Shown here: positions 1 to 64,000 of the stretch, in pieces
Layout of the letters: each line of letters starts with the position of its first letter
Position numbering within the stretch: the first letter of the stretch is position 1
Virus record (IMG/VR): IMGVR_UViG_3300031951_000001
Span: 258,373 to 322,372 of that record
Reading direction: 5' to 3' (one strand)
DNA length: 64,000 nt
Notes under the pieces: generated by a model
Database searches by the model: none
Seen by the model: only the letters and a program-made list of their open reading frames with translations
What the model was told of the DNA's origin: nothing
Position numbers and translations under genes: made by a program

Positions 1-142
1 ATCATTTGATACTAAAAAATATTTTTATAGAAAAGTCGTTTTAGATTACGATAACTACACATATAAAATATATAATTCTAGCGGTGCAAGAATAGGAACA
101 GGGTCACCCATAAATTGGTATGAATATATTAACCCATCATAA
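1..142 (+). CDS. 3' end of a hypothetical (probably structural) protein, truncated by the window edge
   Basis: Open frame from base 2 (SFDTKKYFYRKVVLDY...WYEYINPS*); its TAA at 140-142 overlaps the next ATG. Confidence 0.75.
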   Translation, partial: SFDTKKYFYRKVVLDYDNYTYKIYNSSGARIGTGSPINWYEYINPS

Positions 143-1290
143 TGCAAGATAGGATTTATAATATAAGAATATCACCCGAGGTTATCAGTGATAAAATATT
201 TCCAAAAATATTTTATCAGGATTATGATATCCCTAAAGATAAAAATCCTTGCTGCGATGAACCACCACCACCCCTGACAGGACAAACACCTAATACCGTA
301 TACATTTATTCGTCTATGACCGAAATCGTGTCGGCGGATAATGGAAATTCAATTCTCAATATAACGGTACCGATTTTCTTAACCGAAAACACAGTCGATG
401 TAGGATATTATAGTGTGTTCGACGGTATGGTTACCCAACAGGATACCATGATGAACTTTTTGTTTCAATCATCTGTGGCGGCCCCATACGTCTATTCTTT
501 TTACAATACATCAGATAAACAATTCAAGAGATATCTAAAATTTGCTAATTATCAAATTGATTGGGGTGACGGAACACCGACAGAAACTGTTAATTCAACG
601 GCTCCTACACCATATGTTCACACATACGCTTCAGATGGTGAGTTTGAGATAAGCATGTCAGGTCTAAGTCCTTGGGGATACAATGTTATAAAGAAGAAAG
701 TTTTTACACCATATACTGATATTATTGCAGACAACCCAAATGGGGAAGCATTTTTCATACCGGCTGGTGGTAATTGGTCGGCAACACCTATATCATATAA
801 TTATATAATTCAATATGATGCGGAATGTGAAACAGATAATCCGTGTTGTGAATTTACACCAACTCCGTTTTTGATAACAGGGTATACCACATCTTCCTTA
901 TCATTAGTTGAACTTTATGGACCAACAAAATATAGAATTGACCAAAAAATAACAGGGGCATCAGGAACGGTTGCGGTTTTCAAGGGAGTAGCCGCAAACA
1001 ATTCATTTACCGCATATACCATAAACGATATAGAATATAGAGATTACCCAGATGGTAAAACTACATTCAGTGTTTATTCATCAGGATGTACTGACTTTTT
1101 AGTTTGTTCTGCAATAACAAAGGATGAAGCGTTAATGAATGTTGTAAGTGAACCCGAAATACTTTCAAACGTATTTATCGAAAGAGGTAAGAATACCGCA
1201 CTTGAACAAATACAAAGATTAGGTGAGATTGCAACATTTGGTGATTTAAGAAACTATGGGTACAGCTACTTTACTATAAAAACACAATAA
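142..1290 (+). CDS. Putative virion structural protein with a PKD-like domain
   Basis: 382 aa; 'YQIDWGDGT...HTYASDGEFEI' resembles a PKD/Ig-like motif; lies in the structural operon. Confidence 0.6.
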   Translation: MQDRIYNIRISPEVISDKIFPKIFYQDYDIPKDKNPCCDEPPPPLTGQTPNTVYIYSSMTEIVSADNGNSILNITVPIFLTENTVDVGYYSVFDGMVTQQDTMMNFLFQSSVAAPYVYSFYNTSDKQFKRYLKFANYQIDWGDGTPTETVNSTAPTPYVHTYASDGEFEISMSGLSPWGYNVIKKKVFTPYTDIIADNPNGEAFFIPAGGNWSATPISYNYIIQYDAECETDNPCCEFTPTPFLITGYTTSSLSLVELYGPTKYRIDQKITGASGTVAVFKGVAANNSFTAYTINDIEYRDYPDGKTTFSVYSSGCTDFLVCSAITKDEALMNVVSEPEILSNVFIERGKNTALEQIQRLGEIATFGDLRNYGYSYFTIKTQ

Positions 1291-1307
1291 TAAAAACCAA
1301 CTTTTCA

Positions 1308-1314
1308 TATTTAT
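1308..1314 (+). promoter_or_regulatory. TATTTAT putative late-promoter motif
   Basis: Intergenic, 26 nt before ATG 1341; the motif recurs before many genes in the window. Confidence 0.5.
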
Positions 1315-1340
1315 GTATAAGGGTTAAAAAATAAAATAAT

Positions 1341-2249
1341 ATGGCAACAGGAACATATGGTACAATAAGACCGGCAGACGTTAGTCCCGAGGATGTTGAG
1401 ATAATTTTGAATTATACTCCATCTAGAGACGAAACTGACAATTTTATATTAACTAAATTAGATTCAGGTGCAATTCTAAAACCATACTTTTGTAATGATG
1501 ATACTGGTGGTAACGCTGGCATAGAAATATTGGGTGGGTTATATAATCTAACTTTACCTGCCGACACATTTAATAAGTTGGGAATTTATACCATTTTTGT
1601 AAGACCCACTCAAATTAGAACAACTATTTTGGATTGTGGTGTTTTATCCGCATTACCGAACGTGAGAGGGTTAGTTATTGATTTAAATTCTGTACCATCG
1701 GAGTATAGAAATAAATTCGTTGACCAAGGATTGGTCGGTTTTAGAATTGAGTATCTCAATTCAGATGGAACCAAAATACCTAACTTTTTCAGAATTATTA
1801 CATCGTCATTCTTTTGTGAACCTGTTATTCAAAACCTAACAAACACATCACAAAAGGCGATAAGATATCGTTATACAGATACAAATACAAATTTGATTTT
1901 TTGCACCCTAACACCATCATCATCACCAACAAATAAGCCAAACGCCATTCCTTATATTGGACAACCAAATCAAAATATTATAATAACCAATACATTCTTT
2001 AATCCAATAACTTTGGATGTGGAGATTGCAGAACATGACTTCTCTACTCTTGCAATTGCTCTATTTGGTAATCAGACCAAATCTATTGATGATGGAATTT
2101 ACACAATGTACGACACATCTAATAACATTTACAAACAATACAACCTATATGAAGTACGTGACCAATTCAATGAGTTATTGTTTGAGGTTAGGGAAGACAG
2201 AGGAGATAATATTGATTTTAGTAAAAACTTCACAAATATAACATCTTAA
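1341..2249 (+). CDS. Putative structural (baseplate-region) protein
   Basis: 302 aa ORF coupled to the next gene (TAATG); no recognised motif. Confidence 0.5.
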   Translation: MATGTYGTIRPADVSPEDVEIILNYTPSRDETDNFILTKLDSGAILKPYFCNDDTGGNAGIEILGGLYNLTLPADTFNKLGIYTIFVRPTQIRTTILDCGVLSALPNVRGLVIDLNSVPSEYRNKFVDQGLVGFRIEYLNSDGTKIPNFFRIITSSFFCEPVIQNLTNTSQKAIRYRYTDTNTNLIFCTLTPSSSPTNKPNAIPYIGQPNQNIIITNTFFNPITLDVEIAEHDFSTLAIALFGNQTKSIDDGIYTMYDTSNNIYKQYNLYEVRDQFNELLFEVREDRGDNIDFSKNFTNITS

Positions 2250-5200
2250 TGGCGATAAAGAAATTTACTTGTCCCCCTCAGGCTTCAGGCCAGGGTAGTT
2301 TTTCTGACAATCTCGTAGGTTTTCAACTAACCACGGGAGGAGGGTTAACGCAAGCAAATTTCGAGTTCTCAACAGGGGTCGTAGAAAAAGTTAATAGAAC
2401 ATTTAATACCGGTACATTTTCAGACCCAGTTAGTTTGGACTCACTTGGTATCGGGTCAGTAAATCAATCAAAGTTAATATTTGAGAATAACTTTAAGGTT
2501 TATCCTAATTTTGATTTATCTCAAATTACAAATTTTGTTCAGTATGGTTCGATGTCTAAAAGGATGTCGGCATCTATAACAACGGTTATTAGTAAGTTCC
2601 CCGCGGGTATTGAAGTTAATAAACTTGGTATGGACTACACCAAGGGTGCGACGGCTTACAATATTGTATATTACCCAATCGATGACCAAAGTAGTATGGA
2701 GATATCCGTTGCTAAAATGGCTAACCCATTTGGTGTTGATTTTACAGTAAACGCAACACGTAATTTACAGTTAAAGGAAGTTCAGGTATCACCACTCAGG
2801 AACATGACGGTTGAATATATTAATTATTCATTGTATGTTAATGGTGTTGGATACAACATCAAAAGAATTATTCCTACAGATAGTTTATCAACAGGGGTAT
2901 TAAAAATATATGTTGAGGGAAGACCGTTCAGTGGGGTTACTGATGTTAGTGATACTCTTATAATAAGACCGAACGACCAACAAGTCTCAAAAGTATTCAA
3001 CGAAGATTTAGACGAGGTTGAAAATTTTCTATTAAACAGAAATCTTACTCCGATTTATACTGCTGCATTTAAGATACCACTTGAGGCTGATGATGGAAGA
3101 TTTTATGTTGCAACACAAAATATAAGTTGGCCTTTAGATGGAAGATGGAATTTGGATATCAGAACGCCTAATTTTACAAACTATATTGAAAAGATAGGTG
3201 AAGCTAGTGAGAATTTTGATGGATACTTGACCAACTTGGTAAGTAGATTTTTAGTGACAGGGGCATTTAAAGACTTTGATACACAAGGACAAAAAGTTGA
3301 AAAAATATTACAAATTTTTGGTAGAAGTTTCGATGATACTAAAAAGTACATAACCGCTTTAGGGTTTATGAATTCCGTAAATTATAACACCGGAAATGAT
3401 ATACCTTCACAACTTTTAAAGAATTTAGCTCAAACTTTAGGGTTTAACACTGACATATCACCAATAACTAATTCAGACTTTTTAAGTTCGGTTTTCGGAC
3501 AAAAAAACAATGATAAATCTAGCTTTGCGGGAGTCTCAATACAACAAACACCCGATGAGTTAAATTATCAATATTATAGAAATTTATGTCTAAACGCGGC
3601 TTTTCTATTCAAATCAAAGGGTACTCGTAAATCAATTGAGGTATTGATGAGATTGATTGGGGCTCCCGATGCTCTTGTTGATTTTAATGAATATGTTTAT
3701 GTTGCGGACCAAAAGATTAAATTAAGTCAATTTGATAAAAAGTTTGCTCTTATATCGGGTGGTACTTATTTGGAACAGGTCGCGGTTTTAGACCCGACAG
3801 ATGTGTTCTCAATATTCGGGGTTAAATATACAGGGTTTACCACCAATTTTATTATTGATGATGTTAATATAGGGATAGGTGCTTATCCGATTGACGAACA
3901 AGGATATCCGATTGCTCCTAATGACACAGAAAATTACTTCTTTCAGATTGGTAGTGGTTGGTTTGAATCGACGCCAAAACATAGGTCTCCGGCTCAACCT
4001 AATTTAACAACAAGCGTATTCACAGGGGCAAATCCTGACTATCAGACGAGCTTAATCCCATATACATATGGACAAATTTATTTAGATAGATATAGAAATT
4101 TCCCGTATATGAGCATGGGTTTCAAATTGACTCAAATACCCGATAACAATAAGAGTTGGACTGATGCTGAAACTGGACTCAGAGAAAATTTAGATGGTAA
4201 CTTTAACGCTCGTTATTATGTTGATAATGAAAAGTTAGTATTAAATGCCAAGAACATAGACCTATTCATGAATCCTGGACAAGGATTGTTATATGATGTG
4301 TGGTATATGTCAAGACAATATAATTATCCTATTGCAAACCAAGGACTTGGGTGGGTACAACCTACAAGGTGTAATCCTGACCCTTATACTATGTATCCGA
4401 GTAGAGATGGGGTCGATTGGACGGTAATTAATCCACAACCAAGACAGAAAACATTTTTTGAATTTGCTCAAACATTTTGGCAGAACACAATCAATGTTAG
4501 AAACAGACAATATTTTGGAGCATACCCGACTTTAGAATCAATATATTGGAGATACCTAGAATCACAAAAAAATGTGGGAATTGAAAATAACAACTTCAAT
4601 TACCAAAGTATGATGGAGTATGTTCAGGATATGGGGGATTATTGGATTAGACTAGTTGAACAGATGATACCCGCAACAACTTTATGGAATACAGGTATCA
4701 AATATGAAAATTCAATTTTTCACAGACAAAAATATGTTTGGAGAAGACAGGCTGGTTGCCAGATTGTTGCAATACCCTGCAAACCCTGTACCGTTACGGA
4801 TAATATATTCACAGATAATTGTCCCGTTCAAACAGCGACTTGTTCCCTATATCCATGGAATCCGAACTCAAGTCAAATACAAAGTTTTGCCGCTATATTA
4901 GGTAACATTGTAAATAAGTATTTAACCAATAATGGATTGAGTTTAAATCAATGTGTTTCGGATAGTATAAATTCTATTTGGTATGTTGACATCAGATTAC
5001 AGGGGATTCAGTTAACGCAGTACCCATTTTTTAATGGAGTTGGTTATAATTTAGATGGATTGAGTTATCCTTCTAATTCGGATTGGTATAACGGTATAAA
5101 TGAAGCCCTAATGTCTTTATCTAATTATGGTTATAGTTACTATTTAACAGATACTGATGAAGTTGTAGTGATTAATAATATATGTTCATTGAACAGTAGT

Positions 5201-5254
5201 GGTATTTTGTTAGAAATAAATGTAGGTATAGAATTTACAATAAGTTGTAATTAA
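2249..5254 (+). CDS. Putative baseplate wedge protein
   Basis: 1001 aa; 'LLKNLAQTLG' and 'FLFKSKGTRKSIEVLMRLIG' resemble the KGT motif of baseplate wedge / P2 gpI-like proteins. Confidence 0.6.
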   Translation: MAIKKFTCPPQASGQGSFSDNLVGFQLTTGGGLTQANFEFSTGVVEKVNRTFNTGTFSDPVSLDSLGIGSVNQSKLIFENNFKVYPNFDLSQITNFVQYGSMSKRMSASITTVISKFPAGIEVNKLGMDYTKGATAYNIVYYPIDDQSSMEISVAKMANPFGVDFTVNATRNLQLKEVQVSPLRNMTVEYINYSLYVNGVGYNIKRIIPTDSLSTGVLKIYVEGRPFSGVTDVSDTLIIRPNDQQVSKVFNEDLDEVENFLLNRNLTPIYTAAFKIPLEADDGRFYVATQNISWPLDGRWNLDIRTPNFTNYIEKIGEASENFDGYLTNLVSRFLVTGAFKDFDTQGQKVEKILQIFGRSFDDTKKYITALGFMNSVNYNTGNDIPSQLLKNLAQTLGFNTDISPITNSDFLSSVFGQKNNDKSSFAGVSIQQTPDELNYQYYRNLCLNAAFLFKSKGTRKSIEVLMRLIGAPDALVDFNEYVYVADQKIKLSQFDKKFALISGGTYLEQVAVLDPTDVFSIFGVKYTGFTTNFIIDDVNIGIGAYPIDEQGYPIAPNDTENYFFQIGSGWFESTPKHRSPAQPNLTTSVFTGANPDYQTSLIPYTYGQIYLDRYRNFPYMSMGFKLTQIPDNNKSWTDAETGLRENLDGNFNARYYVDNEKLVLNAKNIDLFMNPGQGLLYDVWYMSRQYNYPIANQGLGWVQPTRCNPDPYTMYPSRDGVDWTVINPQPRQKTFFEFAQTFWQNTINVRNRQYFGAYPTLESIYWRYLESQKNVGIENNNFNYQSMMEYVQDMGDYWIRLVEQMIPATTLWNTGIKYENSIFHRQKYVWRRQAGCQIVAIPCKPCTVTDNIFTDNCPVQTATCSLYPWNPNSSQIQSFAAILGNIVNKYLTNNGLSLNQCVSDSINSIWYVDIRLQGIQLTQYPFFNGVGYNLDGLSYPSNSDWYNGINEALMSLSNYGYSYYLTDTDEVVVINNICSLNSSGILLEINVGIEFTISCN

Positions 5255-8200
5255 TGGCGATATGTAGTTTAACATATAGATTATCAGTGACTGGCGATTG
5301 TACTAACCAAGGTCTTGGGGCGTTCAATCTTCAGGTACAAGGTAGGGCTCCGTTTTTTTACCAATTTTTTTCACCATTTGACGACCCATTACCAATCCCT
5401 TTTGGGGATGGGGTAAGTGAGTTAACTATAAGTAATCTAACACCAAACACGTATTCATTACAAATCACAGATAGTTGTGTCCCACCCACTAGACAAATAG
5501 TTAACGTAATAATATCTGATGGAGTATGTGTTTCTTTATTGGACCATGCAAATACAACTTGTGATGCACCAAACGGGTCGATTACCGCAAGAACTGATAA
5601 TAACTTACAATTAACCCAATATTTTTTATATGAAAACACAAGAGGTTATGTTACTTCAGGAGTTTCTTCTTTAGATGATTTTGTTTTCAGAGATTTGTCA
5701 GGAGGTACTTATTATGTGGTGGTAAATGACGGAGGGGGATGTACAGGTAGGTCTGAAAGTTGTATAATTAAACCCTCAACTCCGTTTGATTACGGTTTTT
5801 ACATAGTAAACGATTCACCATGTACAACTAACACCGGTAAAGTATTCGTAACCGGCCTAACGGGAACCGAACCATACACGTATCAATGGAATACTGGAAG
5901 TATTGAACCTTCGATAACAGGTTTATCAAATGGTAATTATTCTGTCACAGTAGTTGATGCGACAGGATGTAGGAAATCAAAAAATGTTACAGTAGGTATG
6001 GTAAGGGCGATAGGGGTTGCTGAATTGATTACTATCCCACCGTCTTGTTCGGGTAATGATGGTCAAATAACCATAGTAGTTACAGGAGGAACAACTCCAT
6101 ATTATTATCTTGGTAGTAATGGACAAAGTTTAATTACTTTTAGCGAAACATTTAGTTTAACTGGAATACCATCTGGTAACTATTCCATTACAATCACTGA
6201 CGCAGCCTTATGTTCTACTAGTATTTCACAAACACTTGTAACCCCAAATGGATTTACTATAGGAAACATTGGAGTTGTTAACTCAACTTGTAACAATTCT
6301 TCAGGAGCATTGAGCCCCATAACACTAATTGGAGGAAACCCCCCATTTACGTATACTCTTACTTATCCATCGGGTAATTCGATACAGCAAACAGTAAACG
6401 GGAACTCAAATCAGTTTCAAGGACTATCCGCCGGCACATATACACTAACAATTTCAAATGGTCCGTGTACTTTCACAAATACGTATACAATTAATAATAT
6501 TGAAAAATATACCGTAACGACTTCCTCCACAGGAACAACCTGTAATGGTAGTAATGGTAGTATATCTGCAAGAGTATCTTCAGGGTTTACCTTACCTTTA
6601 AGTTATCAATTAACAGGGCAACCTACAATTAGTAATACATCACAGACCGTAGTCACATTTAACAATTTATTTTCAGGTAGTTACCAATTAACAGTAACTG
6701 ACGCTTTACTATGTTCACAAGTACAAAATGTAACGGTAACCGCAGCTGATAGCATTGATTTTTCTATGGCAGGAACCAATCTAAATTTTGGTAACGATGG
6801 AACAATTCAGGTTTATATAACCGAAGGGCCTGCACCTTATAATATACAATGGAGTGATAATGTTAATGGTCAAACAGGTTTGAATTTAACTAATCTTTCA
6901 GCCGGAACATATAGTGTTCTTATTACCGATGCTAATGGGTGCCAATTGAGTCATCAATTGACTTTGGTAGGGTATAATAACAGAGGTGGATATGAAACGT
7001 ATAACTATTGCCAAACAGAGTTTGTATCAAATGGTTTAACAGTTTTAAAGAGACCCCAAAATATGTTTTTAGAAGGGTTTTACGATTTAACTTCGGGTGA
7101 AACGAACTGTATTTTAAATGAGGCTATTTTTACTGCGGTAATTAGTGTTGATGGGACAGTTGTCGAGCAACCATTTTATACAAGTAACAGTTTAGGTGAC
7201 TATCCATCAGACCAATTGTGGTTTAATACGATAGATTCTATTTTAACATCTTTCGATTCAATTGGTAATGTCACCATAGACCCTGCTCAAAATAGTATAA
7301 CTCTTCAAAGTAGTTGTACTGATAGTGGATTAAGTTTGAACAGTGCTGAAGTAAGCGTTGATTTCAAAATTTCGTATGACATTTCCTGTGTATGTAAAGT
7401 TATACCAATACCAGGACCTGTATTTAACACATGTGATATGATATATACCGACGCTTCATCCCAAATATATAATTATGTTTTAAGTTCAGATACGAGCACT
7501 TTATTAAGTGTTGATGGATATAATTTTGATACCCCAAGTATTGCCTATACCAATACAAAATTGTGGGCGTACACTACATCAGCCGGTTCAACCTCAATTA
7601 GAGAATGGGATATTACTCTGAATCCATTTACCGCTTTATATAATAGAACAATAACTTTAGGATTTGCGATTGGTAATGCAATAGGAGTTAAATCAGGTAA
7701 TATATTAATTACAACAAATGCGGATGTAACACCTAATAGATATATTGAAATAAATGTTTCAGGAATATCTCCTGTTGTTACAAATAAAGTTAATTTAGAA
7801 AACTTCGAAGAAGTTGTAGGAAGTATAGTTAATGGAAATGACGGAAACTTCTATGTGTTAATTCAAAATAATCTGAATGAACCATTTGTCGATTATTACT
7901 TAAAAATCGTTAGTACTTTCGATTATTCGACTACATTCACATTGGAATTAACACCTACTATAGTAGGTGTTCCTTCAGGATTATTCTTTAATCCTGATTT
8001 GGTAAATAATTCTATAATTTATTTGGTTGATGATGCTGCTAATATATATCAAGTCACTTTATCCCAACCAAATAGCGTATTATCATATGGTTCTATCGGA
8101 GGAGCGGTAATAACCCCTAGCTTATATCAAGGTAATAGTTGTTTCACACCAGAATTTGTTTTACCAACATTACCATGTGGACAAAATAGTACATTAGGGT

Positions 8201-8742
8201 TTATTAACCTGAATAATACAACAGGTGGTTATTTTGTAACAAGAGTTAATTTGGGGTCTGCAACAGGAATTGCAGAATTAACAATACAGGGAAGTACTAA
8301 TTCTAGACACCAAATAATTTGGAATGGAAACATAGTTGCTGACTCATTATTCTTGACTGGTGTAAATGATAATGCGGGTTTGAATATTAGTATTAATGAA
8401 ATTATACAATACACCCAATTAAATAAATATAATTATACTCCTGGTACCGGTAATGCTACTCAAGTATTCCCTAATTCAGATTGGACCTCAAATGGAACAA
8501 TAAATGTTAGCTATACTGCTAATGATGTTGCTCCATTAACTCCGCAAAGATTGTTTGGTTCGGTTGGAAATCAAATAGGGGTTGTGGAGAATTACCCGAC
8601 TCCGGCTTCTTTAGCAAGTGATACTGATATAAAACTTCAGTTTACAAAAACTTTACCAAACCCAACTTACGTTGAAATTGTTACTATTTGTGCGGCTTTT
8701 GCGGGGGGTAATTACGAATTTAATATGAGATGTATAACCTAA
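5254..8742 (+). CDS. SprB-repeat tail/adhesin-like protein with one beta-propeller-like module
   Basis: 1162 aa; repeated 'G(G/T)T.PYTY.W...I.GL..G.YSVTV.DA.GC' units; ~7430-8160 matches the module repeated in the 3782 aa protein. Confidence 0.7.
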   Translation: MAICSLTYRLSVTGDCTNQGLGAFNLQVQGRAPFFYQFFSPFDDPLPIPFGDGVSELTISNLTPNTYSLQITDSCVPPTRQIVNVIISDGVCVSLLDHANTTCDAPNGSITARTDNNLQLTQYFLYENTRGYVTSGVSSLDDFVFRDLSGGTYYVVVNDGGGCTGRSESCIIKPSTPFDYGFYIVNDSPCTTNTGKVFVTGLTGTEPYTYQWNTGSIEPSITGLSNGNYSVTVVDATGCRKSKNVTVGMVRAIGVAELITIPPSCSGNDGQITIVVTGGTTPYYYLGSNGQSLITFSETFSLTGIPSGNYSITITDAALCSTSISQTLVTPNGFTIGNIGVVNSTCNNSSGALSPITLIGGNPPFTYTLTYPSGNSIQQTVNGNSNQFQGLSAGTYTLTISNGPCTFTNTYTINNIEKYTVTTSSTGTTCNGSNGSISARVSSGFTLPLSYQLTGQPTISNTSQTVVTFNNLFSGSYQLTVTDALLCSQVQNVTVTAADSIDFSMAGTNLNFGNDGTIQVYITEGPAPYNIQWSDNVNGQTGLNLTNLSAGTYSVLITDANGCQLSHQLTLVGYNNRGGYETYNYCQTEFVSNGLTVLKRPQNMFLEGFYDLTSGETNCILNEAIFTAVISVDGTVVEQPFYTSNSLGDYPSDQLWFNTIDSILTSFDSIGNVTIDPAQNSITLQSSCTDSGLSLNSAEVSVDFKISYDISCVCKVIPIPGPVFNTCDMIYTDASSQIYNYVLSSDTSTLLSVDGYNFDTPSIAYTNTKLWAYTTSAGSTSIREWDITLNPFTALYNRTITLGFAIGNAIGVKSGNILITTNADVTPNRYIEINVSGISPVVTNKVNLENFEEVVGSIVNGNDGNFYVLIQNNLNEPFVDYYLKIVSTFDYSTTFTLELTPTIVGVPSGLFFNPDLVNNSIIYLVDDAANIYQVTLSQPNSVLSYGSIGGAVITPSLYQGNSCFTPEFVLPTLPCGQNSTLGFINLNNTTGGYFVTRVNLGSATGIAELTIQGSTNSRHQIIWNGNIVADSLFLTGVNDNAGLNISINEIIQYTQLNKYNYTPGTGNATQVFPNSDWTSNGTINVSYTANDVAPLTPQRLFGSVGNQIGVVENYPTPASLASDTDIKLQFTKTLPNPTYVEIVTICAAFAGGNYEFNMRCIT

Positions 8743-8772
8743 AGAATAAATTAAAAGATTACTTAAAAATAA

Positions 8773-11247
8773 ATGGCTGCTAATTTTTATAATTTTGAAT
8801 TTTGTTGTAGTAATTTAGGAACAACCATATCGGCAAATGATATTGGTCAACCAAGTTTTGCGTCAAATCAGGTCTATTTTTTAGAATCATTAATTTTGTC
8901 AGGATGTGTGAGGGCCATAAGTGTTTCCTCATCCCCAGCAGGTGAAATCATATTAGATGATGCGAATTATACTCTAACCAGTTATAATAGTTGTTCATTG
9001 TGTACAGGGTCAACTGGTGGATGTTTCCCACCTGTGCCAACCCCAACTCCTACAATCTATTATAGTTCAGATACTAGATGTGGTAATGGAATACTAAAAA
9101 GAAATGAATGTGACCCTATAGTTATATTCCCAATGGGAGTTCAATGTGTTGGTGCAAATCCAACTTTGACGACAATACCTGATGGGTCTTTGTCACTAAT
9201 AATCACAGGTGGAACACCACCTTATACTGTTACGTGGAGTACTGGAGGTAATGGATTACTTCTAACTAATTTAGGTGTTGGGAGCTATAGCTCAATTGTT
9301 GTGGATTATTATGGTGATTTCACGGCTTATACTACTTGTACTTTAACCGCTCCAACTCCAGTGCCTACAGAAACTAGATTAACCAACACACCAACAGTTA
9401 CACAAACAGTTACGCCGACCCCGGACCCTAGTTATCCTTCATTCTGCTTAACATTGACTAATATTAGGCCACCACAAACAATTAACATGTATTTTACATA
9501 TACTGGGGAATTGTTAAACAGTATGCCTCAGTATTTAAGTAATAATAACTATAATATATATTGGTCCACAGACCAAGTCCCTAATAGTTGGGTATTAGAC
9601 GGCACACTAACCCAAGGTAATGTTATAAACTATACAACAGATATCACACCGTTATCAGGGTGGGTATTTTTGGACCCGCAAAATCAAGGGTCTGTTACAG
9701 GTATTTTAGGTGAATGTGCATCTTACGGAAATTTGTGTTTTACTTATAGACAAATCAAAGGTCCTGGTGACCCATTATATGAAGGTGTAATTGATTTATT
9801 TTATACAGGACAGATTAATGGGTATCCTTCATGGCAATCTTCTGATGGTACGTATATTCTTACTTGGCAAACTACTAATGGAGGTAGATGGGTAATTGAT
9901 TTTACAACAAATCCTAAGTATACTAATCCGACTAATTCAAATCCATCGATACCGCCATTAACAGGATGGCAACAACCTGGTACAACACCACCTAGTTTTG
10001 CAACAATATATGAAGGTAATTGTACTCCAAGTACTACAGTCGGAACAGCATCCCTCAATGGAAGTAATAACAACACAAGCGGTGGGGGAAGTGTAATCGG
10101 AGGAGGACTTGGAGGTAATACTAGCGGTTTAGTTTCTGGAAATAATTTAGGAGGGGCTTTAACAACTAATAATCCATCCACGGGAGATATACCATTTAAT
10201 GATACGGAGGGTAGAGACGGAACTACAACCCTTGGTGGATATCAATGCGAGTGTATTGCGGTTAGAACAATAAGTACTTACCCCGGAATCGCATTTTACA
10301 CAGATTGTGATGGTAATCCCGCACAGATATCTGTACCTGGAGGTATAGGAGTAAATGCGAGAGCTTGTATATGTAGAAGAGTTGGGACAACAGTAACGGG
10401 AGGGGTTATTGAAGAGCCATGTCAAACCGCTCAAAGCGCGGGGGGACAAACTTCAATAACAAATTATTGTTTAGATATTTTGGGAGATTCTTGTAATCAA
10501 AATGTTACAGGTGGAGGAACTCGTAGTGCGGTTACTACCGCAGAAGATACCGGAATAATAAATGACGGTAACATAACTTTTAGGGCTTCAGGAGGATATC
10601 CACCCTACCAGTATTCAATAGACGGAGGATTAACATATAAATCTTCACCACTGTTCAGTAAATTAGGACCTGGCAGTTATAATACAATTATAAAAGATTC
10701 TTCAGGTAATACGTACAGTAATCAGGTTACTTTGTTCGGACCTGTAGGACCTACTATTTACCAAGTATCGCTTGAAACAAGCAACGTAATACCTAGAAGT
10801 GCTTCTAATGTAACTACAAGACAATTTACATCGACTATTAAGGTAACTCCTGATTTACCCGATGGAGTTGTTCTAACTTTTGATTTAATACATACGGATA
10901 CCTTTAGAAGGTCTCCATCATTAACTGCAGCTACTTTAGTTACGAGTAGTTTACTGAAAAAGAATTCATTTAATTACACAGCATCTACGGTGGTATCAGA
11001 TACAGGTACGACTCTAAATACAAATTCAGGTTGCCAACAGAAAGTAATTTATGTAAATAATTTAACAGAAACTTGGACATCTGTAAAATACTCAAAGACG
11101 GACACACTGTCTCTAATTACATCAACTAGTGTAACAAGAAATTCAATAGACAAGTGTTACATAGGAGAATCTATTGATGATTTTACATTAACAAATTTAA
11201 CAATAAGTGGATGTAGTAATTGCGGTGTTTCAAACATTACAGTATAA
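8773..11247 (+). CDS. SprB-repeat, Cys-rich structural/fibre protein with Pro-Thr and Gly-rich linkers
   Basis: 824 aa; 'GGTPPYTVTWS', 'ASGGYPPYQYSIDGG', PTPTP tracts. Confidence 0.6.
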   Translation: MAANFYNFEFCCSNLGTTISANDIGQPSFASNQVYFLESLILSGCVRAISVSSSPAGEIILDDANYTLTSYNSCSLCTGSTGGCFPPVPTPTPTIYYSSDTRCGNGILKRNECDPIVIFPMGVQCVGANPTLTTIPDGSLSLIITGGTPPYTVTWSTGGNGLLLTNLGVGSYSSIVVDYYGDFTAYTTCTLTAPTPVPTETRLTNTPTVTQTVTPTPDPSYPSFCLTLTNIRPPQTINMYFTYTGELLNSMPQYLSNNNYNIYWSTDQVPNSWVLDGTLTQGNVINYTTDITPLSGWVFLDPQNQGSVTGILGECASYGNLCFTYRQIKGPGDPLYEGVIDLFYTGQINGYPSWQSSDGTYILTWQTTNGGRWVIDFTTNPKYTNPTNSNPSIPPLTGWQQPGTTPPSFATIYEGNCTPSTTVGTASLNGSNNNTSGGGSVIGGGLGGNTSGLVSGNNLGGALTTNNPSTGDIPFNDTEGRDGTTTLGGYQCECIAVRTISTYPGIAFYTDCDGNPAQISVPGGIGVNARACICRRVGTTVTGGVIEEPCQTAQSAGGQTSITNYCLDILGDSCNQNVTGGGTRSAVTTAEDTGIINDGNITFRASGGYPPYQYSIDGGLTYKSSPLFSKLGPGSYNTIIKDSSGNTYSNQVTLFGPVGPTIYQVSLETSNVIPRSASNVTTRQFTSTIKVTPDLPDGVVLTFDLIHTDTFRRSPSLTAATLVTSSLLKKNSFNYTASTVVSDTGTTLNTNSGCQQKVIYVNNLTETWTSVKYSKTDTLSLITSTSVTRNSIDKCYIGESIDDFTLTNLTISGCSNCGVSNITV

Positions 11248-11261
11248 AAAAAGTTTTTCTA

Positions 11262-11269
11262 TATTTATA
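11262..11269 (+). promoter_or_regulatory. TATTTATA putative late-promoter motif
   Basis: Intergenic, just upstream of ATG 11274. Confidence 0.5.
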
Positions 11270-11273
11270 GACA

Positions 11274-13679
11274 ATGGGATATATACTCAAAAATACGTCA
11301 GGATTAATAAATACAAAACTTACTGACGCAGGACGAAAAAAATTATCACAAGGTAAATTCAATATTACCTATTTTCAAATAGGTGATAGTGAAGTTTCGT
11401 ACAATGGACTTGAGGATTTTTACAATCAATTTGACACAAATATTCTTGAAGCCGGATTCAACGACCATAATTCTGCCGGAGTACCACAATCAAACAAACA
11501 GTACGTAAAATACCCTTATTATGTTGATGGTAATGGTGGAAACACCTATGGAATTCCTTACATGGATTCAATAGTAAGTCCTGTGTATAATACGGCAGTA
11601 ATGAGAGGATTTTTTAATGCTGATACGTCATTTTTACCAACCTCATGGACTGTTTTAACAAATGGGCAATATGTGGTTAATTCTAACTATGTATCAAATA
11701 TGTCAACTATCAATGGTACTAACACTATTGAGTTAATATATAACGCATGTAACGCTAATACTTTAAGATTACCACAAGCCGGTGATATTGTAACTATTTA
11801 CTACGATGGTGCCGGATTTAATAATTGTGGATGTAATCCGATACAATATCCACCTTCAGCAACTCCTCCACCGTCACCATCGGCGTCAGCTGCGGTACCC
11901 GAACCATTCCCATGTTTAGTTACGCCAACACCTACCCCATCAAACCCACCATGTCCTGAACCAACACCAGTGCCATTATGTCCTCCTGAACCGGTTGCCA
12001 CTTGTGAGATGACAATGTCAAGTTGTTATCATATTTTAACTTATAGAATAGTAGAAGTGTGTGGTGGTAGTATAGTTTTAGATAGACCGGCACCCGATTT
12101 TACAGTATTTAATAGTTCATGCTATGCTAGAATATTAATATATCCACCTAACATGACGGAGATATATGATAGTTACACACCACAAGCCCATTGGAATGAT
12201 GATGTAATCAATTTTGAATCAATATGTGGTTATGACCAATTTGATGTTAAAATATGGAATATGAATATTCCTTGGTCTGAAGACCCTGCCGGATTAATAC
12301 CTTCTTTATACAAAGGGTATTCCTATTTTAATTCAAGAAGTTATATTGGGTCAAAAGAATTCTTTGGTTATATGTCAACAAGCGGACAAACTGATAGTAG
12401 TTCAGTTTATTTTTATAATTCATTTGATGATAGGATAACAATTACCCCAGAAGAACAAAAGGCTATTGCAATTGTCCATTACACAAATAAAACCATAGAT
12501 TTATTTTATGGTGAAAAATTTGCAATGGAGTCAATTGACCCTGATAATCCGGTAGAAACCACGGGACAAGCAAGAAACTTCAAAGTACATCTCCCATGGA
12601 TTATGTGGCATAAAAATCCTAATTGTTGCCAAGGACAAACATTTTATGTTGACCCCGAAGGATTCGACAATCTAAATTTATTCCAAGTTCATTATCTAAC
12701 GTCTAACAAGAATGAGGATATGAACGACCCTGGCATGAGATATTATCATTTATGGGACACTAATGCGAATGATGATGGATACCCAAGCAGAGTCGGTAAA
12801 GTATTCCCTGACCATAAGTTGGTTATTTTTGACGATGATGAGATAATTGCGGCTATGTCCTATAAATCGAATAGAAACTGGACTTTACCGGCACCTAGAA
12901 TTTCATTAGTTGCACCTAATACTTGTGGTGATGATAATGCGTCAACAACAGGAATATTATCAGGTAGTAATCAAACAATGTATATTACATACAGATTTAC
13001 TAACAATGTTAATTTTACAAATTCATTACACTGTAATTATTATATTAGACAACAAGGACCTAATTTAGATTGTGGTAACCCAATATCACAAAATGTGAGT
13101 GTAAGATTTGGTCCTGAGTTTCCGTGTTTATCATGTGTAGGGTGCGGCGGCGGATGTGTTATGACATCAGGGTTCTTTGCTGAAAATATTGAAATAATCT
13201 GTCAAATAGTTGAAGGAAATCAAAGACCAATTCCTGACGAATGGAAAATAATTGATTTTACATCTCAAATAAGTAATACAATTGTAGATGGATGTATTTT
13301 ACAAAGTGGATTAACCGCATCTACATTTGTAATCACTCAAGAATTATATGACGCCGCTGATTATTATAATCTCAACGATTATATTCCTATGGTTAGTTTA
13401 AACCCATCTGGTCAAACCTTAAATTTTGGTGATGAGTATTATTTCTATGGTAATATAGAAACGGATATTCAAGCAACCATTTATGAGATGAGGTATAAGG
13501 TTAATTTGAGTTTCTCTGAATTTTTGGTACCGTCTAATCCTACTTACAATGGTGGTAGTAGTTACATTACCGACATTGGTCTTTACGATAATGAAAAAAA
13601 TCTTATGATTATATCGAAAATGCAGTCACCTGTATTAAGACAGGGTATTCAGCAATTTTTGGTAAAATTTGATTTTTAA
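11274..13679 (+). CDS. Tail-collar/baseplate fibre-attachment-like protein with a large insertion
   Basis: N-term 'KLTDAGRKKLSQG...ITYFQIGD' and C-term 'ITDIGLYDNEKNLMIISK' resemble the two ends of phage tail-collar fibre (DUF3751-like) domains; Pro/Cys-rich middle. Confidence 0.55.
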   Translation: MGYILKNTSGLINTKLTDAGRKKLSQGKFNITYFQIGDSEVSYNGLEDFYNQFDTNILEAGFNDHNSAGVPQSNKQYVKYPYYVDGNGGNTYGIPYMDSIVSPVYNTAVMRGFFNADTSFLPTSWTVLTNGQYVVNSNYVSNMSTINGTNTIELIYNACNANTLRLPQAGDIVTIYYDGAGFNNCGCNPIQYPPSATPPPSPSASAAVPEPFPCLVTPTPTPSNPPCPEPTPVPLCPPEPVATCEMTMSSCYHILTYRIVEVCGGSIVLDRPAPDFTVFNSSCYARILIYPPNMTEIYDSYTPQAHWNDDVINFESICGYDQFDVKIWNMNIPWSEDPAGLIPSLYKGYSYFNSRSYIGSKEFFGYMSTSGQTDSSSVYFYNSFDDRITITPEEQKAIAIVHYTNKTIDLFYGEKFAMESIDPDNPVETTGQARNFKVHLPWIMWHKNPNCCQGQTFYVDPEGFDNLNLFQVHYLTSNKNEDMNDPGMRYYHLWDTNANDDGYPSRVGKVFPDHKLVIFDDDEIIAAMSYKSNRNWTLPAPRISLVAPNTCGDDNASTTGILSGSNQTMYITYRFTNNVNFTNSLHCNYYIRQQGPNLDCGNPISQNVSVRFGPEFPCLSCVGCGGGCVMTSGFFAENIEIICQIVEGNQRPIPDEWKIIDFTSQISNTIVDGCILQSGLTASTFVITQELYDAADYYNLNDYIPMVSLNPSGQTLNFGDEYYFYGNIETDIQATIYEMRYKVNLSFSEFLVPSNPTYNGGSSYITDIGLYDNEKNLMIISKMQSPVLRQGIQQFLVKFDF

Positions 13680-13682
13680 TCT

Positions 13683-14282
13683 ATGAAACAAACATTAAAG
13701 GAAAGTCCAAAAGTTCTTGGATTAGATGTGAGCACGAAAACAATAGGGTGGGCCTTGTTTGATATTCAGACAAAACAATTACTAGAATTAACTCACATAT
13801 CACCAATTCCTAAACCAAAAGAGGATAATAAAATCAAAGAACTCCTTTTGAAAAGTGAAATTTTCAGAACAAAACTAGAAAAGTATGTAGGTCTTGGAAT
13901 TACAAATGTAATTATAGAAGAACCATTATTAAACTCTAATAATGTTTATACCATTCAGACACTTTTAAGATATAACACACTTATAACTAAAGAGATATAT
14001 GATGTGTTAGGTATTGTACCGGAATTTATATCAACATATAATTCACGTAAATCGGCGTTTCCTGAACTAGTTAGACAAAACGACAAAAACAAATACGTCC
14101 TATTCGGAGGATATCCTAAAGATTGTGATAAGAAACAAATAATTTGGGACTTGGTGGCCAAGAGAGAACCTCAAATTCAATGGCAATACACAAGAAACAA
14201 TACGCTCAAAAAGGAAAATTTTGACCAATCTGATGCGTATTGTTGCGTGTTAGGATATATGAAACAAGAAAGTATTTGGTAA
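13683..14282 (+). CDS. ruvC: RuvC-like Holliday junction resolvase
   Basis: RNase H-fold catalytic pattern: 'LGLDVSTKTIGWA', 'VIIEEP', 'DQSDAY'. Confidence 0.8.
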   Translation: MKQTLKESPKVLGLDVSTKTIGWALFDIQTKQLLELTHISPIPKPKEDNKIKELLLKSEIFRTKLEKYVGLGITNVIIEEPLLNSNNVYTIQTLLRYNTLITKEIYDVLGIVPEFISTYNSRKSAFPELVRQNDKNKYVLFGGYPKDCDKKQIIWDLVAKREPQIQWQYTRNNTLKKENFDQSDAYCCVLGYMKQESIW

Positions 14283-14849
14283 TTACCACATTGTAAAAAG
14301 AATAGGGATTTCTTCATCCAAGATAATTGTATCATTATTGGTAACAACATTCTTTGGTTTTACCCAAAAATCTTGGTAATTCTGCACCACTCCATTTCTA
14401 GCGTATGCGTTGATAACCGGTTTTCCCGTGTTGTATGTTCCCAAAACCTTTTTCCAATCCTTATATTTCTTATAATGTAAAGATAAACACCTCATAGACA
14501 CATATACGTTTAGCTCAATACTATCTTTAAGCTCCTGACGTTTAACAGGAAATCCGGCAAAATAAGAAGCGTATTGTGGCATAATCTGCATGGCCCCAAC
14601 CGCACCTGCACTTGAAACTTGTTTATGGTTATAATCTTTATGATGAGGTCCTCGATATCCGGTCTCAATTCTTGCTACGTTGAAAGCAATATGAATGGGA
14701 ATGTTAAATGAGTCGGCGTATAAAATAATTGCCGAATACATTTTTTCGGCATTGTTCTGTGGTTTTGGTTTAATAGGTTTAGTTACCAAAGAGGCATAAA
14801 CAATAACAGATAAAAATGTGCCCGCCAATAAATAAGTTAGTTTTTTCAT
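14283..14849 (-). CDS. Lytic transglycosylase (SLT domain) with N-terminal signal/anchor
   Basis: 'ARIETG', 'SSAGAVGAMQIMP', 'TYNTG'; hydrophobic N-terminus. Confidence 0.85.
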   Translation of the reverse strand: MKKLTYLLAGTFLSVIVYASLVTKPIKPKPQNNAEKMYSAIILYADSFNIPIHIAFNVARIETGYRGPHHKDYNHKQVSSAGAVGAMQIMPQYASYFAGFPVKRQELKDSIELNVYVSMRCLSLHYKKYKDWKKVLGTYNTGKPVINAYARNGVVQNYQDFWVKPKNVVTNNDTIILDEEIPILFTMW

Positions 14850-14867
14850 AGTTTTTAGTTTTTAGTG

Positions 14868-15722
14868 TTAAGATAAATATTGTCTAATATCCATAGAAAA
14901 CACCGTATCGAGGACATCTTGGGGTACTCTGAACTCCTCGAAATCGGAATTTTCTTTCAGTAACACAATGATACAACCAAAAATTTTAATATCCTCATAC
15001 TTTGACCCTTTTAACATTTCCTTAAGTAACTTTCCATAAAATGGTAGCTGTAAGAAGTAGTGTCCTAACGCATTATCGGGATGTTTTTGAAATGGGGACT
15101 TCATTCTTTTGGTAAATTGGTTCTCCTCAAAATTTTTTGGCTTGTTTGTCTTCCAATCTGTTATGATAATACCAACACTTTTTTTATCCCTACTTTCAAT
15201 TAACCAAACTTTATCAGGTTGTCCAGTATATCCAAGACCCGGGTCACCCAAAACAATCTCCGTATCCAAAAGTTCAGCACCTCGTTCTCTCATAAGTTTG
15301 AGGTAATTGGTTCCGGCATTAATCATACTATCCCCCTTTAGTGTTTGAGTAAAATCACACTCAAACATAGGTTCCCTAACCTCCTTGTCATGTCCAAACA
15401 TTTCAAGTATTTTTTTCTCCAAGAAAAAATGGACCCTACTACCCATATTGGTTGAGTAATCACCAGCGGCTTTCCACTCGGCAAGTAATCGTTGTTGCTC
15501 AATAATATCACCTTTTGCTTTCTTTAGTGATATCTCCTCTGCGGGAAATTCCTCGTAAAACTTTTTTAATAGTTTAGATACTGAAGGGAAGTCACCTTTA
15601 ATTTCACCACTCAAATCTTTCATAAAGTATTTGTGTTCCTCTTCTATGAAAGTTAAATCAATCTCCTTCCGTCTTTTGTGTAATATTTCCCTTATTTCTT
15701 CTGATAATTTCTTTAATTCCAT
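14868..15722 (-). CDS. PD-(D/E)XK exonuclease (Cas4/RecB-like fold)
   Basis: 'PSVSKLL', 'GSRVH', 'TEIVL...GQPDKVW...ITDWKT', 'LQLPFYG'; ATG at 15722 preferred over the track's 15758. Confidence 0.8.
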   Translation of the reverse strand: MELKKLSEEIREILHKRRKEIDLTFIEEEHKYFMKDLSGEIKGDFPSVSKLLKKFYEEFPAEEISLKKAKGDIIEQQRLLAEWKAAGDYSTNMGSRVHFFLEKKILEMFGHDKEVREPMFECDFTQTLKGDSMINAGTNYLKLMRERGAELLDTEIVLGDPGLGYTGQPDKVWLIESRDKKSVGIIITDWKTNKPKNFEENQFTKRMKSPFQKHPDNALGHYFLQLPFYGKLLKEMLKGSKYEDIKIFGCIIVLLKENSDFEEFRVPQDVLDTVFSMDIRQYLS

Positions 15723-16065
15723 TTTTAATTTTTTTTGGCATATACCAAATGCCTTCAATTATTGTCATCAAATCCATTAAGATGTGAGCTAAACTGAAAA
15801 CAATGGCATAATATGTTATTTTATGTACAAGTAGTTTTTCAACGGTTACAATATGGTCATCACCGTAATGTTCCTTCAGTAAATGAACTCTATGGTGACC
15901 ATCCATAATTTTATTTTTTCTATCTACTAGTATTCTACCTTTAGTTTCATCAAATTTTTTATTTGATAAATCATCAACCAATTCCGTCTTTGACTCATCA
16001 AATTCAGTTTTTTTGGTGAATTTCAAATTCCCAACTTTAATCTTACGTTTCCTTGTTAAAAACAT
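15658..16065 (-). CDS. ParB/Srx-like domain protein with a C-terminal hydrophobic segment
   Basis: 'ILVDRKNKIMDGHHR' ParB-N motif. Confidence 0.55.
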   Translation of the reverse strand: MFLTRKRKIKVGNLKFTKKTEFDESKTELVDDLSNKKFDETKGRILVDRKNKIMDGHHRVHLLKEHYGDDHIVTVEKLLVHKITYYAIVFSLAHILMDLMTIIEGIWYMPKKIKNGIKEIIRRNKGNITQKTEGD

Positions 16066-16968
16066 TTAATCTTTAATTTGAACATAATATTCATCTATCT
16101 GACCCTTCAAATCACACACGTCTTTATCTTTAGGTAGATGAACAATTTTTATTTTTCCGTACAATTTACCACCATTAAGCTCACGGTATAATTTAACCGC
16201 GTTATCATAGGCGTCACCATCCAAAGCGATTATAATATTCTTTTTAACCTTATCATATAGAGTGTTAAACAACAACTCACTCATGTGCTTTCCAAGCATC
16301 GGAATACTGTTAGGTAAGAAAAATCCATCGAACACGCCCTCAACAAGATAGATATCCTTTTTCCAATCTATTAGGTGTTGATTGAAGATTATCTTATCCT
16401 TCTCGGCTTGGGGATTTTTGTATTTGGCTCTCGACTTTGGGTCCCAACTTCTTGCAATATAATAATTCAACTCACCCTCAATATCATATGAAGGTACGAT
16501 AACCCTACCGGCATGACTACCGTTATCACAGAACCCTATTGAATACCTTTCGATAATCTCGTCAGTTATTCCTCTAGTTTTCAGGTAATTATACGCTTGT
16601 TTATATACAGGATAGATTGGGTTAGAATCTTTAAACATAACAAAACTTTCAGGCAATCTTAACTTTTGTTTTGGTTTTTCCTTTGGTTTGGTGTCCTCAG
16701 GTTGAAAAAGTTTGTAGACCTTCTTATGTTTCTTGTTTCCGTAGATGTCAATAAGTTTACCGAGTGAGCCGTGGGTACTATTGGTTTCAGCACAACTCCA
16801 ACATTTATATACGTGTTGTAAGTAATTGATTTCGAGGTTACCTTTGTTTCTCTCTTCGTCACATACGGGGCAATTAAAGGAGATTTGTCCTCGGTGTTCG
16901 TAGTGATGTCTCTCATCACCAAGGATTTCTCTCAATAATTCAACCAATATTTCTTTTTCATCTGACAT
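16066..16968 (-). CDS. DNA primase (zinc finger + TOPRIM)
   Basis: CPVC...CWSC zinc finger, 'YLKTRGI', 'YIARS', 'KYKNP', 'LVEGVFD', 'ALDGDA', 'KDVCD'. Confidence 0.9.
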   Translation of the reverse strand: MSDEKEILVELLREILGDERHHYEHRGQISFNCPVCDEERNKGNLEINYLQHVYKCWSCAETNSTHGSLGKLIDIYGNKKHKKVYKLFQPEDTKPKEKPKQKLRLPESFVMFKDSNPIYPVYKQAYNYLKTRGITDEIIERYSIGFCDNGSHAGRVIVPSYDIEGELNYYIARSWDPKSRAKYKNPQAEKDKIIFNQHLIDWKKDIYLVEGVFDGFFLPNSIPMLGKHMSELLFNTLYDKVKKNIIIALDGDAYDNAVKLYRELNGGKLYGKIKIVHLPKDKDVCDLKGQIDEYYVQIKD

Positions 16969-17029
16969 CAGGTAAAAATAAGGGATAAATTAGATACAAT
17001 CAACCTTCACAAGTTTTATCAACCTATTA

Positions 17030-17036
17030 TATTTAT
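17030..17036 (+). promoter_or_regulatory. TATTTAT putative late-promoter motif
   Basis: In the divergent intergenic region, 18 nt before ATG 17055. Confidence 0.5.
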
Positions 17037-17054
17037 GAATATAAAAAATTCATA

Positions 17055-17270
17055 ATGCCAACTGAAGTTATTATCAACGAATTATCAGGTCAAAGTCCAT
17101 TTAATATTTATTTATGTGATAACCCAACAACATCTTGTGTGTTTATCGATACAATCACCTCGGCACCTTATAGTTTCGCAATTCCTGATATATTCAATGG
17201 TCAAGTTTCTTTTAACTTAAAAATAACAACAAATGGTGGTTGTGAAACGTTTCAAACATTGAATTTATAA
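17055..17270 (+). CDS. Small Cys-containing protein homologous to the N-terminus of the 1481 aa protein
   Basis: 'SGQSPFNIYLCD...C' and 'KITTNGGCE' align with '[13 protein letters not shown]...C' and 'KIITADGCE' at 19609. Confidence 0.7.
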   Translation: MPTEVIINELSGQSPFNIYLCDNPTTSCVFIDTITSAPYSFAIPDIFNGQVSFNLKITTNGGCETFQTLNL

Positions 17271-17271
17271 C

Positions 17272-19545
17272 ATGGCAGCACCAACAACACCTTGTGCATA
17301 TACAACCCTATGCGTCTATGATACAGGATTTCCACAATGGGACGACACCTATACTAGGTCAGGAAGTTATAATGGTAACTACTATTATATAGGTAATACA
17401 AACGGATATGTAATTTTTTTAAGTGATAACGGATGGTGTCTTTCTGATTATATTGATGGACAATGTTTTTTGAGCGGTAAGTCATGTTACAGAACTTGTC
17501 CTGATTTTTGTGATGATTATTTTACCAACGGAACTTGTCCCCCACCAGAACCCCCACCACCTGTTAACCCTTGTAATATAATTGATTTTGATGCTATATT
17601 CAATTGCGATGTACCATCACCCACACCACCACCTACACCTCAATGTGGTGATAAAATAACAATTTCTGCGACTTCACCAACTTCAACAATTGAATTTGAA
17701 CCTGATACTGATATTGTTTATACTAATCAAGGTACAATATTCCATAGCCCTTTTAATTTTAATGGTACTAGTCCCGGTAATATATATTTGGCGGTTTCTA
17801 CAACTCAACCGGTGTGGAAAAGAATTGATTCTACTGATGGGCCATTAAATAGAACTGGATTGTGGACCAATCAACCTAATGATAGACCTTACGACACTTG
17901 GTTAGGATTTACTGTTTGTATAAATGTTTCTGAAACTAAAACTTATTGGGTTGGATTAGCGGGGGACAATAATTTTAGAATCTCTATTGATGGTCAAACT
18001 ATTGTAAATACAATAAGCGGACCTTATGATGGTGATACATTTGCCTTTATTTTTTGGCATGTATATCCAATAACATTAACTGCAGGAGACCATGTTGTTG
18101 AATTATTTGGATTAAATAATGGGGCTTCCGGTGCGTTTGGTTGCGAAATTTATAACAACACTATTGATGAATTGACCGGAGCAACCCAAGTTTCTGATTT
18201 GGATATAATATTCACATCCGCTGGCCAAACAGAGGCGACTATAGTGCAGAATTTATCAGGTCAATATCTGGCCAGTGGATATACATGTCCTGTAGGATAT
18301 ACTTTTGACCCCTGTACCATTTCATGTTTTACAATTATACCTCCATGTTCCCCAACACCAACTCAAACTCCCACCGCAACAGTATTCTGCCCATTATCGG
18401 TTAATGCCTCAATTTCGTCTTACACTCCAACACAAACACCAACACCGACCCAAACTCCTACATTACCTGAAACGATTACCCGAGGATGTGGATTTTTGGG
18501 TGACGTTACCTTTAATACTATAAATTCTGTTATAGACTGTCCGGTAAGTTTAGAATTTCAAGATTGTTACAATGGATTAACATATTACACAACTAATTCA
18601 CTCTCAAGGCCTGAAGGTGGCACTTTAGAAAAGTTTATGATTTATCAGGCGAATATTGACGGAATAAGAAAGTGTGTTTCTTTCGTCGGTATAAACCAAA
18701 ACATTATAGGAAGTAGTAATGTTACTCTTATCTCTAATTTGATAGGGTATTCTAATTTAGGTGAATGTACTAATTGTTTAGGAATACTTACCCCGACCCC
18801 AACACCAACACCATCAATAACCCCAACAATTACATTAACTTCGTCATCTAATAAACCAGCACCACCGGCACCATCACAAAGCCCAACCGTTACCCCTTCT
18901 AAACAAGTATTATATTATACGTATGAAAGATGTGGTACTTACACAAGAGTTTGTCAACCAATGCCGGCAATCTCAAATCAATCAATAGGTACTGTATTCA
19001 AAGTAGGTAATGCGGGACAATTCGCGAATACTTGTTGGGAGCTAGTTAGTGTAACATCTGTTTGTAATACATCTAACCCTAATTATAATACAATCACATA
19101 TACTACAAACGCATTTTCGATAATCAATAATGTTTTATATACCGACTGTAGTAAGTGCTCATCCAATACACAAACGGCCCCACCCCAACCACCACCACCT
19201 AGTTTAACGCCTACAAGAACTCCAACACCTACTAAAGCACCACAATCGGCACCAATACAAGCGTGTAAACCCCATACGGTTATAGTATCAACAGGACCAT
19301 GTAATATATGTTACCATCCGGCTGTTTCTGCGTTATACCCACTACCTGCCAATACGACTATGTATTCTCCGAGCGACTTTTTAATACCTGGTTCTCAGTT
19401 GTACATAAACTCAACCTGTACAACACCCATACCTCCTTTCCAATACATCAAAGCCCTTTCATCATCAGGAGGTGCAATAACTCCGACTATGATATCTTTT
19501 GGTGGAGGAATAATAAGTAATTACTCATGTTCGATATGTTATTAG
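17272..19545 (+). CDS. Cys-rich, Pro/Thr-linker protein with a PA14-like domain
   Basis: 757 aa; 'YWVGLAGDNNFRISIDGQTIV...ITLTAGDHVVEL' resembles PA14; TP tracts. Confidence 0.55.
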   Translation: MAAPTTPCAYTTLCVYDTGFPQWDDTYTRSGSYNGNYYYIGNTNGYVIFLSDNGWCLSDYIDGQCFLSGKSCYRTCPDFCDDYFTNGTCPPPEPPPPVNPCNIIDFDAIFNCDVPSPTPPPTPQCGDKITISATSPTSTIEFEPDTDIVYTNQGTIFHSPFNFNGTSPGNIYLAVSTTQPVWKRIDSTDGPLNRTGLWTNQPNDRPYDTWLGFTVCINVSETKTYWVGLAGDNNFRISIDGQTIVNTISGPYDGDTFAFIFWHVYPITLTAGDHVVELFGLNNGASGAFGCEIYNNTIDELTGATQVSDLDIIFTSAGQTEATIVQNLSGQYLASGYTCPVGYTFDPCTISCFTIIPPCSPTPTQTPTATVFCPLSVNASISSYTPTQTPTPTQTPTLPETITRGCGFLGDVTFNTINSVIDCPVSLEFQDCYNGLTYYTTNSLSRPEGGTLEKFMIYQANIDGIRKCVSFVGINQNIIGSSNVTLISNLIGYSNLGECTNCLGILTPTPTPTPSITPTITLTSSSNKPAPPAPSQSPTVTPSKQVLYYTYERCGTYTRVCQPMPAISNQSIGTVFKVGNAGQFANTCWELVSVTSVCNTSNPNYNTITYTTNAFSIINNVLYTDCSKCSSNTQTAPPQPPPPSLTPTRTPTPTKAPQSAPIQACKPHTVIVSTGPCNICYHPAVSALYPLPANTTMYSPSDFLIPGSQLYINSTCTTPIPPFQYIKALSSSGGAITPTMISFGGGIISNYSCSICY

Positions 19546-19578
19546 AACAAATAAACCAACATAAAACGATTAATTAAT

Positions 19579-19586
19579 TATTTATA
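19579..19586 (+). promoter_or_regulatory. TATTTATA putative late-promoter motif
   Basis: Intergenic, 22 nt before ATG 19609. Confidence 0.5.
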
Positions 19587-19608
19587 AGAAAACGTTTGGT
19601 AGTTAAAG

Positions 19609-22600
19609 ATGGATACTATAAGTTTATTTAACATATCGGGTGTTAATCCTCCATTCATAATATACATATGTGATATTTACGGCGATAATTGTGTCGAAGT
19701 TGCTATAGTAAATAACTTTGTTCCCCCGATTATTACACTTAATGTCCCTATAGTTTTCCAAGACTCGGCGGCGGTTGGTGTTAAAATAATAACCGCGGAC
19801 GGATGTGAAAGATTAGAAACTGTTTTATGTAGTATTATAACCACCCCAACCCCTACAATATCGATAACACCAACGATTACCCCTACAATCACCCCAACTA
19901 TTACTGAAACACCTACAATCACCCCAACTATTAGTATTACCCCAACTATTACCCCGACGGTTACTGAAACACTCACACAAACTCCAACCAATACACAAAC
20001 TCCAACAATAACTAATACGGAGACACCAACTAATACGGTAACACCAACCTTAACCCCAACACCTACGAATAATGGTTGTTTTTGTTACTTTGTTGATATT
20101 ACCCAGTTAGATATCAATAGAGCTAGCGGTAATACTGAAACAACTGCAAATGGTGTTGTTAATTTAGTGTATTATGATTGTTCCGAGGGTATTATAACCT
20201 CTGCAATTACTGGAAGTGGAATTTATTATATCTGTAACAATCCATCGGAAACTATAGATGGGTTTAGTATTCCGGTACTATTGAATTACAGTCAAAATAA
20301 TTTTAGTTATAGTAATGTATTCACACCATTATCATTCTCTAGTACGTTTTTTACAGATTATTCAACTTGTTCACAAAGCGGGGATTGTGTTTTGCCAAGT
20401 AGCACCCCAACACCAACTCCAACCCCTACAGTAACTAATAATGGTTGTTTTTGTTATTTTGTTAATATTTCGGCAATTGATTTAGCAAATGCTATAAACA
20501 ATACCAATCCCTCATTTGATGGTGTTGTAAATATTCTATACATAGATTGTAAAGGGGTACTACAAAGACTTACTATATCTTCTCCTGGTATAACTGTTAT
20601 ATGTAACAATGTTCAATCTTCTATTAACTCATTCGGAATAGATGTTTATATAACATATTCTAATAACGATGAGTCTTATAATAATAGAAATGATATAATC
20701 CAAAGTTTTTATACCACTGATAATACCAATTGTACTGAGGCTTCTTCATGTGTTCCACCAACCCCTACTTCTACTAAAACACCAACCGCCACCCCAACAG
20801 GTACTGCGACGATAACCCCTACAAATACATTAACTCAAACACAAACACCCACTACAACATCAACATCAACGCAAACACCGACCGCAACACCAAGTCCATT
20901 CCCATCAAGAACTCCAAGTAATAGCCCAACACCCACAGTAACACCAACTGTAACACCATCACTAACTGTTTCAGGTTTCCCAACAGAAACGCCAACCTCG
21001 ACCCAAACACCTACCGTTACTCCAACAGTGACCCAAACACCCACTAATACTTTAACATCAACACCAACAGTTACTGAAACCCCGACCAATACTGTCACAC
21101 AGACTCTGAGTCCAACTAGTACCGTAACATCAACATCAACTCAAACACAAACTCAAACTCCTACAGAAACAGTTACTAATACCCCTACAGTGACTCAAAC
21201 ACAAACTCAAACTGTTACAATCACAGAAAGCCCAACGAATACCCCCACAATAACTGAAAGCCCAACAAATACCCCAACAATCACATCAACTCCTACTGAA
21301 ACATCTACTCCGACATCTACCAATACTAATACTCCGACCAGTACGAGTACATTAACAGTGACCCCAACAACAACTCAAACTGTCGCATCTACTAATACAC
21401 CAACACAGACACCTACCGCAACTGTTACTGAAACTCAAACACCAACGCCAACTAATACTAACACATCAACACCTACTAATACTAACACATCAACACCTAC
21501 TAATACTGTAACCGTAACTGAAACTAAAACACCAACGCCAACCAAAACACCAATTAATTGTAATTGTATTGAGTTTTTCGCCGCTGCGGGTGGAGCTGTT
21601 ATATCTTATAATAAATGTGATGGAACTTCAGTTACTAATTTATTCGTACCTGGAGGGTCTACGGTTAAGGATTGTATTATAAATGAAGAATATACAATAA
21701 CATCTGGTGTAATAGTAACTAATTTTGGTTCATGTATCGACAATTCATGTCCTACTCCGACACCAACACCTACCACCACCGAGACCCCAACAAATACGGT
21801 AACACCAACTCCGACCACTACTGAAACTCCGACTAGTACAGAGACCCCAACAAATACCGTTACCCCAACTCCGACTATAACAGTCACTCCAACTAAAACT
21901 GAATTTAAACCTCTAAACTTATGGTTTAGTGGTTGTTGTCAACCAGGACAAATCATTCAATTATATGAAGTTCCTGGTGAAATAGGTCAAACCATAATTG
22001 AAGGAGATGTTTATTATATTGAATCACCACAGTTCAAGGGATGCGCGACTAATATAGCTCAAACTCTAACGGATTTACAATACTTGTATTTGAATATTAC
22101 TAATCAATTCACTTGCCAAGATTGTATAGATTCAAATCCTTGTCCAACATCTACACCTACTCCGACACCAACCGAAACTCCAACTCAAACACCAACTCAA
22201 ACACCAACTACAACTCAAACGCCAACCGAAACAAATACCCCAACAGTAACTCAAACACAAACAAGTACAATCACTAGTACTCCAACAAACACGGTTACTA
22301 ATACTCAAACTCAAACAGTTACACAGACAGTGACTGTTACTGAAACGATAACAAGTACTCCTACTCAAACAAATACAACAACTAATACTCCAACTCAAAC
22401 CAGTACAGTTACCAACACATCGACCCCAACATCAACAGAGACATCTACGCCTACGCCAACCAACACTACAACATCTACACCTACAACAACAGAAACACCC
22501 ACACCTACCCCAACACCAACGACAACACAAACACCAACCATAACCTCAACTTCAACACAAACACCAACAGTCACACCAACTAATACTATTACCGTTACGC

Positions 22601-24054
22601 CTTCAACAATATTCTGTGTTGACTGTGTTGAATCAGGTTACACATATGTATTCAGTTGTGCTCCAACACCTTCTATCACTAAAACGCCAAGTGTTACCCC
22701 AACGATAACCTACACACCGACAGTCACCCCAACCAATACAAGTACCCCAACAAAAACACCTACCCCAACTCAAACTAATACTGTAACTGTAACAATAACT
22801 AAAACTTCGACACCTACAAACACAACAACTGTTACTAACACTACAACACAGACACCAACACCAACTGAAACACCGACCGCAACGGTGACTAGTACACAAA
22901 CACCAACTGTAACAGTTACTAGTACTTCTACACAAACACCAACGAATACTCAAACACCTACTACTACACAAACACCAACCCCATCAATTACTGAATATAA
23001 GCCATCATTCAGACACTTTAGTGCATGTTGTTCTCCACATATAGTATTCAGAGTTTATGAGATACCTGGATTGACAGCCACAACCATTGTTGAAGGTAAT
23101 ATTTACTATATTGAGACAGGTGTGTTCAGTGGTTGTGCAACAAGTATTGCCGAAGTATTTACACCAAATAATTATTTGTTTGTTGGTGTGACGGCCCAAA
23201 CTGATTGTGATGAATGTACGTTCTCAAATCCATGTCCGACACCAACCCCTACGCAAACCCCTACACAAACAGAAACTCCAACACAAACCCCAACACCGAC
23301 ACAAACTCAAACATCTAGCCCTACTAACACCCCAACTTTAACACCTACCCCAACTAAAACTCCGGCGCCAACTTGTGATTTGATTGTTACTTTGGTGAAT
23401 ACCGAATCAATTAGTTCAAATACTGAAATTAATATTTGGTATGATGATTCAGGCTCTATGGGGTCTACACGAGCTCCTTTGGAGCAAATGATTGCACCTG
23501 GTGGAATACTTGAAACTTGTTTGATAGGTGTTTATAACAATGATATTACGTTATATAATGAGAGAGTTCAATTCTTCACAATGCAAACTGGCCCATTAGG
23601 TAATGTAAATGAAAGATTTGTTGCGTGTTTAGCAACTTCGAGAAATGCTGGAAGAGCAGTTGATACTAGCGTTGATTTAGTAATCAATTTGGTTTTCCAA
23701 GACGAGAGTGGTGGAGCGTATGTTACAGGTGGAACTTTTACGCCTACAACTGTATTAGACCCGGATTATGGGACTGACGTTACAACTTTGAGAAACCTCT
23801 TATCTTCAATTGATTATGGATTAAGAGGTGTTGTATTTGCGGTAATAAATGAGGGACAACCTACCTTCCAAGACTTGGTACAAACAACTTTTGTAAATGC
23901 GGGAATATATTCACCACCTAACAACTTAAGTGATTATTACTTGACCAATTTAAACTACCAATTAGGTATAAACGATGGAGATACTTCGACTTATTATTAT
24001 AATTTGATAATCTCCACACTTAATTCTTTGGGTATCGTAACACCGGGATGTTGA
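19609..24054 (+). CDS. Mucin-like Thr-Pro repeat protein with Cys-rich modules and a C-terminal vWA-like domain
   Basis: 1481 aa; long TPT tracts; MIDAS-like '[10 protein letters not shown]' and 'LVFQDE' near the C-terminus. Confidence 0.7.
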
Positions 24055-24067
24055 TATATATAAAGGG

Positions 24068-27000
24068 ATGCCAACAGCACTAATACAATCGGTAAATTAT
24101 GCGGGACAATATGGGGATATAACATTCAATCCCCAAACCGGCGGCACCGTATCTGTAGGTGTGCAACTTTTACCATTTAATTATGTTGCCGATTATGTAT
24201 ATGGGGTTTACGTAGTTTGTTTTTCAGCCTTTAGTGTTTGCTGTGAATTCAATTTACTTGCACCTACACCGACCCCTACCGCAACAATAACTAAAACGCC
24301 TACCATAACTCCAACTGAAACTGTAACTCCCACAAAAACACCAACTCCGACAATAACCCCCACAATGACCATGACTCCAACCCCATCAACAATATTCTGT
24401 GTTGATTGTGTTGAGTCAGGTTATACGTATGTCTTCAGTTGTGCCCCAACTCCATCTATAACAAGAACGCCAAGTGTTACACCAACAATTACTTATACAC
24501 CTACTCAAACATCAACTAAAACTCCTACTCAAACACCAACGACGACTCAAACACCAACAATTACCAAGACATCAACTCAAACACCAACAATTACCAAGAC
24601 ATCAACCCCAACTAGAACGCTTACTCCAACAGGAACTAATCCTCCATCTGTTCCCGAATGTGCGGTAATATTTAATTCATTACAAAATGTATTTTTCTAT
24701 GATGTTGACACGGACACTACTACACAACTTATAGTTCCTGACACAGTTGGTTCCGCGACAAATGATATTGCCCATACTTCAAGTAAGTTGTGGATGGCTA
24801 GTGCCAGTGAGATATACGAATGGGATATTACTTTGAGTCCGTTTACCGCGGTATTTAATCGTGTAATTACATTACCATCAGGCATAGGTCCTGGGTTGGG
24901 GGCAATTAATAACACAACCTTGATTGCGGTCCAAAGCGGGGGTAATCCAAAACAGGTTGTTTCGGTAAATATTACTACAAATACTGCGGTATTTACAACT
25001 CTATTCCCGATGTTGATAAACAGAGGTGTTGCGGGAGATATTATTTTAACAACAACAAATAAGGTTATTATTACGACTAACGCGACCGCGGCACCATTCG
25101 GACAATTCATAACACAATATAATTTCTTAAATGGTGACCCTGAAGTCGATATTCAATTGAATCCAACCATCACCCAGCCTTGGGGCATTTTTCAAGATAA
25201 TGGTGAAATTTATATCATGGATGGTAACGAAACTAATAATGTATTCCATATTGATAAAAATTATCCGTACACAATTACATTAACAGGTGATACAGGATAT
25301 TCGGTGTATGGGGCTTCTCAATTACCAAATTGTTTAGATGTAAACTTCATACCTCAAATAACACCAACACCAACCCAAACACCAACCCAAACTCCTACAA
25401 CGACCCAAACACCAACAGTAACTGTAACTGAAACAATTACTAATACCCCAACTAATACCCCAACCCCAACTAAGACACCCGTGTCCTGTGACTGTTTTGA
25501 AATAACCGCGGTTGGGAATAATGCGGTTATTGACTATTTTAAATGTGGTAGTGAAGGGGTTTCGGTAAGAAAATTAATAGAACCTGCAAGACCATTTAAA
25601 GTTTGTTTAGAAAATAGTGGAGTTACTACTCTTTCAGGGGTAACTCAAATTAGTAATTTTGGTCCTTGTATTGACGGAGAATGTGCTAGCCCAACCCCAA
25701 CTCCTACAGTCACCCAAACACCAACAAATACATTAACACCTACAATTACCCCAACAAATACATTAACACCTACAATTACCCCAACTGAAACCCAAACTCC
25801 CACAATTACCTCAACTAGTACTCAAACCCCAACTAGTACTCAAACTATAACTCCTACACTTACCCAAAGTCCAACACCAACAGTAACTCTTACTAATACC
25901 GTGACACCAACAATTACTGAAACACCAACAAGTACGGCAACACAAACACCAACAACTACCACAACCCAAACCCCAACAAGTACAGAAACACCAACCACAA
26001 CCCAAACTCCAACAAGTACACAAACACCTACCACAACCCAAACTCCAACCACAACCCAAACTCCAACAAATACAATGACTGTAACTCCGACTCCGGTTTG
26101 TATAGACGGATGTTCAGTTTTATATGTCGATAGTGAATCATTAATTTATTCTTATGACTATAATACAGAAACGTCTACAGTAATTTTTGACCCCAAGGCA
26201 ACAGTAAGAGATATTGCTAACACTAGCTCAAGGTTATTCATTACTATCGTAAATAGAATTCAAAGATACAGTTTTTCAACTTGCCCTGTGAGTGTTACAT
26301 TAATTGATGAAATAACTAGACTTTTCTTGGGTGATGGTTTATTTGCAATAAATGATACCACATTAATTATAACTAGTACACAAGCAATTGGTCAAGAAAA
26401 CGTACAAGAATTAAACTATATAACAAATACAGTAACCCCTAAATTCTCACTACCAACCGGTTATTCGGTAAGAGGTGATTTTATTCTAACAACCGGCGGA
26501 AAATTCATAGTTTCAATGTTCCAAGGATTGAGTAACTATATTTTACAATATGACTATTCAACTGGTGAACAAGAAGTTTTATTCCAAGTTTCTCAAATTA
26601 TTGCCGGATTCTTTGAATTTGGTGGAAATATCTATGCTGTGGATACTTCAGGTATTGTTTATCAAGCAATTTTAGATTCTCCATGGGGGTTAGTTTCTAC
26701 AACTTTAGACCCATTAACTTTTACAGGGGTTATTAAAGGTACATCCCAAGAGTTATCGTGTTTACCTACAAATTTTAACATAGTAACCCCAACCCCAACT
26801 CCTACCCAAACCCCAACTCCTACTGTCACCGTTACCGAAACACCTACTATGACGGTAACTGAAACTCCGACTCAAACGGAAACTCCGACTCAAACCCCAA
26901 CCAATACTGAAACACCTACACAAACTTCTACCCCAACACCAACACCTACTTTAGATTGTTTTTGTTACACATTTGTAAACACCAGTTTATTAGACAAACA

Positions 27001-30000
27001 AAATGTAAGTGGTAAAGATTGTAATAATATAAATTTTGAGTACTCATTACAAATTTCAGGTTCTGAAGGTGACACCGTAAGTTTATGTGCGTCATCAAGT
27101 TTAGTTTTAGACCCATTTATTGCGGTATTCAATAACGGAGTTTGCGAAGGATTTTGTGGCACCTCAACACCAACACCAACACCGACAGAGACTCCCACAC
27201 CAACCATTACTGACACTCCTACACAAACCCCAACAATTACCGAAACAAACACACAAACCCCAACTCAAACTCCAACAAACACTGTTACAGAAACATCCAC
27301 ATCAACACCGACCCCAACTCAAACTGAAACACCGACAAATACTGTAACCTCTACTCCAACAAATACAGTAACCTCTACCCCAACGATAACATCTACATCA
27401 ACTCAAACTCCAACGGTTACATCAACTCCAACTCCATCAATTACCGAGTACAAGCCAGCTATAAGAACATTTAGTGGATGTTGTTTCCCATTTGAAATTT
27501 TTAAACTTTATGAAATACCTGGATTAACCGCTAACACAATAACTGAAGGTACAGTTTACTACATTGAATCCGGTGTATTTAGCGGTTGTGCTACAAACAT
27601 TGCCGAAACATTCACACAAAATAATTATCTATTTGTTAATATTAGTGCCCAAACTAGTTGTAGCGGTTGTTCGGCATCCTACCCATGCCCGAGCTCAACC
27701 CCGACACCTACTGTAACATCAACACCAACAGTTACTCCAACGATTACCTCGACTCCAACGATTACCTCGACCCCAACTCAAACTGAAACCCCAACTCAAA
27801 CTGAAACCCCAACTCAGACACAAACTTCAACAGTAACATCAACACCTACAGAAAGCCCAACTTCGACACAAACTCAAACTCAGACACAAACTCAAACTGT
27901 AACACCAACAAAAACGTCAACCCCAACAAGAACACCTATTGAGTGTGTTTGTTATTCTATAACCAATATAGGTGAATTTTTTGGTAGTTATAACGGAATT
28001 TTATGTAATGGTGGACCTTCAGGAGGAATACCAATAGGTCCTGGTGTAACATTTACCGCATGTTATGCTAAAGGGTCACTTCAAACTGTGGGAGGTACTT
28101 TAACATTTCTTGAGAATGGGTCTTGTGAGAACTCAATACTTTGTCCTACTAGAACTCCGACTCCTACAAGAACTGGTACCCCGACCCCGACTCCTACAAC
28201 TACTGAAACACCTACAAATACCGTAACGCCAACTACGACAACTACTGAAACACCGACTAGTACATCAACACAAACACCAAGTGTAACCAACACTATAACA
28301 TCAACACCTACTCAAACATTGTGTTGTACCTCATGGACACTATATGGAGGTTTAGGTCAATTACTCGATAATGGATTTGTTATTAAACCTCCTTTGAGGG
28401 TAGGGGATGATTTTGCATTGATACCTACAAATGTAGGCTCACCTGGTACTTTAGTTGGTCAAGTTTTGGAACTAATCAGTGTTAGCCCTCCACTATCGCC
28501 CCAATATTTTACAATTTTAACTGCTACGTTTAACCCTATAAATTCGGCCTACTTATTAACATTTACCCCTACTTTAACAATTAATTTGGGTAGTACCTTC
28601 CAGAGTATAATTTATAACATTTATCAGTCAGGAGGTACACAATTCAATGTTTACAATTGTGGAGGGTCTCTTACGACTTTGAATTTGAATAACAATGAAA
28701 TATTGGTCATTCCTTGTTCCTATGATGTTCAGGTTATATCAGGATTCGGGTATGCTGAGTCTGACCCATCATGTGTATGTGTCACTCAAACTCCAACACC
28801 AACATTGACACCTACTGTGACATCAACAATAACTCAAACCCCAACAAATACAGTAACCGTTACTCAATATACTTGTAATTGTTATTTTATAAATGTGCCA
28901 GACATTAGAGATGGAGTAAATTTAGTATTTTTAGATTGTTTGGGTAGTTTGATTTCAATAGCACCAAATAATTTTGGAAATTATTGTGTTAGAGAAATAA
29001 TTGATTATGGTTCAGGTACCGCCGAACTTGTAGGACTATGTATAGATGGAAATTGTCCAACACCAACGCCAACTCCAACTCAAACCGAAACCCCAACCCC
29101 AACTGAAACTCCAACCCAAACAATTACCCAAACTCCAACTGTTACTCAGACCTCGACACCAACTGTTACTCAGACCTCGACACCAACTGTTACTATCACG
29201 GAATCGGCTACACAAACTCAAACACCAACACCGACTGAAACTCCAACTAATACTTTAACACCGACTGTGACAATTACTGAATCTGTTACGCCAACAAGGA
29301 CATTAACACCAACCAAAACTCAGGCACCATGTTTATCTAGCTGTGATGTGTTGTTATTAGACAATGTCGGTAGAGTTTATATATACAATTCAGTCACTAA
29401 CTCTCCACTGTACTTAGGTATTGATGGTCCTGATGGTTCCTTCGATATTGCACATACAAATAACAAAATATGGTTAAATAGAGGAACTTCATTATATGAA
29501 TATGATATAATATTATGTCCGTTCTCGGCGACATTCAGCAGAGAAATTTCAGGTTCAACGGCATTTAGTGCTGGATTATTTGCAATAAATGACACTACTT
29601 TAATTGCTAATAATGGAGCGACCCCTTCTTCAATTTTAGAGATTGATGTTTCGACTAATCCTTACACAGTTACAACAAAATTCTCTTTATTACCAGGAAG
29701 AAGAGTTTCAGGTGATTATGTTCTAACAAATTCAGGTAAGTTAATTGTTAGTAATTTTTCGGGAACAAACCCAAATGCACCCACTGGTGTTTACATAACA
29801 CAATATAACTATATAACTTCGGCAACACCCCCTGTAGATAACAATGTTGATATATTAATATCCCCAACAATTGTATTCCCATATGGGTTATATCAATATG
29901 GAGGTGGTTTCTATATTCTGAGTGCGAATGGTACACAATATACTTTAGACCTAAATCCTCCGTACACACTTACCGCGGCACCTACAGTTCCTTTACCTCC

Positions 30001-33000
30001 AAATACAATCAACGCCGCATATTTTGGTGCATCCCAATCCAACGGATGTTTCGACAATAACATAGTACCTGTGTCACCAACACCAACCTCAACTCCAACC
30101 CCGACCCCTACCCCAACTGCAACAATAACACAAACCCCAACTATAACACAGACTTCAACACCTACACCAACAATAACTTCTACAGTAACACAGACTCCAA
30201 CCCAAACTCAAACACCAACTTCAACAATTACTGTTACACCAACTCAAACAAGTACGGTTACATCAACCCCAACTGTTACATCAACCCCGACACCAACCAT
30301 AACTGAATACAAGCCGGCAATTAGAACGTTTAGTGGATGTTGTTTCCCATTTGAAACCTTTAAGATTTTCGAAATACCTGGATTAACCGCAAATTCAATA
30401 ACTGAAGGCACGGTTTATTACATTGAGTCCGTAGGATTTAGTGGATGTGCGACAAACATTGCAGAGACATTCACTCAAAACAATTACCTATTTGTTAACT
30501 TGAGTGCTCAAACAAGTTGTAGTGGTTGCTCGACAAATTACCCATGTCCAAGCTCAACACCAACACCTACAGTTACATCGACTCCTACATTAACGCCAAC
30601 GCAAACCCAAACACCAACGCAAACCCAAACACCAACTGAGACATCCACTCAAACACCAACTGAGACATCCACTCAAACACCAACCCAAACTCAAACTTCA
30701 ACACAAACACCGACTAATACACAAACATCAACCAACACCCCTACCACAACAGTAACACCAACTTTGACACGTACTCCTGATACTTGTAATTGCTACACAT
30801 TCTTTAACATATCAACTTCACAAAGTTTGACTGTAGATTTTATTGATTGTACAGGCTTACAAAACCAAATTACAATAAATTACGGAAATAGTGCTCAAGT
30901 TTGTGTTAAAAATAATATTTTCTCGGGTACCCCATCAGGGGCTTTAGTATCATTCTTAAATGGTGATTGTACAAATGGATGTCCGACAACTACCATACAA
31001 GCTTGTAACCCATTTGTAGTGAATGGAACAAATAGAATTATTTATACTTATGACCCAATAACTAACACACAAATTCCATTACCTATTAATACCGAATCTG
31101 TTTCTATATACGATATTGCAACAAATGATAACTATTTATGGATATATGGTAATTTCGCAACATTAGGAAATGGTATAAAAGAATATTTTATAACAACATC
31201 CCCATTTACATCAAGTTTAAATAGATTTATATCGGGTTCTACACTATATCAATCCACAAGAAATGGTTTAGCGGTTTTAAATAACACCACATTAATAACG
31301 GCTTCAGGTACGGCTGGTAATGTGATAGTGAGTTTAAATATTTCATCAAATACTTGGGTTGCAACTCCGTTATTTACTTTACCAACAAATAGAGTCCTAA
31401 GGGGTGATTTAACTTATACAAACACAGGTAATATTATTGCGTTAACTTATAATAATGTTGCGGGTACCGGGTCTTTTTTAACACAGTTTGATTTATTTGG
31501 TAATCAGGAATTAGAATTCCAAATAGGTAATTCTGTTGAAGGATTTGGTTTGTTCATGTATAATTCACAAATATTTACGGTTGCCTCTTCATCGGCGTCT
31601 CCCGCTGTAGTTAGAAGAGATTTGAACTTCCCCTATACATCTTTAACAGTAAACAATATGACAATAACAAATGTTGGGTTTGCCCAACCGTTAAGTTGTT
31701 TAAATGTTAATTTCATAGGAGTTACCCGAACACCAACACAAACCCCAACACCTACCCCAACACCTACTACCACTAAAACTAATACGCCTACATCAACGCA
31801 AACCCAAACCCAAACTCCAACTAGAACCTCAACCCCAACAAACACCCAAACTCCTACTATTACAAGTACCTCCACAATTACTCCTACCGTTACAAGAACC
31901 GCCACAATTACTCCTACCGTTACAAGAACATCAACGATTACTCCTACCGTTACAAGAACATCAACAATTACTCCAACAATAACACAAACGGCAACCCAAA
32001 CGAATACCCCAACAGTAACACAAACGGCAACTGTTACACAAACTGCAACTCAAACTCCTACACCTACCGAAACTTCTAATCTGTTTGCTTGTACTTGTTA
32101 TAATTTCTTCAACACATCAAATAACCAACCCGGAACAGTTACTTATTATAATTGTGATGGGGTATTTAGTTCTGTAACGGTTAGTGCCACTTCATATGTT
32201 CAATTATGTGTTTCAGGTAATTCAACAAATCCATTATACACCGCAACGACCCAAATTACTGCTATAGATGAGTTAGGTGATTGTACAGTAAGTTGCCCAA
32301 CAATTAATTTGGATAGTTGTATTTCCTTTTTAGCTGGGGGGCCGGGTAACATCATTCAATCATATGATTTTCAAACTAATACCACAACTTTTTTACCCAT
32401 ACCAAATAGACCATGGTCAATGCTTGGAATTGCAAATACTTCAAATAAACTTTGGGTTCACGGTACTTATCTTGGTTTCACCAGTGGAGGTATAAGAGAA
32501 TGGGATATAACATTTTCACCGTTTAGTGCAACATATAATGGCAGAACTATAAACATACAAAGTAATACTATATTACCTAATAGTAATGCATGTGGTTTAG
32601 TTGCAATCGATAATTTTAATTTATTAAGTGTGTCAGGTGCTACTGCAGGGTCCCAAAGTGTGGTTAATGTTGATATTTCAGATACCATAACCAATAACGC
32701 GGTATTTACGAAACTTTTTGATTTACCAAGTAATAGAAGAATATTAACTGATTTAGTTTTTACTCAAACTGGTAAGATTATAATAATGACCCAAACAACT
32801 ACCCCTGTCAAAATATTTATTACTCAATATGATATACTTGGAAACATTGAGGTTGATGTTCCATTATTCACATCAGGAATAGATGCAAATAGTGGATGGT
32901 CTATTTTGATTAATTCTAATAATTTGTATATTGTAAGAGCTACTACTCCTGGAGAAATTTATCAGGTAAACTTAACTTCACCATATTCGGCAACCTTACT

Positions 33001-35416
33001 TTCTGAAAGTTTACCAGTTACTGTGACGGACCAATCCCAATCACCAGAGTGTATCACAGTTGAGTTTATACCTGTTACAAAAACACCGACTCCAACACCT
33101 ACTAAAACTCCAACACCTACCGTGACTATGACGATAACGCCAACTTCAGGTGCAACAGAAACACGGACTCCGACGCCGACTACCACTCAAACTTCAACAC
33201 CAACAATAACATCTACGATTACTCCGACAATAACGGCAACACCAACAAGAACGGCGACTCAAACACCAACAATAACAAGAACGGCGACTCAAACACCAAC
33301 AATAACAAGAACGGCGACTCAAACACCGACAATAACAAGAACGGCGACTCAAACACCGACAAGAACTGCGACACCAACAAGAACACCAACTAGAACGGCA
33401 ACAAATACTCCATCGATTACCCCAACCATAAGTATAACTCCAACAATAACCTCAAATTTACCATGTAAATGTTTTAATTTTTACAATACAAGTGATACGG
33501 TAAATGGTACTCTTATATACACTGCTTGTAATTTAACAGTTAGTTCTACAACGGTATCGGCTAATTCATTTGTACAATTGTGTGTAAATTTAAGCGGATA
33601 TAGTGGGTCATCACAAATAACATTTGTTAACCAAGTTGGTTCATGTGTAAATGGTTTTTGTCCTAACATATCTATAAATTCTTGTGATTTGTTATCGGTT
33701 AAAAAAGAACCTTCTGGTCCGACTAATGGTCTTTGGCAGATTATGAGTATTAGAAACGAAAGTCTTTTGTATTTGCCGGTTTCTGGTAGAACTGTAGGAA
33801 CCAACGCTTTAGCGAGAACGTCTAATAAAGTTTGGGTACTAGGATTTTTTACGGCATTAGGTGGTTCTAGAATAAGGGAATACTCAATTACCCAAAATCC
33901 TTGGTCTGCGGTGGTGACTAATAACTATACATTACCGACAAATTTGCCGTCTGTTATCGACAATGGTATGGCGGCAATCGATGATGAGAATTTTATTGTT
34001 GGGTCCGGAACTGCATTGAATGTTATTGCAAAATTAAATGTTTCAGGTGGAATTTTATCATCTACTAAAATTATAGATTTAATATCACCATTTACGGTTT
34101 TTGGTGACATGATTTATACTACAACCAATAAAGTCATAGTTGCGGTTAAAAATACAATTAATACTAACATATGGCAAATTCACCAATATGATGTTAATGG
34201 GACTTTTGAACTGGCGGTAGACGTTTCATCTATATCTTTATTTAATTCCGGAATAAATTTCGCGGTAGTTAATAACCAATTATATTTATTACCACATAAT
34301 CAAACATATAATAATTATTATTTAATTAATTTAAATAATCCTTACAATACCACAATTCAGTCGGCTCTTGGAGGTAGTGCCCCAAATGACGTTGCTCAAA
34401 ATCCTGAATGTATTAATATTCAGTTTATCCCTTCTACACAGACACCAACACCAACAAGAACAAAAACTCCGACACCAACAAGAACTCCAACAAGAAGTGC
34501 AACACCAACAAGAACTCCAACAAGAAGTGCAACACCAACAAGAACTCCAACAAGAAGTGCAACACCAACAAGAACTCCAACAAGAAGTGCAACACCAACA
34601 AGAACACCAACAATAACCATGAGTCCGTCGATTACACCAAGTCGAACAGTAACAATGACACCTTCATCTATTGGTATCTATACTCAACCATTGATGGTAA
34701 GTTTTTCTGGAACATCTACTGTAATATCAAGATACGATGTAACAACAAATACTATTACAACTTTAGATGTACAAAGTTCCGGTATTTTACCAAATCAAGA
34801 TATTGCATGTACTCAAAATAAATTTTGGTTATCAAATCAGGGGTCTGGTAACATAATAAAAGAATATACTTATACCGCGTCACCTTTCAATTATGTGTTG
34901 AATAGAACTTTGAATATACCAGTTACATTGACTGATGGATTAACTGTAAGGACTGTGGGAGGTATTGAATATTTGATTGGATGTACAGGTAATACAACTA
35001 TTGTTGAAATGGATATATCATCAACAACGGCCATAGTTACCGATAAATTTGATTTACCTCTTAACAGAACCATAGGTGCTGATATGATGTATACTAATAC
35101 TGGAAAATTAATAGTTGCCAACTATTCAGGTGGTAATACAACAGTCGGATTTATGACGCAGTATAACTATGAAACAAATACTTTAGAGATTGATAGGGCA
35201 TTACCAACTACTTATGCTGCTGGCGGTCAAAAAGTTTATTTTGTATCTAATAATAATATCTATAGTACTAGTATCTCTGCTAGTCTTTCGGTTGTTTATC
35301 AATGGAATACAGATAGTAATATTAACAATCCACTTCCATTACAATCCTTCGAGTTACCACTACTTCGTGGAAGCGCTCAACCACAAGAATTCATAAACAT
35401 TAATTTCACCTCATAA
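24068..35416 (+). CDS. Giant modular fibre/adhesin-like protein: Thr-Pro linkers, seven ~230 aa beta-rich modules and small Cys-rich modules
   Basis: 3782 aa uninterrupted ORF; recurring 'DIA.T..KLW...I.E(W/Y).IT..PF.A...R.I' and 'GD...T..GK.I' modules. Confidence 0.8.
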   Translation: MPTALIQSVNYAGQYGDITFNPQTGGTVSVGVQLLPFNYVADYVYGVYVVCFSAFSVCCEFNLLAPTPTPTATITKTPTITPTETVTPTKTPTPTITPTMTMTPTPSTIFCVDCVESGYTYVFSCAPTPSITRTPSVTPTITYTPTQTSTKTPTQTPTTTQTPTITKTSTQTPTITKTSTPTRTLTPTGTNPPSVPECAVIFNSLQNVFFYDVDTDTTTQLIVPDTVGSATNDIAHTSSKLWMASASEIYEWDITLSPFTAVFNRVITLPSGIGPGLGAINNTTLIAVQSGGNPKQVVSVNITTNTAVFTTLFPMLINRGVAGDIILTTTNKVIITTNATAAPFGQFITQYNFLNGDPEVDIQLNPTITQPWGIFQDNGEIYIMDGNETNNVFHIDKNYPYTITLTGDTGYSVYGASQLPNCLDVNFIPQITPTPTQTPTQTPTTTQTPTVTVTETITNTPTNTPTPTKTPVSCDCFEITAVGNNAVIDYFKCGSEGVSVRKLIEPARPFKVCLENSGVTTLSGVTQISNFGPCIDGECASPTPTPTVTQTPTNTLTPTITPTNTLTPTITPTETQTPTITSTSTQTPTSTQTITPTLTQSPTPTVTLTNTVTPTITETPTSTATQTPTTTTTQTPTSTETPTTTQTPTSTQTPTTTQTPTTTQTPTNTMTVTPTPVCIDGCSVLYVDSESLIYSYDYNTETSTVIFDPKATVRDIANTSSRLFITIVNRIQRYSFSTCPVSVTLIDEITRLFLGDGLFAINDTTLIITSTQAIGQENVQELNYITNTVTPKFSLPTGYSVRGDFILTTGGKFIVSMFQGLSNYILQYDYSTGEQEVLFQVSQIIAGFFEFGGNIYAVDTSGIVYQAILDSPWGLVSTTLDPLTFTGVIKGTSQELSCLPTNFNIVTPTPTPTQTPTPTVTVTETPTMTVTETPTQTETPTQTPTNTETPTQTSTPTPTPTLDCFCYTFVNTSLLDKQNVSGKDCNNINFEYSLQISGSEGDTVSLCASSSLVLDPFIAVFNNGVCEGFCGTSTPTPTPTETPTPTITDTPTQTPTITETNTQTPTQTPTNTVTETSTSTPTPTQTETPTNTVTSTPTNTVTSTPTITSTSTQTPTVTSTPTPSITEYKPAIRTFSGCCFPFEIFKLYEIPGLTANTITEGTVYYIESGVFSGCATNIAETFTQNNYLFVNISAQTSCSGCSASYPCPSSTPTPTVTSTPTVTPTITSTPTITSTPTQTETPTQTETPTQTQTSTVTSTPTESPTSTQTQTQTQTQTVTPTKTSTPTRTPIECVCYSITNIGEFFGSYNGILCNGGPSGGIPIGPGVTFTACYAKGSLQTVGGTLTFLENGSCENSILCPTRTPTPTRTGTPTPTPTTTETPTNTVTPTTTTTETPTSTSTQTPSVTNTITSTPTQTLCCTSWTLYGGLGQLLDNGFVIKPPLRVGDDFALIPTNVGSPGTLVGQVLELISVSPPLSPQYFTILTATFNPINSAYLLTFTPTLTINLGSTFQSIIYNIYQSGGTQFNVYNCGGSLTTLNLNNNEILVIPCSYDVQVISGFGYAESDPSCVCVTQTPTPTLTPTVTSTITQTPTNTVTVTQYTCNCYFINVPDIRDGVNLVFLDCLGSLISIAPNNFGNYCVREIIDYGSGTAELVGLCIDGNCPTPTPTPTQTETPTPTETPTQTITQTPTVTQTSTPTVTQTSTPTVTITESATQTQTPTPTETPTNTLTPTVTITESVTPTRTLTPTKTQAPCLSSCDVLLLDNVGRVYIYNSVTNSPLYLGIDGPDGSFDIAHTNNKIWLNRGTSLYEYDIILCPFSATFSREISGSTAFSAGLFAINDTTLIANNGATPSSILEIDVSTNPYTVTTKFSLLPGRRVSGDYVLTNSGKLIVSNFSGTNPNAPTGVYITQYNYITSATPPVDNNVDILISPTIVFPYGLYQYGGGFYILSANGTQYTLDLNPPYTLTAAPTVPLPPNTINAAYFGASQSNGCFDNNIVPVSPTPTSTPTPTPTPTATITQTPTITQTSTPTPTITSTVTQTPTQTQTPTSTITVTPTQTSTVTSTPTVTSTPTPTITEYKPAIRTFSGCCFPFETFKIFEIPGLTANSITEGTVYYIESVGFSGCATNIAETFTQNNYLFVNLSAQTSCSGCSTNYPCPSSTPTPTVTSTPTLTPTQTQTPTQTQTPTETSTQTPTETSTQTPTQTQTSTQTPTNTQTSTNTPTTTVTPTLTRTPDTCNCYTFFNISTSQSLTVDFIDCTGLQNQITINYGNSAQVCVKNNIFSGTPSGALVSFLNGDCTNGCPTTTIQACNPFVVNGTNRIIYTYDPITNTQIPLPINTESVSIYDIATNDNYLWIYGNFATLGNGIKEYFITTSPFTSSLNRFISGSTLYQSTRNGLAVLNNTTLITASGTAGNVIVSLNISSNTWVATPLFTLPTNRVLRGDLTYTNTGNIIALTYNNVAGTGSFLTQFDLFGNQELEFQIGNSVEGFGLFMYNSQIFTVASSSASPAVVRRDLNFPYTSLTVNNMTITNVGFAQPLSCLNVNFIGVTRTPTQTPTPTPTPTTTKTNTPTSTQTQTQTPTRTSTPTNTQTPTITSTSTITPTVTRTATITPTVTRTSTITPTVTRTSTITPTITQTATQTNTPTVTQTATVTQTATQTPTPTETSNLFACTCYNFFNTSNNQPGTVTYYNCDGVFSSVTVSATSYVQLCVSGNSTNPLYTATTQITAIDELGDCTVSCPTINLDSCISFLAGGPGNIIQSYDFQTNTTTFLPIPNRPWSMLGIANTSNKLWVHGTYLGFTSGGIREWDITFSPFSATYNGRTINIQSNTILPNSNACGLVAIDNFNLLSVSGATAGSQSVVNVDISDTITNNAVFTKLFDLPSNRRILTDLVFTQTGKIIIMTQTTTPVKIFITQYDILGNIEVDVPLFTSGIDANSGWSILINSNNLYIVRATTPGEIYQVNLTSPYSATLLSESLPVTVTDQSQSPECITVEFIPVTKTPTPTPTKTPTPTVTMTITPTSGATETRTPTPTTTQTSTPTITSTITPTITATPTRTATQTPTITRTATQTPTITRTATQTPTITRTATQTPTRTATPTRTPTRTATNTPSITPTISITPTITSNLPCKCFNFYNTSDTVNGTLIYTACNLTVSSTTVSANSFVQLCVNLSGYSGSSQITFVNQVGSCVNGFCPNISINSCDLLSVKKEPSGPTNGLWQIMSIRNESLLYLPVSGRTVGTNALARTSNKVWVLGFFTALGGSRIREYSITQNPWSAVVTNNYTLPTNLPSVIDNGMAAIDDENFIVGSGTALNVIAKLNVSGGILSSTKIIDLISPFTVFGDMIYTTTNKVIVAVKNTINTNIWQIHQYDVNGTFELAVDVSSISLFNSGINFAVVNNQLYLLPHNQTYNNYYLINLNNPYNTTIQSALGGSAPNDVAQNPECINIQFIPSTQTPTPTRTKTPTPTRTPTRSATPTRTPTRSATPTRTPTRSATPTRTPTRSATPTRTPTITMSPSITPSRTVTMTPSSIGIYTQPLMVSFSGTSTVISRYDVTTNTITTLDVQSSGILPNQDIACTQNKFWLSNQGSGNIIKEYTYTASPFNYVLNRTLNIPVTLTDGLTVRTVGGIEYLIGCTGNTTIVEMDISSTTAIVTDKFDLPLNRTIGADMMYTNTGKLIVANYSGGNTTVGFMTQYNYETNTLEIDRALPTTYAAGGQKVYFVSNNNIYSTSISASLSVVYQWNTDSNINNPLPLQSFELPLLRGSAQPQEFININFTS
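33245..33366 (+). repeat. Near-perfect 30 bp tandem repeat (~4 copies) encoding TRTATQTPTI
   Basis: Unit acaagaacggcgactcaaacacc(a/g)acaata. Confidence 0.85.
34472..34605 (+). repeat. Perfect 30 bp tandem repeat (4 copies plus a partial) encoding TPTRTPTRSA
   Basis: Unit acaccaacaagaactccaacaagaagtgca. Confidence 0.9.
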
Positions 35417-35430
35417 ACCAAACCTAAAAC

Positions 35431-35438
35431 TATTTATA
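35431..35438 (+). promoter_or_regulatory. TATTTATA putative late-promoter motif
   Basis: Intergenic, 16 nt before ATG 35455. Confidence 0.5.
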
Positions 35439-35454
35439 AATAAAATAAATCACA

Positions 35455-35784
35455 ATGTCATTTTCAGCATTAACATGTATGACTGTAACCGGAGCTTCTT
35501 TATCTCCGAACGCAACTATTCAGATTTTTTCTGATTATGATAATTTTTCAGTACCGTTTGATTCGGTTCCTCTGTCAGCAATAACAGGAAACCAATGTCC
35601 TTTTACTCTTACAGGAATACCGGATTTTACGACAGTGATTTTATTAAGAGACCCGGCAACTGCTTGTTGTTTATACGTAACAATTATTTGTTGTGACTAT
35701 AAACAATTCCAGCATGGACTATGTTTTGAATTTCAAGATTATCAACCATACTATTTCCAAGACCAATTCCAAGGTGGAGGATAA
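35455..35784 (+). CDS. Small Cys-rich structural-region protein
   Basis: 109 aa; C-terminal 'FQ(D/H)' repeats. Confidence 0.55.
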   Translation: MSFSALTCMTVTGASLSPNATIQIFSDYDNFSVPFDSVPLSAITGNQCPFTLTGIPDFTTVILLRDPATACCLYVTIICCDYKQFQHGLCFEFQDYQPYYFQDQFQGGG

Positions 35785-35802
35785 AATTATAATGTAAATA
35801 AC

Positions 35803-36855
35803 ATGTTTTTAACTGACAGACAACAAGCGGTAAGTGTTCTACCAACTGACTTAATACATATTGTAAAAACAGGTGATACCTCACAAGGAAACCCTGCTGG
35901 TTCATCATATAAAGCCGAAATTAATCAAATATTTGAGCTTACCGCAGGATGTTGTTTAAGCTCCGCAACTTTTAATCAAGGAACAATTACTTTTAATAAC
36001 GCTTCAGGAGGTACCGCATTTACCGTAACAGGATTGTCATTTACTGGAGGTTCAGGTAATTGTATTAATAATTTGTATGTTAATAATATATGGCCATGTT
36101 CTGTTAATATTAATGTGCAACCGCAGAGCCAAGGAAAAGTTTTCTTTGGGGCTTTAAGTGGGGCCAGCGGATTCACAGTTGATTTAGTTACCGATACCAC
36201 ACCGGCTACAAGGTTAGGATTAAATACAAATACCCCTGAATATACATTAGACTTTTATAGTTTTGATAGACGAAGTAGATTATTTTATGATGATAGTAAT
36301 GCGACAACTCCATCTTTACATAGTTTGACATATTCAGGAGATTCATCATTATCAATCCAATATGGGGCATTCTCACAAGGAAGTTGGGGTATTGCTCTTA
36401 CCGCAAGAGGTTTTAATAATCCAGACTATGACTTTATAGGGGCTCAAGGAGAAACCGCATTGTTTTCATCAACCTATGCTAATGGAATAAACATTATAAG
36501 TCAAGTAACCCCTGATGAAACAGTAAGAGCCACAGAAGATTATATAAGATTTTATGCCGGTATCAGCCCTGTGGATGCAAATTACCAACCACACGTACAT
36601 ATTCAAGGAAGTGGGGCGACTAGAGGATATATGGGTATAGGTCAAGGGAATACGAGTCCAACTTCATTGGTCGACATAAGCGGAACGACCGGTTATGACC
36701 AATTAAGATTAAGAACGACCTACATACCAACAAGCGCTTCTGACCCTAATGGTAATGTTGGTGATATTTGTTGGGGTCTTGATGGTGCGACACCTTACAT
36801 TTATTTGAAAACCAATACTGGTTGGGTAAGAGGATTTTTAGGTTCATTCTTCTAA
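35803..36855 (+). CDS. Putative tail fibre protein (paralogue 1)
   Basis: 350 aa; N-term 'DLIHIV...GSSYK', 'GYMGIG..NTSPTSLVDISG', C-term 'GDICW...YIYLK...W'. Confidence 0.6.
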   Translation: MFLTDRQQAVSVLPTDLIHIVKTGDTSQGNPAGSSYKAEINQIFELTAGCCLSSATFNQGTITFNNASGGTAFTVTGLSFTGGSGNCINNLYVNNIWPCSVNINVQPQSQGKVFFGALSGASGFTVDLVTDTTPATRLGLNTNTPEYTLDFYSFDRRSRLFYDDSNATTPSLHSLTYSGDSSLSIQYGAFSQGSWGIALTARGFNNPDYDFIGAQGETALFSSTYANGINIISQVTPDETVRATEDYIRFYAGISPVDANYQPHVHIQGSGATRGYMGIGQGNTSPTSLVDISGTTGYDQLRLRTTYIPTSASDPNGNVGDICWGLDGATPYIYLKTNTGWVRGFLGSFF

Positions 36856-36867
36856 TTTAATAAAATT

Positions 36868-37989
36868 ATGGCAATACTAACAGAACAAATAAAGGCTAAT
36901 ACGGTTGAGTTAAATGATATAGTTCATATCGCAAGAGATGACCAATTCCAAAGTGAAAACGGCTCATCTTATAAAGTAACTATTGCTCAACTTATAGATG
37001 CAGAGGCATGTTGTTTGACTGGCGGAGAATATGTTCCATCGGCCAATACTATAAATTTATTTGGTCAGTCAGGTTCACTGTCATTACAAATACAAAACGT
37101 AAGTATTTTTAGCGGAGGGTCTAATAGTTGCATAACTAATTTATATCTTAATAACGTACATCCATGTGTCGAAAATATCAATATACAACCGATTGCAATA
37201 AACAATGCACGAACTTATTTTGGTAGACTTTCCGGAATTTCGGGATTTACTGTATTCCACACAACCCAAGCTAACAACAACGAAAACGGAGGTATTTTAT
37301 TTAACTGTACAAAACTAATTCTAAATACTAATACAATTGACACCCCGGTTAGTTTTAGTTTTTTGAGCAAAAATAGAAGGTCTGGTTGGTATTTTTATGA
37401 TAATTTCTCACAAGGTACTTTTAAAGATGTTCAGGAGCCATTAATGAATAGCCCCAACAATAGTAACTCAACTGCAATGGCCGTAATAACACCTGGTTTG
37501 GATAGTAGTAATAAAGTTGGTGCGGTCATGGGAATTGTAGGTCAGTTTGACAATACTTTGGGATATTATGGAGAGGCCTCAGATTCTTTTTTATCGACAA
37601 CAACACACTCTAATGGTTTGAATATAATATCAACAGCGTTAGATGGTACAGGATTTATAAGATTTTATTTGGGATGTGATTATAATTCCTGTGCCGGACC
37701 CCAAGAAGATTACCCAACTCCGCATATTCATATAGATGGTAATCCGGGTACTAAAGGTTTTATAGGTTTTGGGCTTAAAAATTTATCACCAACTTCATTA
37801 GTTGACATTAACGGTGTAAATGCTAATAGACAAACTTCTGGATTTCGTAACTTACGATTGAGAACATCTTATACCCCACCAACTTTTGAAATTAATATAC
37901 CTGTTGGAACTGTGTGTTGGGATAGTGAAGGAATTTATATAAAAATTAGTCTTGCGGTTTGGAGAAGATTCGCAATGGCTCCTTGGTAA
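36868..37989 (+). CDS. Putative tail fibre protein (paralogue 2)
   Basis: 373 aa; same N- and C-terminal motifs as 35803. Confidence 0.6.
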   Translation: MAILTEQIKANTVELNDIVHIARDDQFQSENGSSYKVTIAQLIDAEACCLTGGEYVPSANTINLFGQSGSLSLQIQNVSIFSGGSNSCITNLYLNNVHPCVENINIQPIAINNARTYFGRLSGISGFTVFHTTQANNNENGGILFNCTKLILNTNTIDTPVSFSFLSKNRRSGWYFYDNFSQGTFKDVQEPLMNSPNNSNSTAMAVITPGLDSSNKVGAVMGIVGQFDNTLGYYGEASDSFLSTTTHSNGLNIISTALDGTGFIRFYLGCDYNSCAGPQEDYPTPHIHIDGNPGTKGFIGFGLKNLSPTSLVDINGVNANRQTSGFRNLRLRTSYTPPTFEINIPVGTVCWDSEGIYIKISLAVWRRFAMAPW

Positions 37990-38035
37990 TATTTGATTAT
38001 GAAGTTTTTTTCACCTAACTTTTGAAAAAAAAGTT

Positions 38036-38251
38036 ATGGAAGATTTATCACCAAAAATTGATTTGAAAGGACAACCCACCGAAGTTTGTGAAAGCTGTAG
38101 TAATGAATATTTTAAGGAAGTGGTTCTAATCAAAAGAGTATCAAAACTATACACAGGTAGTTCTGAAGACACTCTTGTTCCTTTTCCCACCTATATGTGT
38201 GGTAAATGTGGTCACGTAAATAAAGACTTCGCATTGTTTGAAAAAGATTAA
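38036..38251 (+). CDS. Zinc-ribbon protein
   Basis: CESC...CGKC. Confidence 0.7.
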   Translation: MEDLSPKIDLKGQPTEVCESCSNEYFKEVVLIKRVSKLYTGSSEDTLVPFPTYMCGKCGHVNKDFALFEKD

Positions 38252-38252
38252 C

Positions 38253-39032
38253 ATGATTAAAAAACTAATTCACTTCAGTGACCTACACGTTAGGTTATTC
38301 AAAGACCACGACCTGTATCGTAAGATAATGGTTGATGCGTTTGAGCAATGGGAACAAATCGCTCCTGACCGAATTGTTTTCACTGGTGACCTTGTACATT
38401 CTAAAAATCAAATGACACCAGAGCTCGTTGAGTTTGTTGCTTGGGTGCTGACAGAGTGTTCAAAGATTGCTAAAACAATATTGATACCCGGCAACCACGA
38501 TTTCCTTGAAAACAATATGGAAAGATTGGATGCTTTGACACCTGTGGTTGATTCACTTCGTAATGATAATATTATTTATTACAAGAACAGAGGTGTTTAT
38601 AAAGATGAAAATATTGATTGGTGTGTTTACTCACTTATGGACCACAACATACCACCAGACATTGAAAAATCGGATAGGGTAAAGATTGGTTTGTTTCATG
38701 GACCGGTACAAGGACTTACTACCAATTTGGGATTTAAGTTTGAGGACGGGTTTGAGGCATCTAAATTTGAGGGTTGTGACCTTGTTTTGTGTGGAGACAT
38801 ACATAAGCGTCAGATATTCGATATACCTGGTAATAAGAAGGCGTACATGATTGGCTCAACCATTTGTCAGAACTATGGTGAAACAATTACTAAACACGGG
38901 TATGGTATTTATGACGTTGAAAAAGATGAATATCTCACCGTAGATTTGGTTAATCCAAGACCATTTTTATCATTTAGAATTAACTCATTTGAAGAATTAG
39001 AACATGGAACAGAAAAGCTCGTTAATTATTGA
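38253..39032 (+). CDS. sbcD: Mre11/SbcD-like metallophosphoesterase nuclease
   Basis: 'HFSDLH', 'TGDLVH', 'PGNHD', 'FHG', 'GDIH' motifs; ATG at 38253. Confidence 0.85.
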   Translation: MIKKLIHFSDLHVRLFKDHDLYRKIMVDAFEQWEQIAPDRIVFTGDLVHSKNQMTPELVEFVAWVLTECSKIAKTILIPGNHDFLENNMERLDALTPVVDSLRNDNIIYYKNRGVYKDENIDWCVYSLMDHNIPPDIEKSDRVKIGLFHGPVQGLTTNLGFKFEDGFEASKFEGCDLVLCGDIHKRQIFDIPGNKKAYMIGSTICQNYGETITKHGYGIYDVEKDEYLTVDLVNPRPFLSFRINSFEELEHGTEKLVNY

Positions 39033-39456
39033 GTTAAGTAATCAAGACCATAATGATTTGATGTCATTCTGTAAATTGAATGACATTGAAATGGTCGATG
39101 ATTTTGCTAAACTTTGTTTTCGTAAAGGTTATTATATAGAGAAGTACGGGTTATTGAATCAAGGACAACTACCTGATATTATCGAGAGAGAACTTGAGAA
39201 GAAGGTTATTGTTGAGGATAGTTCTAAAATTGAAGAACTACAGAATGAGATTTACGTGCTCAAGGGAAAACTTGAAAATCAAAAAGAAGTTGAATGTGGG
39301 AAACTTCAACAATCACTCATGGAATTGAATCGACAAATTGGTGACAAAAACAAAGAAATAGAAAATTTAAACAAAAAGATAGACGAGCTTGAGAATCTCA
39401 CAAAAACTTCTTATGCTTTTTATCTAAAAAATTCAAATATAAAAGAAAGATTATGA
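39004..39456 (+). CDS. Hypothetical coiled-coil protein
   Basis: 150 aa; heptad-rich C-terminal half. Confidence 0.6.
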   Translation: MEQKSSLIIELSNQDHNDLMSFCKLNDIEMVDDFAKLCFRKGYYIEKYGLLNQGQLPDIIERELEKKVIVEDSSKIEELQNEIYVLKGKLENQKEVECGKLQQSLMELNRQIGDKNKEIENLNKKIDELENLTKTSYAFYLKNSNIKERL

Positions 39457-39803
39457 TGACTTATTTAATTGCATGGTTTGTGTTGGCGTACGGATTCACC
39501 AACATTATGGTTTATGGTAGTATATTTGCCGGAATGAGAAAAAGAATTGAGTTAATTGGAAACTCTCATATTCCCGGTATAGCACCAATTTTTTCATTCA
39601 TATCTGGCATATTGTCATGTATGATGTGTTGTTCTACTTGGGTAGGTTTCTTTTTGGGATTGTTCATATTTTCTCCCTCATACTATTTTTTGGGAGCATC
39701 GCCTTTCGTATCTTGGTTCTTTGATGGATTGATGGCGTCAGGTGCGGTGTGGGCAATCAACAGTGTTATAGAATGGTTTGAAGAAAACCGACCAGCAAAG
39801 TAA
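39453..39803 (+). CDS. Membrane protein with a CxxCxSxW motif (DUF1360-like)
   Basis: About three hydrophobic segments; 'LSCMMCCSTWVG'. Confidence 0.6.
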   Translation: MMTYLIAWFVLAYGFTNIMVYGSIFAGMRKRIELIGNSHIPGIAPIFSFISGILSCMMCCSTWVGFFLGLFIFSPSYYFLGASPFVSWFFDGLMASGAVWAINSVIEWFEENRPAK

Positions 39804-39822
39804 TTTTTAAAATTTATATATT

Positions 39823-40011
39823 ATGCCAAAGTCAAGAAACAGAAAGAACCACAAACAGAAGGTTCAAAATCGTAACAACATGATTAAAGGAATTCGTCGT
39901 AAAATGGAAACCGAATACACCGAAATGCTTTCCAAGAAATTTGCGGAAATGCAAAGTGAAATGTCGGCAATGACCGAAGTAGAAGAGGCGACTGTTGTGA
40001 CACAACAATAA
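39823..40011 (+). CDS. Small basic-N-terminus hypothetical protein
   Basis: 62 aa 'MPKSRNRKNHK...'; fills the gap in the operon. Confidence 0.6.
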   Translation: MPKSRNRKNHKQKVQNRNNMIKGIRRKMETEYTEMLSKKFAEMQSEMSAMTEVEEATVVTQQ

Positions 40012-40012
40012 A

Positions 40013-42385
40013 ATGGATTTGTTTAATCCCCCACCAAATTTCAACTATAAAAAAATGATTCATAAGTTAGATACTAATTCGCTTGATAATCCATACATAC
40101 AGGTCGTATGGGAGGATTATGCTGAAAATATCACGCAAGAAAAGATAAAAAGCGTAAGACATTATTTTCAAAAGAAGTATCTATCAACAAATGTTAATGT
40201 CATAACCAAGACAAAGACATCTGATGAGACCGTTCAGACAGTTGATATTTCATTCAATGTATTGGATAAGAATTATCAACTTGAATTAATGAAGTCTTTT
40301 TTAACTAATAAGGGTAATGATAACCTTTATGATGAAATTTATAAGTTGGATGGTATTGTTGATAGTAAGTTGGCGATGGATGACTCTGAAGTAACACCAT
40401 TCAAACGGTGGTATATCAAAAAAATAGAGTTCTCTAACTTTCTATCATATGGGGAAAATCAAGTTGTTGATTTCACAAAGTGTGATGGTATCACGGTGAT
40501 TGAGTCTAACCCACCAAACTTTGGAGGTAAGACCGTATTGTCGGTTGACTTGTTATTGTTCCTATTCTTCAATGAGACTACCAAGACATCAAAGGCTGAA
40601 GAGGTATTCAATCGTTTCACGGATAAGAACAAGGTATCTGTCAAAGGTGAAATCATTATTGATGGTGATGAATACATTATTGTTCGTAACATTGAACGTA
40701 AGAAGTCTAAAGCTGGTGATTGGAATGTTAAGACCGAGCTAGACTTCTTTAAGAAACTATCTGATGGTAGTCTTATGAATTTCACTGGTGAGCAAAGACG
40801 TGAGACTGAAACGTTTATCAAGAATTCTATTGGGTCAAAGGAAGATTTTCTTATGACTATCCTTACAACGGCAACTAATCTTGAGGATTTGATTGACTCT
40901 AAACCAACAGCTCGTGGTCAAGTGTTATCACGATTTATGGGTCTTGAGTTTCTAAAACGTAAGGAAGACGCTGCGAAGGAAGTGTTCAGTGAGTTTTCAA
41001 AATCAATGATTTCAAATGTTCATAATAGTGAGCAATTGAAAACTGAAATTGAGAATTGTAAAAACGGTATTCAAGAACATAAGAATACCATTGGTGAGAG
41101 ACAGAGTGAATTAATTGATGTTCAGAACAGAATTATCAAAGGTCAAGAATATCGTGATGGGTTGTTAAAGAACAAACACACCGATATTGATAAAGAGATT
41201 AGTATGGTACAACCGGCTCAAGTTAAGTCCGAGATTGCCGACCTAAACTTCAAGAAAGATGTTGTGGTTAAACAATTATCTGAAGTCAAAGTTGTTGAAC
41301 CATCCAAGTATTATCACGAAGACAAACACGATAAAGTTAAAGATGAATACAACAAATCATTTAAACAAATGGTTGAGGTTGAAAGTAAGATTAAATCAAT
41401 TGAAGAATTAAAGAGTTCTGTTGAAGGTGGAATAAAATGTGAACACTGTGGAATTGACTTAATGATGGCCTCAATTACACAATCTAAAATTGCCGAACTT
41501 GATGGTTATATCCAGCAAAAAGACCAAATTTATACCACAATGCAGGTTTTAACCAGCACAGAACAAACATTTGTTAGACTTAAAAAAGAATTTGATGAAT
41601 ACGAAAAGAATAAACTAGTCAAAGAAAAACTCGACTTGAGCATTGAAAGTTTTGATATGAAAATTGAGAAACTCCATGACAAATTGAAAAAGTACGAAGA
41701 GGCCCAAGACAAAATTCAAGAAAATACCAAAATTGAAGAACAACTCCTCAAAGCCAATATGAGACTTGACGATTTGGAAAATCAAAAAACGTCAGTTAAT
41801 AATGAGTTAACTCGTCTCAACTTTGACATTGAAAAACTTAATGATAAGATTGATAATAACAATAAGATTATTGAGAAGATAAAGCAAGAAGCGGAGAGAG
41901 AAAAAATCTATAAAGTTTATTTGGAGATTTATGGTAAGAACGGAATTTCAAAGATTATCATGAAAACCATGATGCCACTTATCAACTCTGAACTTCAAAG
42001 ACTTTTAGAAAACAGTTGTCATTTCAGATTGGAAATTCAAATTAATGAAAAGAATGAGGTTGAATTCATCATGGTTGATAACAATACCCAAGTTGAAAAA
42101 CTTATGTCATCAGGGTCAGGGTATGAACGTACAATAGCATCGCTGGCGTTAAGAGCGGTATTAAGTAAGATATGTTCATTACCAAAACCAAATATCATAG
42201 TTTTTGATGAAGTTTTTGGTAAAATATCTAATGATAATCTTGAAATGGTTTCAGAATTTTTCACAAAAATCAAAGATTATTTTGAAAAAATTTTCTTAAT
42301 AACTCACAATCCATTAGTTACCAACTGGTCGGATAATGTTATCAGGATTAGAAAGGAAGAAAATATTAGCTACGTGTCACAATAA
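40013..42385 (+). CDS. sbcC: Rad50/SbcC (T4 gp46-like) SMC ATPase
   Basis: 'IEFSNFLSYG', Walker A 'NFGGKT', coiled coil with CEHC zinc hook, 'SGSGYE' signature, Walker B 'VFDEVFG', 'LITH'. Confidence 0.9.
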   Translation: MDLFNPPPNFNYKKMIHKLDTNSLDNPYIQVVWEDYAENITQEKIKSVRHYFQKKYLSTNVNVITKTKTSDETVQTVDISFNVLDKNYQLELMKSFLTNKGNDNLYDEIYKLDGIVDSKLAMDDSEVTPFKRWYIKKIEFSNFLSYGENQVVDFTKCDGITVIESNPPNFGGKTVLSVDLLLFLFFNETTKTSKAEEVFNRFTDKNKVSVKGEIIIDGDEYIIVRNIERKKSKAGDWNVKTELDFFKKLSDGSLMNFTGEQRRETETFIKNSIGSKEDFLMTILTTATNLEDLIDSKPTARGQVLSRFMGLEFLKRKEDAAKEVFSEFSKSMISNVHNSEQLKTEIENCKNGIQEHKNTIGERQSELIDVQNRIIKGQEYRDGLLKNKHTDIDKEISMVQPAQVKSEIADLNFKKDVVVKQLSEVKVVEPSKYYHEDKHDKVKDEYNKSFKQMVEVESKIKSIEELKSSVEGGIKCEHCGIDLMMASITQSKIAELDGYIQQKDQIYTTMQVLTSTEQTFVRLKKEFDEYEKNKLVKEKLDLSIESFDMKIEKLHDKLKKYEEAQDKIQENTKIEEQLLKANMRLDDLENQKTSVNNELTRLNFDIEKLNDKIDNNNKIIEKIKQEAEREKIYKVYLEIYGKNGISKIIMKTMMPLINSELQRLLENSCHFRLEIQINEKNEVEFIMVDNNTQVEKLMSSGSGYERTIASLALRAVLSKICSLPKPNIIVFDEVFGKISNDNLEMVSEFFTKIKDYFEKIFLITHNPLVTNWSDNVIRIRKEENISYVSQ

Positions 42386-42416
42386 TTTGTGTAATTGAAA
42401 AGTTTGAGTATCTTTG
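42386..42416 (+). promoter_or_regulatory. Bacteroidota-type promoter TTTG-N19-TATCTTTG
   Basis: TTTG 42386-42389 and TATCTTTG 42409-42416, upstream of ATG 42432. Confidence 0.7.
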
Positions 42417-42431
42417 TCAAAAATTAATCAT

Positions 42432-42929
42432 ATGAACTACTTATTAATTGTATTCGGAAAAAATATGAACGAAGTGTCGGCAATCGATATTTGCGAAAAA
42501 ATTACAGGAGAAGAAAAAATTCATGAGGTACAATACCATGTAACCGATGACTCCATAACAATACTGTTCAAGAGTATTCTGGCCCAAAAGAAACTACATC
42601 AAATTTTCTCACCAATTTTTGGAGAAAAGAACACAATCTATGTTCTATTAGAAAATGTCAGCGACATAAACTCCGCTAACATGGCTAAAGGAATTTACCA
42701 AATGTTCTTCAATAATGAAGAGGTGAATGAAAATGAAGAAGTGATAGAATTTGAAGAGGAGGAAGAATTTGATATCGATGTTAGTAAATTAAGAGACTTA
42801 TTGAATAAGAAAGTTGAAGAAAAAGAATTAACTTTGGACGAAATCTTGGATAAGATTAATACCCAAGGGATATATTCACTAACAGATAAAGAAAAAAAAC
42901 AATTAGATAATTACGCAAACAATATATGA
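42432..42929 (+). CDS. Hypothetical protein with C-terminal DUF6576-like motif
   Basis: 'LDEILDKINTQGIYSLTDKEKKQL'; ATG 42432 lies downstream of the promoter. Confidence 0.6.
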   Translation: MNYLLIVFGKNMNEVSAIDICEKITGEEKIHEVQYHVTDDSITILFKSILAQKKLHQIFSPIFGEKNTIYVLLENVSDINSANMAKGIYQMFFNNEEVNENEEVIEFEEEEEFDIDVSKLRDLLNKKVEEKELTLDEILDKINTQGIYSLTDKEKKQLDNYANNI

Positions 42930-43726
42930 AAGACAAAAACACAGGTATTCCTATTAACCAAGAAGAAATTCAATATTACCTCAAAGACATTCGCAAAATA
43001 AAGGTAATGTCTCCCGAACGTGAGCGTGAGCTCGCCTCAAGAATGTTGTCTGAAAACATTACAGATAAGGAACGTAAAGAAATTGAAAAAGAATTGTTGA
43101 TTGGTAACTTACGTTTTGTAATTACCGTGGCCAAACAATATCAGAATCAAGGATTAGATTTCCCTGACCTCATTGCCGAAGGTAACTTGGGTCTTATGAA
43201 AGCTATCCATAACTTTGATTGGAGTAAAAATCTTCGTTTCATATCATACGCAGTGTGGTGGGTTAAACAATCAATCCTTCAATCTCTTAACGACAATGCT
43301 CGTACAATCCGACTACCAGTAAATGTTGTACAGGACCTACAACGAGCAAAGAAAGAGGTTGAGTCAAAGGGTGGTAAGTTGGATGAGAAGTTTGAGATGT
43401 TACCTTCGATTATTGACCTTGATATGAATATCAATGAGGAAGGTGATACACTTGTCGATATTATTAAAAATGAAGACGCTGACATGCCTGACGCGGTATT
43501 CAACAACAAAGATGTACTGAAGTCGGAGTTAATCAATCTTCTAAACGTTTTGGACGAACGTGAAAAAGTAATCGTACTTGACTACTTTGGTCTAACTGGT
43601 ACTCCACGAACATTGGAAGATATCGGAACAGATTTTGGTCTTACCAAAGAACGTGTAAGACAAATCAAAGAGAAAGCGTTGAGGAAATTACGAAACGAAA
43701 GTTCAGTACTTTTCGACTACATGTAA
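42926..43726 (+). CDS. RNA polymerase sigma-70 factor (RpoD/RpoS-like, lacking region 1.1)
   Basis: 'NLRFVITVAKQY', 'DLIAEGNLGLMKA', 'RFISYAVWW', 'RTIRLP', 'TLEDIG...LTKERVRQIKEKALRKLR'. Confidence 0.92.
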   Translation: MKDKNTGIPINQEEIQYYLKDIRKIKVMSPERERELASRMLSENITDKERKEIEKELLIGNLRFVITVAKQYQNQGLDFPDLIAEGNLGLMKAIHNFDWSKNLRFISYAVWWVKQSILQSLNDNARTIRLPVNVVQDLQRAKKEVESKGGKLDEKFEMLPSIIDLDMNINEEGDTLVDIIKNEDADMPDAVFNNKDVLKSELINLLNVLDEREKVIVLDYFGLTGTPRTLEDIGTDFGLTKERVRQIKEKALRKLRNESSVLFDYM

Positions 43727-43736
43727 AAAATAAAAG

Positions 43737-43768
43737 ACCTTCTATTTATTATAATAGAAGGTTTTTTA
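43737..43768 (+). terminator. Rho-independent terminator after the sigma gene; overlaps a TATTTAT motif
   Basis: ACCTTCTATT-tattat-AATAGAAGGT followed by a T run. Confidence 0.75.
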
Positions 43769-43787
43769 CTTTTATAATAAAACTATC

Positions 43788-44084
43788 ATGAAAAAAGTAT
43801 TAGAATTTTTAGACGCATGGGGTGTTAGAATTTCAAGTATTCTCATCCTTATTATCTTTTTCAAAACCTGTAGTACTAACACACGTATAGAAAAGGTTAA
43901 AGATGTATCCTTAAAAAATAATGAGAGAATTGACTCTTTGGCTATCGAATTGAGAAAAGAAATCAAAATCGAAGGTTTGGAGGCGGAGAGAAGAATGATT
44001 CAATCAACCGATAGAGAGTTGATGGATGTTACAAGACAAGAAAGGATTGGTAATATCATCGACAGTTTAAAAACTCGTAAATGA
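43788..44084 (+). CDS. Small membrane-anchored coiled-coil protein
   Basis: 98 aa; N-terminal hydrophobic helix followed by 'FKTCS' (possible lipoprotein Cys). Confidence 0.6.
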   Translation: MKKVLEFLDAWGVRISSILILIIFFKTCSTNTRIEKVKDVSLKNNERIDSLAIELRKEIKIEGLEAERRMIQSTDRELMDVTRQERIGNIIDSLKTRK

Positions 44085-44929
44085 GAAAAATATTTAACTG
44101 GGTTGTAGAACACCCCAACAGAACTATGTTCTTGATACCAATTATATTGGTAGCTATTATCTCAATATCCCACGTCGTTTCTTGGTATGACATAGCCAAT
44201 CCATTTAATTGGGCCATCTACTTATCAATTGCAATTGAGATTGGTGCAATGACGGCTCTTGTTGCTGCAACCAACAAAATTAAAGGAGGGGTTTGGTTTA
44301 TGTTTGGGTTGATTACCTTCATTCAAATGATTGGTAATATCTACTTCTCGTTTAAAGAAATTGAGGTTAATGGGGAATTATTCAGGTCTTGGGTTGAATT
44401 AACATCACCTGTATGGGAAGCTCTTGGCTCTGATATGTCTGATATGACATCGGCAAGAAGATGGTTGGCGTTTCTTGAAGGAGGTTTGTTACCTATTATA
44501 TCATTGACATCGCTTCACTTCTTTACAAAATACGATGTTGGGAAAAAAGAAAACAAAATTGGAATTGAAAAGATTGTTGTTGAAAAAACGGTAGAAGTAC
44601 CGGTTGAAAAGATTGTCGAGGTGGAGAAAATTGTTGAAGTACCTGTTGATAAGATTGTGGAAGTTGAAAAGATAGTTGAGGTAGAAAGAATAGTCGAGGT
44701 ACCCGTTGAAAAGATAGTTGAAGTACCAGTTAGAGACGAGCAATCATACGCACAACTATTATCAAGGATTGCTGAATTAGAAAAAATGCAACCTCCTGTT
44801 GTTGAGAAAATAGTTGAAGTCCCCGTCGAAAAAATAGTTGAGGTGGAGAAGATAGTCGAAGTACCGGTCTATATTGAAAAAGGTAACGATGATGATGAAA
44901 ACTCAAGAAGATTGACCTACTCAAAGTAA
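44081..44929 (+). CDS. Multi-pass membrane protein with EKIVEVP (alveolin/articulin-like) repeats
   Basis: About four TM segments, then repeated VEKIVEVP(V) units. Confidence 0.75.
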   Translation: MRKIFNWVVEHPNRTMFLIPIILVAIISISHVVSWYDIANPFNWAIYLSIAIEIGAMTALVAATNKIKGGVWFMFGLITFIQMIGNIYFSFKEIEVNGELFRSWVELTSPVWEALGSDMSDMTSARRWLAFLEGGLLPIISLTSLHFFTKYDVGKKENKIGIEKIVVEKTVEVPVEKIVEVEKIVEVPVDKIVEVEKIVEVERIVEVPVEKIVEVPVRDEQSYAQLLSRIAELEKMQPPVVEKIVEVPVEKIVEVEKIVEVPVYIEKGNDDDENSRRLTYSK

Positions 44930-44937
44930 AATGACCT

Positions 44938-45540
44938 ATGTTCGAATTAATAAAATACGGAGAGTTTGAAGTAGGGGACCACAACAACAAAATTCAGATA
45001 ATATTACTTAATACTTTAAGAGACAAAGAAACGTTTTTGAACTCCGCGAAGTATAGATTTAACGGGAAAAATCAAAAAATACCTAACTACTTAATCACTA
45101 GGGAAGGTAAGATTATTCAACTATTAGAAAACACTGAAAGTCCTAAATTCTTTTTGGATAAAAAAATAAATCAGAATTCTATTATAGTCTGTTTAGAAAA
45201 TTTAGGTTGGTTACAAAAAGAACCTTTAAACGAGAATTACATTAACTGGATTGGAGATATTTATAAAGGTAATGTGTTCGAAAAAAAGTGGAGGGATTAT
45301 TTCTTTTGGGAACCTTATAGTGAAATACAAATCGAAGCGACAGCTTTTATATGTAAAAAATTGTTCGAAGAAATATCCATAAAGAAGCAAGTGGTAGGAC
45401 ACAATACCAAAATTAATGGAGCCGAGAGAACAGAGGGAGTTTTATGTAGAAGTAATTTCAGTCAAGATTTTACTGACGTAAATCCTTCTTTCGATTTTGA
45501 ACTTTTTTTAAAATATATAGAAGATGAACAATTCACATGA
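44938..45540 (+). CDS. Amidase_2 (N-acetylmuramoyl-L-alanine amidase)-fold protein, probably catalytically degenerate
   Basis: 'NYLITREGKIIQL', 'NQNSIIVCLE', 'YSEIQIEA', 'VVGH', 'DVNPSFDF'; no His in the first Zn-ligand strand. Confidence 0.65.
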   Translation: MFELIKYGEFEVGDHNNKIQIILLNTLRDKETFLNSAKYRFNGKNQKIPNYLITREGKIIQLLENTESPKFFLDKKINQNSIIVCLENLGWLQKEPLNENYINWIGDIYKGNVFEKKWRDYFFWEPYSEIQIEATAFICKKLFEEISIKKQVVGHNTKINGAERTEGVLCRSNFSQDFTDVNPSFDFELFLKYIEDEQFT

Positions 45541-46141
45541 TGAAATTAAAAAATTACTTCGAGCATCTCGTGAGATGTTGTCTAGTACTGAAGTAATTGA
45601 CGAAACAAATAGAATTAAAAACCAATACGGTATTCTAACTGAACAAGGAGTTAGCTTGGTTGGGGGCGGTAATGTCACTAAAAAACTTAATGTTGCTAAA
45701 TCTGTTGAAGATGAAATTGAGGATGACGAACAAGAAATGGACCCATCCAAAGAGGATAAGAAACAGGCTTACAGAATATCAGGAGGTATTTTAGTATTAC
45801 ACGGAAAGGACAAGACAGATTTAGAATTGACTACCGACGAGAAAATCGCGTTCCAAGAAACTATGGACGAATTCGTGTCAGAAGTTTCCGATTTAGTAGA
45901 TTTCAACAAATTAAATGTATATACAAACAATGTTGAATGGTCAGGTAAAATTATTGATTTTGATATAGAATTTTTCTACTCGATAGGTGAAGAAAATGGA
46001 ATCTATCTAAATGGAGAAATGATTAAAACTGACGAGAAATTTTTGGATTTGATAACAAAACTAAAAACTTATTATGAAAAATTCAAATCTAAATGGGCTA
46101 AAATTTTGGCTTCTCGTAAAAAAACAAAACCTGAAGAATGA
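45524..46141 (+). CDS. Hypothetical protein
   Basis: 205 aa ORF in the operon. Confidence 0.65.
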   Translation: MNNSHDEIKKLLRASREMLSSTEVIDETNRIKNQYGILTEQGVSLVGGGNVTKKLNVAKSVEDEIEDDEQEMDPSKEDKKQAYRISGGILVLHGKDKTDLELTTDEKIAFQETMDEFVSEVSDLVDFNKLNVYTNNVEWSGKIIDFDIEFFYSIGEENGIYLNGEMIKTDEKFLDLITKLKTYYEKFKSKWAKILASRKKTKPEE

Positions 46142-46497
46142 TGAACTTGAAAGATATTATAAGTAATTTACTAATCATCGCAGTTGGTGCTTTGGTTGTG
46201 TATTCATTAATGCTTACTACAGATTTAAGTGTTGATGTTAAATCTTACTATGACAGAGTTGATGGGTTACAGACCAAAATTGATTCTGCTATGGCGGTCA
46301 ATCAAAGAATTGACAATAAAATTGCTAAACTCGACTCGGCTATTTTGGTTATTAATAACGAAATACACCTTGTTGATGAAAACATAAACATAATTAAAAC
46401 TAGAACAAATGCCAAAGTTTCTGCTGTTGATAATTTTAACTATTCTGAACTTCAAAAGTTTTTCTCAAAAAGATACAACCCAAATAACCCTAAGTAA
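46138..46497 (+). CDS. N-terminally anchored coiled-coil protein (i-spanin-like)
   Basis: TM helix followed by heptad repeats; overlaps the next gene by 89 nt. Confidence 0.5.
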   Translation: MMNLKDIISNLLIIAVGALVVYSLMLTTDLSVDVKSYYDRVDGLQTKIDSAMAVNQRIDNKIAKLDSAILVINNEIHLVDENINIIKTRTNAKVSAVDNFNYSELQKFFSKRYNPNNPK

Positions 46498-46816
46498 CCA
46501 AACTGCCAAGTTAGTTATAAAGGATATTTTAGCCGGTGACGGGTGTAAAGAAGAGCTCGAGCAAACTTACCTAAAGATTGCTAAAATGGAGGAAAGAGAT
46601 ATCCAAAAGGATAGTGTTATTTATTTCCTTAAAGAAAAGGATTTAAATAATCAAAACATTATAGGTTATAAAGATGGTCAAATAGGACAATTAAGAGAAT
46701 TGTCTAAAAATTTAGAAGACGCAATAGAAGACCAAAATGATAAAATAAAATGGTGGAGACGAGGAGCTATTGCTGGAGGAGTTACCACATTACTATTATT
46801 AATAATTGCTTTTTAA
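46409..46816 (+). CDS. Signal-peptide, coiled-coil, C-terminal TM protein (possible spanin partner)
   Basis: 'MPKFLLLIILTILNFKSFS|Q' signal; C-term 'WWRRGAIAGGVTTLLLLIIAF'. Confidence 0.5.
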   Translation: MPKFLLLIILTILNFKSFSQKDTTQITLSNQTAKLVIKDILAGDGCKEELEQTYLKIAKMEERDIQKDSVIYFLKEKDLNNQNIIGYKDGQIGQLRELSKNLEDAIEDQNDKIKWWRRGAIAGGVTTLLLLIIAF

Positions 46817-46817
46817 C

Positions 46818-47063
46818 ATGGCACTTTCAGACACCGATAAAAAACAAATTGAAGTCATGATACGTAAAGAAATCAAAGACTTCATTGGTAGTAATACCAT
46901 GAGACAATATGAAGACAAACTTATTGACACTATTTCTCGAGAAATCAAAAGAGGAAAGATTGAGGGAGATGTTAAAGAGGTAGTCATAAAAGTATTCAGA
47001 GAGTTTTACAATTTTATGTGGACTCAAAGAGGATATTGGGAACCAAGATTGAAAAATGCTTAA
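46818..47063 (+). CDS. Hypothetical protein
   Basis: ATG 46818, 'MALSDTDKKQIE...'. Confidence 0.6.
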   Translation: MALSDTDKKQIEVMIRKEIKDFIGSNTMRQYEDKLIDTISREIKRGKIEGDVKEVVIKVFREFYNFMWTQRGYWEPRLKNA

Positions 47064-47301
47064 AGAAGAAGAAAGTTTTACCAATAGGCTTAAAAGTGAA
47101 ATTAATACCCAAGCCGGTAGAAGTGGTGTCGTACATAAGTATGGTAGTGACGCGGTAATGTCAATTAATAAACTTACACAATCTTTAGGTGAGGATGAAA
47201 TGGAAGAGGACTGGTCTGAAAAGTATAAAAAAAGTATTGACTGTAATAACCCAAAGGATTTAGTCAAAGAGCTCATTGTCAAGGGAGGAAAAAGAAAATG
47301 A
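47056..47301 (+). CDS. Hypothetical protein; 5' part of a probable frameshifted gene joined to 47298-48023
   Basis: Ends '...WSEKYKKSIDCNNPK'; the -1 frame continues GFSQRAHCQGRKKK into ATG 47298. Confidence 0.65.
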   Translation: MLKEEESFTNRLKSEINTQAGRSGVVHKYGSDAVMSINKLTQSLGEDEMEEDWSEKYKKSIDCNNPKDLVKELIVKGGKRK

Positions 47302-48023
47302 AAGAAAATATAACCGAAGCCGAAAGAACATTAATGGCAAGATTGAAAGACTTGGCAAGAAAACACGTCAAGGGTGACTCAAAAGATGCTAACCGAAAGG
47401 AAAAAATACAAAAAATGTTTGACATGTTAGTAAAACAACTTCACAAAGGTACAAAGGTGGAGATGGAACACGACATGGGTAAAGAGGAGGCTCAAAAAAT
47501 AGCTTTAGACCATTTGGAGGAATTTCCTGATTATTATACACGTTTAAAAAAGGCGGAGGCGGCTGAAGCCACAGGCTCGGGCTCGGCTGGTGGGTTTGAG
47601 GTCCCCTTATTTTCTGAACCAAAAAAACTTGATAGTATGTTCAAATCAGAACAACCTAAAAAGAAAGTTAAAGGAGGTTTTGTTAATGACGAAACCCCCA
47701 AGAAGGTCGAGGCTACCGAAGCTACCAGCTCTTCTTCTGTTGGTGCCTATGACGCACCAGGTTTTGAAGATGTTAAAATGAAAGGTAATAATGAACGTGG
47801 TTCAGGTAGGTCATATAAGAATACACAAATACCTGGTGGAAAATTTGTTAAAGTTAAGGAAAAATGTAAAAAATTTCCTTATTGTAATCAGGGAGATATT
47901 AAAGCTTTGAAAATTTGGGAGAATAAGACACTCCAAAAAGTCATAACAGACATAAGTAAAAAACAGAATATTAGTGAGAGTGTAATCAAAAATATTATTG
48001 CTTACGAACTAGGATTAATTTAA
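47298..48023 (+). CDS. DUF5661-like domain protein (3' part of the frameshifted gene)
   Basis: 'KGTKVEMEH...AQKIALDHLEEFPDYYTRL'; repeated 'EAT.S.S.G.(F/Y)..P'. Confidence 0.65.
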   Translation: MKENITEAERTLMARLKDLARKHVKGDSKDANRKEKIQKMFDMLVKQLHKGTKVEMEHDMGKEEAQKIALDHLEEFPDYYTRLKKAEAAEATGSGSAGGFEVPLFSEPKKLDSMFKSEQPKKKVKGGFVNDETPKKVEATEATSSSSVGAYDAPGFEDVKMKGNNERGSGRSYKNTQIPGGKFVKVKEKCKKFPYCNQGDIKALKIWENKTLQKVITDISKKQNISESVIKNIIAYELGLI

Positions 48024-48032
48024 TTAAATTGA

Positions 48033-48040
48033 TATTTATA
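48033..48040 (+). promoter_or_regulatory. TATTTATA putative late-promoter motif
   Basis: Intergenic, 14 nt before ATG 48055. Confidence 0.55.
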
Positions 48041-48054
48041 TAAAAAAATTAAAG

Positions 48055-49467
48055 ATGAGACAAAAACTTAACGAAACCTATATTAATAGTTTGGTTGAAA
48101 AAATTATCAACGAAACTATCCATGAAAAGGCTGAACAAATCGAAAATATGTTGATGGGTAAGGAGACTGAAGAAGGTAATGCCTTTACAGCAGCTCTCGC
48201 TAAAACTAAAAAAGGAGAAAAATTTAAGGTAGGTGATAATACATTTACCGATACTTCGGATTATAATGAAGGTGAATTGGGTGAGGGTGAAAGTGTTTGT
48301 GAACAATGTGGTGCTAAAGGTCCTATCATGGAAGGAAACATGTGTGAACAGTGTTCAATGAAAGAAGGTGTTTACGAGGAAGAAGATATGGATGTAATGG
48401 ATATGGAAGATGATGAGGATGAACAAAACAAAGAGTTTTGTCAATATCAAAAAAGTAAAATCGATAGTGAAGACGATGAAGATGTTAGAAATGATATGGT
48501 TCAGAGATATGAAGAAAAATGCTCTAGCATGGAAAAGAGCATGAAAGACTTAGCTCGCAGACCAATTAACATGAATGAAAAATTAGTAGGAGGACAAAAA
48601 AGGTTAGATAAAAACAATAATGGAAGACTTGACTCTGAAGATTTTAAAATGTTGAGAAAAAGTAAAAAAAGTGGTGGCGAAACTAAGGAAATTTGGGGAG
48701 CTTTGGCAGGTGCTGCTGAAGCGGCTTTACCTTATGTGGCTCCGGCGGCAACTGATTGGGCTTTAGACAAAATGTTTGGTGAAAATGTCGAGAAAAAAAA
48801 TACAATAACAATGACCGAAGGAGAACTAATTAACTTCATTGAAAAAATTATCAAAGAAGAAAAATTGAAAGCAACTACTAAACATAAAGGATTAGCGACT
48901 TATGAAAAAGCTCACAAAGGTTCAGGTAAAGAGAACGAAGATTATCTAAAGAGTGTCACTAAAAAAATGAAAGACTATTTAAAAGATGGTTCTAAAGGGG
49001 ATTATGAAACTGAACCTGACTTTTTCCCAAAAGGAAATGGTGAATTGGGTGATATGAAAAAGAAGGCTTATATACCTTCAGACGCGGTTCAAGACTATGT
49101 AGATAATCTTACTGCCGCTGGTCAAGAAAACCTTGATTATGATGAAATACATCCTAATGAAGATTGGGTAAGTGATAACATTGAGGGGTCATCAAGAACA
49201 GGTAATAATCCTGAATGGGCAAATACTGGTAAATCTGATGTTAATAAAAAGAGAAACGAGATACGTGAGAAGAATATGTTGGCAAAGATTAAGAGAAAGG
49301 CTTACAATAAAGCACCACAACCTGTTGTTACCGATGAGACTGGCGATACAGGTACTGGTAAGTTAATGATGAAGCTAGAATCTGAAAACGAGAAGACAAC
49401 TCAAAAATTGAATGAAGAATTTGATAGAATGAAACAACTTCTCGGTTACAGTCAAAAAACACAATAA
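48055..49467 (+). CDS. Acidic, probably head-internal protein with an EF-hand-like loop and CxxC pairs
   Basis: 470 aa; 'LDKNNNGRLDSEDF', CEQC x2; leader-like motifs at the N-terminus, internally and at the C-terminus. Confidence 0.55.
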   Translation: MRQKLNETYINSLVEKIINETIHEKAEQIENMLMGKETEEGNAFTAALAKTKKGEKFKVGDNTFTDTSDYNEGELGEGESVCEQCGAKGPIMEGNMCEQCSMKEGVYEEEDMDVMDMEDDEDEQNKEFCQYQKSKIDSEDDEDVRNDMVQRYEEKCSSMEKSMKDLARRPINMNEKLVGGQKRLDKNNNGRLDSEDFKMLRKSKKSGGETKEIWGALAGAAEAALPYVAPAATDWALDKMFGENVEKKNTITMTEGELINFIEKIIKEEKLKATTKHKGLATYEKAHKGSGKENEDYLKSVTKKMKDYLKDGSKGDYETEPDFFPKGNGELGDMKKKAYIPSDAVQDYVDNLTAAGQENLDYDEIHPNEDWVSDNIEGSSRTGNNPEWANTGKSDVNKKRNEIREKNMLAKIKRKAYNKAPQPVVTDETGDTGTGKLMMKLESENEKTTQKLNEEFDRMKQLLGYSQKTQ

Positions 49468-49513
49468 TATACAATTAAATATTATTTCTTATTATTTCTC
49501 CATAAGGTTTCTT

Positions 49514-49981
49514 ATGGAGAATTTTTTTAATTATGTGACCAAACCGATAAGTCCTGAGGATGTTGATGTATGGTTCAGAAGTAATAATATGATTGTAGAA
49601 AAAATTGAATTGTATCACGATTTTACTCGTTCTTTATATGATTTGATGATGGACACCTATTTTGGTCATGACAGTAAAAGTAATGAAACCAAAATAACCA
49701 TGTCAGATGAGGACAATGAGAAACATTTTAACTGGTGTTGGAGTAAAGTGATTAATAACTTCGAAAAAGAGAGTATTGTATTTGAAGAAACTGGAGAACA
49801 CTATGACTACTTCAAGTCATTTTTCGATGAGATATTTTATGAACAAAAAGAAAGTATAATTAGAGAGTCTGTTGGGGATTTTTTCACAGAATTATTTGAC
49901 ATCAACAAAGGGTTTACAAAGTCAGATTTAGACATGGTTACATCAATATATAGGGCGTTAGAAAAAAATATTAAAATATAA
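49514..49981 (+). CDS. Hypothetical protein
   Basis: 155 aa ORF. Confidence 0.65.
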   Translation: MENFFNYVTKPISPEDVDVWFRSNNMIVEKIELYHDFTRSLYDLMMDTYFGHDSKSNETKITMSDEDNEKHFNWCWSKVINNFEKESIVFEETGEHYDYFKSFFDEIFYEQKESIIRESVGDFFTELFDINKGFTKSDLDMVTSIYRALEKNIKI

Positions 49982-50056
49982 AAAATCCTTTTTTTATTTA
50001 CATCTAGCACAAAAAAATTAATTTTACTCTATAATAAATCATTAAAAATTGTAACG

Positions 50057-50239
50057 ATGGATACACTAGAACAAATCAAGTCCCTCACAGAAGAATTGTC
50101 TGTTGATGCGACTAAATTTTTCAAGGGTAATAAGAGTGCCGGTACTAGAGCTAGAAAGTCAGCTCAAGAATTGAAAGCTCTTTTACAAACTTTGAGAAAC
50201 GAAATTTTGGACGAAAGAAAAAAAACTGAGGATGCTTAA
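50057..50239 (+). CDS. Histone H1-like (Hc1 family) nucleoid protein
   Basis: 'DATKFFKGNKSAGTRARKSAQELK' matches the Hc1 family pattern GNKxAGTRxRK. Confidence 0.8.
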   Translation: MDTLEQIKSLTEELSVDATKFFKGNKSAGTRARKSAQELKALLQTLRNEILDERKKTEDA

Positions 50240-50420
50240 TTTTGAATCTTTATTTTTATTTTGTTTTATATTTTCAGTTTTAAATGTTCTACGAACATGT
50301 TTTAGGTTAATAAGTGCCCTGCTACAGGCAAACCCACAACAGTTTGTTCTCGGTAGTAGGGAGCTTATTATCCTCGGTATCAGTATTTCATATGCCTTAA
50401 CATACATAATAAAGGGTTAA
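50232..50420 (+). CDS. Small two-TM membrane protein
   Basis: 62 aa; two hydrophobic stretches. Confidence 0.55.
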   Translation: MLNFESLFLFCFIFSVLNVLRTCFRLISALLQANPQQFVLGSRELIILGISISYALTYIIKG

Positions 50421-50422
50421 TC

Positions 50423-50854
50423 ATGAGTTTATATAAAGAATTTTCAACATTATTTCCATATCTTCAGTCAGTTAGAAAACTACAAAACTTTTTAAGTTTT
50501 GATGTGATGTTTTCTACAACATGGAAATTACCAAAAAAATATGTGGACGAAGAAAAAGTCATGGAACAAGAGTCCAAGACTGCTAATATGAGATTGTTTT
50601 CTTTTGTTTCAGAAATTGACGAACAATCAATTGAAAAAGTATCAACAAACATTCAGAGTATAATAAATTATAATTTAGAGAGAGAAGAGAAAGACCAACT
50701 TTTTCAAGAAAAAGTAAATGAGCTTAAAACATTATTTGAAAAACAATCTCTAAAGAATTTAAAGCAACTCAAATTTGAGTTCAAACAAACTAAAATAGAA
50801 TTGGAGGATAATGTAGATGAAATCCGAGAAAGCGCTAAATTGGTTTCAGAGTGA
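50423..50854 (+). CDS. Hypothetical protein
   Basis: 143 aa ORF in the operon. Confidence 0.65.
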   Translation: MSLYKEFSTLFPYLQSVRKLQNFLSFDVMFSTTWKLPKKYVDEEKVMEQESKTANMRLFSFVSEIDEQSIEKVSTNIQSIINYNLEREEKDQLFQEKVNELKTLFEKQSLKNLKQLKFEFKQTKIELEDNVDEIRESAKLVSE

Positions 50855-50999
50855 AGTTGAAAAAGATAAAGTTGATTTAGAAAGAGAAAAATTAAACTTT
50901 ATCAATTCAATTAAAACAAAAAATAAAGAAGAAATTATACCACAACCACCCAAAAAACTTAATCTATGGCAGAGAATAATGAAGGTGTTAATAGGATGA
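50817..50999 (+). CDS. Hypothetical protein
   Basis: 60 aa; C-term 'LNLWQRIMKVLIG' amphipathic helix. Confidence 0.55.
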   Translation: MKSEKALNWFQSEVEKDKVDLEREKLNFINSIKTKNKEEIIPQPPKKLNLWQRIMKVLIG

Positions 51000-51217
51000 T
51001 GGAGAAGTTCGCTTTACTTGCGGACGCCATGGAAAATATATATCCCCAAGGTAGAGGAGTTGTGGTGTTTGAGTTGAATGAAGATGATTTCAATCTAACT
51101 CAAAAAGAAATGCTAATACCTACGAATGTAAGTTCCCAATTCAAAGTTGATATTTCAGGGACTGAATTCATTTTTTTGAAACGTGAGTTGTTGAATGACG
51201 AAACAGATACGATTTAG
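50966..51217 (+). CDS. Hypothetical protein
   Basis: 83 aa ORF. Confidence 0.55.
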   Translation: MAENNEGVNRMMEKFALLADAMENIYPQGRGVVVFELNEDDFNLTQKEMLIPTNVSSQFKVDISGTEFIFLKRELLNDETDTI

Positions 51218-51824
51218 GGAAACCTTTTTCTTCTAATATCTTATATAGATATTTTCTTTGTATAGTTGAATGGTCTTTGACAAAAATAGTATCGTTTCTT
51301 TTTTCTAATAGAAAGTGATTGTAAAGAGAGTCTATAAACCTAGATGAATCTTCAATAGTCTTTAGAGTAAATAACTTATAATCGTCATCATTTTGTATCA
51401 CAATTTTATTATTTATTGATGACACCATAGACATACGGTTCTTTGGTAAATAAGTTGAGATAAGTTGTTCTAACGATATCTTCTCACCTGTGGAGTAATC
51501 TAAAACTTTATCAGGTATTTTGTAGTTATCTATTTTGATAATCTCGTATTTGTCATCTTCAAGAGTGACTTTACTCTGTCTCCCAAATTCGTCTTTTGTG
51601 TATAATGGAATTTGTTTATTATCATTTAGTTTTATTATTGCCAGTTCGTAATTACATGGCGACCCATTCTCAAAAGATTTCTCAAAAATAACCTTATTAC
51701 TTTCTTTAATCATAGTTTCAAACACAGAAACAGTTTTTTTGTGGGTCTGAAACTTGTTGATTATTTTCTTTTTTACTTTATTTTTGAAAAGAACAATCTG
51801 ATAATTAAAATTGGTTTTTTCCAT
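51168..51824 (-). CDS. Hypothetical protein
   Basis: 218 aa ORF divergent from dnaJ. Confidence 0.65.
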   Translation of the reverse strand: MEKTNFNYQIVLFKNKVKKKIINKFQTHKKTVSVFETMIKESNKVIFEKSFENGSPCNYELAIIKLNDNKQIPLYTKDEFGRQSKVTLEDDKYEIIKIDNYKIPDKVLDYSTGEKISLEQLISTYLPKNRMSMVSSINNKIVIQNDDDYKLFTLKTIEDSSRFIDSLYNHFLLEKRNDTIFVKDHSTIQRKYLYKILEEKGFPKSYLFRHSTTHVSKK

Positions 51825-51849
51825 AACAAAAATATAATAGAATAAAAAA

Positions 51850-52773
51850 ATGAGTGTAGAAAGTTTTTACGATATTTTGGGTGTAACTGAAACCGCAACA
51901 CAAGATGAGATTAAAAAGGCTTATAAGAAGAAAGCAGTTGAGCATCATCCTGATAAAGGTGGGAATGAAGACGTGTTCAAAAAAGTTTCCGAGGCGTATG
52001 ATACATTAGGAGATGAAGGGAAACGTAGAAACTACGATAGTCAAAAGAATAATCCATTTGGTCAAACAGGATTTAATCCGTTTGATGACTTCTTTAATGG
52101 CGCTTTTGGACAACAGTTTAATCAAAGACGAGCTGTCCCCGATAAGATTATAGACGTTACAATCGGGGCAATAGAATCTTTTCTTTCAAGGGATAAGTCA
52201 ATTACATATTCTAGACGTACAGAATGTCCTACTTGTCATGGACAAGGTGGTGATAGAATTAACTGTAATCAATGTGCTGGACAAGGATTTACAACCACAA
52301 GGGTTGGTAATGGAATGTTTATTCAAATGGTTAGACAAACTTGTGGTAGTTGCCAAGGACAAGGATTCACATATAGGACCAGATGTGGAGGATGTAATGG
52401 TGAATGTACAATAGCTTCATTAGAAACAATCAATGTAAAACTACCTCACGGGGTCGATGACGGACAGTTCTTCAAATTACAAGGAAGTGGTGATTATATC
52501 AATGGTATGTATGGAAATCTTGTAATGAGAGTTAGAATTGTTGCTGAAAATAACTTTGAAAAGGCTGGTAATGATTTGGTGTATAATGCGTTTTTTAATT
52601 TAGAAGAATTACAAAAAGATTCATTCAACATACCTCACCCTGATGGTAATATAGAAATAAAGGTTCCTACAGAATTTGATACGTCAAAACCCCTTCGAGT
52701 TAAATCGAAAGGGTTTAATACTAACGGAGTTGGGGATTTGTTTATTAAACTTTTTGTTAAGTTTAAAAAATAG
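51850..52773 (+). CDS. dnaJ: DnaJ chaperone (J domain, zinc finger, C-terminal domain)
   Basis: 'FYDILGV', 'HHPDKGG', four CxxCxGxG-type repeats. Confidence 0.92.
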   Translation: MSVESFYDILGVTETATQDEIKKAYKKKAVEHHPDKGGNEDVFKKVSEAYDTLGDEGKRRNYDSQKNNPFGQTGFNPFDDFFNGAFGQQFNQRRAVPDKIIDVTIGAIESFLSRDKSITYSRRTECPTCHGQGGDRINCNQCAGQGFTTTRVGNGMFIQMVRQTCGSCQGQGFTYRTRCGGCNGECTIASLETINVKLPHGVDDGQFFKLQGSGDYINGMYGNLVMRVRIVAENNFEKAGNDLVYNAFFNLEELQKDSFNIPHPDGNIEIKVPTEFDTSKPLRVKSKGFNTNGVGDLFIKLFVKFKK

Positions 52774-52927
52774 AGATAATGTCCTTCACTAATGATACCA
52801 TTCCGTAGAATGCGAAGAATATTATTGACACGGCAATAATTGCCCCAACTTTTTCCTTTTTTGAAAACTCAAATTCTGGAAATTTTTTCTTACCACAACT
52901 TGAACAACCTTTTTTCTTTTCTTCCAT
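52763..52927 (-). CDS. Small CxxC + TM protein (not in the ORF track)
   Basis: 54 aa MEEKKKGCSSCGKKK...GAIIAVSIFFAFYGMVSLVKDIISIF*; TATTTAT upstream on the minus strand (52946-52952). Confidence 0.6.
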   Translation of the reverse strand: MEEKKKGCSSCGKKKFPEFEFSKKEKVGAIIAVSIIFFAFYGMVSLVKDIISIF

Positions 52928-52977
52928 ATTATTTTTTTAGTAATAATAAATAAAGGAATAAATTTTTCAATTCAAAA

Positions 52978-53009
52978 TTTGCTTTTTTAAGGTTTATTGA
53001 TTATGTTTG
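52978..53009 (+). promoter_or_regulatory. Bacteroidota-type promoter TTTG-N20-TATGTTTG
   Basis: TTTG 52978-52981 and TATGTTTG 53002-53009, directly upstream of the methylase. Confidence 0.65.
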
Positions 53010-53013
53010 TACC

Positions 53014-53853
53014 ATGTTAAGCTATATAGGAGGTAAATCAAAGATAGGTAAATGGATAGTTCCATATTACCCAAAGGACATGGAAACATATGTTGAAACA
53101 TTCGGAGGAATGTTTTGGTGTTTCTTTAATATGGATTTGAAACAATACCCAAATCTCAAACGGGTTGTTTACAATGACTTCAATCCACTAAATTACAATT
53201 TGTTCATGTGTCTTCAACAACCTGAATTATTATTGTCTGCGGTAAATTCAATACCGTGCCAGCAACAAGGAGTTGAAGTTACACCGGCAATATATAAAGA
53301 ACAGTTTAACGAGTTTCAACAAGAAATATTTGGGGATGGTTTTACAATCAACTATCCTGACTATGATGTCGCGGCAAAATACTCATACGTTCTTACACAA
53401 GTGTTCAGTGGTTCTAAACCTGAAACAAGTTCGTTTATTGATTTAAAGGGTAAGTACAAATCAAAGTATCTTACGTTCAGAGACAAGTTATCTAAACCTG
53501 ATTGGGTAGAACATTTTAACAGGATAAGTCATTTTAGATTGGGTGACTTTGAGAATGTTATTAAGGAGTTTGATAGCTCTACAACTTATTTTTATCTTGA
53601 CCCACCGTATTGGAAAACCGAAAATTACTACTCAAACCATGACTTTGACCGTGATGACCATGAGAGACTGGCAAATGTGTTGAAAACTATTGAAGGAAAG
53701 TTTTCGTTATCTTACTATGATTTCGTACTTTTGTCGGAGTGGTTTCCCCAAGACCAATATAGATGGGAAAAGAAGGAATTTGCTAAGGCCGCCGCAGCAA
53801 AGAAAGGACAATCCCAAAATATGGGTGAGGAGTTGCTAATTATGAATTATTGA
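53014..53853 (+). CDS. Dam-family (D12 class) DNA N6-adenine methyltransferase
   Basis: 'SYIGGKS', 'YVETFGG', 'VYNDFN', 'YLDPPY'. Confidence 0.88.
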   Translation: MLSYIGGKSKIGKWIVPYYPKDMETYVETFGGMFWCFFNMDLKQYPNLKRVVYNDFNPLNYNLFMCLQQPELLLSAVNSIPCQQQGVEVTPAIYKEQFNEFQQEIFGDGFTINYPDYDVAAKYSYVLTQVFSGSKPETSSFIDLKGKYKSKYLTFRDKLSKPDWVEHFNRISHFRLGDFENVIKEFDSSTTYFYLDPPYWKTENYYSNHDFDRDDHERLANVLKTIEGKFSLSYYDFVLLSEWFPQDQYRWEKKEFAKAAAAKKGQSQNMGEELLIMNY

Positions 53854-53855
53854 TA

Positions 53856-53863
53856 TATTTATA
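53856..53863 (+). promoter_or_regulatory. TATTTATA putative late-promoter motif
   Basis: Intergenic, 14 nt before ATG 53878. Confidence 0.55.
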
Positions 53864-53877
53864 ATAAAAAAATAGAC

Positions 53878-55242
53878 ATGAAGTTTACATCACTTTTAAC
53901 AAATTTGATTTTGGAAAATTCAAGATTCCAAGTTCTTTACGACAAGATGGTTAAACCTGCTAAGGGTCAAGAAGGAGACGCCAGAAAACCTAAAGGTTTG
54001 ATGGACTTTGAAACTTTGAAGCAAATAATTTTTGCTGACCCAACAACCAAAGCACCACAAGGTATGACACCTGAAACTGCAAGTGTTGAGGACATGGAAA
54101 AAGTTAAAGTTGGTAAGTATAGTCAATGGCTGTTGAAGAATTTTGTAATGCCAACTTTTAATGATGAAAGGACAAATATCGAAAAGGGTACTGCTGAATA
54201 CAAAAGAGCGATGGATGAGTATCAAAGATTGTTTATTGAGGACTTGTTTAAAGTTACGGAGGACCTTAAAAAATATGAAAGGTTTAAAAACCAATTCCCT
54301 CAAGACAAGAGAGATATCAACAAATTAACAGTTGATGATGTTTTTGAATTGACTAAAGATTTGAGTCTTGAGAAGACTAAAGCTACAAAATCTGAAAAAG
54401 AAAAGGCAAAAACAACCTATGAACACCCTGGCGCAGAAATCATGTTTAGAGGCCCAAATTGGACTTTAGTTAAAATTGAAGACCAAGGTACTCTCGGTTC
54501 AGACGCCGCTTCATTCTATGGTGGTTATTATCTTTATAATGAAGGAGAGTCAAGATGGTGTACGTCTCCACATAATTCAAATTATTTCAGAACATATATT
54601 AAGGATGGTCCTTTGTATGTTGTATTACCTAATGATGATGGAGGTAGTGTTGGGCAAAAGACAGGTCTTCCACAAGAAAGATATCAGTTCCACTTCCCTT
54701 CAGGACAGTTTATGGATAGAGAAGACCGCCAGATTAATTTGGTTGAATATCTCAACGGTAAAATGTCTGAACTCAAAGAATACTTCAAACCTGAATTTGC
54801 TAAAGGATTGGTAAGTAAAGGTGGTGATAAGGTTGAAATTAACTATCCTGATAGCTCTGCCGGTAAATTCATTGCGTTATATGGTTTTGAAGATTTGTTT
54901 GAGACATTACCTGAAACAATTGAGAAACTTCTTATTACTAATAAATCTAAAGAACAAATTGCTTTGGATGTACCGGAATCATTGGGTAGATTCACTAATC
55001 TTGATGGTTTGTTACTTAACAATATTATTAGGTCTTTACCGGAATCGATAAGTAATCTTCAAAAACTTAAATTCTTGTCTTTGAATAATAACAAAAATCT
55101 TGAGTCATTACCGGAAGGTATGGCGGATTTACCAAAATTGGCATTTGTTAATTTGGTTGGTTCTAATCCTAATGTTCAGATACCTGATAGATTGAAAGAA
55201 AAGATGAGTGAAGAAATGCCAGGTTTTTGGCATGTTGATTAA
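53878..55242 (+). CDS. Protein with a 'WCTS' domain and C-terminal leucine-rich repeats
   Basis: 'SRWCTS', 'RYQFHF'; LRR units 'LPESISNLQKLKFLSLNNN', 'LPEGMADLPKLAFVNL'. Confidence 0.7.
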   Translation: MKFTSLLTNLILENSRFQVLYDKMVKPAKGQEGDARKPKGLMDFETLKQIIFADPTTKAPQGMTPETASVEDMEKVKVGKYSQWLLKNFVMPTFNDERTNIEKGTAEYKRAMDEYQRLFIEDLFKVTEDLKKYERFKNQFPQDKRDINKLTVDDVFELTKDLSLEKTKATKSEKEKAKTTYEHPGAEIMFRGPNWTLVKIEDQGTLGSDAASFYGGYYLYNEGESRWCTSPHNSNYFRTYIKDGPLYVVLPNDDGGSVGQKTGLPQERYQFHFPSGQFMDREDRQINLVEYLNGKMSELKEYFKPEFAKGLVSKGGDKVEINYPDSSAGKFIALYGFEDLFETLPETIEKLLITNKSKEQIALDVPESLGRFTNLDGLLLNNIIRSLPESISNLQKLKFLSLNNNKNLESLPEGMADLPKLAFVNLVGSNPNVQIPDRLKEKMSEEMPGFWHVD

Positions 55243-55248
55243 AAATTT

Positions 55249-55279
55249 TTTGGCGGTTTGATTTGTTTTTCTATATTTG
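55249..55279 (+). promoter_or_regulatory. Bacteroidota-type promoter TTTG-N19-TATATTTG
   Basis: TTTG 55249-55252 and TATATTTG 55272-55279. Confidence 0.7.
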
Positions 55280-55291
55280 TAAAAAAAAATT

Positions 55292-55585
55292 ATGATGAAA
55301 AACGTCGATGTGGAAATTTATGTTAATCAGATGATTTCTTTTTTTGAAAAGAATCCGAATGACCTATCTAATTTGATTGGAGAATCGTTGAAAGATAGGT
55401 TTTTTGACAAAATCCGAATCAAGTGCTATGAAAACTTGGAAACAGGCGATGAAATTTCTTTAACACAAAAACAACTTATTGACATTGTTGTCGAACTTAA
55501 AACGGAAGAAATCTCTTCGGGGTCTTCCGTGGTTATTCACGATGTCTTCGAACAAAACAAAGTTGGTATCTTTTGTTTAAATTAA
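55292..55585 (+). CDS. Hypothetical protein
   Basis: 97 aa ORF downstream of the promoter. Confidence 0.65.
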   Translation: MMKNVDVEIYVNQMISFFEKNPNDLSNLIGESLKDRFFDKIRIKCYENLETGDEISLTQKQLIDIVVELKTEEISSGSSVVIHDVFEQNKVGIFCLN

Positions 55586-55617
55586 TTTGGCAGGACAGGA
55601 TTTCCGATGTATATTTG
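55586..55617 (+). promoter_or_regulatory. Bacteroidota-type promoter TTTG-N20-TATATTTG
   Basis: TTTG 55586-55589 and TATATTTG 55610-55617; implies the CDS starts at 55644. Confidence 0.7.
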
Positions 55618-55643
55618 TACCACAATTAAAAACAATAAACCCC

Positions 55644-56393
55644 ATGATGACAATCCAAGAACTTCAATCAGCTACCCCATCAGTATTCAACACTCAAAAG
55701 TCAAGTAAACTTTCAGACCGTTACGTGGTTGTACCAACCATTGAGGTTATCAACAACTTCATTGACGCAGGTTGGCAAGTCGCAAGTGCCAAACAAGTAG
55801 GTCAAGGAATGTTCGCTAAACATTCTGTTCGTCTTCGTAACTCGGACCTTCCTAAAGTAGGTGACTCACTAGTTGAGGCAATCATCACCAACTCTCACGA
55901 TGGACGTACCAAACTCCAAGTTGGGGCAGGTCTATACCGACTTGTATGTTCAAACGGACTTGTAGTCCCAATGCAAGAATTGGTTAACATTAACCAACGT
56001 CATATGAACATTCAGATGGATGAGGTTTACCAAATCACAGAGAAGTTTCTTGAGATTAGTCCTGTGATTGAGCGTTCAGTAAATCGTATGATGGAGAAGG
56101 AAATGTCAATGGATGAAAAGATTGACTTCACAACCAAAGCTATCGGAGTACGTTGGAAGAACACAGAGGACATCTCAACACTGACTCTCGAGTCAATTGT
56201 TAATCCACTCCGTGTTGATGACTTCGAAAGCACTTTGTGGAATACCTTCAATGTAGTCCAAGAGAAGTTGATTCGTGGGGGATTTGTTAAAGAGCAAGGT
56301 CGCAACAAGCGTACAGTGAAACCAATCACTTCACTGAACATGGACACCATGATTAACCAAAAGTTGTGGGAACTTGCCGAAACATTCATCTAA
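55644..56393 (+). CDS. DUF932 (DUF945)-family protein
   Basis: 'SDRYVVVPT', 'KHSVRLR', 'NSHDG', 'GLYRLVCSNGLV', 'LWNTFNVVQEKLIRGG', 'NQKLWELAE'. Confidence 0.85.
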   Translation: MMTIQELQSATPSVFNTQKSSKLSDRYVVVPTIEVINNFIDAGWQVASAKQVGQGMFAKHSVRLRNSDLPKVGDSLVEAIITNSHDGRTKLQVGAGLYRLVCSNGLVVPMQELVNINQRHMNIQMDEVYQITEKFLEISPVIERSVNRMMEKEMSMDEKIDFTTKAIGVRWKNTEDISTLTLESIVNPLRVDDFESTLWNTFNVVQEKLIRGGFVKEQGRNKRTVKPITSLNMDTMINQKLWELAETFI

Positions 56394-56428
56394 TCAAAAT
56401 GGGGGAGGAAACTCCCCCATTTTGATTA
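56391..56428. terminator. Bidirectional rho-independent terminator between convergent genes
   Basis: taatcaaaatgggggag-gaaa-ctcccccattttgatta, a perfect 17 bp inverted repeat. Confidence 0.9.
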
Positions 56429-56448
56429 TTTGGAATATTGAATTATTT

Positions 56449-57519
56449 TTATTTAGAAACTTCCCACCATTTAGGACCTTCGTTAGATAAAAAGTCTACC
56501 TTTTTTTCATTTTTACCACCCATTGATACAACCCAAGTAATCATAGCTTCTCCATCTTTACTCAGTAATTTAGTTCCTGGAGTTGCTAATCTTTCCCCAT
56601 GGACACTATGAAAAATAATCGGAATTCCGTTTTTAATTGCACCTACATAACCAACGTGTGTATTAAAAGTAAATGGTGTTTTGTCTTGATAAATACCGGT
56701 TTTGTCTAATTGTCTATTTTGGACAGCTCTTTCACAAAATGCTTTTCCTTTATTACCTGAGTTACCATAGTACATACCAACAATATCCCCAACCTTTAAA
56801 GATGAAAGATTTACGTTTGATTTGGATGGATAAAAACTAGAAATGGTTGATGAAATTTTACTACCATTTTTACAACTTTTATCTTTACCCTCACCTTCTA
56901 GCTCAAAACAAGAACAAGAGTCCGAGTTTACAAATTTTGAGTTTCTAATATTGTCCCAATTAATCGAACCGTCGGTGAACATATTATATAAAACTGACCC
57001 TTTAGTTTTTGCGTTAACAAAAGCTTGCCACGCATTTCCAAGATAGTTACCCGTCATTTTTCTAACATATTCAGAACATCCTTCACCACCGCCATTACCA
57101 ATTGTGGACTCATTTTTATCTGAAATTTTATTACAAAGTGTATTATCAACCGCAACACAACTCTCTGTTCCCGACACTTTATTTTTTTCCTCAGATTTTT
57201 TTTGTAAAGACTTAATACCCATACTCATTACAGTTTTTGTATCTATTTTACCTGTAATTGGTAAGTTATTATCTTTTTGATATTTTTTTAAAGCGGTTAT
57301 TGTTTTTCCCCCAAAAATCCCGTCAACTCCGTCTAAATTTTTTCCACTCCTACCCAATAAACTACCATATTTAGGTTTAAGTTTTTTTTGTACGTCATAC
57401 ACAGTTTGGGAAAAACCTTCATCTAATCTAATTTTATTTTTTGATTTTGAAATGGCTTCTTTGTGTAAATTCAAAATTCTACTTTGTTCTTCTTCGGATA
57501 TTAGTAATTTTTTTAACAT
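56449..57519 (-). CDS. Peptidoglycan-binding domain + CHAP/NlpC-like cysteine hydrolase
   Basis: 'DGIFGGKTITALKKYQKDNNLPITG' (PG_binding_1); 'GCSEYV...GNAW', 'VGDIV', 'THVGYV' Cys-His dyad. Confidence 0.75.
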   Translation of the reverse strand: MLKKLLISEEEQSRILNLHKEAISKSKNKIRLDEGFSQTVYDVQKKLKPKYGSLLGRSGKNLDGVDGIFGGKTITALKKYQKDNNLPITGKIDTKTVMSMGIKSLQKKSEEKNKVSGTESCVAVDNTLCNKISDKNESTIGNGGGEGCSEYVRKMTGNYLGNAWQAFVNAKTKGSVLYNMFTDGSINWDNIRNSKFVNSDSCSCFELEGEGKDKSCKNGSKISSTISSFYPSKSNVNLSSLKVGDIVGMYYGNSGNKGKAFCERAVQNRQLDKTGIYQDKTPFTFNTHVGYVGAIKNGIPIIFHSVHGERLATPGTKLLSKDGEAMITWVVSMGGKNEKKVDFLSNEGPKWWEVSK

Positions 57520-57532
57520 TTTGGGGTTTTTA

Positions 57533-57540
57533 TATAAATA
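57533..57540 (-). promoter_or_regulatory. TATTTATA putative late-promoter motif (minus strand)
   Basis: tataaata on +, 13 nt upstream of minus-strand ATG 57519. Confidence 0.55.
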
Positions 57541-57633
57541 TTTAACATACCTATAATTGTTAATAAGTTTATGTAAATTTATTTTTTTTTGGGATTGATT
57601 TTAACTTATCTTTGTTTTTTTAAAATAAATAAA

Positions 57634-57978
57634 ATGAAAAAAACACTAATAATCTTGGGATTTATAAGTTCATTTATAATATTTTCAATCTTGAAAAAAG
57701 ACAAATTGTATTACATACCGTTTGATATTCCTGGTAAACAAATGGCGGCCACAATACCTCCATTCGGTATTTTTATCGAGTCAAAATATCGTTCTAATGA
57801 AGAAATGTTAAGACATGAGTTGGTACATTGGGCTCAATACAAGAGGATGGGAGTTTACGGATTTTACTCTACGTATTTATCTGAGTACAAAAAGTACGGT
57901 AGGTTTGATGGGCCAATGGAAGTAGAAGCTCGAAAATTAAGTAAAATTAAAACAAAACACAAAATGTGTTTTGATTAA
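57634..57978 (+). CDS. Small HExxH metallopeptidase-like protein with N-terminal anchor
   Basis: 'LRHELVHWAQ', 'PMEVEAR'; ATG 57634 follows TATCTTTG at 57607-57614. Confidence 0.65.
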   Translation: MKKTLIILGFISSFIIFSILKKDKLYYIPFDIPGKQMAATIPPFGIFIESKYRSNEEMLRHELVHWAQYKRMGVYGFYSTYLSEYKKYGRFDGPMEVEARKLSKIKTKHKMCFD

Positions 57979-57997
57979 CGTATTTTATTTTATTCTA

Positions 57998-59023
57998 TTA
58001 TTTTATACAGGATAAACTTTTAGCTGTATTAACGACCTCCTTCAAATATCCTAAACTGCTAATATATTGAATTGTTGGTTCATCTGAAACTAAATTAATT
58101 GCTTTTTGGGTTACTGTAGTTGTATCAGTTTTGATATTTGGAATATAGTTTTTTATAACTTGGTTTTTATCTACTTTTAGTACCAAATCAGGTTTATCTT
58201 TAGGAAATGGTTGATATACACCATTAATACTATCACACGGAGCCATAAATTCAGGATTGTTTGTTTTACAATATTTTTTCTTAAATCTAGATGAACCTAA
58301 ATTATATGACATAATTGCGGCATCCATAACACTATTATTTGATGAAGATGGATTATCTATGAGTTGACCTTGGTTTATTATTTTAGACGGACTTTTACTA
58401 TCATAATATGGGGTTAATTCTTCGTATAAATTTATAAGGTGTTTAGTAACTGCTAAAAGTGAACCTGATAATGACATCAATTCCTCCAAATCTACTCCAT
58501 ATTTTTTTGCGATATCTGGAGTCATTTGAGCAATTCCCATACTCGGAACCCAATTATCTTTATTAAAAACTTTTTTAGCCCCATATTTCAAAACCTCACT
58601 AAAACCCGGTATTGTATCACTAAGCTTATTCATCAAGTATTCTGGTGCTGCTTTAATACCGTACATACCCATAACCTTACCAAAATCAGATTCTCTACCA
58701 ATTATTCCTATTGCATATTTTACGTAAAGTGGGTCAAAACCTTCAGAAATTACAGATACCGCAGCTGTTGAAATTTCAGGTGTGGTACAAGTATATTTGT
58801 TGAGGTTCAAATCGTATGTTTTGACAACGCTTTGACTTTTAATTGGGGTATTTTGGGTGACTGGTTGTTGTTTGGATACTTGTTGCATTCGATTCATTCC
58901 TTGAGCATATTTTTTTTGTTCTTCAGGCTTCAATGTGTTAGTTTTAAATTTGGTTTGCTCTAAAATTATTTTTTTTACAATTTTAAACAAATCAGATTCA
59001 GTGAGTTTGATAACTTTTTTCAT
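57998..59023 (-). CDS. Lysozyme-fold / transglycosylase-like protein with an N-terminal leader motif
   Basis: 'IIGRESDFG', 'SMGIAQMTP', 'AIMSYNLG'; N-term MKKVIKLTESDLFKIVKKIILEQ. Confidence 0.7.
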   Translation of the reverse strand: MKKVIKLTESDLFKIVKKIILEQTKFKTNTLKPEEQKKYAQGMNRMQQVSKQQPVTQNTPIKSQSVVKTYDLNLNKYTCTTPEISTAAVSVISEGFDPLYVKYAIGIIGRESDFGKVMGMYGIKAAPEYLMNKLSDTIPGFSEVLKYGAKKVFNKDNWVPSMGIAQMTPDIAKKYGVDLEELMSLSGSLLAVTKHLINLYEELTPYYDSKSPSKIINQGQLIDNPSSSNNSVMDAAIMSYNLGSSRFKKKYCKTNNPEFMAPCDSINGVYQPFPKDKPDLVLKVDKNQVIKNYIPNIKTDTTTVTQKAINLVSDEPTIQYISSLGYLKEVVNTAKSLSCIK

Positions 59024-59172
59024 TTGACTATAAAAAAATAAATATGTATCTTATTTCTTAATAAATAGATTTGAAATCAAATTAATACAGTCAGATTAAC
59101 AAAATTACTTATATTTGAAAAAAATTTTTTAAGATATAAAAATCTATATTTAATACTACATAACTTTATTCT

Positions 59173-60879
59173 ATGACTGAACTTCTATCAAAAAGGTTTG
59201 AGACCTTCGTGTCGTTGGAGCATCACGACTTCAATGAGTTAACTTTTACCGAAGAACAAGACGACTTAAATATTTTTTCCCTTTCAAATGGGAGGTTTTG
59301 GGAGGGAAGATTATCGTTCTCACTAAAACAAAAACACACGAGCAAGGAGGTATTTGAGGAAAACTTCAAAAATCCTTTGTATAATCTATTTCATAGAAGG
59401 ATGACTGGTGTTGTTGCTGCGGATGATGAGAGGATAACATTAAAGTTTTTTTTGTATTCAAGAAACCGAAGACCTGATGAGAAGTTTGTAAGAATTACTA
59501 CAAATTGTGTTTACATGACCTATAACTTCAAAAAGAATTGTCTTTATACGGGAATTGTAAATGGATATCATAAAAAGAAAAAAGTTAATAAGTCAGTTAA
59601 GATTGTGTCATTTTCTAACGATACGGTAAATGATTTGTTGGGTAAATACATAACATGGTTTCATTTTGTTCATGAAAATTTACCTGAAAAGAAAACCACC
59701 AAAAATGGTTTTTATGATTTGTTAAGTACGTTTATAGATAACATACCTGGCGTAGTTTATGACAATGAAAAGTATGGTACTAAAACCATCCATAAGACTA
59801 TTTTAACCAAAAAGAATATTAAGTTATCCGACAATTGGTCTTCATTTTCTTGTCATTTTCCCCAACCAAAGGCGAAAGACTTCAAGAAGTATGGTGATAG
59901 ATATCTCAATGTGATAATGGAGATTAATGGTTTAAAGGGTGATAAGATACGTAGAGTATTACATAAGATTAAAAACTTTAACCCTTTGGTGTATCACAAG
60001 GCAGTCCGTTTCTTTGGTAAAGATTATCTTTTGGGAAAGTCTGATGACGAACTACAAAATATATTTGAGACAACTTGTATGGGGGATTTTCTTAATATGA
60101 ATTTTGCCTCAATACACTCAAAGAAAGAACGCAATTGTATTTTTGAAATATTCAAATTGGTTATTAACGATGAAATTAATCCCCAAACATTTGCGGACCA
60201 TTTCATTTTCTATACTAACTTGAAAAACTATGAAAACATCAAATGGACCTCGACAACGTATGATGAGTTTAGGGAAGAACATTTGAATTGGACGGAGTTA
60301 AATGACTTTTATACCAAAGGAACGTTCGATAGAATATATAACGATAAATTTGAGAGTGAGGTTACCAAACCAATATTTACAGATGGGAAAACTTTCTATC
60401 CTGTAATTCTGAAAAGTTCCTCAGAATATAATGACGAATCATTTATTCAATCTAACTGTGTTAAAGGTTATATCAAACGACCTGACGCTTTGATAGTATC
60501 ATTGAGAAAAGATAGTCCTGATTCTAAAGAAAGAGCGACTATTGAGTTTAGAATTAGTTTTGATACTGTTATAGAACTTAAGAGAGTACAAACCCTCGGA
60601 AGATTTAATAAATCACTAACTTTGGAATGGGATAACATTTTACCTATATTAGATAAAAGAATTAATGATTTGGTATATACATTTGATACACCAAAGATAA
60701 AGTGTAAAATTGGATATATTGAATTCACATCAGAGTCTAAATTTGTTGATTATAATAAGATAAGACTTAATAGACCATTAATGAGATTTTATGATTCTTC
60801 GGATAATTCATTGGAGTGGGAGGATAAAAGAGTTAATAACATAAATGATATCGCAATACCTTTGCTAGAAGAATTTTAA
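59173..60879 (+). CDS. PcfJ-like domain protein
   Basis: C-term 'ESFIQSNCVKGY', 'RATIE', 'VQTLGRFN'. Confidence 0.65.
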   Translation: MTELLSKRFETFVSLEHHDFNELTFTEEQDDLNIFSLSNGRFWEGRLSFSLKQKHTSKEVFEENFKNPLYNLFHRRMTGVVAADDERITLKFFLYSRNRRPDEKFVRITTNCVYMTYNFKKNCLYTGIVNGYHKKKKVNKSVKIVSFSNDTVNDLLGKYITWFHFVHENLPEKKTTKNGFYDLLSTFIDNIPGVVYDNEKYGTKTIHKTILTKKNIKLSDNWSSFSCHFPQPKAKDFKKYGDRYLNVIMEINGLKGDKIRRVLHKIKNFNPLVYHKAVRFFGKDYLLGKSDDELQNIFETTCMGDFLNMNFASIHSKKERNCIFEIFKLVINDEINPQTFADHFIFYTNLKNYENIKWTSTTYDEFREEHLNWTELNDFYTKGTFDRIYNDKFESEVTKPIFTDGKTFYPVILKSSSEYNDESFIQSNCVKGYIKRPDALIVSLRKDSPDSKERATIEFRISFDTVIELKRVQTLGRFNKSLTLEWDNILPILDKRINDLVYTFDTPKIKCKIGYIEFTSESKFVDYNKIRLNRPLMRFYDSSDNSLEWEDKRVNNINDIAIPLLEEF

Positions 60880-60881
60880 TT

Positions 60882-61238
60882 ATGGAAAAAGTACCACAAC
60901 ATTGTATAGATAAGTTTAGACAGAAGTTTGGACAATATCCCTCAATTATTGAGTTTGATTATGATAGTGTAGATAACTTTGACAAATTGACGACAAGGTC
61001 ATATACTATTTGGTTTAAATCAATTTTCACTGACAAAGGTGTTAATTTTATAGAAAAATATATCGAGTATGACGCGTCAGGTATTCATTTCTATGTAGAA
61101 AAATTAGGAGAAAATAAAGTCAAAATATTTATAATGACAACACCTGATAGATACAGTGTTGCTGAATTTACAATAAATAATTTAATTAAAGCAAAAAATG
61201 GAAATTACAAGCAAAGAACTCCAAGAGAAAATGAATAA
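60882..61238 (+). CDS. Hypothetical protein
   Basis: 118 aa ORF. Confidence 0.6.
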   Translation: MEKVPQHCIDKFRQKFGQYPSIIEFDYDSVDNFDKLTTRSYTIWFKSIFTDKGVNFIEKYIEYDASGIHFYVEKLGENKVKIFIMTTPDRYSVAEFTINNLIKAKNGNYKQRTPRENE

Positions 61239-61521
61239 TGGTGAAAAATTTATAGTGGATTTTCACGCCGCGTGGTGTGGTCCCTGTAAAATGTTGAAAC
61301 CGATTTACGAAAAGGTTGCCCAAGATTTGGCATCAAAAAATTCAGATGTTAAACTTTATACAATGAACGTAGATAACAATCGTGATATGGTTGTATCGTT
61401 GGGTGTTCGTAGCGTACCAACAATTAAGAGTTTCGCTAACGGAAAAGAAATGAACACAAGAGTTGGTTTGTTACAAGAAAACGCACTTTTGGACCTAGCA
61501 AACAATTTGTTAAATGGATAA
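61198..61521 (+). CDS. trxA: Thioredoxin
   Basis: 'VDFHAAWCGPCK', 'VRSVPT'. Confidence 0.92.
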   Translation: MEITSKELQEKMNNGEKFIVDFHAAWCGPCKMLKPIYEKVAQDLASKNSDVKLYTMNVDNNRDMVVSLGVRSVPTIKSFANGKEMNTRVGLLQENALLDLANNLLNG

Positions 61522-61798
61522 GTTAGTTATAGTTTTCACAATGGACGGTTGTCCATTTTGTGAGATGATGAAAACCCAATTGGTTGAGAGTCAGATTGAG
61601 TTTGTTGAGAGAAATATCAATACTCATGCCGACGAATATCAATTGTTTGTTGAAGCAACTGGTAGTGAGTTTGTTCCGGCATTCATGATTATTGATGACC
61701 CATATGGGGAACCAAAGTCAGAAGGTTTTGTTCCTGACAAACACTACAATACAATAGAAGAAGGTATTCAAATTATTAAAAATAAATTAAACGGATGA
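61514..61798 (+). CDS. Glutaredoxin/NrdH-like protein
   Basis: 'FTMDGCPFC', 'FVP'. Confidence 0.8.
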   Translation: MDKLVIVFTMDGCPFCEMMKTQLVESQIEFVERNINTHADEYQLFVEATGSEFVPAFMIIDDPYGEPKSEGFVPDKHYNTIEEGIQIIKNKLNG

Positions 61799-62319
61799 AT
61801 CTATCATTTAACAAACACGGACAACTACACATACCAATAAAGAAATGGGATTTAGATGACGGAAATATTTTAGTGATATATCAAGGGTCTCGAGGAGCGA
61901 ACCCCGATTTGGACTTTATTGTCAAATATAAAGCACCAAACAAAAGATTGAGAGCTCCATCTCACACACATTGGATTGTTGATTTGATTGTTAAATCTAG
62001 TCATTCATCATCCGATGTGTGTGACTTTGTTTCTGATTGGATTGAATTATATGATAAGATAGAACCATTCAATTCAACCGAGGAGAGAGACAACTACGAA
62101 TTAATCTACAATGAGTATTTCTGTGATACTTATACAACCATAGATAACTTGGGTCATTTATCTGTGGAATTTTTGTCAGCACTTATTGAGTTATTCATTA
62201 AGTGTGAAAAACAAACTCCTGGTGCTTTCATGTTTAAAAATCTTTTACAGTTAGTTAGGGACTTCTGTAATGGCAAGAAAGATTTTTATCAGGTGGTTTC
62301 TTATTCTAAACGAGTTTAG
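61795..62319 (+). CDS. Hypothetical protein
   Basis: 174 aa ORF; 'RAPSHTHWIVDL'. Confidence 0.65.
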   Translation: MNLSFNKHGQLHIPIKKWDLDDGNILVIYQGSRGANPDLDFIVKYKAPNKRLRAPSHTHWIVDLIVKSSHSSSDVCDFVSDWIELYDKIEPFNSTEERDNYELIYNEYFCDTYTTIDNLGHLSVEFLSALIELFIKCEKQTPGAFMFKNLLQLVRDFCNGKKDFYQVVSYSKRV

Positions 62320-63143
62320 ATAATATATAATTCAGATATCTTGTCACCAACTAACCAAGGTTTGGTTTCTAGTTGTGTGTCTAAATCATTACTTATATCG
62401 TAACCCTTGAGATATTTTTTCTCAAATCTTTGAATATTAAAATCGAACACGTCCAATACCATCGATTTAATTTTCTCATTCATATATGGGGAGTTACTTA
62501 ATATATCGATAATAGGGTCGTTTGTTTCCTCATCAATAACGTCGGTATATTTTATTGACATGTTTGTTGCTTTAATTGCTTTGAATAGCTGATACGCGAT
62601 GTATTCACAGTAATAAAATGCAGACCTACCGTTGTTTAGACTATACCCATATGGGAACTCAGACTGTCTTGAACCTCTAATGTCTTTAAATGAATAATCT
62701 ATTGGTTTTTCAATGTATTCATTGGTGTATATCAAAAGCTTATCCGTGTAATCTACCGCTTCCCAAATGTCAGAATGATTATATACATAATTTAAAACTC
62801 TCTCATGGAATATAGGTCTTACACTATTGAAAAATTCAAAACAAAATTCTTTCTTTTCTCGATGTAAGTATTCACAGTCATATTTGATTAAATCAATCGT
62901 ATTAATGTTTTTGATACCTAATGTAGATAATTGAGATTTCATCTTTTCAAAAAATGATTCTTTGATTGAATCTAAATCAATTATTTTCTTTGATGATGTT
63001 TTGCCCTCAACAACAAAGAATGGCTCAAATTGTGTTACTCTAATTTCAGTGTATGGATTACCATCTTTAGATATTTCCGACATGATATAATCAGCGAATT
63101 TATTAACGATACCGATTCTGTAATTAGGATAAATATACTTCAT
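62316..63143 (-). CDS. Degenerate S-adenosylmethionine synthetase (MetK)-like protein
   Basis: 'NKFADYI', 'VVEGKTSS', 'GRSAFYYCEYIA', 'VFDF' occur in MetK-like order, but the catalytic motifs are missing; ATG 63143 preferred. Confidence 0.5.
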   Translation of the reverse strand: MKYIYPNYRIGIVNKFADYIMSEISKDGNPYTEIRVTQFEPFFVVEGKTSSKKIIDLDSIKESFFEKMKSQLSTLGIKNINTIDLIKYDCEYLHREKKEFCFEFFNSVRPIFHERVLNYVYNHSDIWEAVDYTDKLLIYTNEYIEKPIDYSFKDIRGSRQSEFPYGYSLNNGRSAFYYCEYIAYQLFKAIKATNMSIKYTDVIDEETNDPIIDILSNSPYMNEKIKSMVLDVFDFNIQRFEKKYLKGYDISNDLDTQLETKPWLVGDKISELYII

Positions 63144-63190
63144 AAAACTGTTTTGAAATTGATAGTGAAAAAAATCCACATATTAAATAG

Positions 63191-63225
63191 AAAAAGGGGA
63201 ATAAATTCCCCCTTTAATTTTTTTT
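63191..63225. terminator. Probable terminator hairpin
   Basis: aaaaaggggaat-aa-attccccctttaa followed by a T run; imperfect inverted repeat downstream of the minus-strand 47 aa gene. Confidence 0.55.
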
Positions 63226-63246
63226 ACACCCAACATCCCATTCATA

Positions 63247-63390
63247 TTATTTCTTATAATACTTCTCAACAACCTTATTTACCTGTTCTTGAACAGTTTG
63301 GTTATTTTGAGGCGTTTGAATTTGACCAGGTGCTGGTTGAGCAGGTGCCGCTTGAGCTTCTGCCTGTTTGTTTTTACATCCACATCCCAT
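63247..63390 (-). CDS. Small MGCGC-start peptide
   Basis: 47 aa MGCGCKNKQAEAQAAP...VVEKYYKK; TATTTAT upstream on the minus strand (63434-63440). Confidence 0.65.
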   Translation of the reverse strand: MGCGCKNKQAEAQAAPAQPAPGQIQTPQNNQTVQEQVNKVVEKYYKK

Positions 63391-63492
63391 GTGATTAGTT
63401 TTTTTAGGTAGTTTATTTCTTATCGTTATAAACATAAATATCTTTATTTGAGACAATTTGTAAAGAATATTGCTTTATTTACGAAATAAAAA

Positions 63493-63499
63493 TATTTAT
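63493..63499 (+). promoter_or_regulatory. TATTTAT putative late-promoter motif
   Basis: 7 nt upstream of ATG 63507. Confidence 0.5.
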
Positions 63500-63506
63500 C
63501 AGTACT

Positions 63507-64000
63507 ATGGGTAAAATAAAACTCACGGAAAGTGAATTTAAGAAGTTTTTGAGGATTACGCTTGTCGAGCAAAGTGAGGAAGAATACTACAAAATTTCAC
63601 CAGAAGAATTTTCAGAGTTGATGAAGTTCGGTGGATATCACGGAAAAAGTGTAACAAAATTAAAAATGTTTGGAGGTAAACCAATTTGGATTACTGGTGA
63701 TTTGATTTTAAATGATACACCTACCGATTCATTAGGTAATGTTAAATATATTGAGGGTAGATTAGATATTAGACATACAAACATAAGTGATTTGTCAGGT
63801 GTTGAAGTTAAAAATTATACTTGGGACTCTGGAACACCGAGGGAGGCAAGACGTAAAGCTGAAGAAAGAAGAAAAAAATTACAAAGCGCCGAGGAGAGAA
63901 GATTCAATAAGGAGTGGGATATCGATAATCCTGATATTACTGAACTAGGTGAAAAGGCAAATGCTCTATATGATATGTTGGTTAAAGATAGAGAAATCGA
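63507..64000 (+). CDS. Partial CDS with the leader motif and LRR-like units (runs off the window)
   Basis: MGKIKLTESEFKKFLRITLVEQ...GDLILNDTPTDSLGNVKYIEGRLDIRHTNISDL; no stop before 64000. Confidence 0.75.
   Translation, partial: MGKIKLTESEFKKFLRITLVEQSEEEYYKISPEEFSELMKFGGYHGKSVTKLKMFGGKPIWITGDLILNDTPTDSLGNVKYIEGRLDIRHTNISDLSGVEVKNYTWDSGTPREARRKAEERRKKLQSAEERRFNKEWDIDNPDITELGEKANALYDMLVKDREI

What the first reader, a model, noticed from the sequence alone, without database searches (positions are those of the whole stretch)
48033..64000. Candidate cargo-addressing system: unrelated genes share both an upstream TATTTAT(A) motif and an N-terminal KLTE-type leader
Seen: five unrelated proteins begin with a similar ~13-23 aa amphipathic leader ending in Glu. 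They are 59023(-) MKKVIKLTESDLFKIVKKIILEQ, 63507 MGKIKLTESEFKKFLRITLVEQ, 48055 MRQKLNETYINSLVEKIINE, 57519(-) MLKKLLISEEEQSRILNLHKE and 53878 MKFTSLLTNLILE (the last two are looser matches). The 48055 protein repeats the motif internally (TITMTEGELINFIEKIIKEE, ~48802) and at its C-terminus (KLNEEFDRMKQLLGY). All five genes have TATTTAT(A) within about 7-40 nt upstream, while neighbouring genes use Bacteroidota host-type promoters. Established: T4 internal proteins carry an N-terminal capsid-targeting sequence that the prohead protease removes after Glu. Inference: this is a portable promoter-plus-leader cassette that sends diverse cargo (CHAP-like hydrolase, transglycosylase-like enzyme, two LRR-like proteins, an acidic scaffold-like protein) into the head for delivery at infection.
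Basis: partly seen in the sequence, partly recalled or inferred. Interest (0 to 1): 0.85.

Follow-up and report, generated by a model that had tools for sequence, protein, structure and literature searches.

The report
Phage late promoter plus protein address tag
An uncultured giant phage of Bacteroidota puts a short, highly stereotyped helix on the front of unrelated late proteins; the same undescribed tag sits on thousands of metagenomic phage proteins and most likely addresses them to the T4-type head for delivery at infection.

Summary
Two genes (59023-, 63507+) carry a stereotyped tag of about 23 residues, MKK-VI-KLTESDL-x-RIVKRVI-x-EQ ("type A"). A profile of it finds 4,946 cluster representatives (E<=1e-3) among 1.84 billion proteins, almost always at residue 1, on very diverse cargo. 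57519(-) carries a second portable tag ("type B", ..EEEKxRILNLHE..). 48055 holds an internal type-A-like copy and a weaker N-terminal one. The 53878 N-terminus is specific to its own family. ATATTTAT is a conserved, orientation-specific promoter-like element without a -35 box. It precedes all five genes, but also structural, head and other genes, so it is a phage, probably late, promoter rather than part of a leader cassette. Relatives encode a T4-type head module (Gp20 portal, S77/gp21 protease, acidic scaffold, Gp23 capsid protein), and tag genes sit directly after the capsid gene. All portable tags end in a hydrophobic-x-Glu motif that fits gp21 specificity. The best reading is a prohead-core targeting and propeptide tag that works like the T4 capsid targeting sequence. 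Packaging and cleavage are inferred, not shown. I found no entry for the tag in Pfam, PHROGs, the PDB, cultured phages or the searched literature.

The parts
48033..48039 (+). TATTTAT promoter-like element (ATATTTAT from 48032), first T 22 nt before the ATG of the 470-aa gene
   Evidence: conserved at -21/-22 or -11/-12 in 40 of 43 distinct orthologous loci
48055..49467 (+). 470-aa acidic, largely helical/disordered core protein of the clade; Zn-ribbon-like CxxC..CxxC, EF-hand-like loop, highly conserved C-terminal half
   Evidence: 151 relatives in IMG/VR; conservation profile; AF2 mean pLDDT 55.8, helices plus disorder
48055..48114 (+). N-terminal helix of the 470-aa protein, a weak relative of the tag, ending I-N-E
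   Evidence: 23.5 bits against a profile of the family's internal copies; absent from the top window hits of the general leader profile
48808..48867 (+). internal type-A-like tag copy (residues 252-271), ending I-K-E
   Evidence: conserved in the whole family; 10.5 bits against the leader profile in the window
49408..49449 (+). C-terminal motif F-x-R-M-K-x-L-L-G-Y, shared only with the C-terminus of the head scaffold protein of relatives; not a leader copy
   Evidence: 82 occurrences in 5,635 ORFs: 54 scaffold C-termini, 28 C-termini of this family, none elsewhere
53856..53862 (+). TATTTAT promoter-like element, 22 nt before the ATG
   Evidence: conserved before orthologues
53878..55242 (+). 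454-aa protein: detached N-terminal helix, linker, unknown middle domain, C-terminal leucine-rich repeats; its N-terminus is family-specific
   Evidence: LRR; AF2 pLDDT 82.5 with residues 1-14 below 50; no match to the N-terminus outside the family; weak fold match to a 'structural protein' of jumbo phage PA5oct
57534..57540 (-). TATTTAT promoter-like element, 21 nt before the ATG
56449..57519 (-). 356-aa protein: type-B tag (57457-57519), PG_binding_1 domain, C-terminal Cys/His domain (hydrolase type not confirmed)
   Evidence: Pfam PG_binding_1 8.8e-10; type-B profile 38.3 bits; type-B family
59038..59044 (-). TATTTAT promoter-like element, 21 nt before the ATG (a second copy at 59061-59067)
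57998..59023 (-). 341-aa protein: type-A tag (58955-59023), low-complexity linker, SLT-like transglycosylase body
   Evidence: leader profile 51.6 bits; orthologue in L005 keeps the tag and gives a weak SLT hit
63493..63499 (+). TATTTAT promoter-like element, 14 nt before the ATG
63507..64000 (+). 5' part of a 471-aa acidic coiled-coil-rich protein with a type-A tag (63507-63572); it runs off the window and contig end
   Evidence: full length read in L001; leader profile 46.4 bits
42926..43726 (+). phage sigma-70-family factor (regions 1.2, 2, 4) in an operon with a host-type promoter; candidate reader of TATTTAT (inferred)
   Evidence: Pfam; host-type promoter before 42432; a sigma factor is a core gene of moraphages (PMC12619734)
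1308..1314 (+). example of the same promoter element before a non-leader, structural-module gene (others at 11262, 17030, 19579, 35431 on +; 14873-14879 and 52946-52952 on -)

Best explanation
The window is the last 64 kb of a 322-kb uncultured aquatic phage, a distant member of the T4 superfamily that probably infects Bacteroidota.

Its genes fall into two promoter classes. Host-type TTTG..TAnnTTTG precedes non-structural genes. The phage-specific single element (G/T)A-TATTTAT-(A/T) precedes structural, lysis and tag-bearing genes, and in relatives the head genes too. It starts either 11-12 or 21-22 nt before the ATG.

A subset of these late proteins begins with a short module: a strand-like K-V-I-K-L, a T-E-S-D helix cap, and three turns of amphipathic helix (hydrophobic L12, I15, V16, V19, I20 against basic R14, K17, R18, K21). 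The module ends in an invariant Glu and is followed by a low-complexity linker and unrelated cargo.

Most likely this module is a prohead-core address. It docks the protein into the gp22-like scaffolding core while the Gp23-type shell assembles. The gp21-type protease then cuts after the hydrophobic-x-Glu at its end. The cargo stays in the head and enters the cell with the DNA. The cargo here is two cell-wall-binding or cell-wall-cutting enzymes and an acidic coiled-coil-rich protein; elsewhere it is thousands of small orphan proteins.

The 470-aa core protein carries tag-like helices and, in addition, the scaffold's C-terminal tail motif, so it is probably itself a core component.

Shown: the tag, its spread, its position in proteins, the promoter, the T4-type head module in relatives, and the synteny. 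Inferred: docking, cleavage, packaging, injection, and which sigma factor reads the promoter.
For: - Tag reality and spread.
- Cargo is diverse and mostly orphan: at least 60 unrelated groups among 104 proteins. Pfam hits are limited to a few families (PG_binding_1 in 3 members, lysozyme and GNAT in one each).
- The tag is virtually confined to phages: 2 hits in 596 Gb of cellular genomes, both on MAG contigs.
- Selection is on the protein, and Glu22 is kept in 94 of 95.
- Promoter statistics and logo.
- The promoter precedes portal, protease and scaffold genes and the window's large structural-module ORFs beside the gp25 baseplate module found upstream.
- T4-type head module in relatives, including a 308-kb contig that also holds a 470-family gene: Portal_T4 8.7e-77, Peptidase_S77 6.5e-24, Gp23 1.6e-74. 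The protease is 30-45% identical to gp21 of T4-like phages.
- The capsid propeptide aligns with T4 gp23, with S-F-L-I-N-E/A opposite T4's S-F-L-T-E/A.
- In 80 loci chosen only for the protease there are 48 tag genes (5.2 per 100 kb, against 0.95 in loci centred on the 470 family). All 38 that could be placed lie 3-9 kb downstream of the protease, that is just after the capsid gene.
- The pair type-B protein plus type-A transglycosylase that follows the capsid gene in L005 is the same pair as 57519(-)/59023(-) here.
- The scaffold-like C-terminal motif of the 470 family.
- T4 precedent: IPII and IPIII share MKTYQEFIAE, which is sufficient for packaging and is removed by gp21 (PMC9958956, PMC10229621).
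- The phage has other lysis-type enzymes without the tag: a transglycosylase with an N-terminal membrane anchor at 14283-14849(-) and an amidase at 44938-45540.
Against: - There is no virion or processing data; the clade is uncultured.
- The window's own head module was not reached. The protease is inferred from relatives and from the moraphage core gene set.
- The tag has no sequence similarity to the T4 capsid targeting sequence.
- Hydrophobic-x-Glu is common in this AT-rich proteome, so the cleavage motif alone is weak evidence.
- A quarter of the representatives carry extra copies that are internal (33) or C-terminal (6). That fits a docking peptide better than a simple N-terminal propeptide.
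- Gln follows the Glu in most tags, whereas the T4 sites read here have Ala.
- The promoter also drives genes with no obvious virion role, such as GIY-YIG endonucleases and small DNA-binding proteins.
- A scaffold C-terminus profile does not itself reach the 470 family.
Confidence: 0.58

Rival explanations
1. The tag is a docking peptide for a virion site other than the head core (neck, tail, baseplate or capsid exterior). The cell-wall enzymes would then ride on the particle but would not be packed with the DNA or processed.
For: Late co-expression with structural genes. Cargo enriched in peptidoglycan-binding and -cutting enzymes, which in many phages sit on tails. Copies at C-termini and inside proteins. 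The 454-aa protein weakly resembles a PA5oct 'structural protein' of unspecified location.
Against: Tag genes sit immediately after the capsid gene, not in the baseplate or tail modules. The invariant terminal Glu in a gp21-like motif is left unexplained. Thousands of tiny orphan cargos are hard to place on a tail.
Confidence: 0.15
2. The tag recruits a chaperone or unfoldase (the phage DnaJ with host DnaK, or a phage ClpA-like ATPase) to late proteins for folding, stabilisation or timed degradation, without addressing them to the particle.
For: A DnaJ homologue lies among the tag genes (51850-52773). Moraphages encode DnaJ/DnaK, and a ClpA-like ATPase is among their shared genes. A hydrophobic core flanked by basic residues resembles DnaK-binding segments (established knowledge). 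The T4 gp23 N-terminus directs proteins to GroEL (cited in PMC10052503).
Against: Conservation is far tighter than a degenerate chaperone motif needs: M1, K2, K3, T8, E9, L12 and E22 are kept in 90% or more and L7 is invariant. Only some moraphages have DnaK, while the tag occurs on contigs of all sizes. This reading does not explain the synteny with the capsid gene.
Confidence: 0.1
3. The tag is a membrane-active or lysis-related amphipathic helix that brings cell-wall enzymes and other proteins to the inner membrane.
For: Amphipathic, net positive helix (sequence). Several cargos are peptidoglycan hydrolases lacking signal peptides.
Against: Most cargos are not wall enzymes. The tag also sits inside a very acidic core protein. 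The phage already has a membrane-anchored transglycosylase and an amidase. The strict sequence conservation argues for a protein partner.
Confidence: 0.07
4. The resemblance is compositional chance in an AT-rich genome (Lys/Ile/Glu-rich N-termini), and TATTTAT is just AT-rich intergenic DNA.
For: This holds for the weakest case only: the 53878 N-terminus has no significant match outside its family. [LIV]-x-E is frequent by chance.
Against: 4,946 profile hits at E<=1e-3, 21 at E<=1e-10. Shuffled proteins give no hit at 10 bits or more. Strict orientation and spacing of the motif, 9 against 0.
Confidence: 0.01

Closest known systems
T4 capsid targeting sequence of internal proteins IPII/IPIII (Mullaney and Black 1996; PMC9958956, PMC10229621)
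   Same: A short N-terminal peptide shared by otherwise unrelated late proteins of a phage with a gp20/gp21/gp22/gp23-type head. It ends in hydrophobic-x-Glu, the gp21 site. In T4 it is sufficient to load foreign proteins into the scaffolding core, and it is then cut off.
   Different: No sequence similarity. It is about 23 residues instead of 10. It has at least two portable sequence types. It is found on thousands of clusters across an environmental clade rather than a handful of proteins. Extra internal, tandem and C-terminal copies exist. Gln rather than Ala usually follows the Glu. Function is untested.
N-terminal propeptides of head and ejection proteins of giant phages phiKZ, 201phi2-1 and SPN3US (PMC10052503, PMC5694885)
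   Same: Many head proteins in large phages carry propeptides of 20-250 residues removed after Glu by the prohead protease. Long acidic propeptides are cut several times, which resembles the layout of the 470-aa protein.
   Different: Those propeptides are not a shared stereotyped sequence. The SPN3US paper describes its own three-position gp245 cleavage motif; that it reads small-residue-x-Glu and that the protease is only distantly related are from my general knowledge, not checked here.
Encapsulation peptides of bacterial microcompartments and cargo-loading peptides of encapsulins (general knowledge, not tested here)
   Same: A portable amphipathic helix of about 18 residues plus a flexible linker, at either end of diverse cargo, that docks to the inside of a protein shell. 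This is the best analogy for the C-terminal and internal copies.
   Different: Cellular organelles, unrelated sequences, no proteolytic removal. This is an analogy of design only.
T4 late promoter TATAAATA (gp55-dependent; established knowledge)
   Same: A single AT-rich -10-like element without a -35 box, placed close to the start of late and structural genes of a T4-superfamily phage.
   Different: The sequence is TATTTAT(A), the reverse complement of the T4 box in the sense orientation. The reading factor is unknown; the window encodes a sigma-70-family protein with regions 2 and 4. The two spacing classes suggest very short or absent 5' leaders.
Moraphages, aquatic jumbo phages of Bacteroidota (PMC12619734)
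   Same: Size, habitat and gene content match: sigma factor, DnaJ, glutaredoxin, primase, gp25/gp6 baseplate, prohead core protease.
   Different: That paper does not mention the tag, and mentions a promoter only in another context. Membership of this contig in the lineage was not tested by phylogeny.

Membership tests
T4-type capsid targeting sequence / prohead-core propeptide | Short N-terminal peptide shared by otherwise unrelated proteins of one phage | tested here: met
   Types A and B. Not met for the 53878 N-terminus.
T4-type capsid targeting sequence / prohead-core propeptide | Ends in the gp21 cleavage motif (Leu/Ile-x-Glu) | tested here: met
   [VIL]-x-Glu at tag positions 20-22, with Glu22 in 94 of 95. 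Type B ends L-H-E. Only the presence of the motif was tested, not cleavage.
T4-type capsid targeting sequence / prohead-core propeptide | The phage has a gp21 (S77) protease, a gp22-like scaffold and a Gp23 capsid protein | tested here: inconclusive
   Met in relatives L005, L264 and L273. The window's own contig beyond 64 kb was not reached; moraphage core genes include the protease.
T4-type capsid targeting sequence / prohead-core propeptide | Sequence homology to MKTYQEFIAE of T4 IPII/IPIII | tested here: not met
   T4 sequences read from AF158101 show no resemblance by eye to the tag consensus; no formal alignment was run. So it is not a member by descent; the claim is 'works like'.
T4-type capsid targeting sequence / prohead-core propeptide | The protein is found in proheads or virions, its tag is removed, and the tag is sufficient to load a reporter | not testable with these tools
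   Uncultured clade: no tblastn match of two tag-bearing proteins or of the tag itself in 50,697 phage records.
T4-type late promoter | Single -10-like element, no -35, before late and structural genes | tested here: met
   Logo of 682 unique sites; precedes head genes and the window's large structural-module genes.
T4-type late promoter | Consensus TATAAATA read by gp55 with gp33 and gp45 | tested here: not met
   The consensus is (G/T)ATATTTAT(A/T). TATAAATA in sense orientation precedes 1 of 56 genes. gp55 homologues were not searched.
Bacteroidota housekeeping promoter (-33 TTTG / -7 TAnnTTTG) | Both elements at the right spacing before neighbouring genes | tested here: met
   42432, 53014, 55292 and 55644 have both elements; seven more have the -7 element only. 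None of the five tag genes has one within 50 nt (59023- has one at -84).
Known protein domain families (Pfam, PHROGs, PDB chains) | The tag matches a described family | tested here: not met
   No family covers the tag in Pfam or PHROGs scans of 97 tagged proteins. PDB best E-value is 0.66. No paper contains LTESDL.

The most novel reading that the evidence does not exclude
The tag is a general, position-independent encapsulation peptide of an abundant environmental clade of T4-superfamily phages. Its presence would then mark, from sequence alone, a 'cargo-ome' of thousands of mostly orphan proteins that are packed into heads and injected with the DNA (candidate anti-defence and takeover effectors). 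Multi-copy proteins would be polyproteins cut into units by the prohead protease.
Probability: 0.3. Interest if true: 0.85.

Novelty: new variant of a known kind. Interest (0 to 1): 0.7.

Why it matters
If the tag addresses proteins to the head, injected proteins of uncultured phages could be listed directly from metagenomes. That gives a ready catalogue of candidate anti-defence and host-takeover effectors, which otherwise can only be found by virion proteomics of cultured phages. It would also show that the T4 capsid-targeting principle is an ecosystem-wide system with its own sequence code, and it would supply a second, longer tag for loading foreign proteins into T4-type capsids. How proteins are localised to the scaffolding core is still called mysterious for T4 itself (PMC9958956), and a very conserved tag with an expected conserved partner makes that question testable. 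The conserved TATTTAT element also gives a sequence-only marker of the phage-specific (probably late) gene class in these phages.

Tried and rejected
- Megablast and tblastn of the region, the 341-aa and 470-aa proteins and the tag against 50,697 phage records found nothing. Only the protease finds cultured T4-like relatives.
- Word-indexed searches restricted to the first 40 residues returned only 17 and 13 candidates and gave no census. They did yield P0011 (tag + PG_binding_1 + lysozyme) and P0004/P0007 (a tag at both ends).
- AF2 of the 470-aa family gave pLDDT 55.8 with no confident packing of the three helices, so no fold search was made and the idea that the copies form an intramolecular bundle is unsupported.
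- A profile of the scaffold C-terminus does not reach the 470 family or the protease. Only the short pattern is shared. The apparent likeness of the protease C-terminus was dropped.
- A profile of the 53878 N-terminus finds no other family, including the 239-aa protein in the gp67 position that looked similar by eye.
- Fold search of the 454-aa model gave only LRR hits in the PDB.
- Walking upstream from the window reached the gp25 baseplate module and replication genes, not the head genes.
- The 'DNA cassette' idea was rejected on codon variation and variable spacing.
- The catalytic type of the 356-aa protein (CHAP-like) could not be confirmed.

Full report
WHAT THE WINDOW IS. The window is identical to the last 64 kb of IMG/VR contig 3300031951_000001 (322,372 bp). 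It has no close relative among 50,697 deposited phage genomes. Upstream of the window lie a gp25 baseplate gene, large structural-looking ORFs, ribonucleotide reductase and a DnaB-type helicase. Inside the window are very large ORFs, some with SprB repeats, plus a primase, a RuvC-like resolvase, an SbcC-like ATPase, a sigma-70-family factor, an amidase, a DnaJ homologue, a methyltransferase-like ORF, thioredoxin and glutaredoxin. Size, habitat and gene content fit the recently named moraphages, aquatic jumbo phages predicted to infect Bacteroidota (PMC12619734). Lineage membership was not tested by a tree.

THE LEADERS. Outside the first ~30 residues the five proteins are mutually unrelated. 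They are not one kind of leader.

Type A. 59023(-) and 63507(+) share a module with the consensus M-K-K-[VI]-[IV]-[KR]-L-T-E-S-D-L-x-[RK]-I-V-K-[RK]-V-I-x-E-Q. A 12-sequence alignment of this module was built from six gene families in the window, related loci and database hits. It was searched with HMMER against 1.84 billion cluster representatives. It found 4,946 proteins at E<=1e-3 and 21 at E<=1e-10. Among the best 150, the match starts at or near residue 1 in nearly all.

These proteins are short (median 120 aa) and very diverse. After removing the first 32 residues, 104 proteins of 90 aa or more fall into 62 groups, and the largest group is held together mainly by second tag copies. Of 97 scanned, only three have PG_binding_1, one a phage lysozyme domain and one a GNAT domain. 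PHROGs adds only endolysin families and a few unannotated ones. No Pfam, PHROGs or PDB entry covers the tag, and no paper in the library contains LTESDL.

It hit only two stretches in 596 Gb of bacterial and archaeal genomes. Both are MAG contigs, and one is a 164-kb contig of a Bacteroidota MAG with the same promoter. So the tag is virtually confined to phage sequence.

Synonymous codons vary freely at Leu7, Thr8, Ser10, Arg14 and Arg18. Residues 13-24 were not fixed by the search pattern, yet they are conserved, with Glu22 kept in 94 of 95. Selection therefore acts on the peptide.

Reading the sequence directly: K-V-I-K-L looks strand-like, T-E-S-D is a helix N-cap, and L12, I15, V16, V19 and I20 form one face of a three-turn helix opposite R14, K17, R18 and K21. 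The 25 residues after the tag are rich in Ser, Thr, Pro, Gly, Asp and Glu, which is linker-like.

Of the 150 representatives, 37 carry two or more copies. By position the copies are 148 N-terminal, 33 internal and 6 C-terminal.

Type B. 57519(-) does not match type A. It belongs to a second N-terminal module, M-K-x-L-x-F-I-x-E-E-E-K-x-R-I-L-x-L-H-E-x-A-T-K-x-Q-Y-L. This module is present at the start of at least 17 different proteins of 112-401 aa in the fetched loci (38.3 bits in the window). Its first half (hydrophobic-T/N-E-x-D/E-x-x-R-I-L) resembles type A.

48055. The internal copy (residues 252-271) is among the best conserved short blocks of a family with 151 relatives. The N-terminus is a weaker version of the same pattern. 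The C-terminal 'repeat' is something else. The pattern F-x-R-[MI]-K-x-[LI]-[LMI] occurs 82 times in 5,635 unique ORF products: 54 at the C-terminus of the head scaffold protein, 28 at the C-terminus of this family, and nowhere else. The pattern was derived after seeing both families, and a scaffold C-terminus profile does not reach the 470 family. It is therefore a lead rather than proof. AF2 gives helices and disorder for this protein (pLDDT 55.8).

53878. The N-terminus is conserved within its family, including residues beyond the Glu. A profile of it finds no other family. AF2 (pLDDT 82.5) shows a low-confidence detached helix 3-24, a linker, a middle domain with no PDB counterpart, and C-terminal leucine-rich repeats. 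In BFVD the third hit is a 'structural protein' of jumbo phage PA5oct (E 1.8e-9, TM 0.31). Portability of this N-terminus is not shown.

THE PROMOTER. In the window, ATATTTAT occurs 17 times on both strands. Nine occurrences lie within 50 nt upstream of a start in sense orientation and none in antisense. The motif is kept at -21/-22 or -11/-12 before the 470-family gene in 40 of 43 distinct relatives that share only 35-60% protein identity.

Across all loci there are 682 unique sites that are followed by an ORF. They give the logo (G/T)-A-TATTTAT-(A/T) with a T-rich tract 13-17 nt upstream and no -35 element. The ATG lies 11-12 or 21-22 nt from the first T.

Leader genes carry the motif in 18 of 23 cases, against 220 of 1,412 other genes (Fisher 8e-11, with homologues not fully independent). 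Of 95 unique leader genes selected by coding sequence only, 61 have the motif, at -11/-12 (22 genes) or -18 to -23 (26 genes).

The motif is not specific to leader genes, however. In the window it precedes the large structural-module ORFs at 1341, 11274, 17055, 19609 and 35455 and a membrane-anchored transglycosylase at 14849(-). In relatives it precedes portal, protease and scaffold genes, and also GIY-YIG endonucleases, small DNA-binding proteins and membrane proteins.

Host-type TTTG..TAnnTTTG precedes 42432 (the operon with the sigma factor), 53014, 55292 and 55644. The simplest reading is a phage-specific late promoter, with the phage sigma factor as a candidate reader.

THE HEAD CONNECTION. 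The 54%-identical orthologue of the 59023(-) protein lies in L005, from a 113-kb contig. It sits directly after a type-B protein, and both follow this gene order: portal (Portal_T4, 8.7e-77), 249-aa, 156-aa, protease (Peptidase_S77, 6.5e-24), a very acidic 489-aa scaffold-like protein, capsid protein (Gp23, 1.6e-74), an endonuclease VII-like gene. This order mirrors T4 genes 20-67-68-21-22-23.

The same module occurs in jumbo relatives L264 and L273 (308 and 318 kb), with type-B and type-A genes beside it. L264's contig also holds a 470-family gene. The protease is 83-100% identical among the 80 best of at least 598 confirmed IMG/VR matches, and 30-45% identical to gp21 of T4-like phages and cyanophages.

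The capsid protein's N-terminal region aligns with the T4 gp23 propeptide. It places S-F-L-I-N-E/A opposite T4's S-F-L-T-E/A. That gp23 is cut after Glu65 is established knowledge.

In 80 loci chosen only for the protease (919 kb) there are 48 tag genes: 38 type B and 10 type A. That is 5.2 per 100 kb, against 0.95 per 100 kb in the 1,582 kb centred on the 470 family. All 38 that could be positioned lie 3-9 kb downstream of the protease, with a peak at 4-5 kb just after the capsid gene, and none lie upstream.

MECHANISM. In T4, IPII and IPIII share M-K-T-Y-Q-E-F-I-A-E. This peptide loads foreign proteins into the scaffolding core and is removed by gp21 (PMC9958956, PMC10229621). How it is recognised is still unknown.

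The present tags have the same logic: they sit on late proteins, they are N-terminal and portable, they end in hydrophobic-x-Glu, and they occur in phages with the same head machinery. I therefore favour a prohead-core address that is then cut off (confidence 0.58).

The internal and C-terminal copies, and the linker design, suggest that docking does not depend on position. This is like the encapsulation peptides of bacterial microcompartments or encapsulins. Multi-copy proteins may be cut into units.

The rivals are: docking elsewhere on the particle; recruitment of DnaJ/DnaK or a ClpA-like ATPase, which these phages encode; and membrane targeting of wall enzymes. Chance is excluded for types A and B and for the promoter.

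VERDICT. The promoter and the tag are two separate features that coincide because tagged proteins are late proteins. The tag is not a homologue of the T4 sequence, but it plausibly works like it. It appears undescribed in the libraries and literature searched.

Noticed in passing
window 42432-43726: A sigma-70-family factor (regions 1.2, 2 and 4) lies in an operon behind a host-type TTTG..TAnnTTTG promoter. This suggests an early-to-late switch, with the phage sigma reading TATTTAT.
   Followed up: partly
all loci; window 11262 and 63493: TATTTAT starts either 11-12 or 21-22 nt before the ATG, two classes one helical turn apart. The short class would give leaderless or nearly leaderless mRNAs.
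   Followed up: partly
L003 666-1751 (-), about 4-5 kb beyond the window end: A further 361-aa gene begins M-S-K-T-L-N-E-S-E-L-Q-E-K-M-V.. (tag-like) and has ATATTTAT 21 nt upstream, so the cluster of tagged genes continues past the contig end.
   Followed up: no
window 47298-48023; L005 11505-12500; L264 15592-16818: The DUF5661 protein just before the 470-aa gene carries two copies of a short G-[GA]-[FY]-x-[VA]-P motif. Proteins encoded beside the head module of relatives start with a similar G-S-Y-V-G-P-M stretch. This may be another short linear motif.
   Followed up: no
window 19609-35416: Two giant ORFs (1,481 and 3,782 aa) lie in a stretch with strongly negative GC skew (-0.2 to -0.35) and raised GC, with no family match for the one scanned. 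They are probably fibre- or adhesin-like virion proteins next to SprB-repeat proteins at 5254-11247.
   Followed up: no
window 51850-52773: A full-length DnaJ homologue (J domain, Cys-rich zinc centre, C-terminal domain) lies in the middle of the tagged-gene region, behind a host-type -7 element. This matches the chaperone genes reported for moraphages.
   Followed up: partly
window 14283-14849 (-) and 44938-45540 (+): A transglycosylase-like protein with a hydrophobic N-terminal anchor (behind TATTTAT) and an Amidase_2 protein, both without the tag. They are candidate true lysis enzymes, distinct from the tagged wall enzymes.
   Followed up: partly
L003 4064-5446 (-) versus L001: One copy of the 471-aa tagged protein carries a tandem duplication of about 26 residues in its acidic region relative to the other contig, so the cargo region varies in length within near-identical phages.
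   Followed up: no
P0012, P0015, P0032, P0039 and 33 others: Internal tag copies keep the K-K-[VI]-[IV]-[KR]-L-T-E start that follows Met in N-terminal copies, as if neighbouring tag-cargo genes had fused into one reading frame.
   Followed up: partly
window 61198-61798: Adjacent thioredoxin and glutaredoxin genes whose C-terminal helices (ending L-N-G) gave false regex hits for the tag. They are unrelated to it.
   Followed up: yes

What the first reader, a model, noticed from the sequence alone, without database searches (positions are those of the whole stretch)
62316..63143. Eroded MetK-like protein, a possible SAM-synthetase decoy
Seen: segments resemble MetK in order (NKFADYIMSEI ~ DKICDQISDAI; VVEGKTSS ~ VAGEITT; GRSAFYYCEYIA ~ DRSAAYAARYVA; VLDVFDFN ~ V...FDL), but GHPDK, GAGDQG and GGGAFSGKD are absent and the protein is ~275 aa. 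Established: MetK is oligomeric, SAM fuels type I R-M and BREX defence, and T3 SAMase both degrades SAM and binds MetK. Inference: a catalytically dead subunit that poisons or retunes host MetK, or a SAM-binding protein. The similarity is by eye and weak.
Basis: inference. Interest (0 to 1): 0.65.

Follow-up and report, generated by a model that had tools for sequence, protein, structure and literature searches.

The report
Phage-only catalytically stripped MetK-fold protein
A 275-residue protein of a 322-kb freshwater jumbo phage has the fold of the enzyme that makes S-adenosylmethionine but has lost every catalytic loop; it belongs to a conserved, phage-only, undescribed family whose function, possibly control of the host's SAM supply, is untested.

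Summary
Window 62316-63143 (-) is an intact 275-aa ORF. Its AlphaFold2 model (pLDDT 92.8) matches only S-adenosylmethionine synthetases over its full length (Foldseek E 4e-11; VIA Z 16.8, 267 of 275 residues aligned).

It is not a decaying gene. There are 329 viral loci and 329 cluster representatives at 50% identity, none in 185,579 prokaryote species genomes. dN/dS is 0.07 and synteny is fixed.

GHPD, GAGDQG and GGGxFSGKD are absent in 155 of 155 members. None of 15 MetK catalytic or ligand residues is kept. The loops that carry them are cut to stubs, while nearly all core helices and strands remain. It is therefore very probably a pseudoenzyme of the MAT fold, and I found none described.

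The decoy idea is neither shown nor refuted: the one complex prediction with a Flavobacterium MetK gave no verdict. Two phage DNA methyltransferases lie within 10 kb and the phage has no MetK of its own. That argues against plain SAM starvation and leaves modulation of host MetK, ligand binding or an unrelated scaffold role open. A conserved 47-aa CGCK protein sits just upstream in 44 of 47 loci.

The parts
62316..63143 (-). CDS of the MetK-fold protein (275 aa; stop codon at 62316-62318). It keeps three beta-alpha-beta-beta-alpha-beta modules, the middle one shrunken.
   Evidence: ORF and translation. AF2 pLDDT 92.8. Only MAT structures match. dN/dS 0.067.
62415..62627 (-). Residues 173-243, the part still recognisable as the S-AdoMet_synt_C core (RSAFYYCEYIA helix to the LDVFDFN motif).
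   Evidence: Pfam PF02773 E 0.015. TIGR01034 E 0.048. hhalign E 3.4e-4, residues 171-270 to E. coli MetK 271-375.
62625..62663 (-). Residues 161-173, the S-E-F-P-Y-G-Y-S-L-N-N-G-R loop. It is the most conserved motif of the family and stands where MetK has about 45 residues (GGPxGDxGLTGRK ... GGGAFSGKDPSKVD).
   Evidence: Conservation: S161 99%, P164 95%, G166 99%. Secondary-structure comparison.
63192..63215 (-). GC-rich hairpin plus T-run (intrinsic-terminator-like) between the small upstream ORF and the MetK-fold gene.
   Evidence: 10-pair stem; 5 terminator-like sites against 0.5 expected in shuffles.
63247..63390 (-). Conserved 47-aa ORF (MGCGCKNK..., Q/P-rich middle, ...VNKVVEKYYKK), same strand, about 100 nt upstream. 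Possible partner; function unknown.
   Evidence: Present upstream in 44 of 47 distinct related loci. No Pfam or NCBIfam hit.
61795..62319 (+). Context: convergent 174-aa ORF of unknown function whose end overlaps the end of the MetK-fold gene by 4 nt. Syntenic in relatives.
61198..61798 (+). Context: thioredoxin (61198-61521) and glutaredoxin (61514-61798), conserved convergent neighbours even of a short 231-aa family variant.
53014..53853 (+). Context: Dam-like (D12 class) N6-adenine DNA methyltransferase, a SAM user 9 kb away. A second one (N6_N4_Mtase) lies about 3.4 kb away across the end of the permuted record, at genome 2517-3230.

Best explanation
Shown: the gene encodes a conserved, phage-exclusive, miniaturised member of the methionine adenosyltransferase (MetK/MAT) fold. 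Almost the whole structural core is kept, but every catalytic loop (GHPDK, gating loop plus GAGDQG, GGPxGD...GRK, GGGAFSGKD) has been cut out. It is a pseudoenzyme maintained by purifying selection.

Inferred: it works by binding rather than by catalysis. The bacterial MAT fold is otherwise known only as an obligate dimer whose flat beta-sheet faces pair and whose active sites need both subunits (established knowledge of MetK). The gene also sits among SAM-consuming phage DNA methyltransferases in a phage that has no MetK. The most likely role is therefore a non-catalytic MAT-type subunit that pairs through that sheet face with host MetK and changes SAM production during infection.

The direction of the effect is open. 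It could be inhibitory and dominant-negative, depriving SAM-dependent defences. It could be stabilising or activating, like a prozyme, feeding the phage's methylases.
For: Fold.

Homology in a consistent register from Pfam, TIGRFAM and hhalign. The family keeps MetK's non-catalytic invariants (D25, G55, R273, Y277, W368).

Loss of catalysis: 0 of 15 catalytic or ligand residues kept; motifs absent in 155 of 155 members. Loops are excised while helices and strands map almost one to one. The middle module is the least conserved and is partly deleted in 215-250-aa variants.

Maintained function: dN/dS 0.067, 329 viral loci, fixed synteny at 39% identity.

Phage-only: no hit in one genome of each of 185,579 prokaryote species.

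SAM context: two DNA methyltransferases nearby, and no MetK in this phage or in four related records, three of them rated complete.

Precedent that phages target MetK: T3 SAMase (PMC8406200; bioRxiv 10.1101/2023.02.27.530186).
Against: No evidence of any contact with MetK; the one complex prediction gave no verdict.

The MetK loops that make up much of its dimer interface are the ones deleted here, so complementarity with MetK is not obvious.

Only about 8 positions stay conserved across the whole family, which is few for a large interface against a very conserved target.

The phage's own methyltransferases need SAM, which argues against the inhibitory version.

Expression was not demonstrated. 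Coordinates of the model were not available, so conserved residues could not be mapped onto the sheet face.
Confidence: 0.35

Rival explanations
1. A scaffold or adaptor unrelated to SAM. The MAT fold is merely reused as a stable three-module platform, perhaps working with the conserved 47-aa CGCK protein encoded just upstream. Examples would be a virion or assembly factor, or a nucleic-acid or protein binder.
For: No SAM, Met or ATP-contacting residue is kept. The tight gene pair with the small ORF occurs in 44 of 47 loci. The single modules resemble KH/RbfA/ring-building domains at Z 5-7. It is a core, syntenic gene of one jumbo-phage clade, as structural or housekeeping phage genes are.
Against: Nothing positive links it to virion or assembly genes. 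The neighbours are thioredoxin, glutaredoxin and DNA methyltransferases. Module-level Z 5-7 is within the background range stated by the tool.
Confidence: 0.28
2. A ligand-binding protein or an enzyme with new chemistry. It would form a homodimer whose remodelled inter-subunit cleft binds or converts a small molecule. Candidates are SAM, SAH, methionine, or a defence signal such as the SAM-AMP made by type III CRISPR systems of Bacteroides. In that case it would act as a sponge or a degrading enzyme.
For: The best-conserved residues are polar or glycine and lie in loops and strand ends that correspond to the MetK active-site region: N14, T49, D84, Y88, S161, P164, G166, S168, R/K173. SAM-AMP signalling exists in Bacteroidota hosts and phages counter it with lyases (PMC10600005, PMC12255297).
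Against: No conserved His, Lys or acidic cluster of the kind nucleotide enzymes need. Only N14, G47, S161, G166, S227, D231 and W263 survive across the family. MetK's SAM contacts are lost. No ligand test was possible.
Confidence: 0.22
3. It is still a working, minimal SAM synthetase that uses non-canonical residues and supplies the neighbouring methyltransferases.
For: MAT fold. The phage needs SAM and has no other MetK. Full-length metK genes are common phage cargo elsewhere.
Against: All triphosphate-, Mg-, K- and methionine-binding residues and the three signature motifs are gone in all 155 members. About 31 residues around the P-loop-like segment are deleted. Scores are 15.7 against a cut-off of 25 bits (Pfam) and 12.6 against 309 bits (TIGR01034).
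Confidence: 0.05
4. The resemblance to MetK is chance or a modelling artefact.
For: Sequence-only searches are weak: PDB phmmer and hmmsearch found nothing, and hhalign probability is only 38%.
Against: The model was built without templates at pLDDT 92.8. It aligns end to end with bacterial, Campylobacter-type and archaeal MATs, far above the next fold. Independent HMMs agree on the register.
Confidence: 0.02

Closest known systems
Bacterial S-adenosylmethionine synthetase MetK (PF00438/PF02772/PF02773; TIGR01034), e.g. E. coli MetK, PDB 1xra/7r2w, 5h9u, 4le5
   Same: Same three-module fold over the whole length (Z 16.8, 267 of 275 residues aligned). Same order of helices and strands. Shared non-catalytic invariants (D25, G55, R273, Y277, W368 in E. 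coli numbering with Met1), plus the D of the FDL motif and the PW of the C-terminal motif.
   Different: 275 against about 384 aa. GHPDK, GAGDQG and GGGAFSGKD are absent. 0 of 15 catalytic or ligand residues kept. One helix (MetK 196-211) is missing and the long hairpin 161-190 is cut to 129-140. All family scores are below the curated cut-offs. Found only in phages.
Full-length phage-borne metK (e.g. Streptococcus prophages Javan series, Staphylococcus phage UPMK_1)
   Same: A MAT-fold gene carried by phages, often near DNA methylases or HNH genes.
   Different: Those are canonical enzymes, 42-65% identical to E. coli MetK with all motifs. This family shares no detectable BLAST similarity with them and has no PHROG.
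T3 SAMase / SAM lyase, which also inhibits MetK by polymerising it (PMC8406200; bioRxiv 10.1101/2023.02.27.530186)
   Same: A phage protein aimed at the host SAM supply, showing that MetK is a phage target. If the inhibitory reading is right, the outcome would be the same.
   Different: Unrelated fold (a small alpha/beta barrel-like protein) and an enzyme. It binds the outside of MetK tetramers. T3 keeps its DNA unmethylated, whereas this phage carries two methyltransferases.
Prozymes of trypanosomatids (dead paralogue of AdoMetDC that heterodimerises with and activates the enzyme; PMC6221367)
   Same: A catalytically dead homologue of an enzyme of SAM-linked metabolism that could act by heterodimerising with the live enzyme.
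   Different: Different fold and kingdom, and encoded by the same genome as its partner. Heterodimerisation is proven there and untested here.
Archaeal MAT (PF01941; PDB 7p82)
   Same: Another very divergent branch of the same fold (Z 11.1).
   Different: Archaeal MAT is about 400 aa and catalytically active. There is no Pfam hit to it here.

Membership tests
MetK / methionine adenosyltransferase | Three-domain MAT fold | tested here: met
   Foldseek E 3.8e-11, all top hits MAT. VIA Z 16.8 and 16.7 over 267-270 residues. Atlas TM 0.73.
MetK / methionine adenosyltransferase | Score above the curated family cut-offs (Pfam N, M and C domains; TIGR01034) | tested here: not met
   Only PF02773 at 15.7 bits against a cut-off of 25; no hit to PF00438 or PF02772. 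TIGR01034 at 12.6 bits against 309.4.
MetK / methionine adenosyltransferase | GHPDK motif (catalytic His14, Mg-binding Asp16, Lys17) | tested here: not met
   GHPD in 0 of 155 members against 29 of 30 MetKs. Aligned residues are S/Y8, R/K/I10 and G11.
MetK / methionine adenosyltransferase | GAGDQG motif and gating loop (Gln98, Asp118) | tested here: not met
   0 of 155. 16 residues between MetK H101-104 and E121 are reduced to 3 between phage H91-95 and E99.
MetK / methionine adenosyltransferase | GGGAFSGKD triphosphate loop with Lys245, Lys265, Lys269, Asp271, and Asp238 and Arg244 of GGPxGDxGLTGRK | tested here: not met
   0 of 155. MetK 226-270 (45 residues) corresponds to phage 155-168 (14 residues). 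D271 aligns to G172; the lysines have no counterpart.
MetK / methionine adenosyltransferase | SAM synthesis from ATP and methionine | not testable with these tools
   Needs an enzyme assay or metK complementation.
MetK / methionine adenosyltransferase | Dimer through the flat sheet face with shared active sites | not tested
Dead-paralogue regulator or decoy of an enzyme (prozyme-type or dominant-negative subunit) | Homologue of the enzyme with catalytic residues lost but under selection | tested here: met
Dead-paralogue regulator or decoy of an enzyme (prozyme-type or dominant-negative subunit) | Physical association with the active enzyme (host MetK) | tested here: inconclusive
   Complex prediction with METK_FLAJ1: scores 0.30 and 0.00 against a mark of 0.32, no verdict.
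Phage SAM lyase (T3 SAMase / Svi3-3 type) | SAM-lyase fold | tested here: not met
   No SAM-lyase chain is among the listed fold matches. PDB 8bb1 matched through its MetK chain A.

The most novel reading that the evidence does not exclude
A phage-encoded pseudo-MetK that heterodimerises with host MetK. Each MetK active site needs residues from both subunits, so one dead partner would disable both sites. That would shut off SAM and with it the SAM-dependent defences of Bacteroidota (type I/III restriction, BREX, SAM-AMP-signalling type III CRISPR). It would be the first dominant-negative enzyme mimic used as a phage counter-defence, and the first MAT pseudoenzyme.
Probability: 0.15. Interest if true: 0.85.

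Novelty: new variant of a known kind. Interest (0 to 1): 0.6.

Why it matters
The MAT fold has so far been known only as SAM synthetase. No MAT pseudoenzyme turned up in the literature searches. This family has no Pfam or PHROG model and only one uncharacterised relative in BFVD.

A non-catalytic branch that is large, phage-exclusive and selected shows the fold has been recruited for something else. The gene neighbourhood points to SAM and DNA methylation.

If it modulates host MetK, it would add a new principle to phage control of host metabolism and defence: mimicry of an enzyme subunit. It would also give a natural protein tool for tuning SAM synthesis. If it does something unrelated, it is still a clean example of an enzyme reduced to its scaffold.

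Tried and rejected
Searches that found nothing:
- PHROGs: no family.
- tblastn against 50,697 phage records: no match.
- phmmer and profile hmmsearch against PDB sequences: nothing relevant.
- ESM Atlas feature search: no usable hit.
- hhalign in global mode: failed; only local modes align.
- hhalign against single E. coli MetK or a 23-sequence gammaproteobacterial MetK alignment: only E 0.12 and 0.017. A broader 155- against 30-sequence comparison was needed to reach E 3.4e-4.
- The HMMER profile search of 1.84 billion representatives reached no MetK-length protein among the 150 listed hits. No intermediate form was found, and distant members at 23-30% identity also lack the motifs.

Complex prediction: F. 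johnsoniae MetK plus this protein scored 0.30 and 0.00, under the 0.32 mark, and the controls were not run. This is no evidence for or against binding.

Expression: the runs laid are contigs. One metatranscriptome (X20) holds an identical 151-nt piece at 63051-63201, but DNA carry-over cannot be excluded, so expression is not shown.

Considered and rejected:
- A decaying pseudogene. Rejected: intact in hundreds of loci, dN/dS 0.07.
- The upstream small ORF as a leader peptide for attenuation. Rejected: its protein sequence is conserved at both ends, and the hairpin lies about 30 nt past its stop.
- The GTG start at 63179. Rejected: it lies 13 nt from the hairpin, and homologues start at the ATG.

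No SAM-cycle or radical-SAM genes were found in the phage, and no C5 methylase.

Full report
WHAT IS THERE

The window is the last 64 kb of a 322,372-bp virus record rated complete. On the minus strand, 63143 to 62316 is an intact ORF of 275 aa.

A GC-rich hairpin with a T-run lies at 63192-63215. A conserved 47-aa ORF lies at 63247-63390 on the same strand. The pair is an inverted islet between plus-strand genes. Downstream and convergent are a 174-aa ORF, glutaredoxin and thioredoxin. Upstream and divergent is an ORF that runs off the end of the record.

The record is circularly permuted. In collinear relatives the ORF that runs off the end is 455-464 aa. It is followed by DUF3310 and an N6_N4 DNA methyltransferase. 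In this genome that methyltransferase sits at 2517-3230, about 3.4 kb from the gene across the record's ends. A Dam-like methyltransferase is at window 53014-53853.

IS THE MetK RESEMBLANCE REAL?

Sequence methods alone are weak but consistent:
- Pfam S-AdoMet_synt_C: E 0.015, residues 173-243. 13 of 50 homologues hit the same model.
- TIGR01034 metK: E 0.048, same register.
- hhalign of a 155-sequence family alignment against 30 MetKs: E 3.4e-4 for residues 171-270 against E. coli 271-375. A permissive alignment spans 5-273 against 12-378.

Structure settles it:
- An AlphaFold2 model built without templates from 50 homologues has pLDDT 92.8 and pTM 0.90.
- Foldseek against the PDB returns MAT/MetK chains only (best E 3.8e-11).
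- The Foldseek-independent search gives Z 16.8 (5h9u), 16.7 (4le5) and 11.1 (archaeal MAT 7p82), with 267-270 of 275 residues aligned. The next fold is at Z 6.8.
- The ESM Atlas gives TM 0.73 to a MAT cluster.

The N-terminal helix segment is about four residues off.

WHAT HAS BEEN LOST AND WHAT IS KEPT

I folded a MetK 97% identical to E. coli's to obtain its secondary structure and compared it with the phage model.

The elements that map in order (MetK to phage):
- E3-11 to E3-4
- H16-34 to H9-27
- E39-47 to E32-39
- E50-58 to E42-49
- H65-76 to H57-74
- E91-97 to E81-87
- H101-104 to H91-95
- E121-128 to E99-105
- H137-154 to H114-122
- the long hairpin E161-190 to E129-140
- E222-225 to E150-154
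- H271-288 to H169-190
- E294-301 to E194-203
- E310-314 to E210-216
- H323-333 to H222-232
- H338-344 to H237-245

Only helix 196-211 has no counterpart.

The missing roughly 110 residues are mostly the catalytic loops:
- The GHPDK turn.
- The gating loop plus GAGDQG (16 residues cut to 3).
- Residues 226-270, with GGPxGDxGLTGRK and GGGAFSGKD (45 residues cut to 14).

GHPD, GAGDQG and GGGxFSGKD occur in 0 of 155 family members and in 29 of 30 MetKs.

I listed 15 MetK residues from my own knowledge of the E. coli enzyme's structure literature: H14, D16, K17, E42, E55, Q98, D118, K165, F230, D238, R244, K245, K265, K269 and D271. None is kept.

What the family keeps of MetK's invariants is non-catalytic: D25, G55, R273, Y277 and W368, plus the FDL and PW motifs. 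Keeping the core while losing the active site is the signature of true homology followed by loss of enzymatic function.

IT IS A MAINTAINED, PHAGE-ONLY FAMILY

- The word search found 279 homologues of about 270 aa with no Pfam annotation.
- The exhaustive profile search found 329 cluster representatives at 50% identity. The 150 listed are fragments or proteins of at most about 290 aa, and none is of MetK length.
- IMG/VR holds 329 loci, on contigs up to 322 kb, two of them with terminal repeats.
- One genome for each of 185,579 bacterial and archaeal species holds none.
- dN/dS against a 97%-identical relative is 0.067.
- Synteny holds at 39% identity: small ORF, this gene, then the convergent 174-aa ORF, Grx and Trx. 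A 231-aa variant is still convergent with a glutaredoxin.
- Conservation is concentrated in the first and third modules and in the S161-R173 loop. The middle module is variable and partly deleted in short variants.
- Across the most distant members only N14, G47, S161, G166, S227, D231 and W263 persist.

HOST AND SAM CONTEXT

Shine-Dalgarno motifs are essentially absent: 0-4 of 327 genes. TTTG-N17-23-TAnnTTTG is enriched six-fold upstream of genes, peaking 20-30 nt before starts. A 1162-aa protein carries a SprB repeat. All of this points to a Bacteroidota host, and the phage DNA recurs in lake metagenomes from about 15 studies.

The phage has two DNA methyltransferases. It has no C5 methylase, radical-SAM enzyme, SAH hydrolase or nucleosidase. 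Neither this phage nor four related records, three of them rated complete, has a canonical MetK. The phage therefore uses host-made SAM.

HOW IT MOST LIKELY WORKS

Shown: a MAT-fold protein without the MAT active site, under selection, in a SAM-using neighbourhood.

Inferred: it acts by binding. Bacterial MATs are dimers paired through the flat sheet face, with active sites built from both subunits (established knowledge). A dead subunit that paired with host MetK would therefore alter both sites. Phages are known to target MetK, as T3 SAMase does (PMC8406200; bioRxiv 10.1101/2023.02.27.530186). Dead paralogues that regulate SAM-linked enzymes exist, as the prozyme does (PMC6221367).

I rate modulation of host MetK as the single most likely mechanism (0.35). 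I leave its direction open, because the phage's own methylases argue against plain SAM starvation.

The rivals and my confidence in each:
- An unrelated scaffold role, perhaps with the CGCK mini-protein (0.28).
- A remodelled inter-subunit pocket that binds or converts a small molecule, including SAM-AMP of Bacteroides type III CRISPR (PMC10600005, PMC12255297) (0.22).
- A residual SAM synthetase (0.05).
- An artefact (0.02).

The one complex prediction allowed (F. johnsoniae MetK plus this protein) scored under the mark and is no evidence either way.

COMPARISON AND NOVELTY

Canonical metK genes are common phage cargo (138 records), but they keep all the motifs. This family is a separate, stripped branch. 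It has no PHROG or Pfam family, and BFVD holds one uncharacterised relative. The literature searches found no MAT pseudoenzyme or MetK-like phage protein.

I class it as a new variant of a known kind. It fails every catalytic membership test for MetK while sharing its fold and ancestry.

VERDICT

Interest 0.6.

Noticed in passing
window 63247-63390 (-); also L013, L018, L021, L045, L067 and others, about 100-260 nt upstream of the match: A conserved mini-protein, M(G/S)CGCKNK, then a Q/P-rich low-complexity linker, then IQESI(K/R)KVVEKYYKK, lies just upstream of the MetK-fold gene in 44 of 47 distinct loci. It has no family hit. The N-terminal CxC and the basic amphipathic C-terminus are unexplained.
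   Followed up: partly
whole genome G000 (window = genome 258373-322372): Almost no Shine-Dalgarno sequences (0-4 of 327 genes). TTTG-N17-23-TAnnTTTG motifs are enriched six-fold upstream of genes. This is a Bacteroidota-type expression signal in a 322-kb phage.
   Followed up: partly
window 24068-35416 (+) and 19609-24054 (+): Giant ORFs of 3782 aa and 1481 aa have no Pfam hit at all. They lie in a stretch with strongly negative GC skew (-0.25 to -0.35) and raised GC (about 0.38-0.39) compared with the rest of the window.
   Followed up: partly
window 5254-8742 (+): A 1162-aa protein carries a SprB repeat (the Flavobacterium gliding-adhesin repeat) and a CarboxypepD_reg-like piece. It may be a host-recognition fibre borrowing a host surface-protein module.
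   Followed up: no
window 63507-63998 (+), record end: This ORF runs off the end of the record. In relatives it is 455-464 aa, coiled-coil-like (weak FlxA and AAA_23 hits). The 'linear' record is therefore circularly permuted, and the gene's true neighbours include genome positions 1-3230 with an N6_N4 DNA methyltransferase.
   Followed up: partly
L004/L005 1981-3093 (-); L002/L003 7960-8646 (-): Relatives differ by cargo inserted in the same neighbourhood. One has a glutamine synthetase (Gln-synt_N/C) between DUF3310 and the 76-aa ORF. Others have a GIY-YIG endonuclease next to thioredoxin. Both are absent from this window.
   Followed up: no
window 59173-60879 (+): A 568-aa syntenic ORF has a sub-threshold PcfJ-like match (E 0.0025). 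It is conserved at 574-582 aa in relatives and its function is unknown.
   Followed up: no
window 53878-55242 (+), 55587-56393 (+), 56449-57519 (-), 40013-42385 (+): Other annotated neighbours: a leucine-rich-repeat protein, DUF932, a peptidoglycan-binding endolysin-like protein and an SbcC-like nuclease subunit.
   Followed up: no
window 60882-61238 and 61198-61521 (+): The thioredoxin ORF overlaps the preceding 118-aa ORF by 41 nt in another frame. The thioredoxin and glutaredoxin ORFs overlap by 8 nt. Packing is tight, with no room for ribosome-binding sites.
   Followed up: no
window 63051-63201 and 61750-61961: A marine-labelled metatranscriptome run (X20) holds a 151-nt contig with 0 differences and a 212-nt contig with 1 difference at these places, the first ending inside the hairpin. 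A freshwater phage in a 'marine' RNA library is odd. DNA carry-over or mislabelling cannot be excluded.
   Followed up: partly
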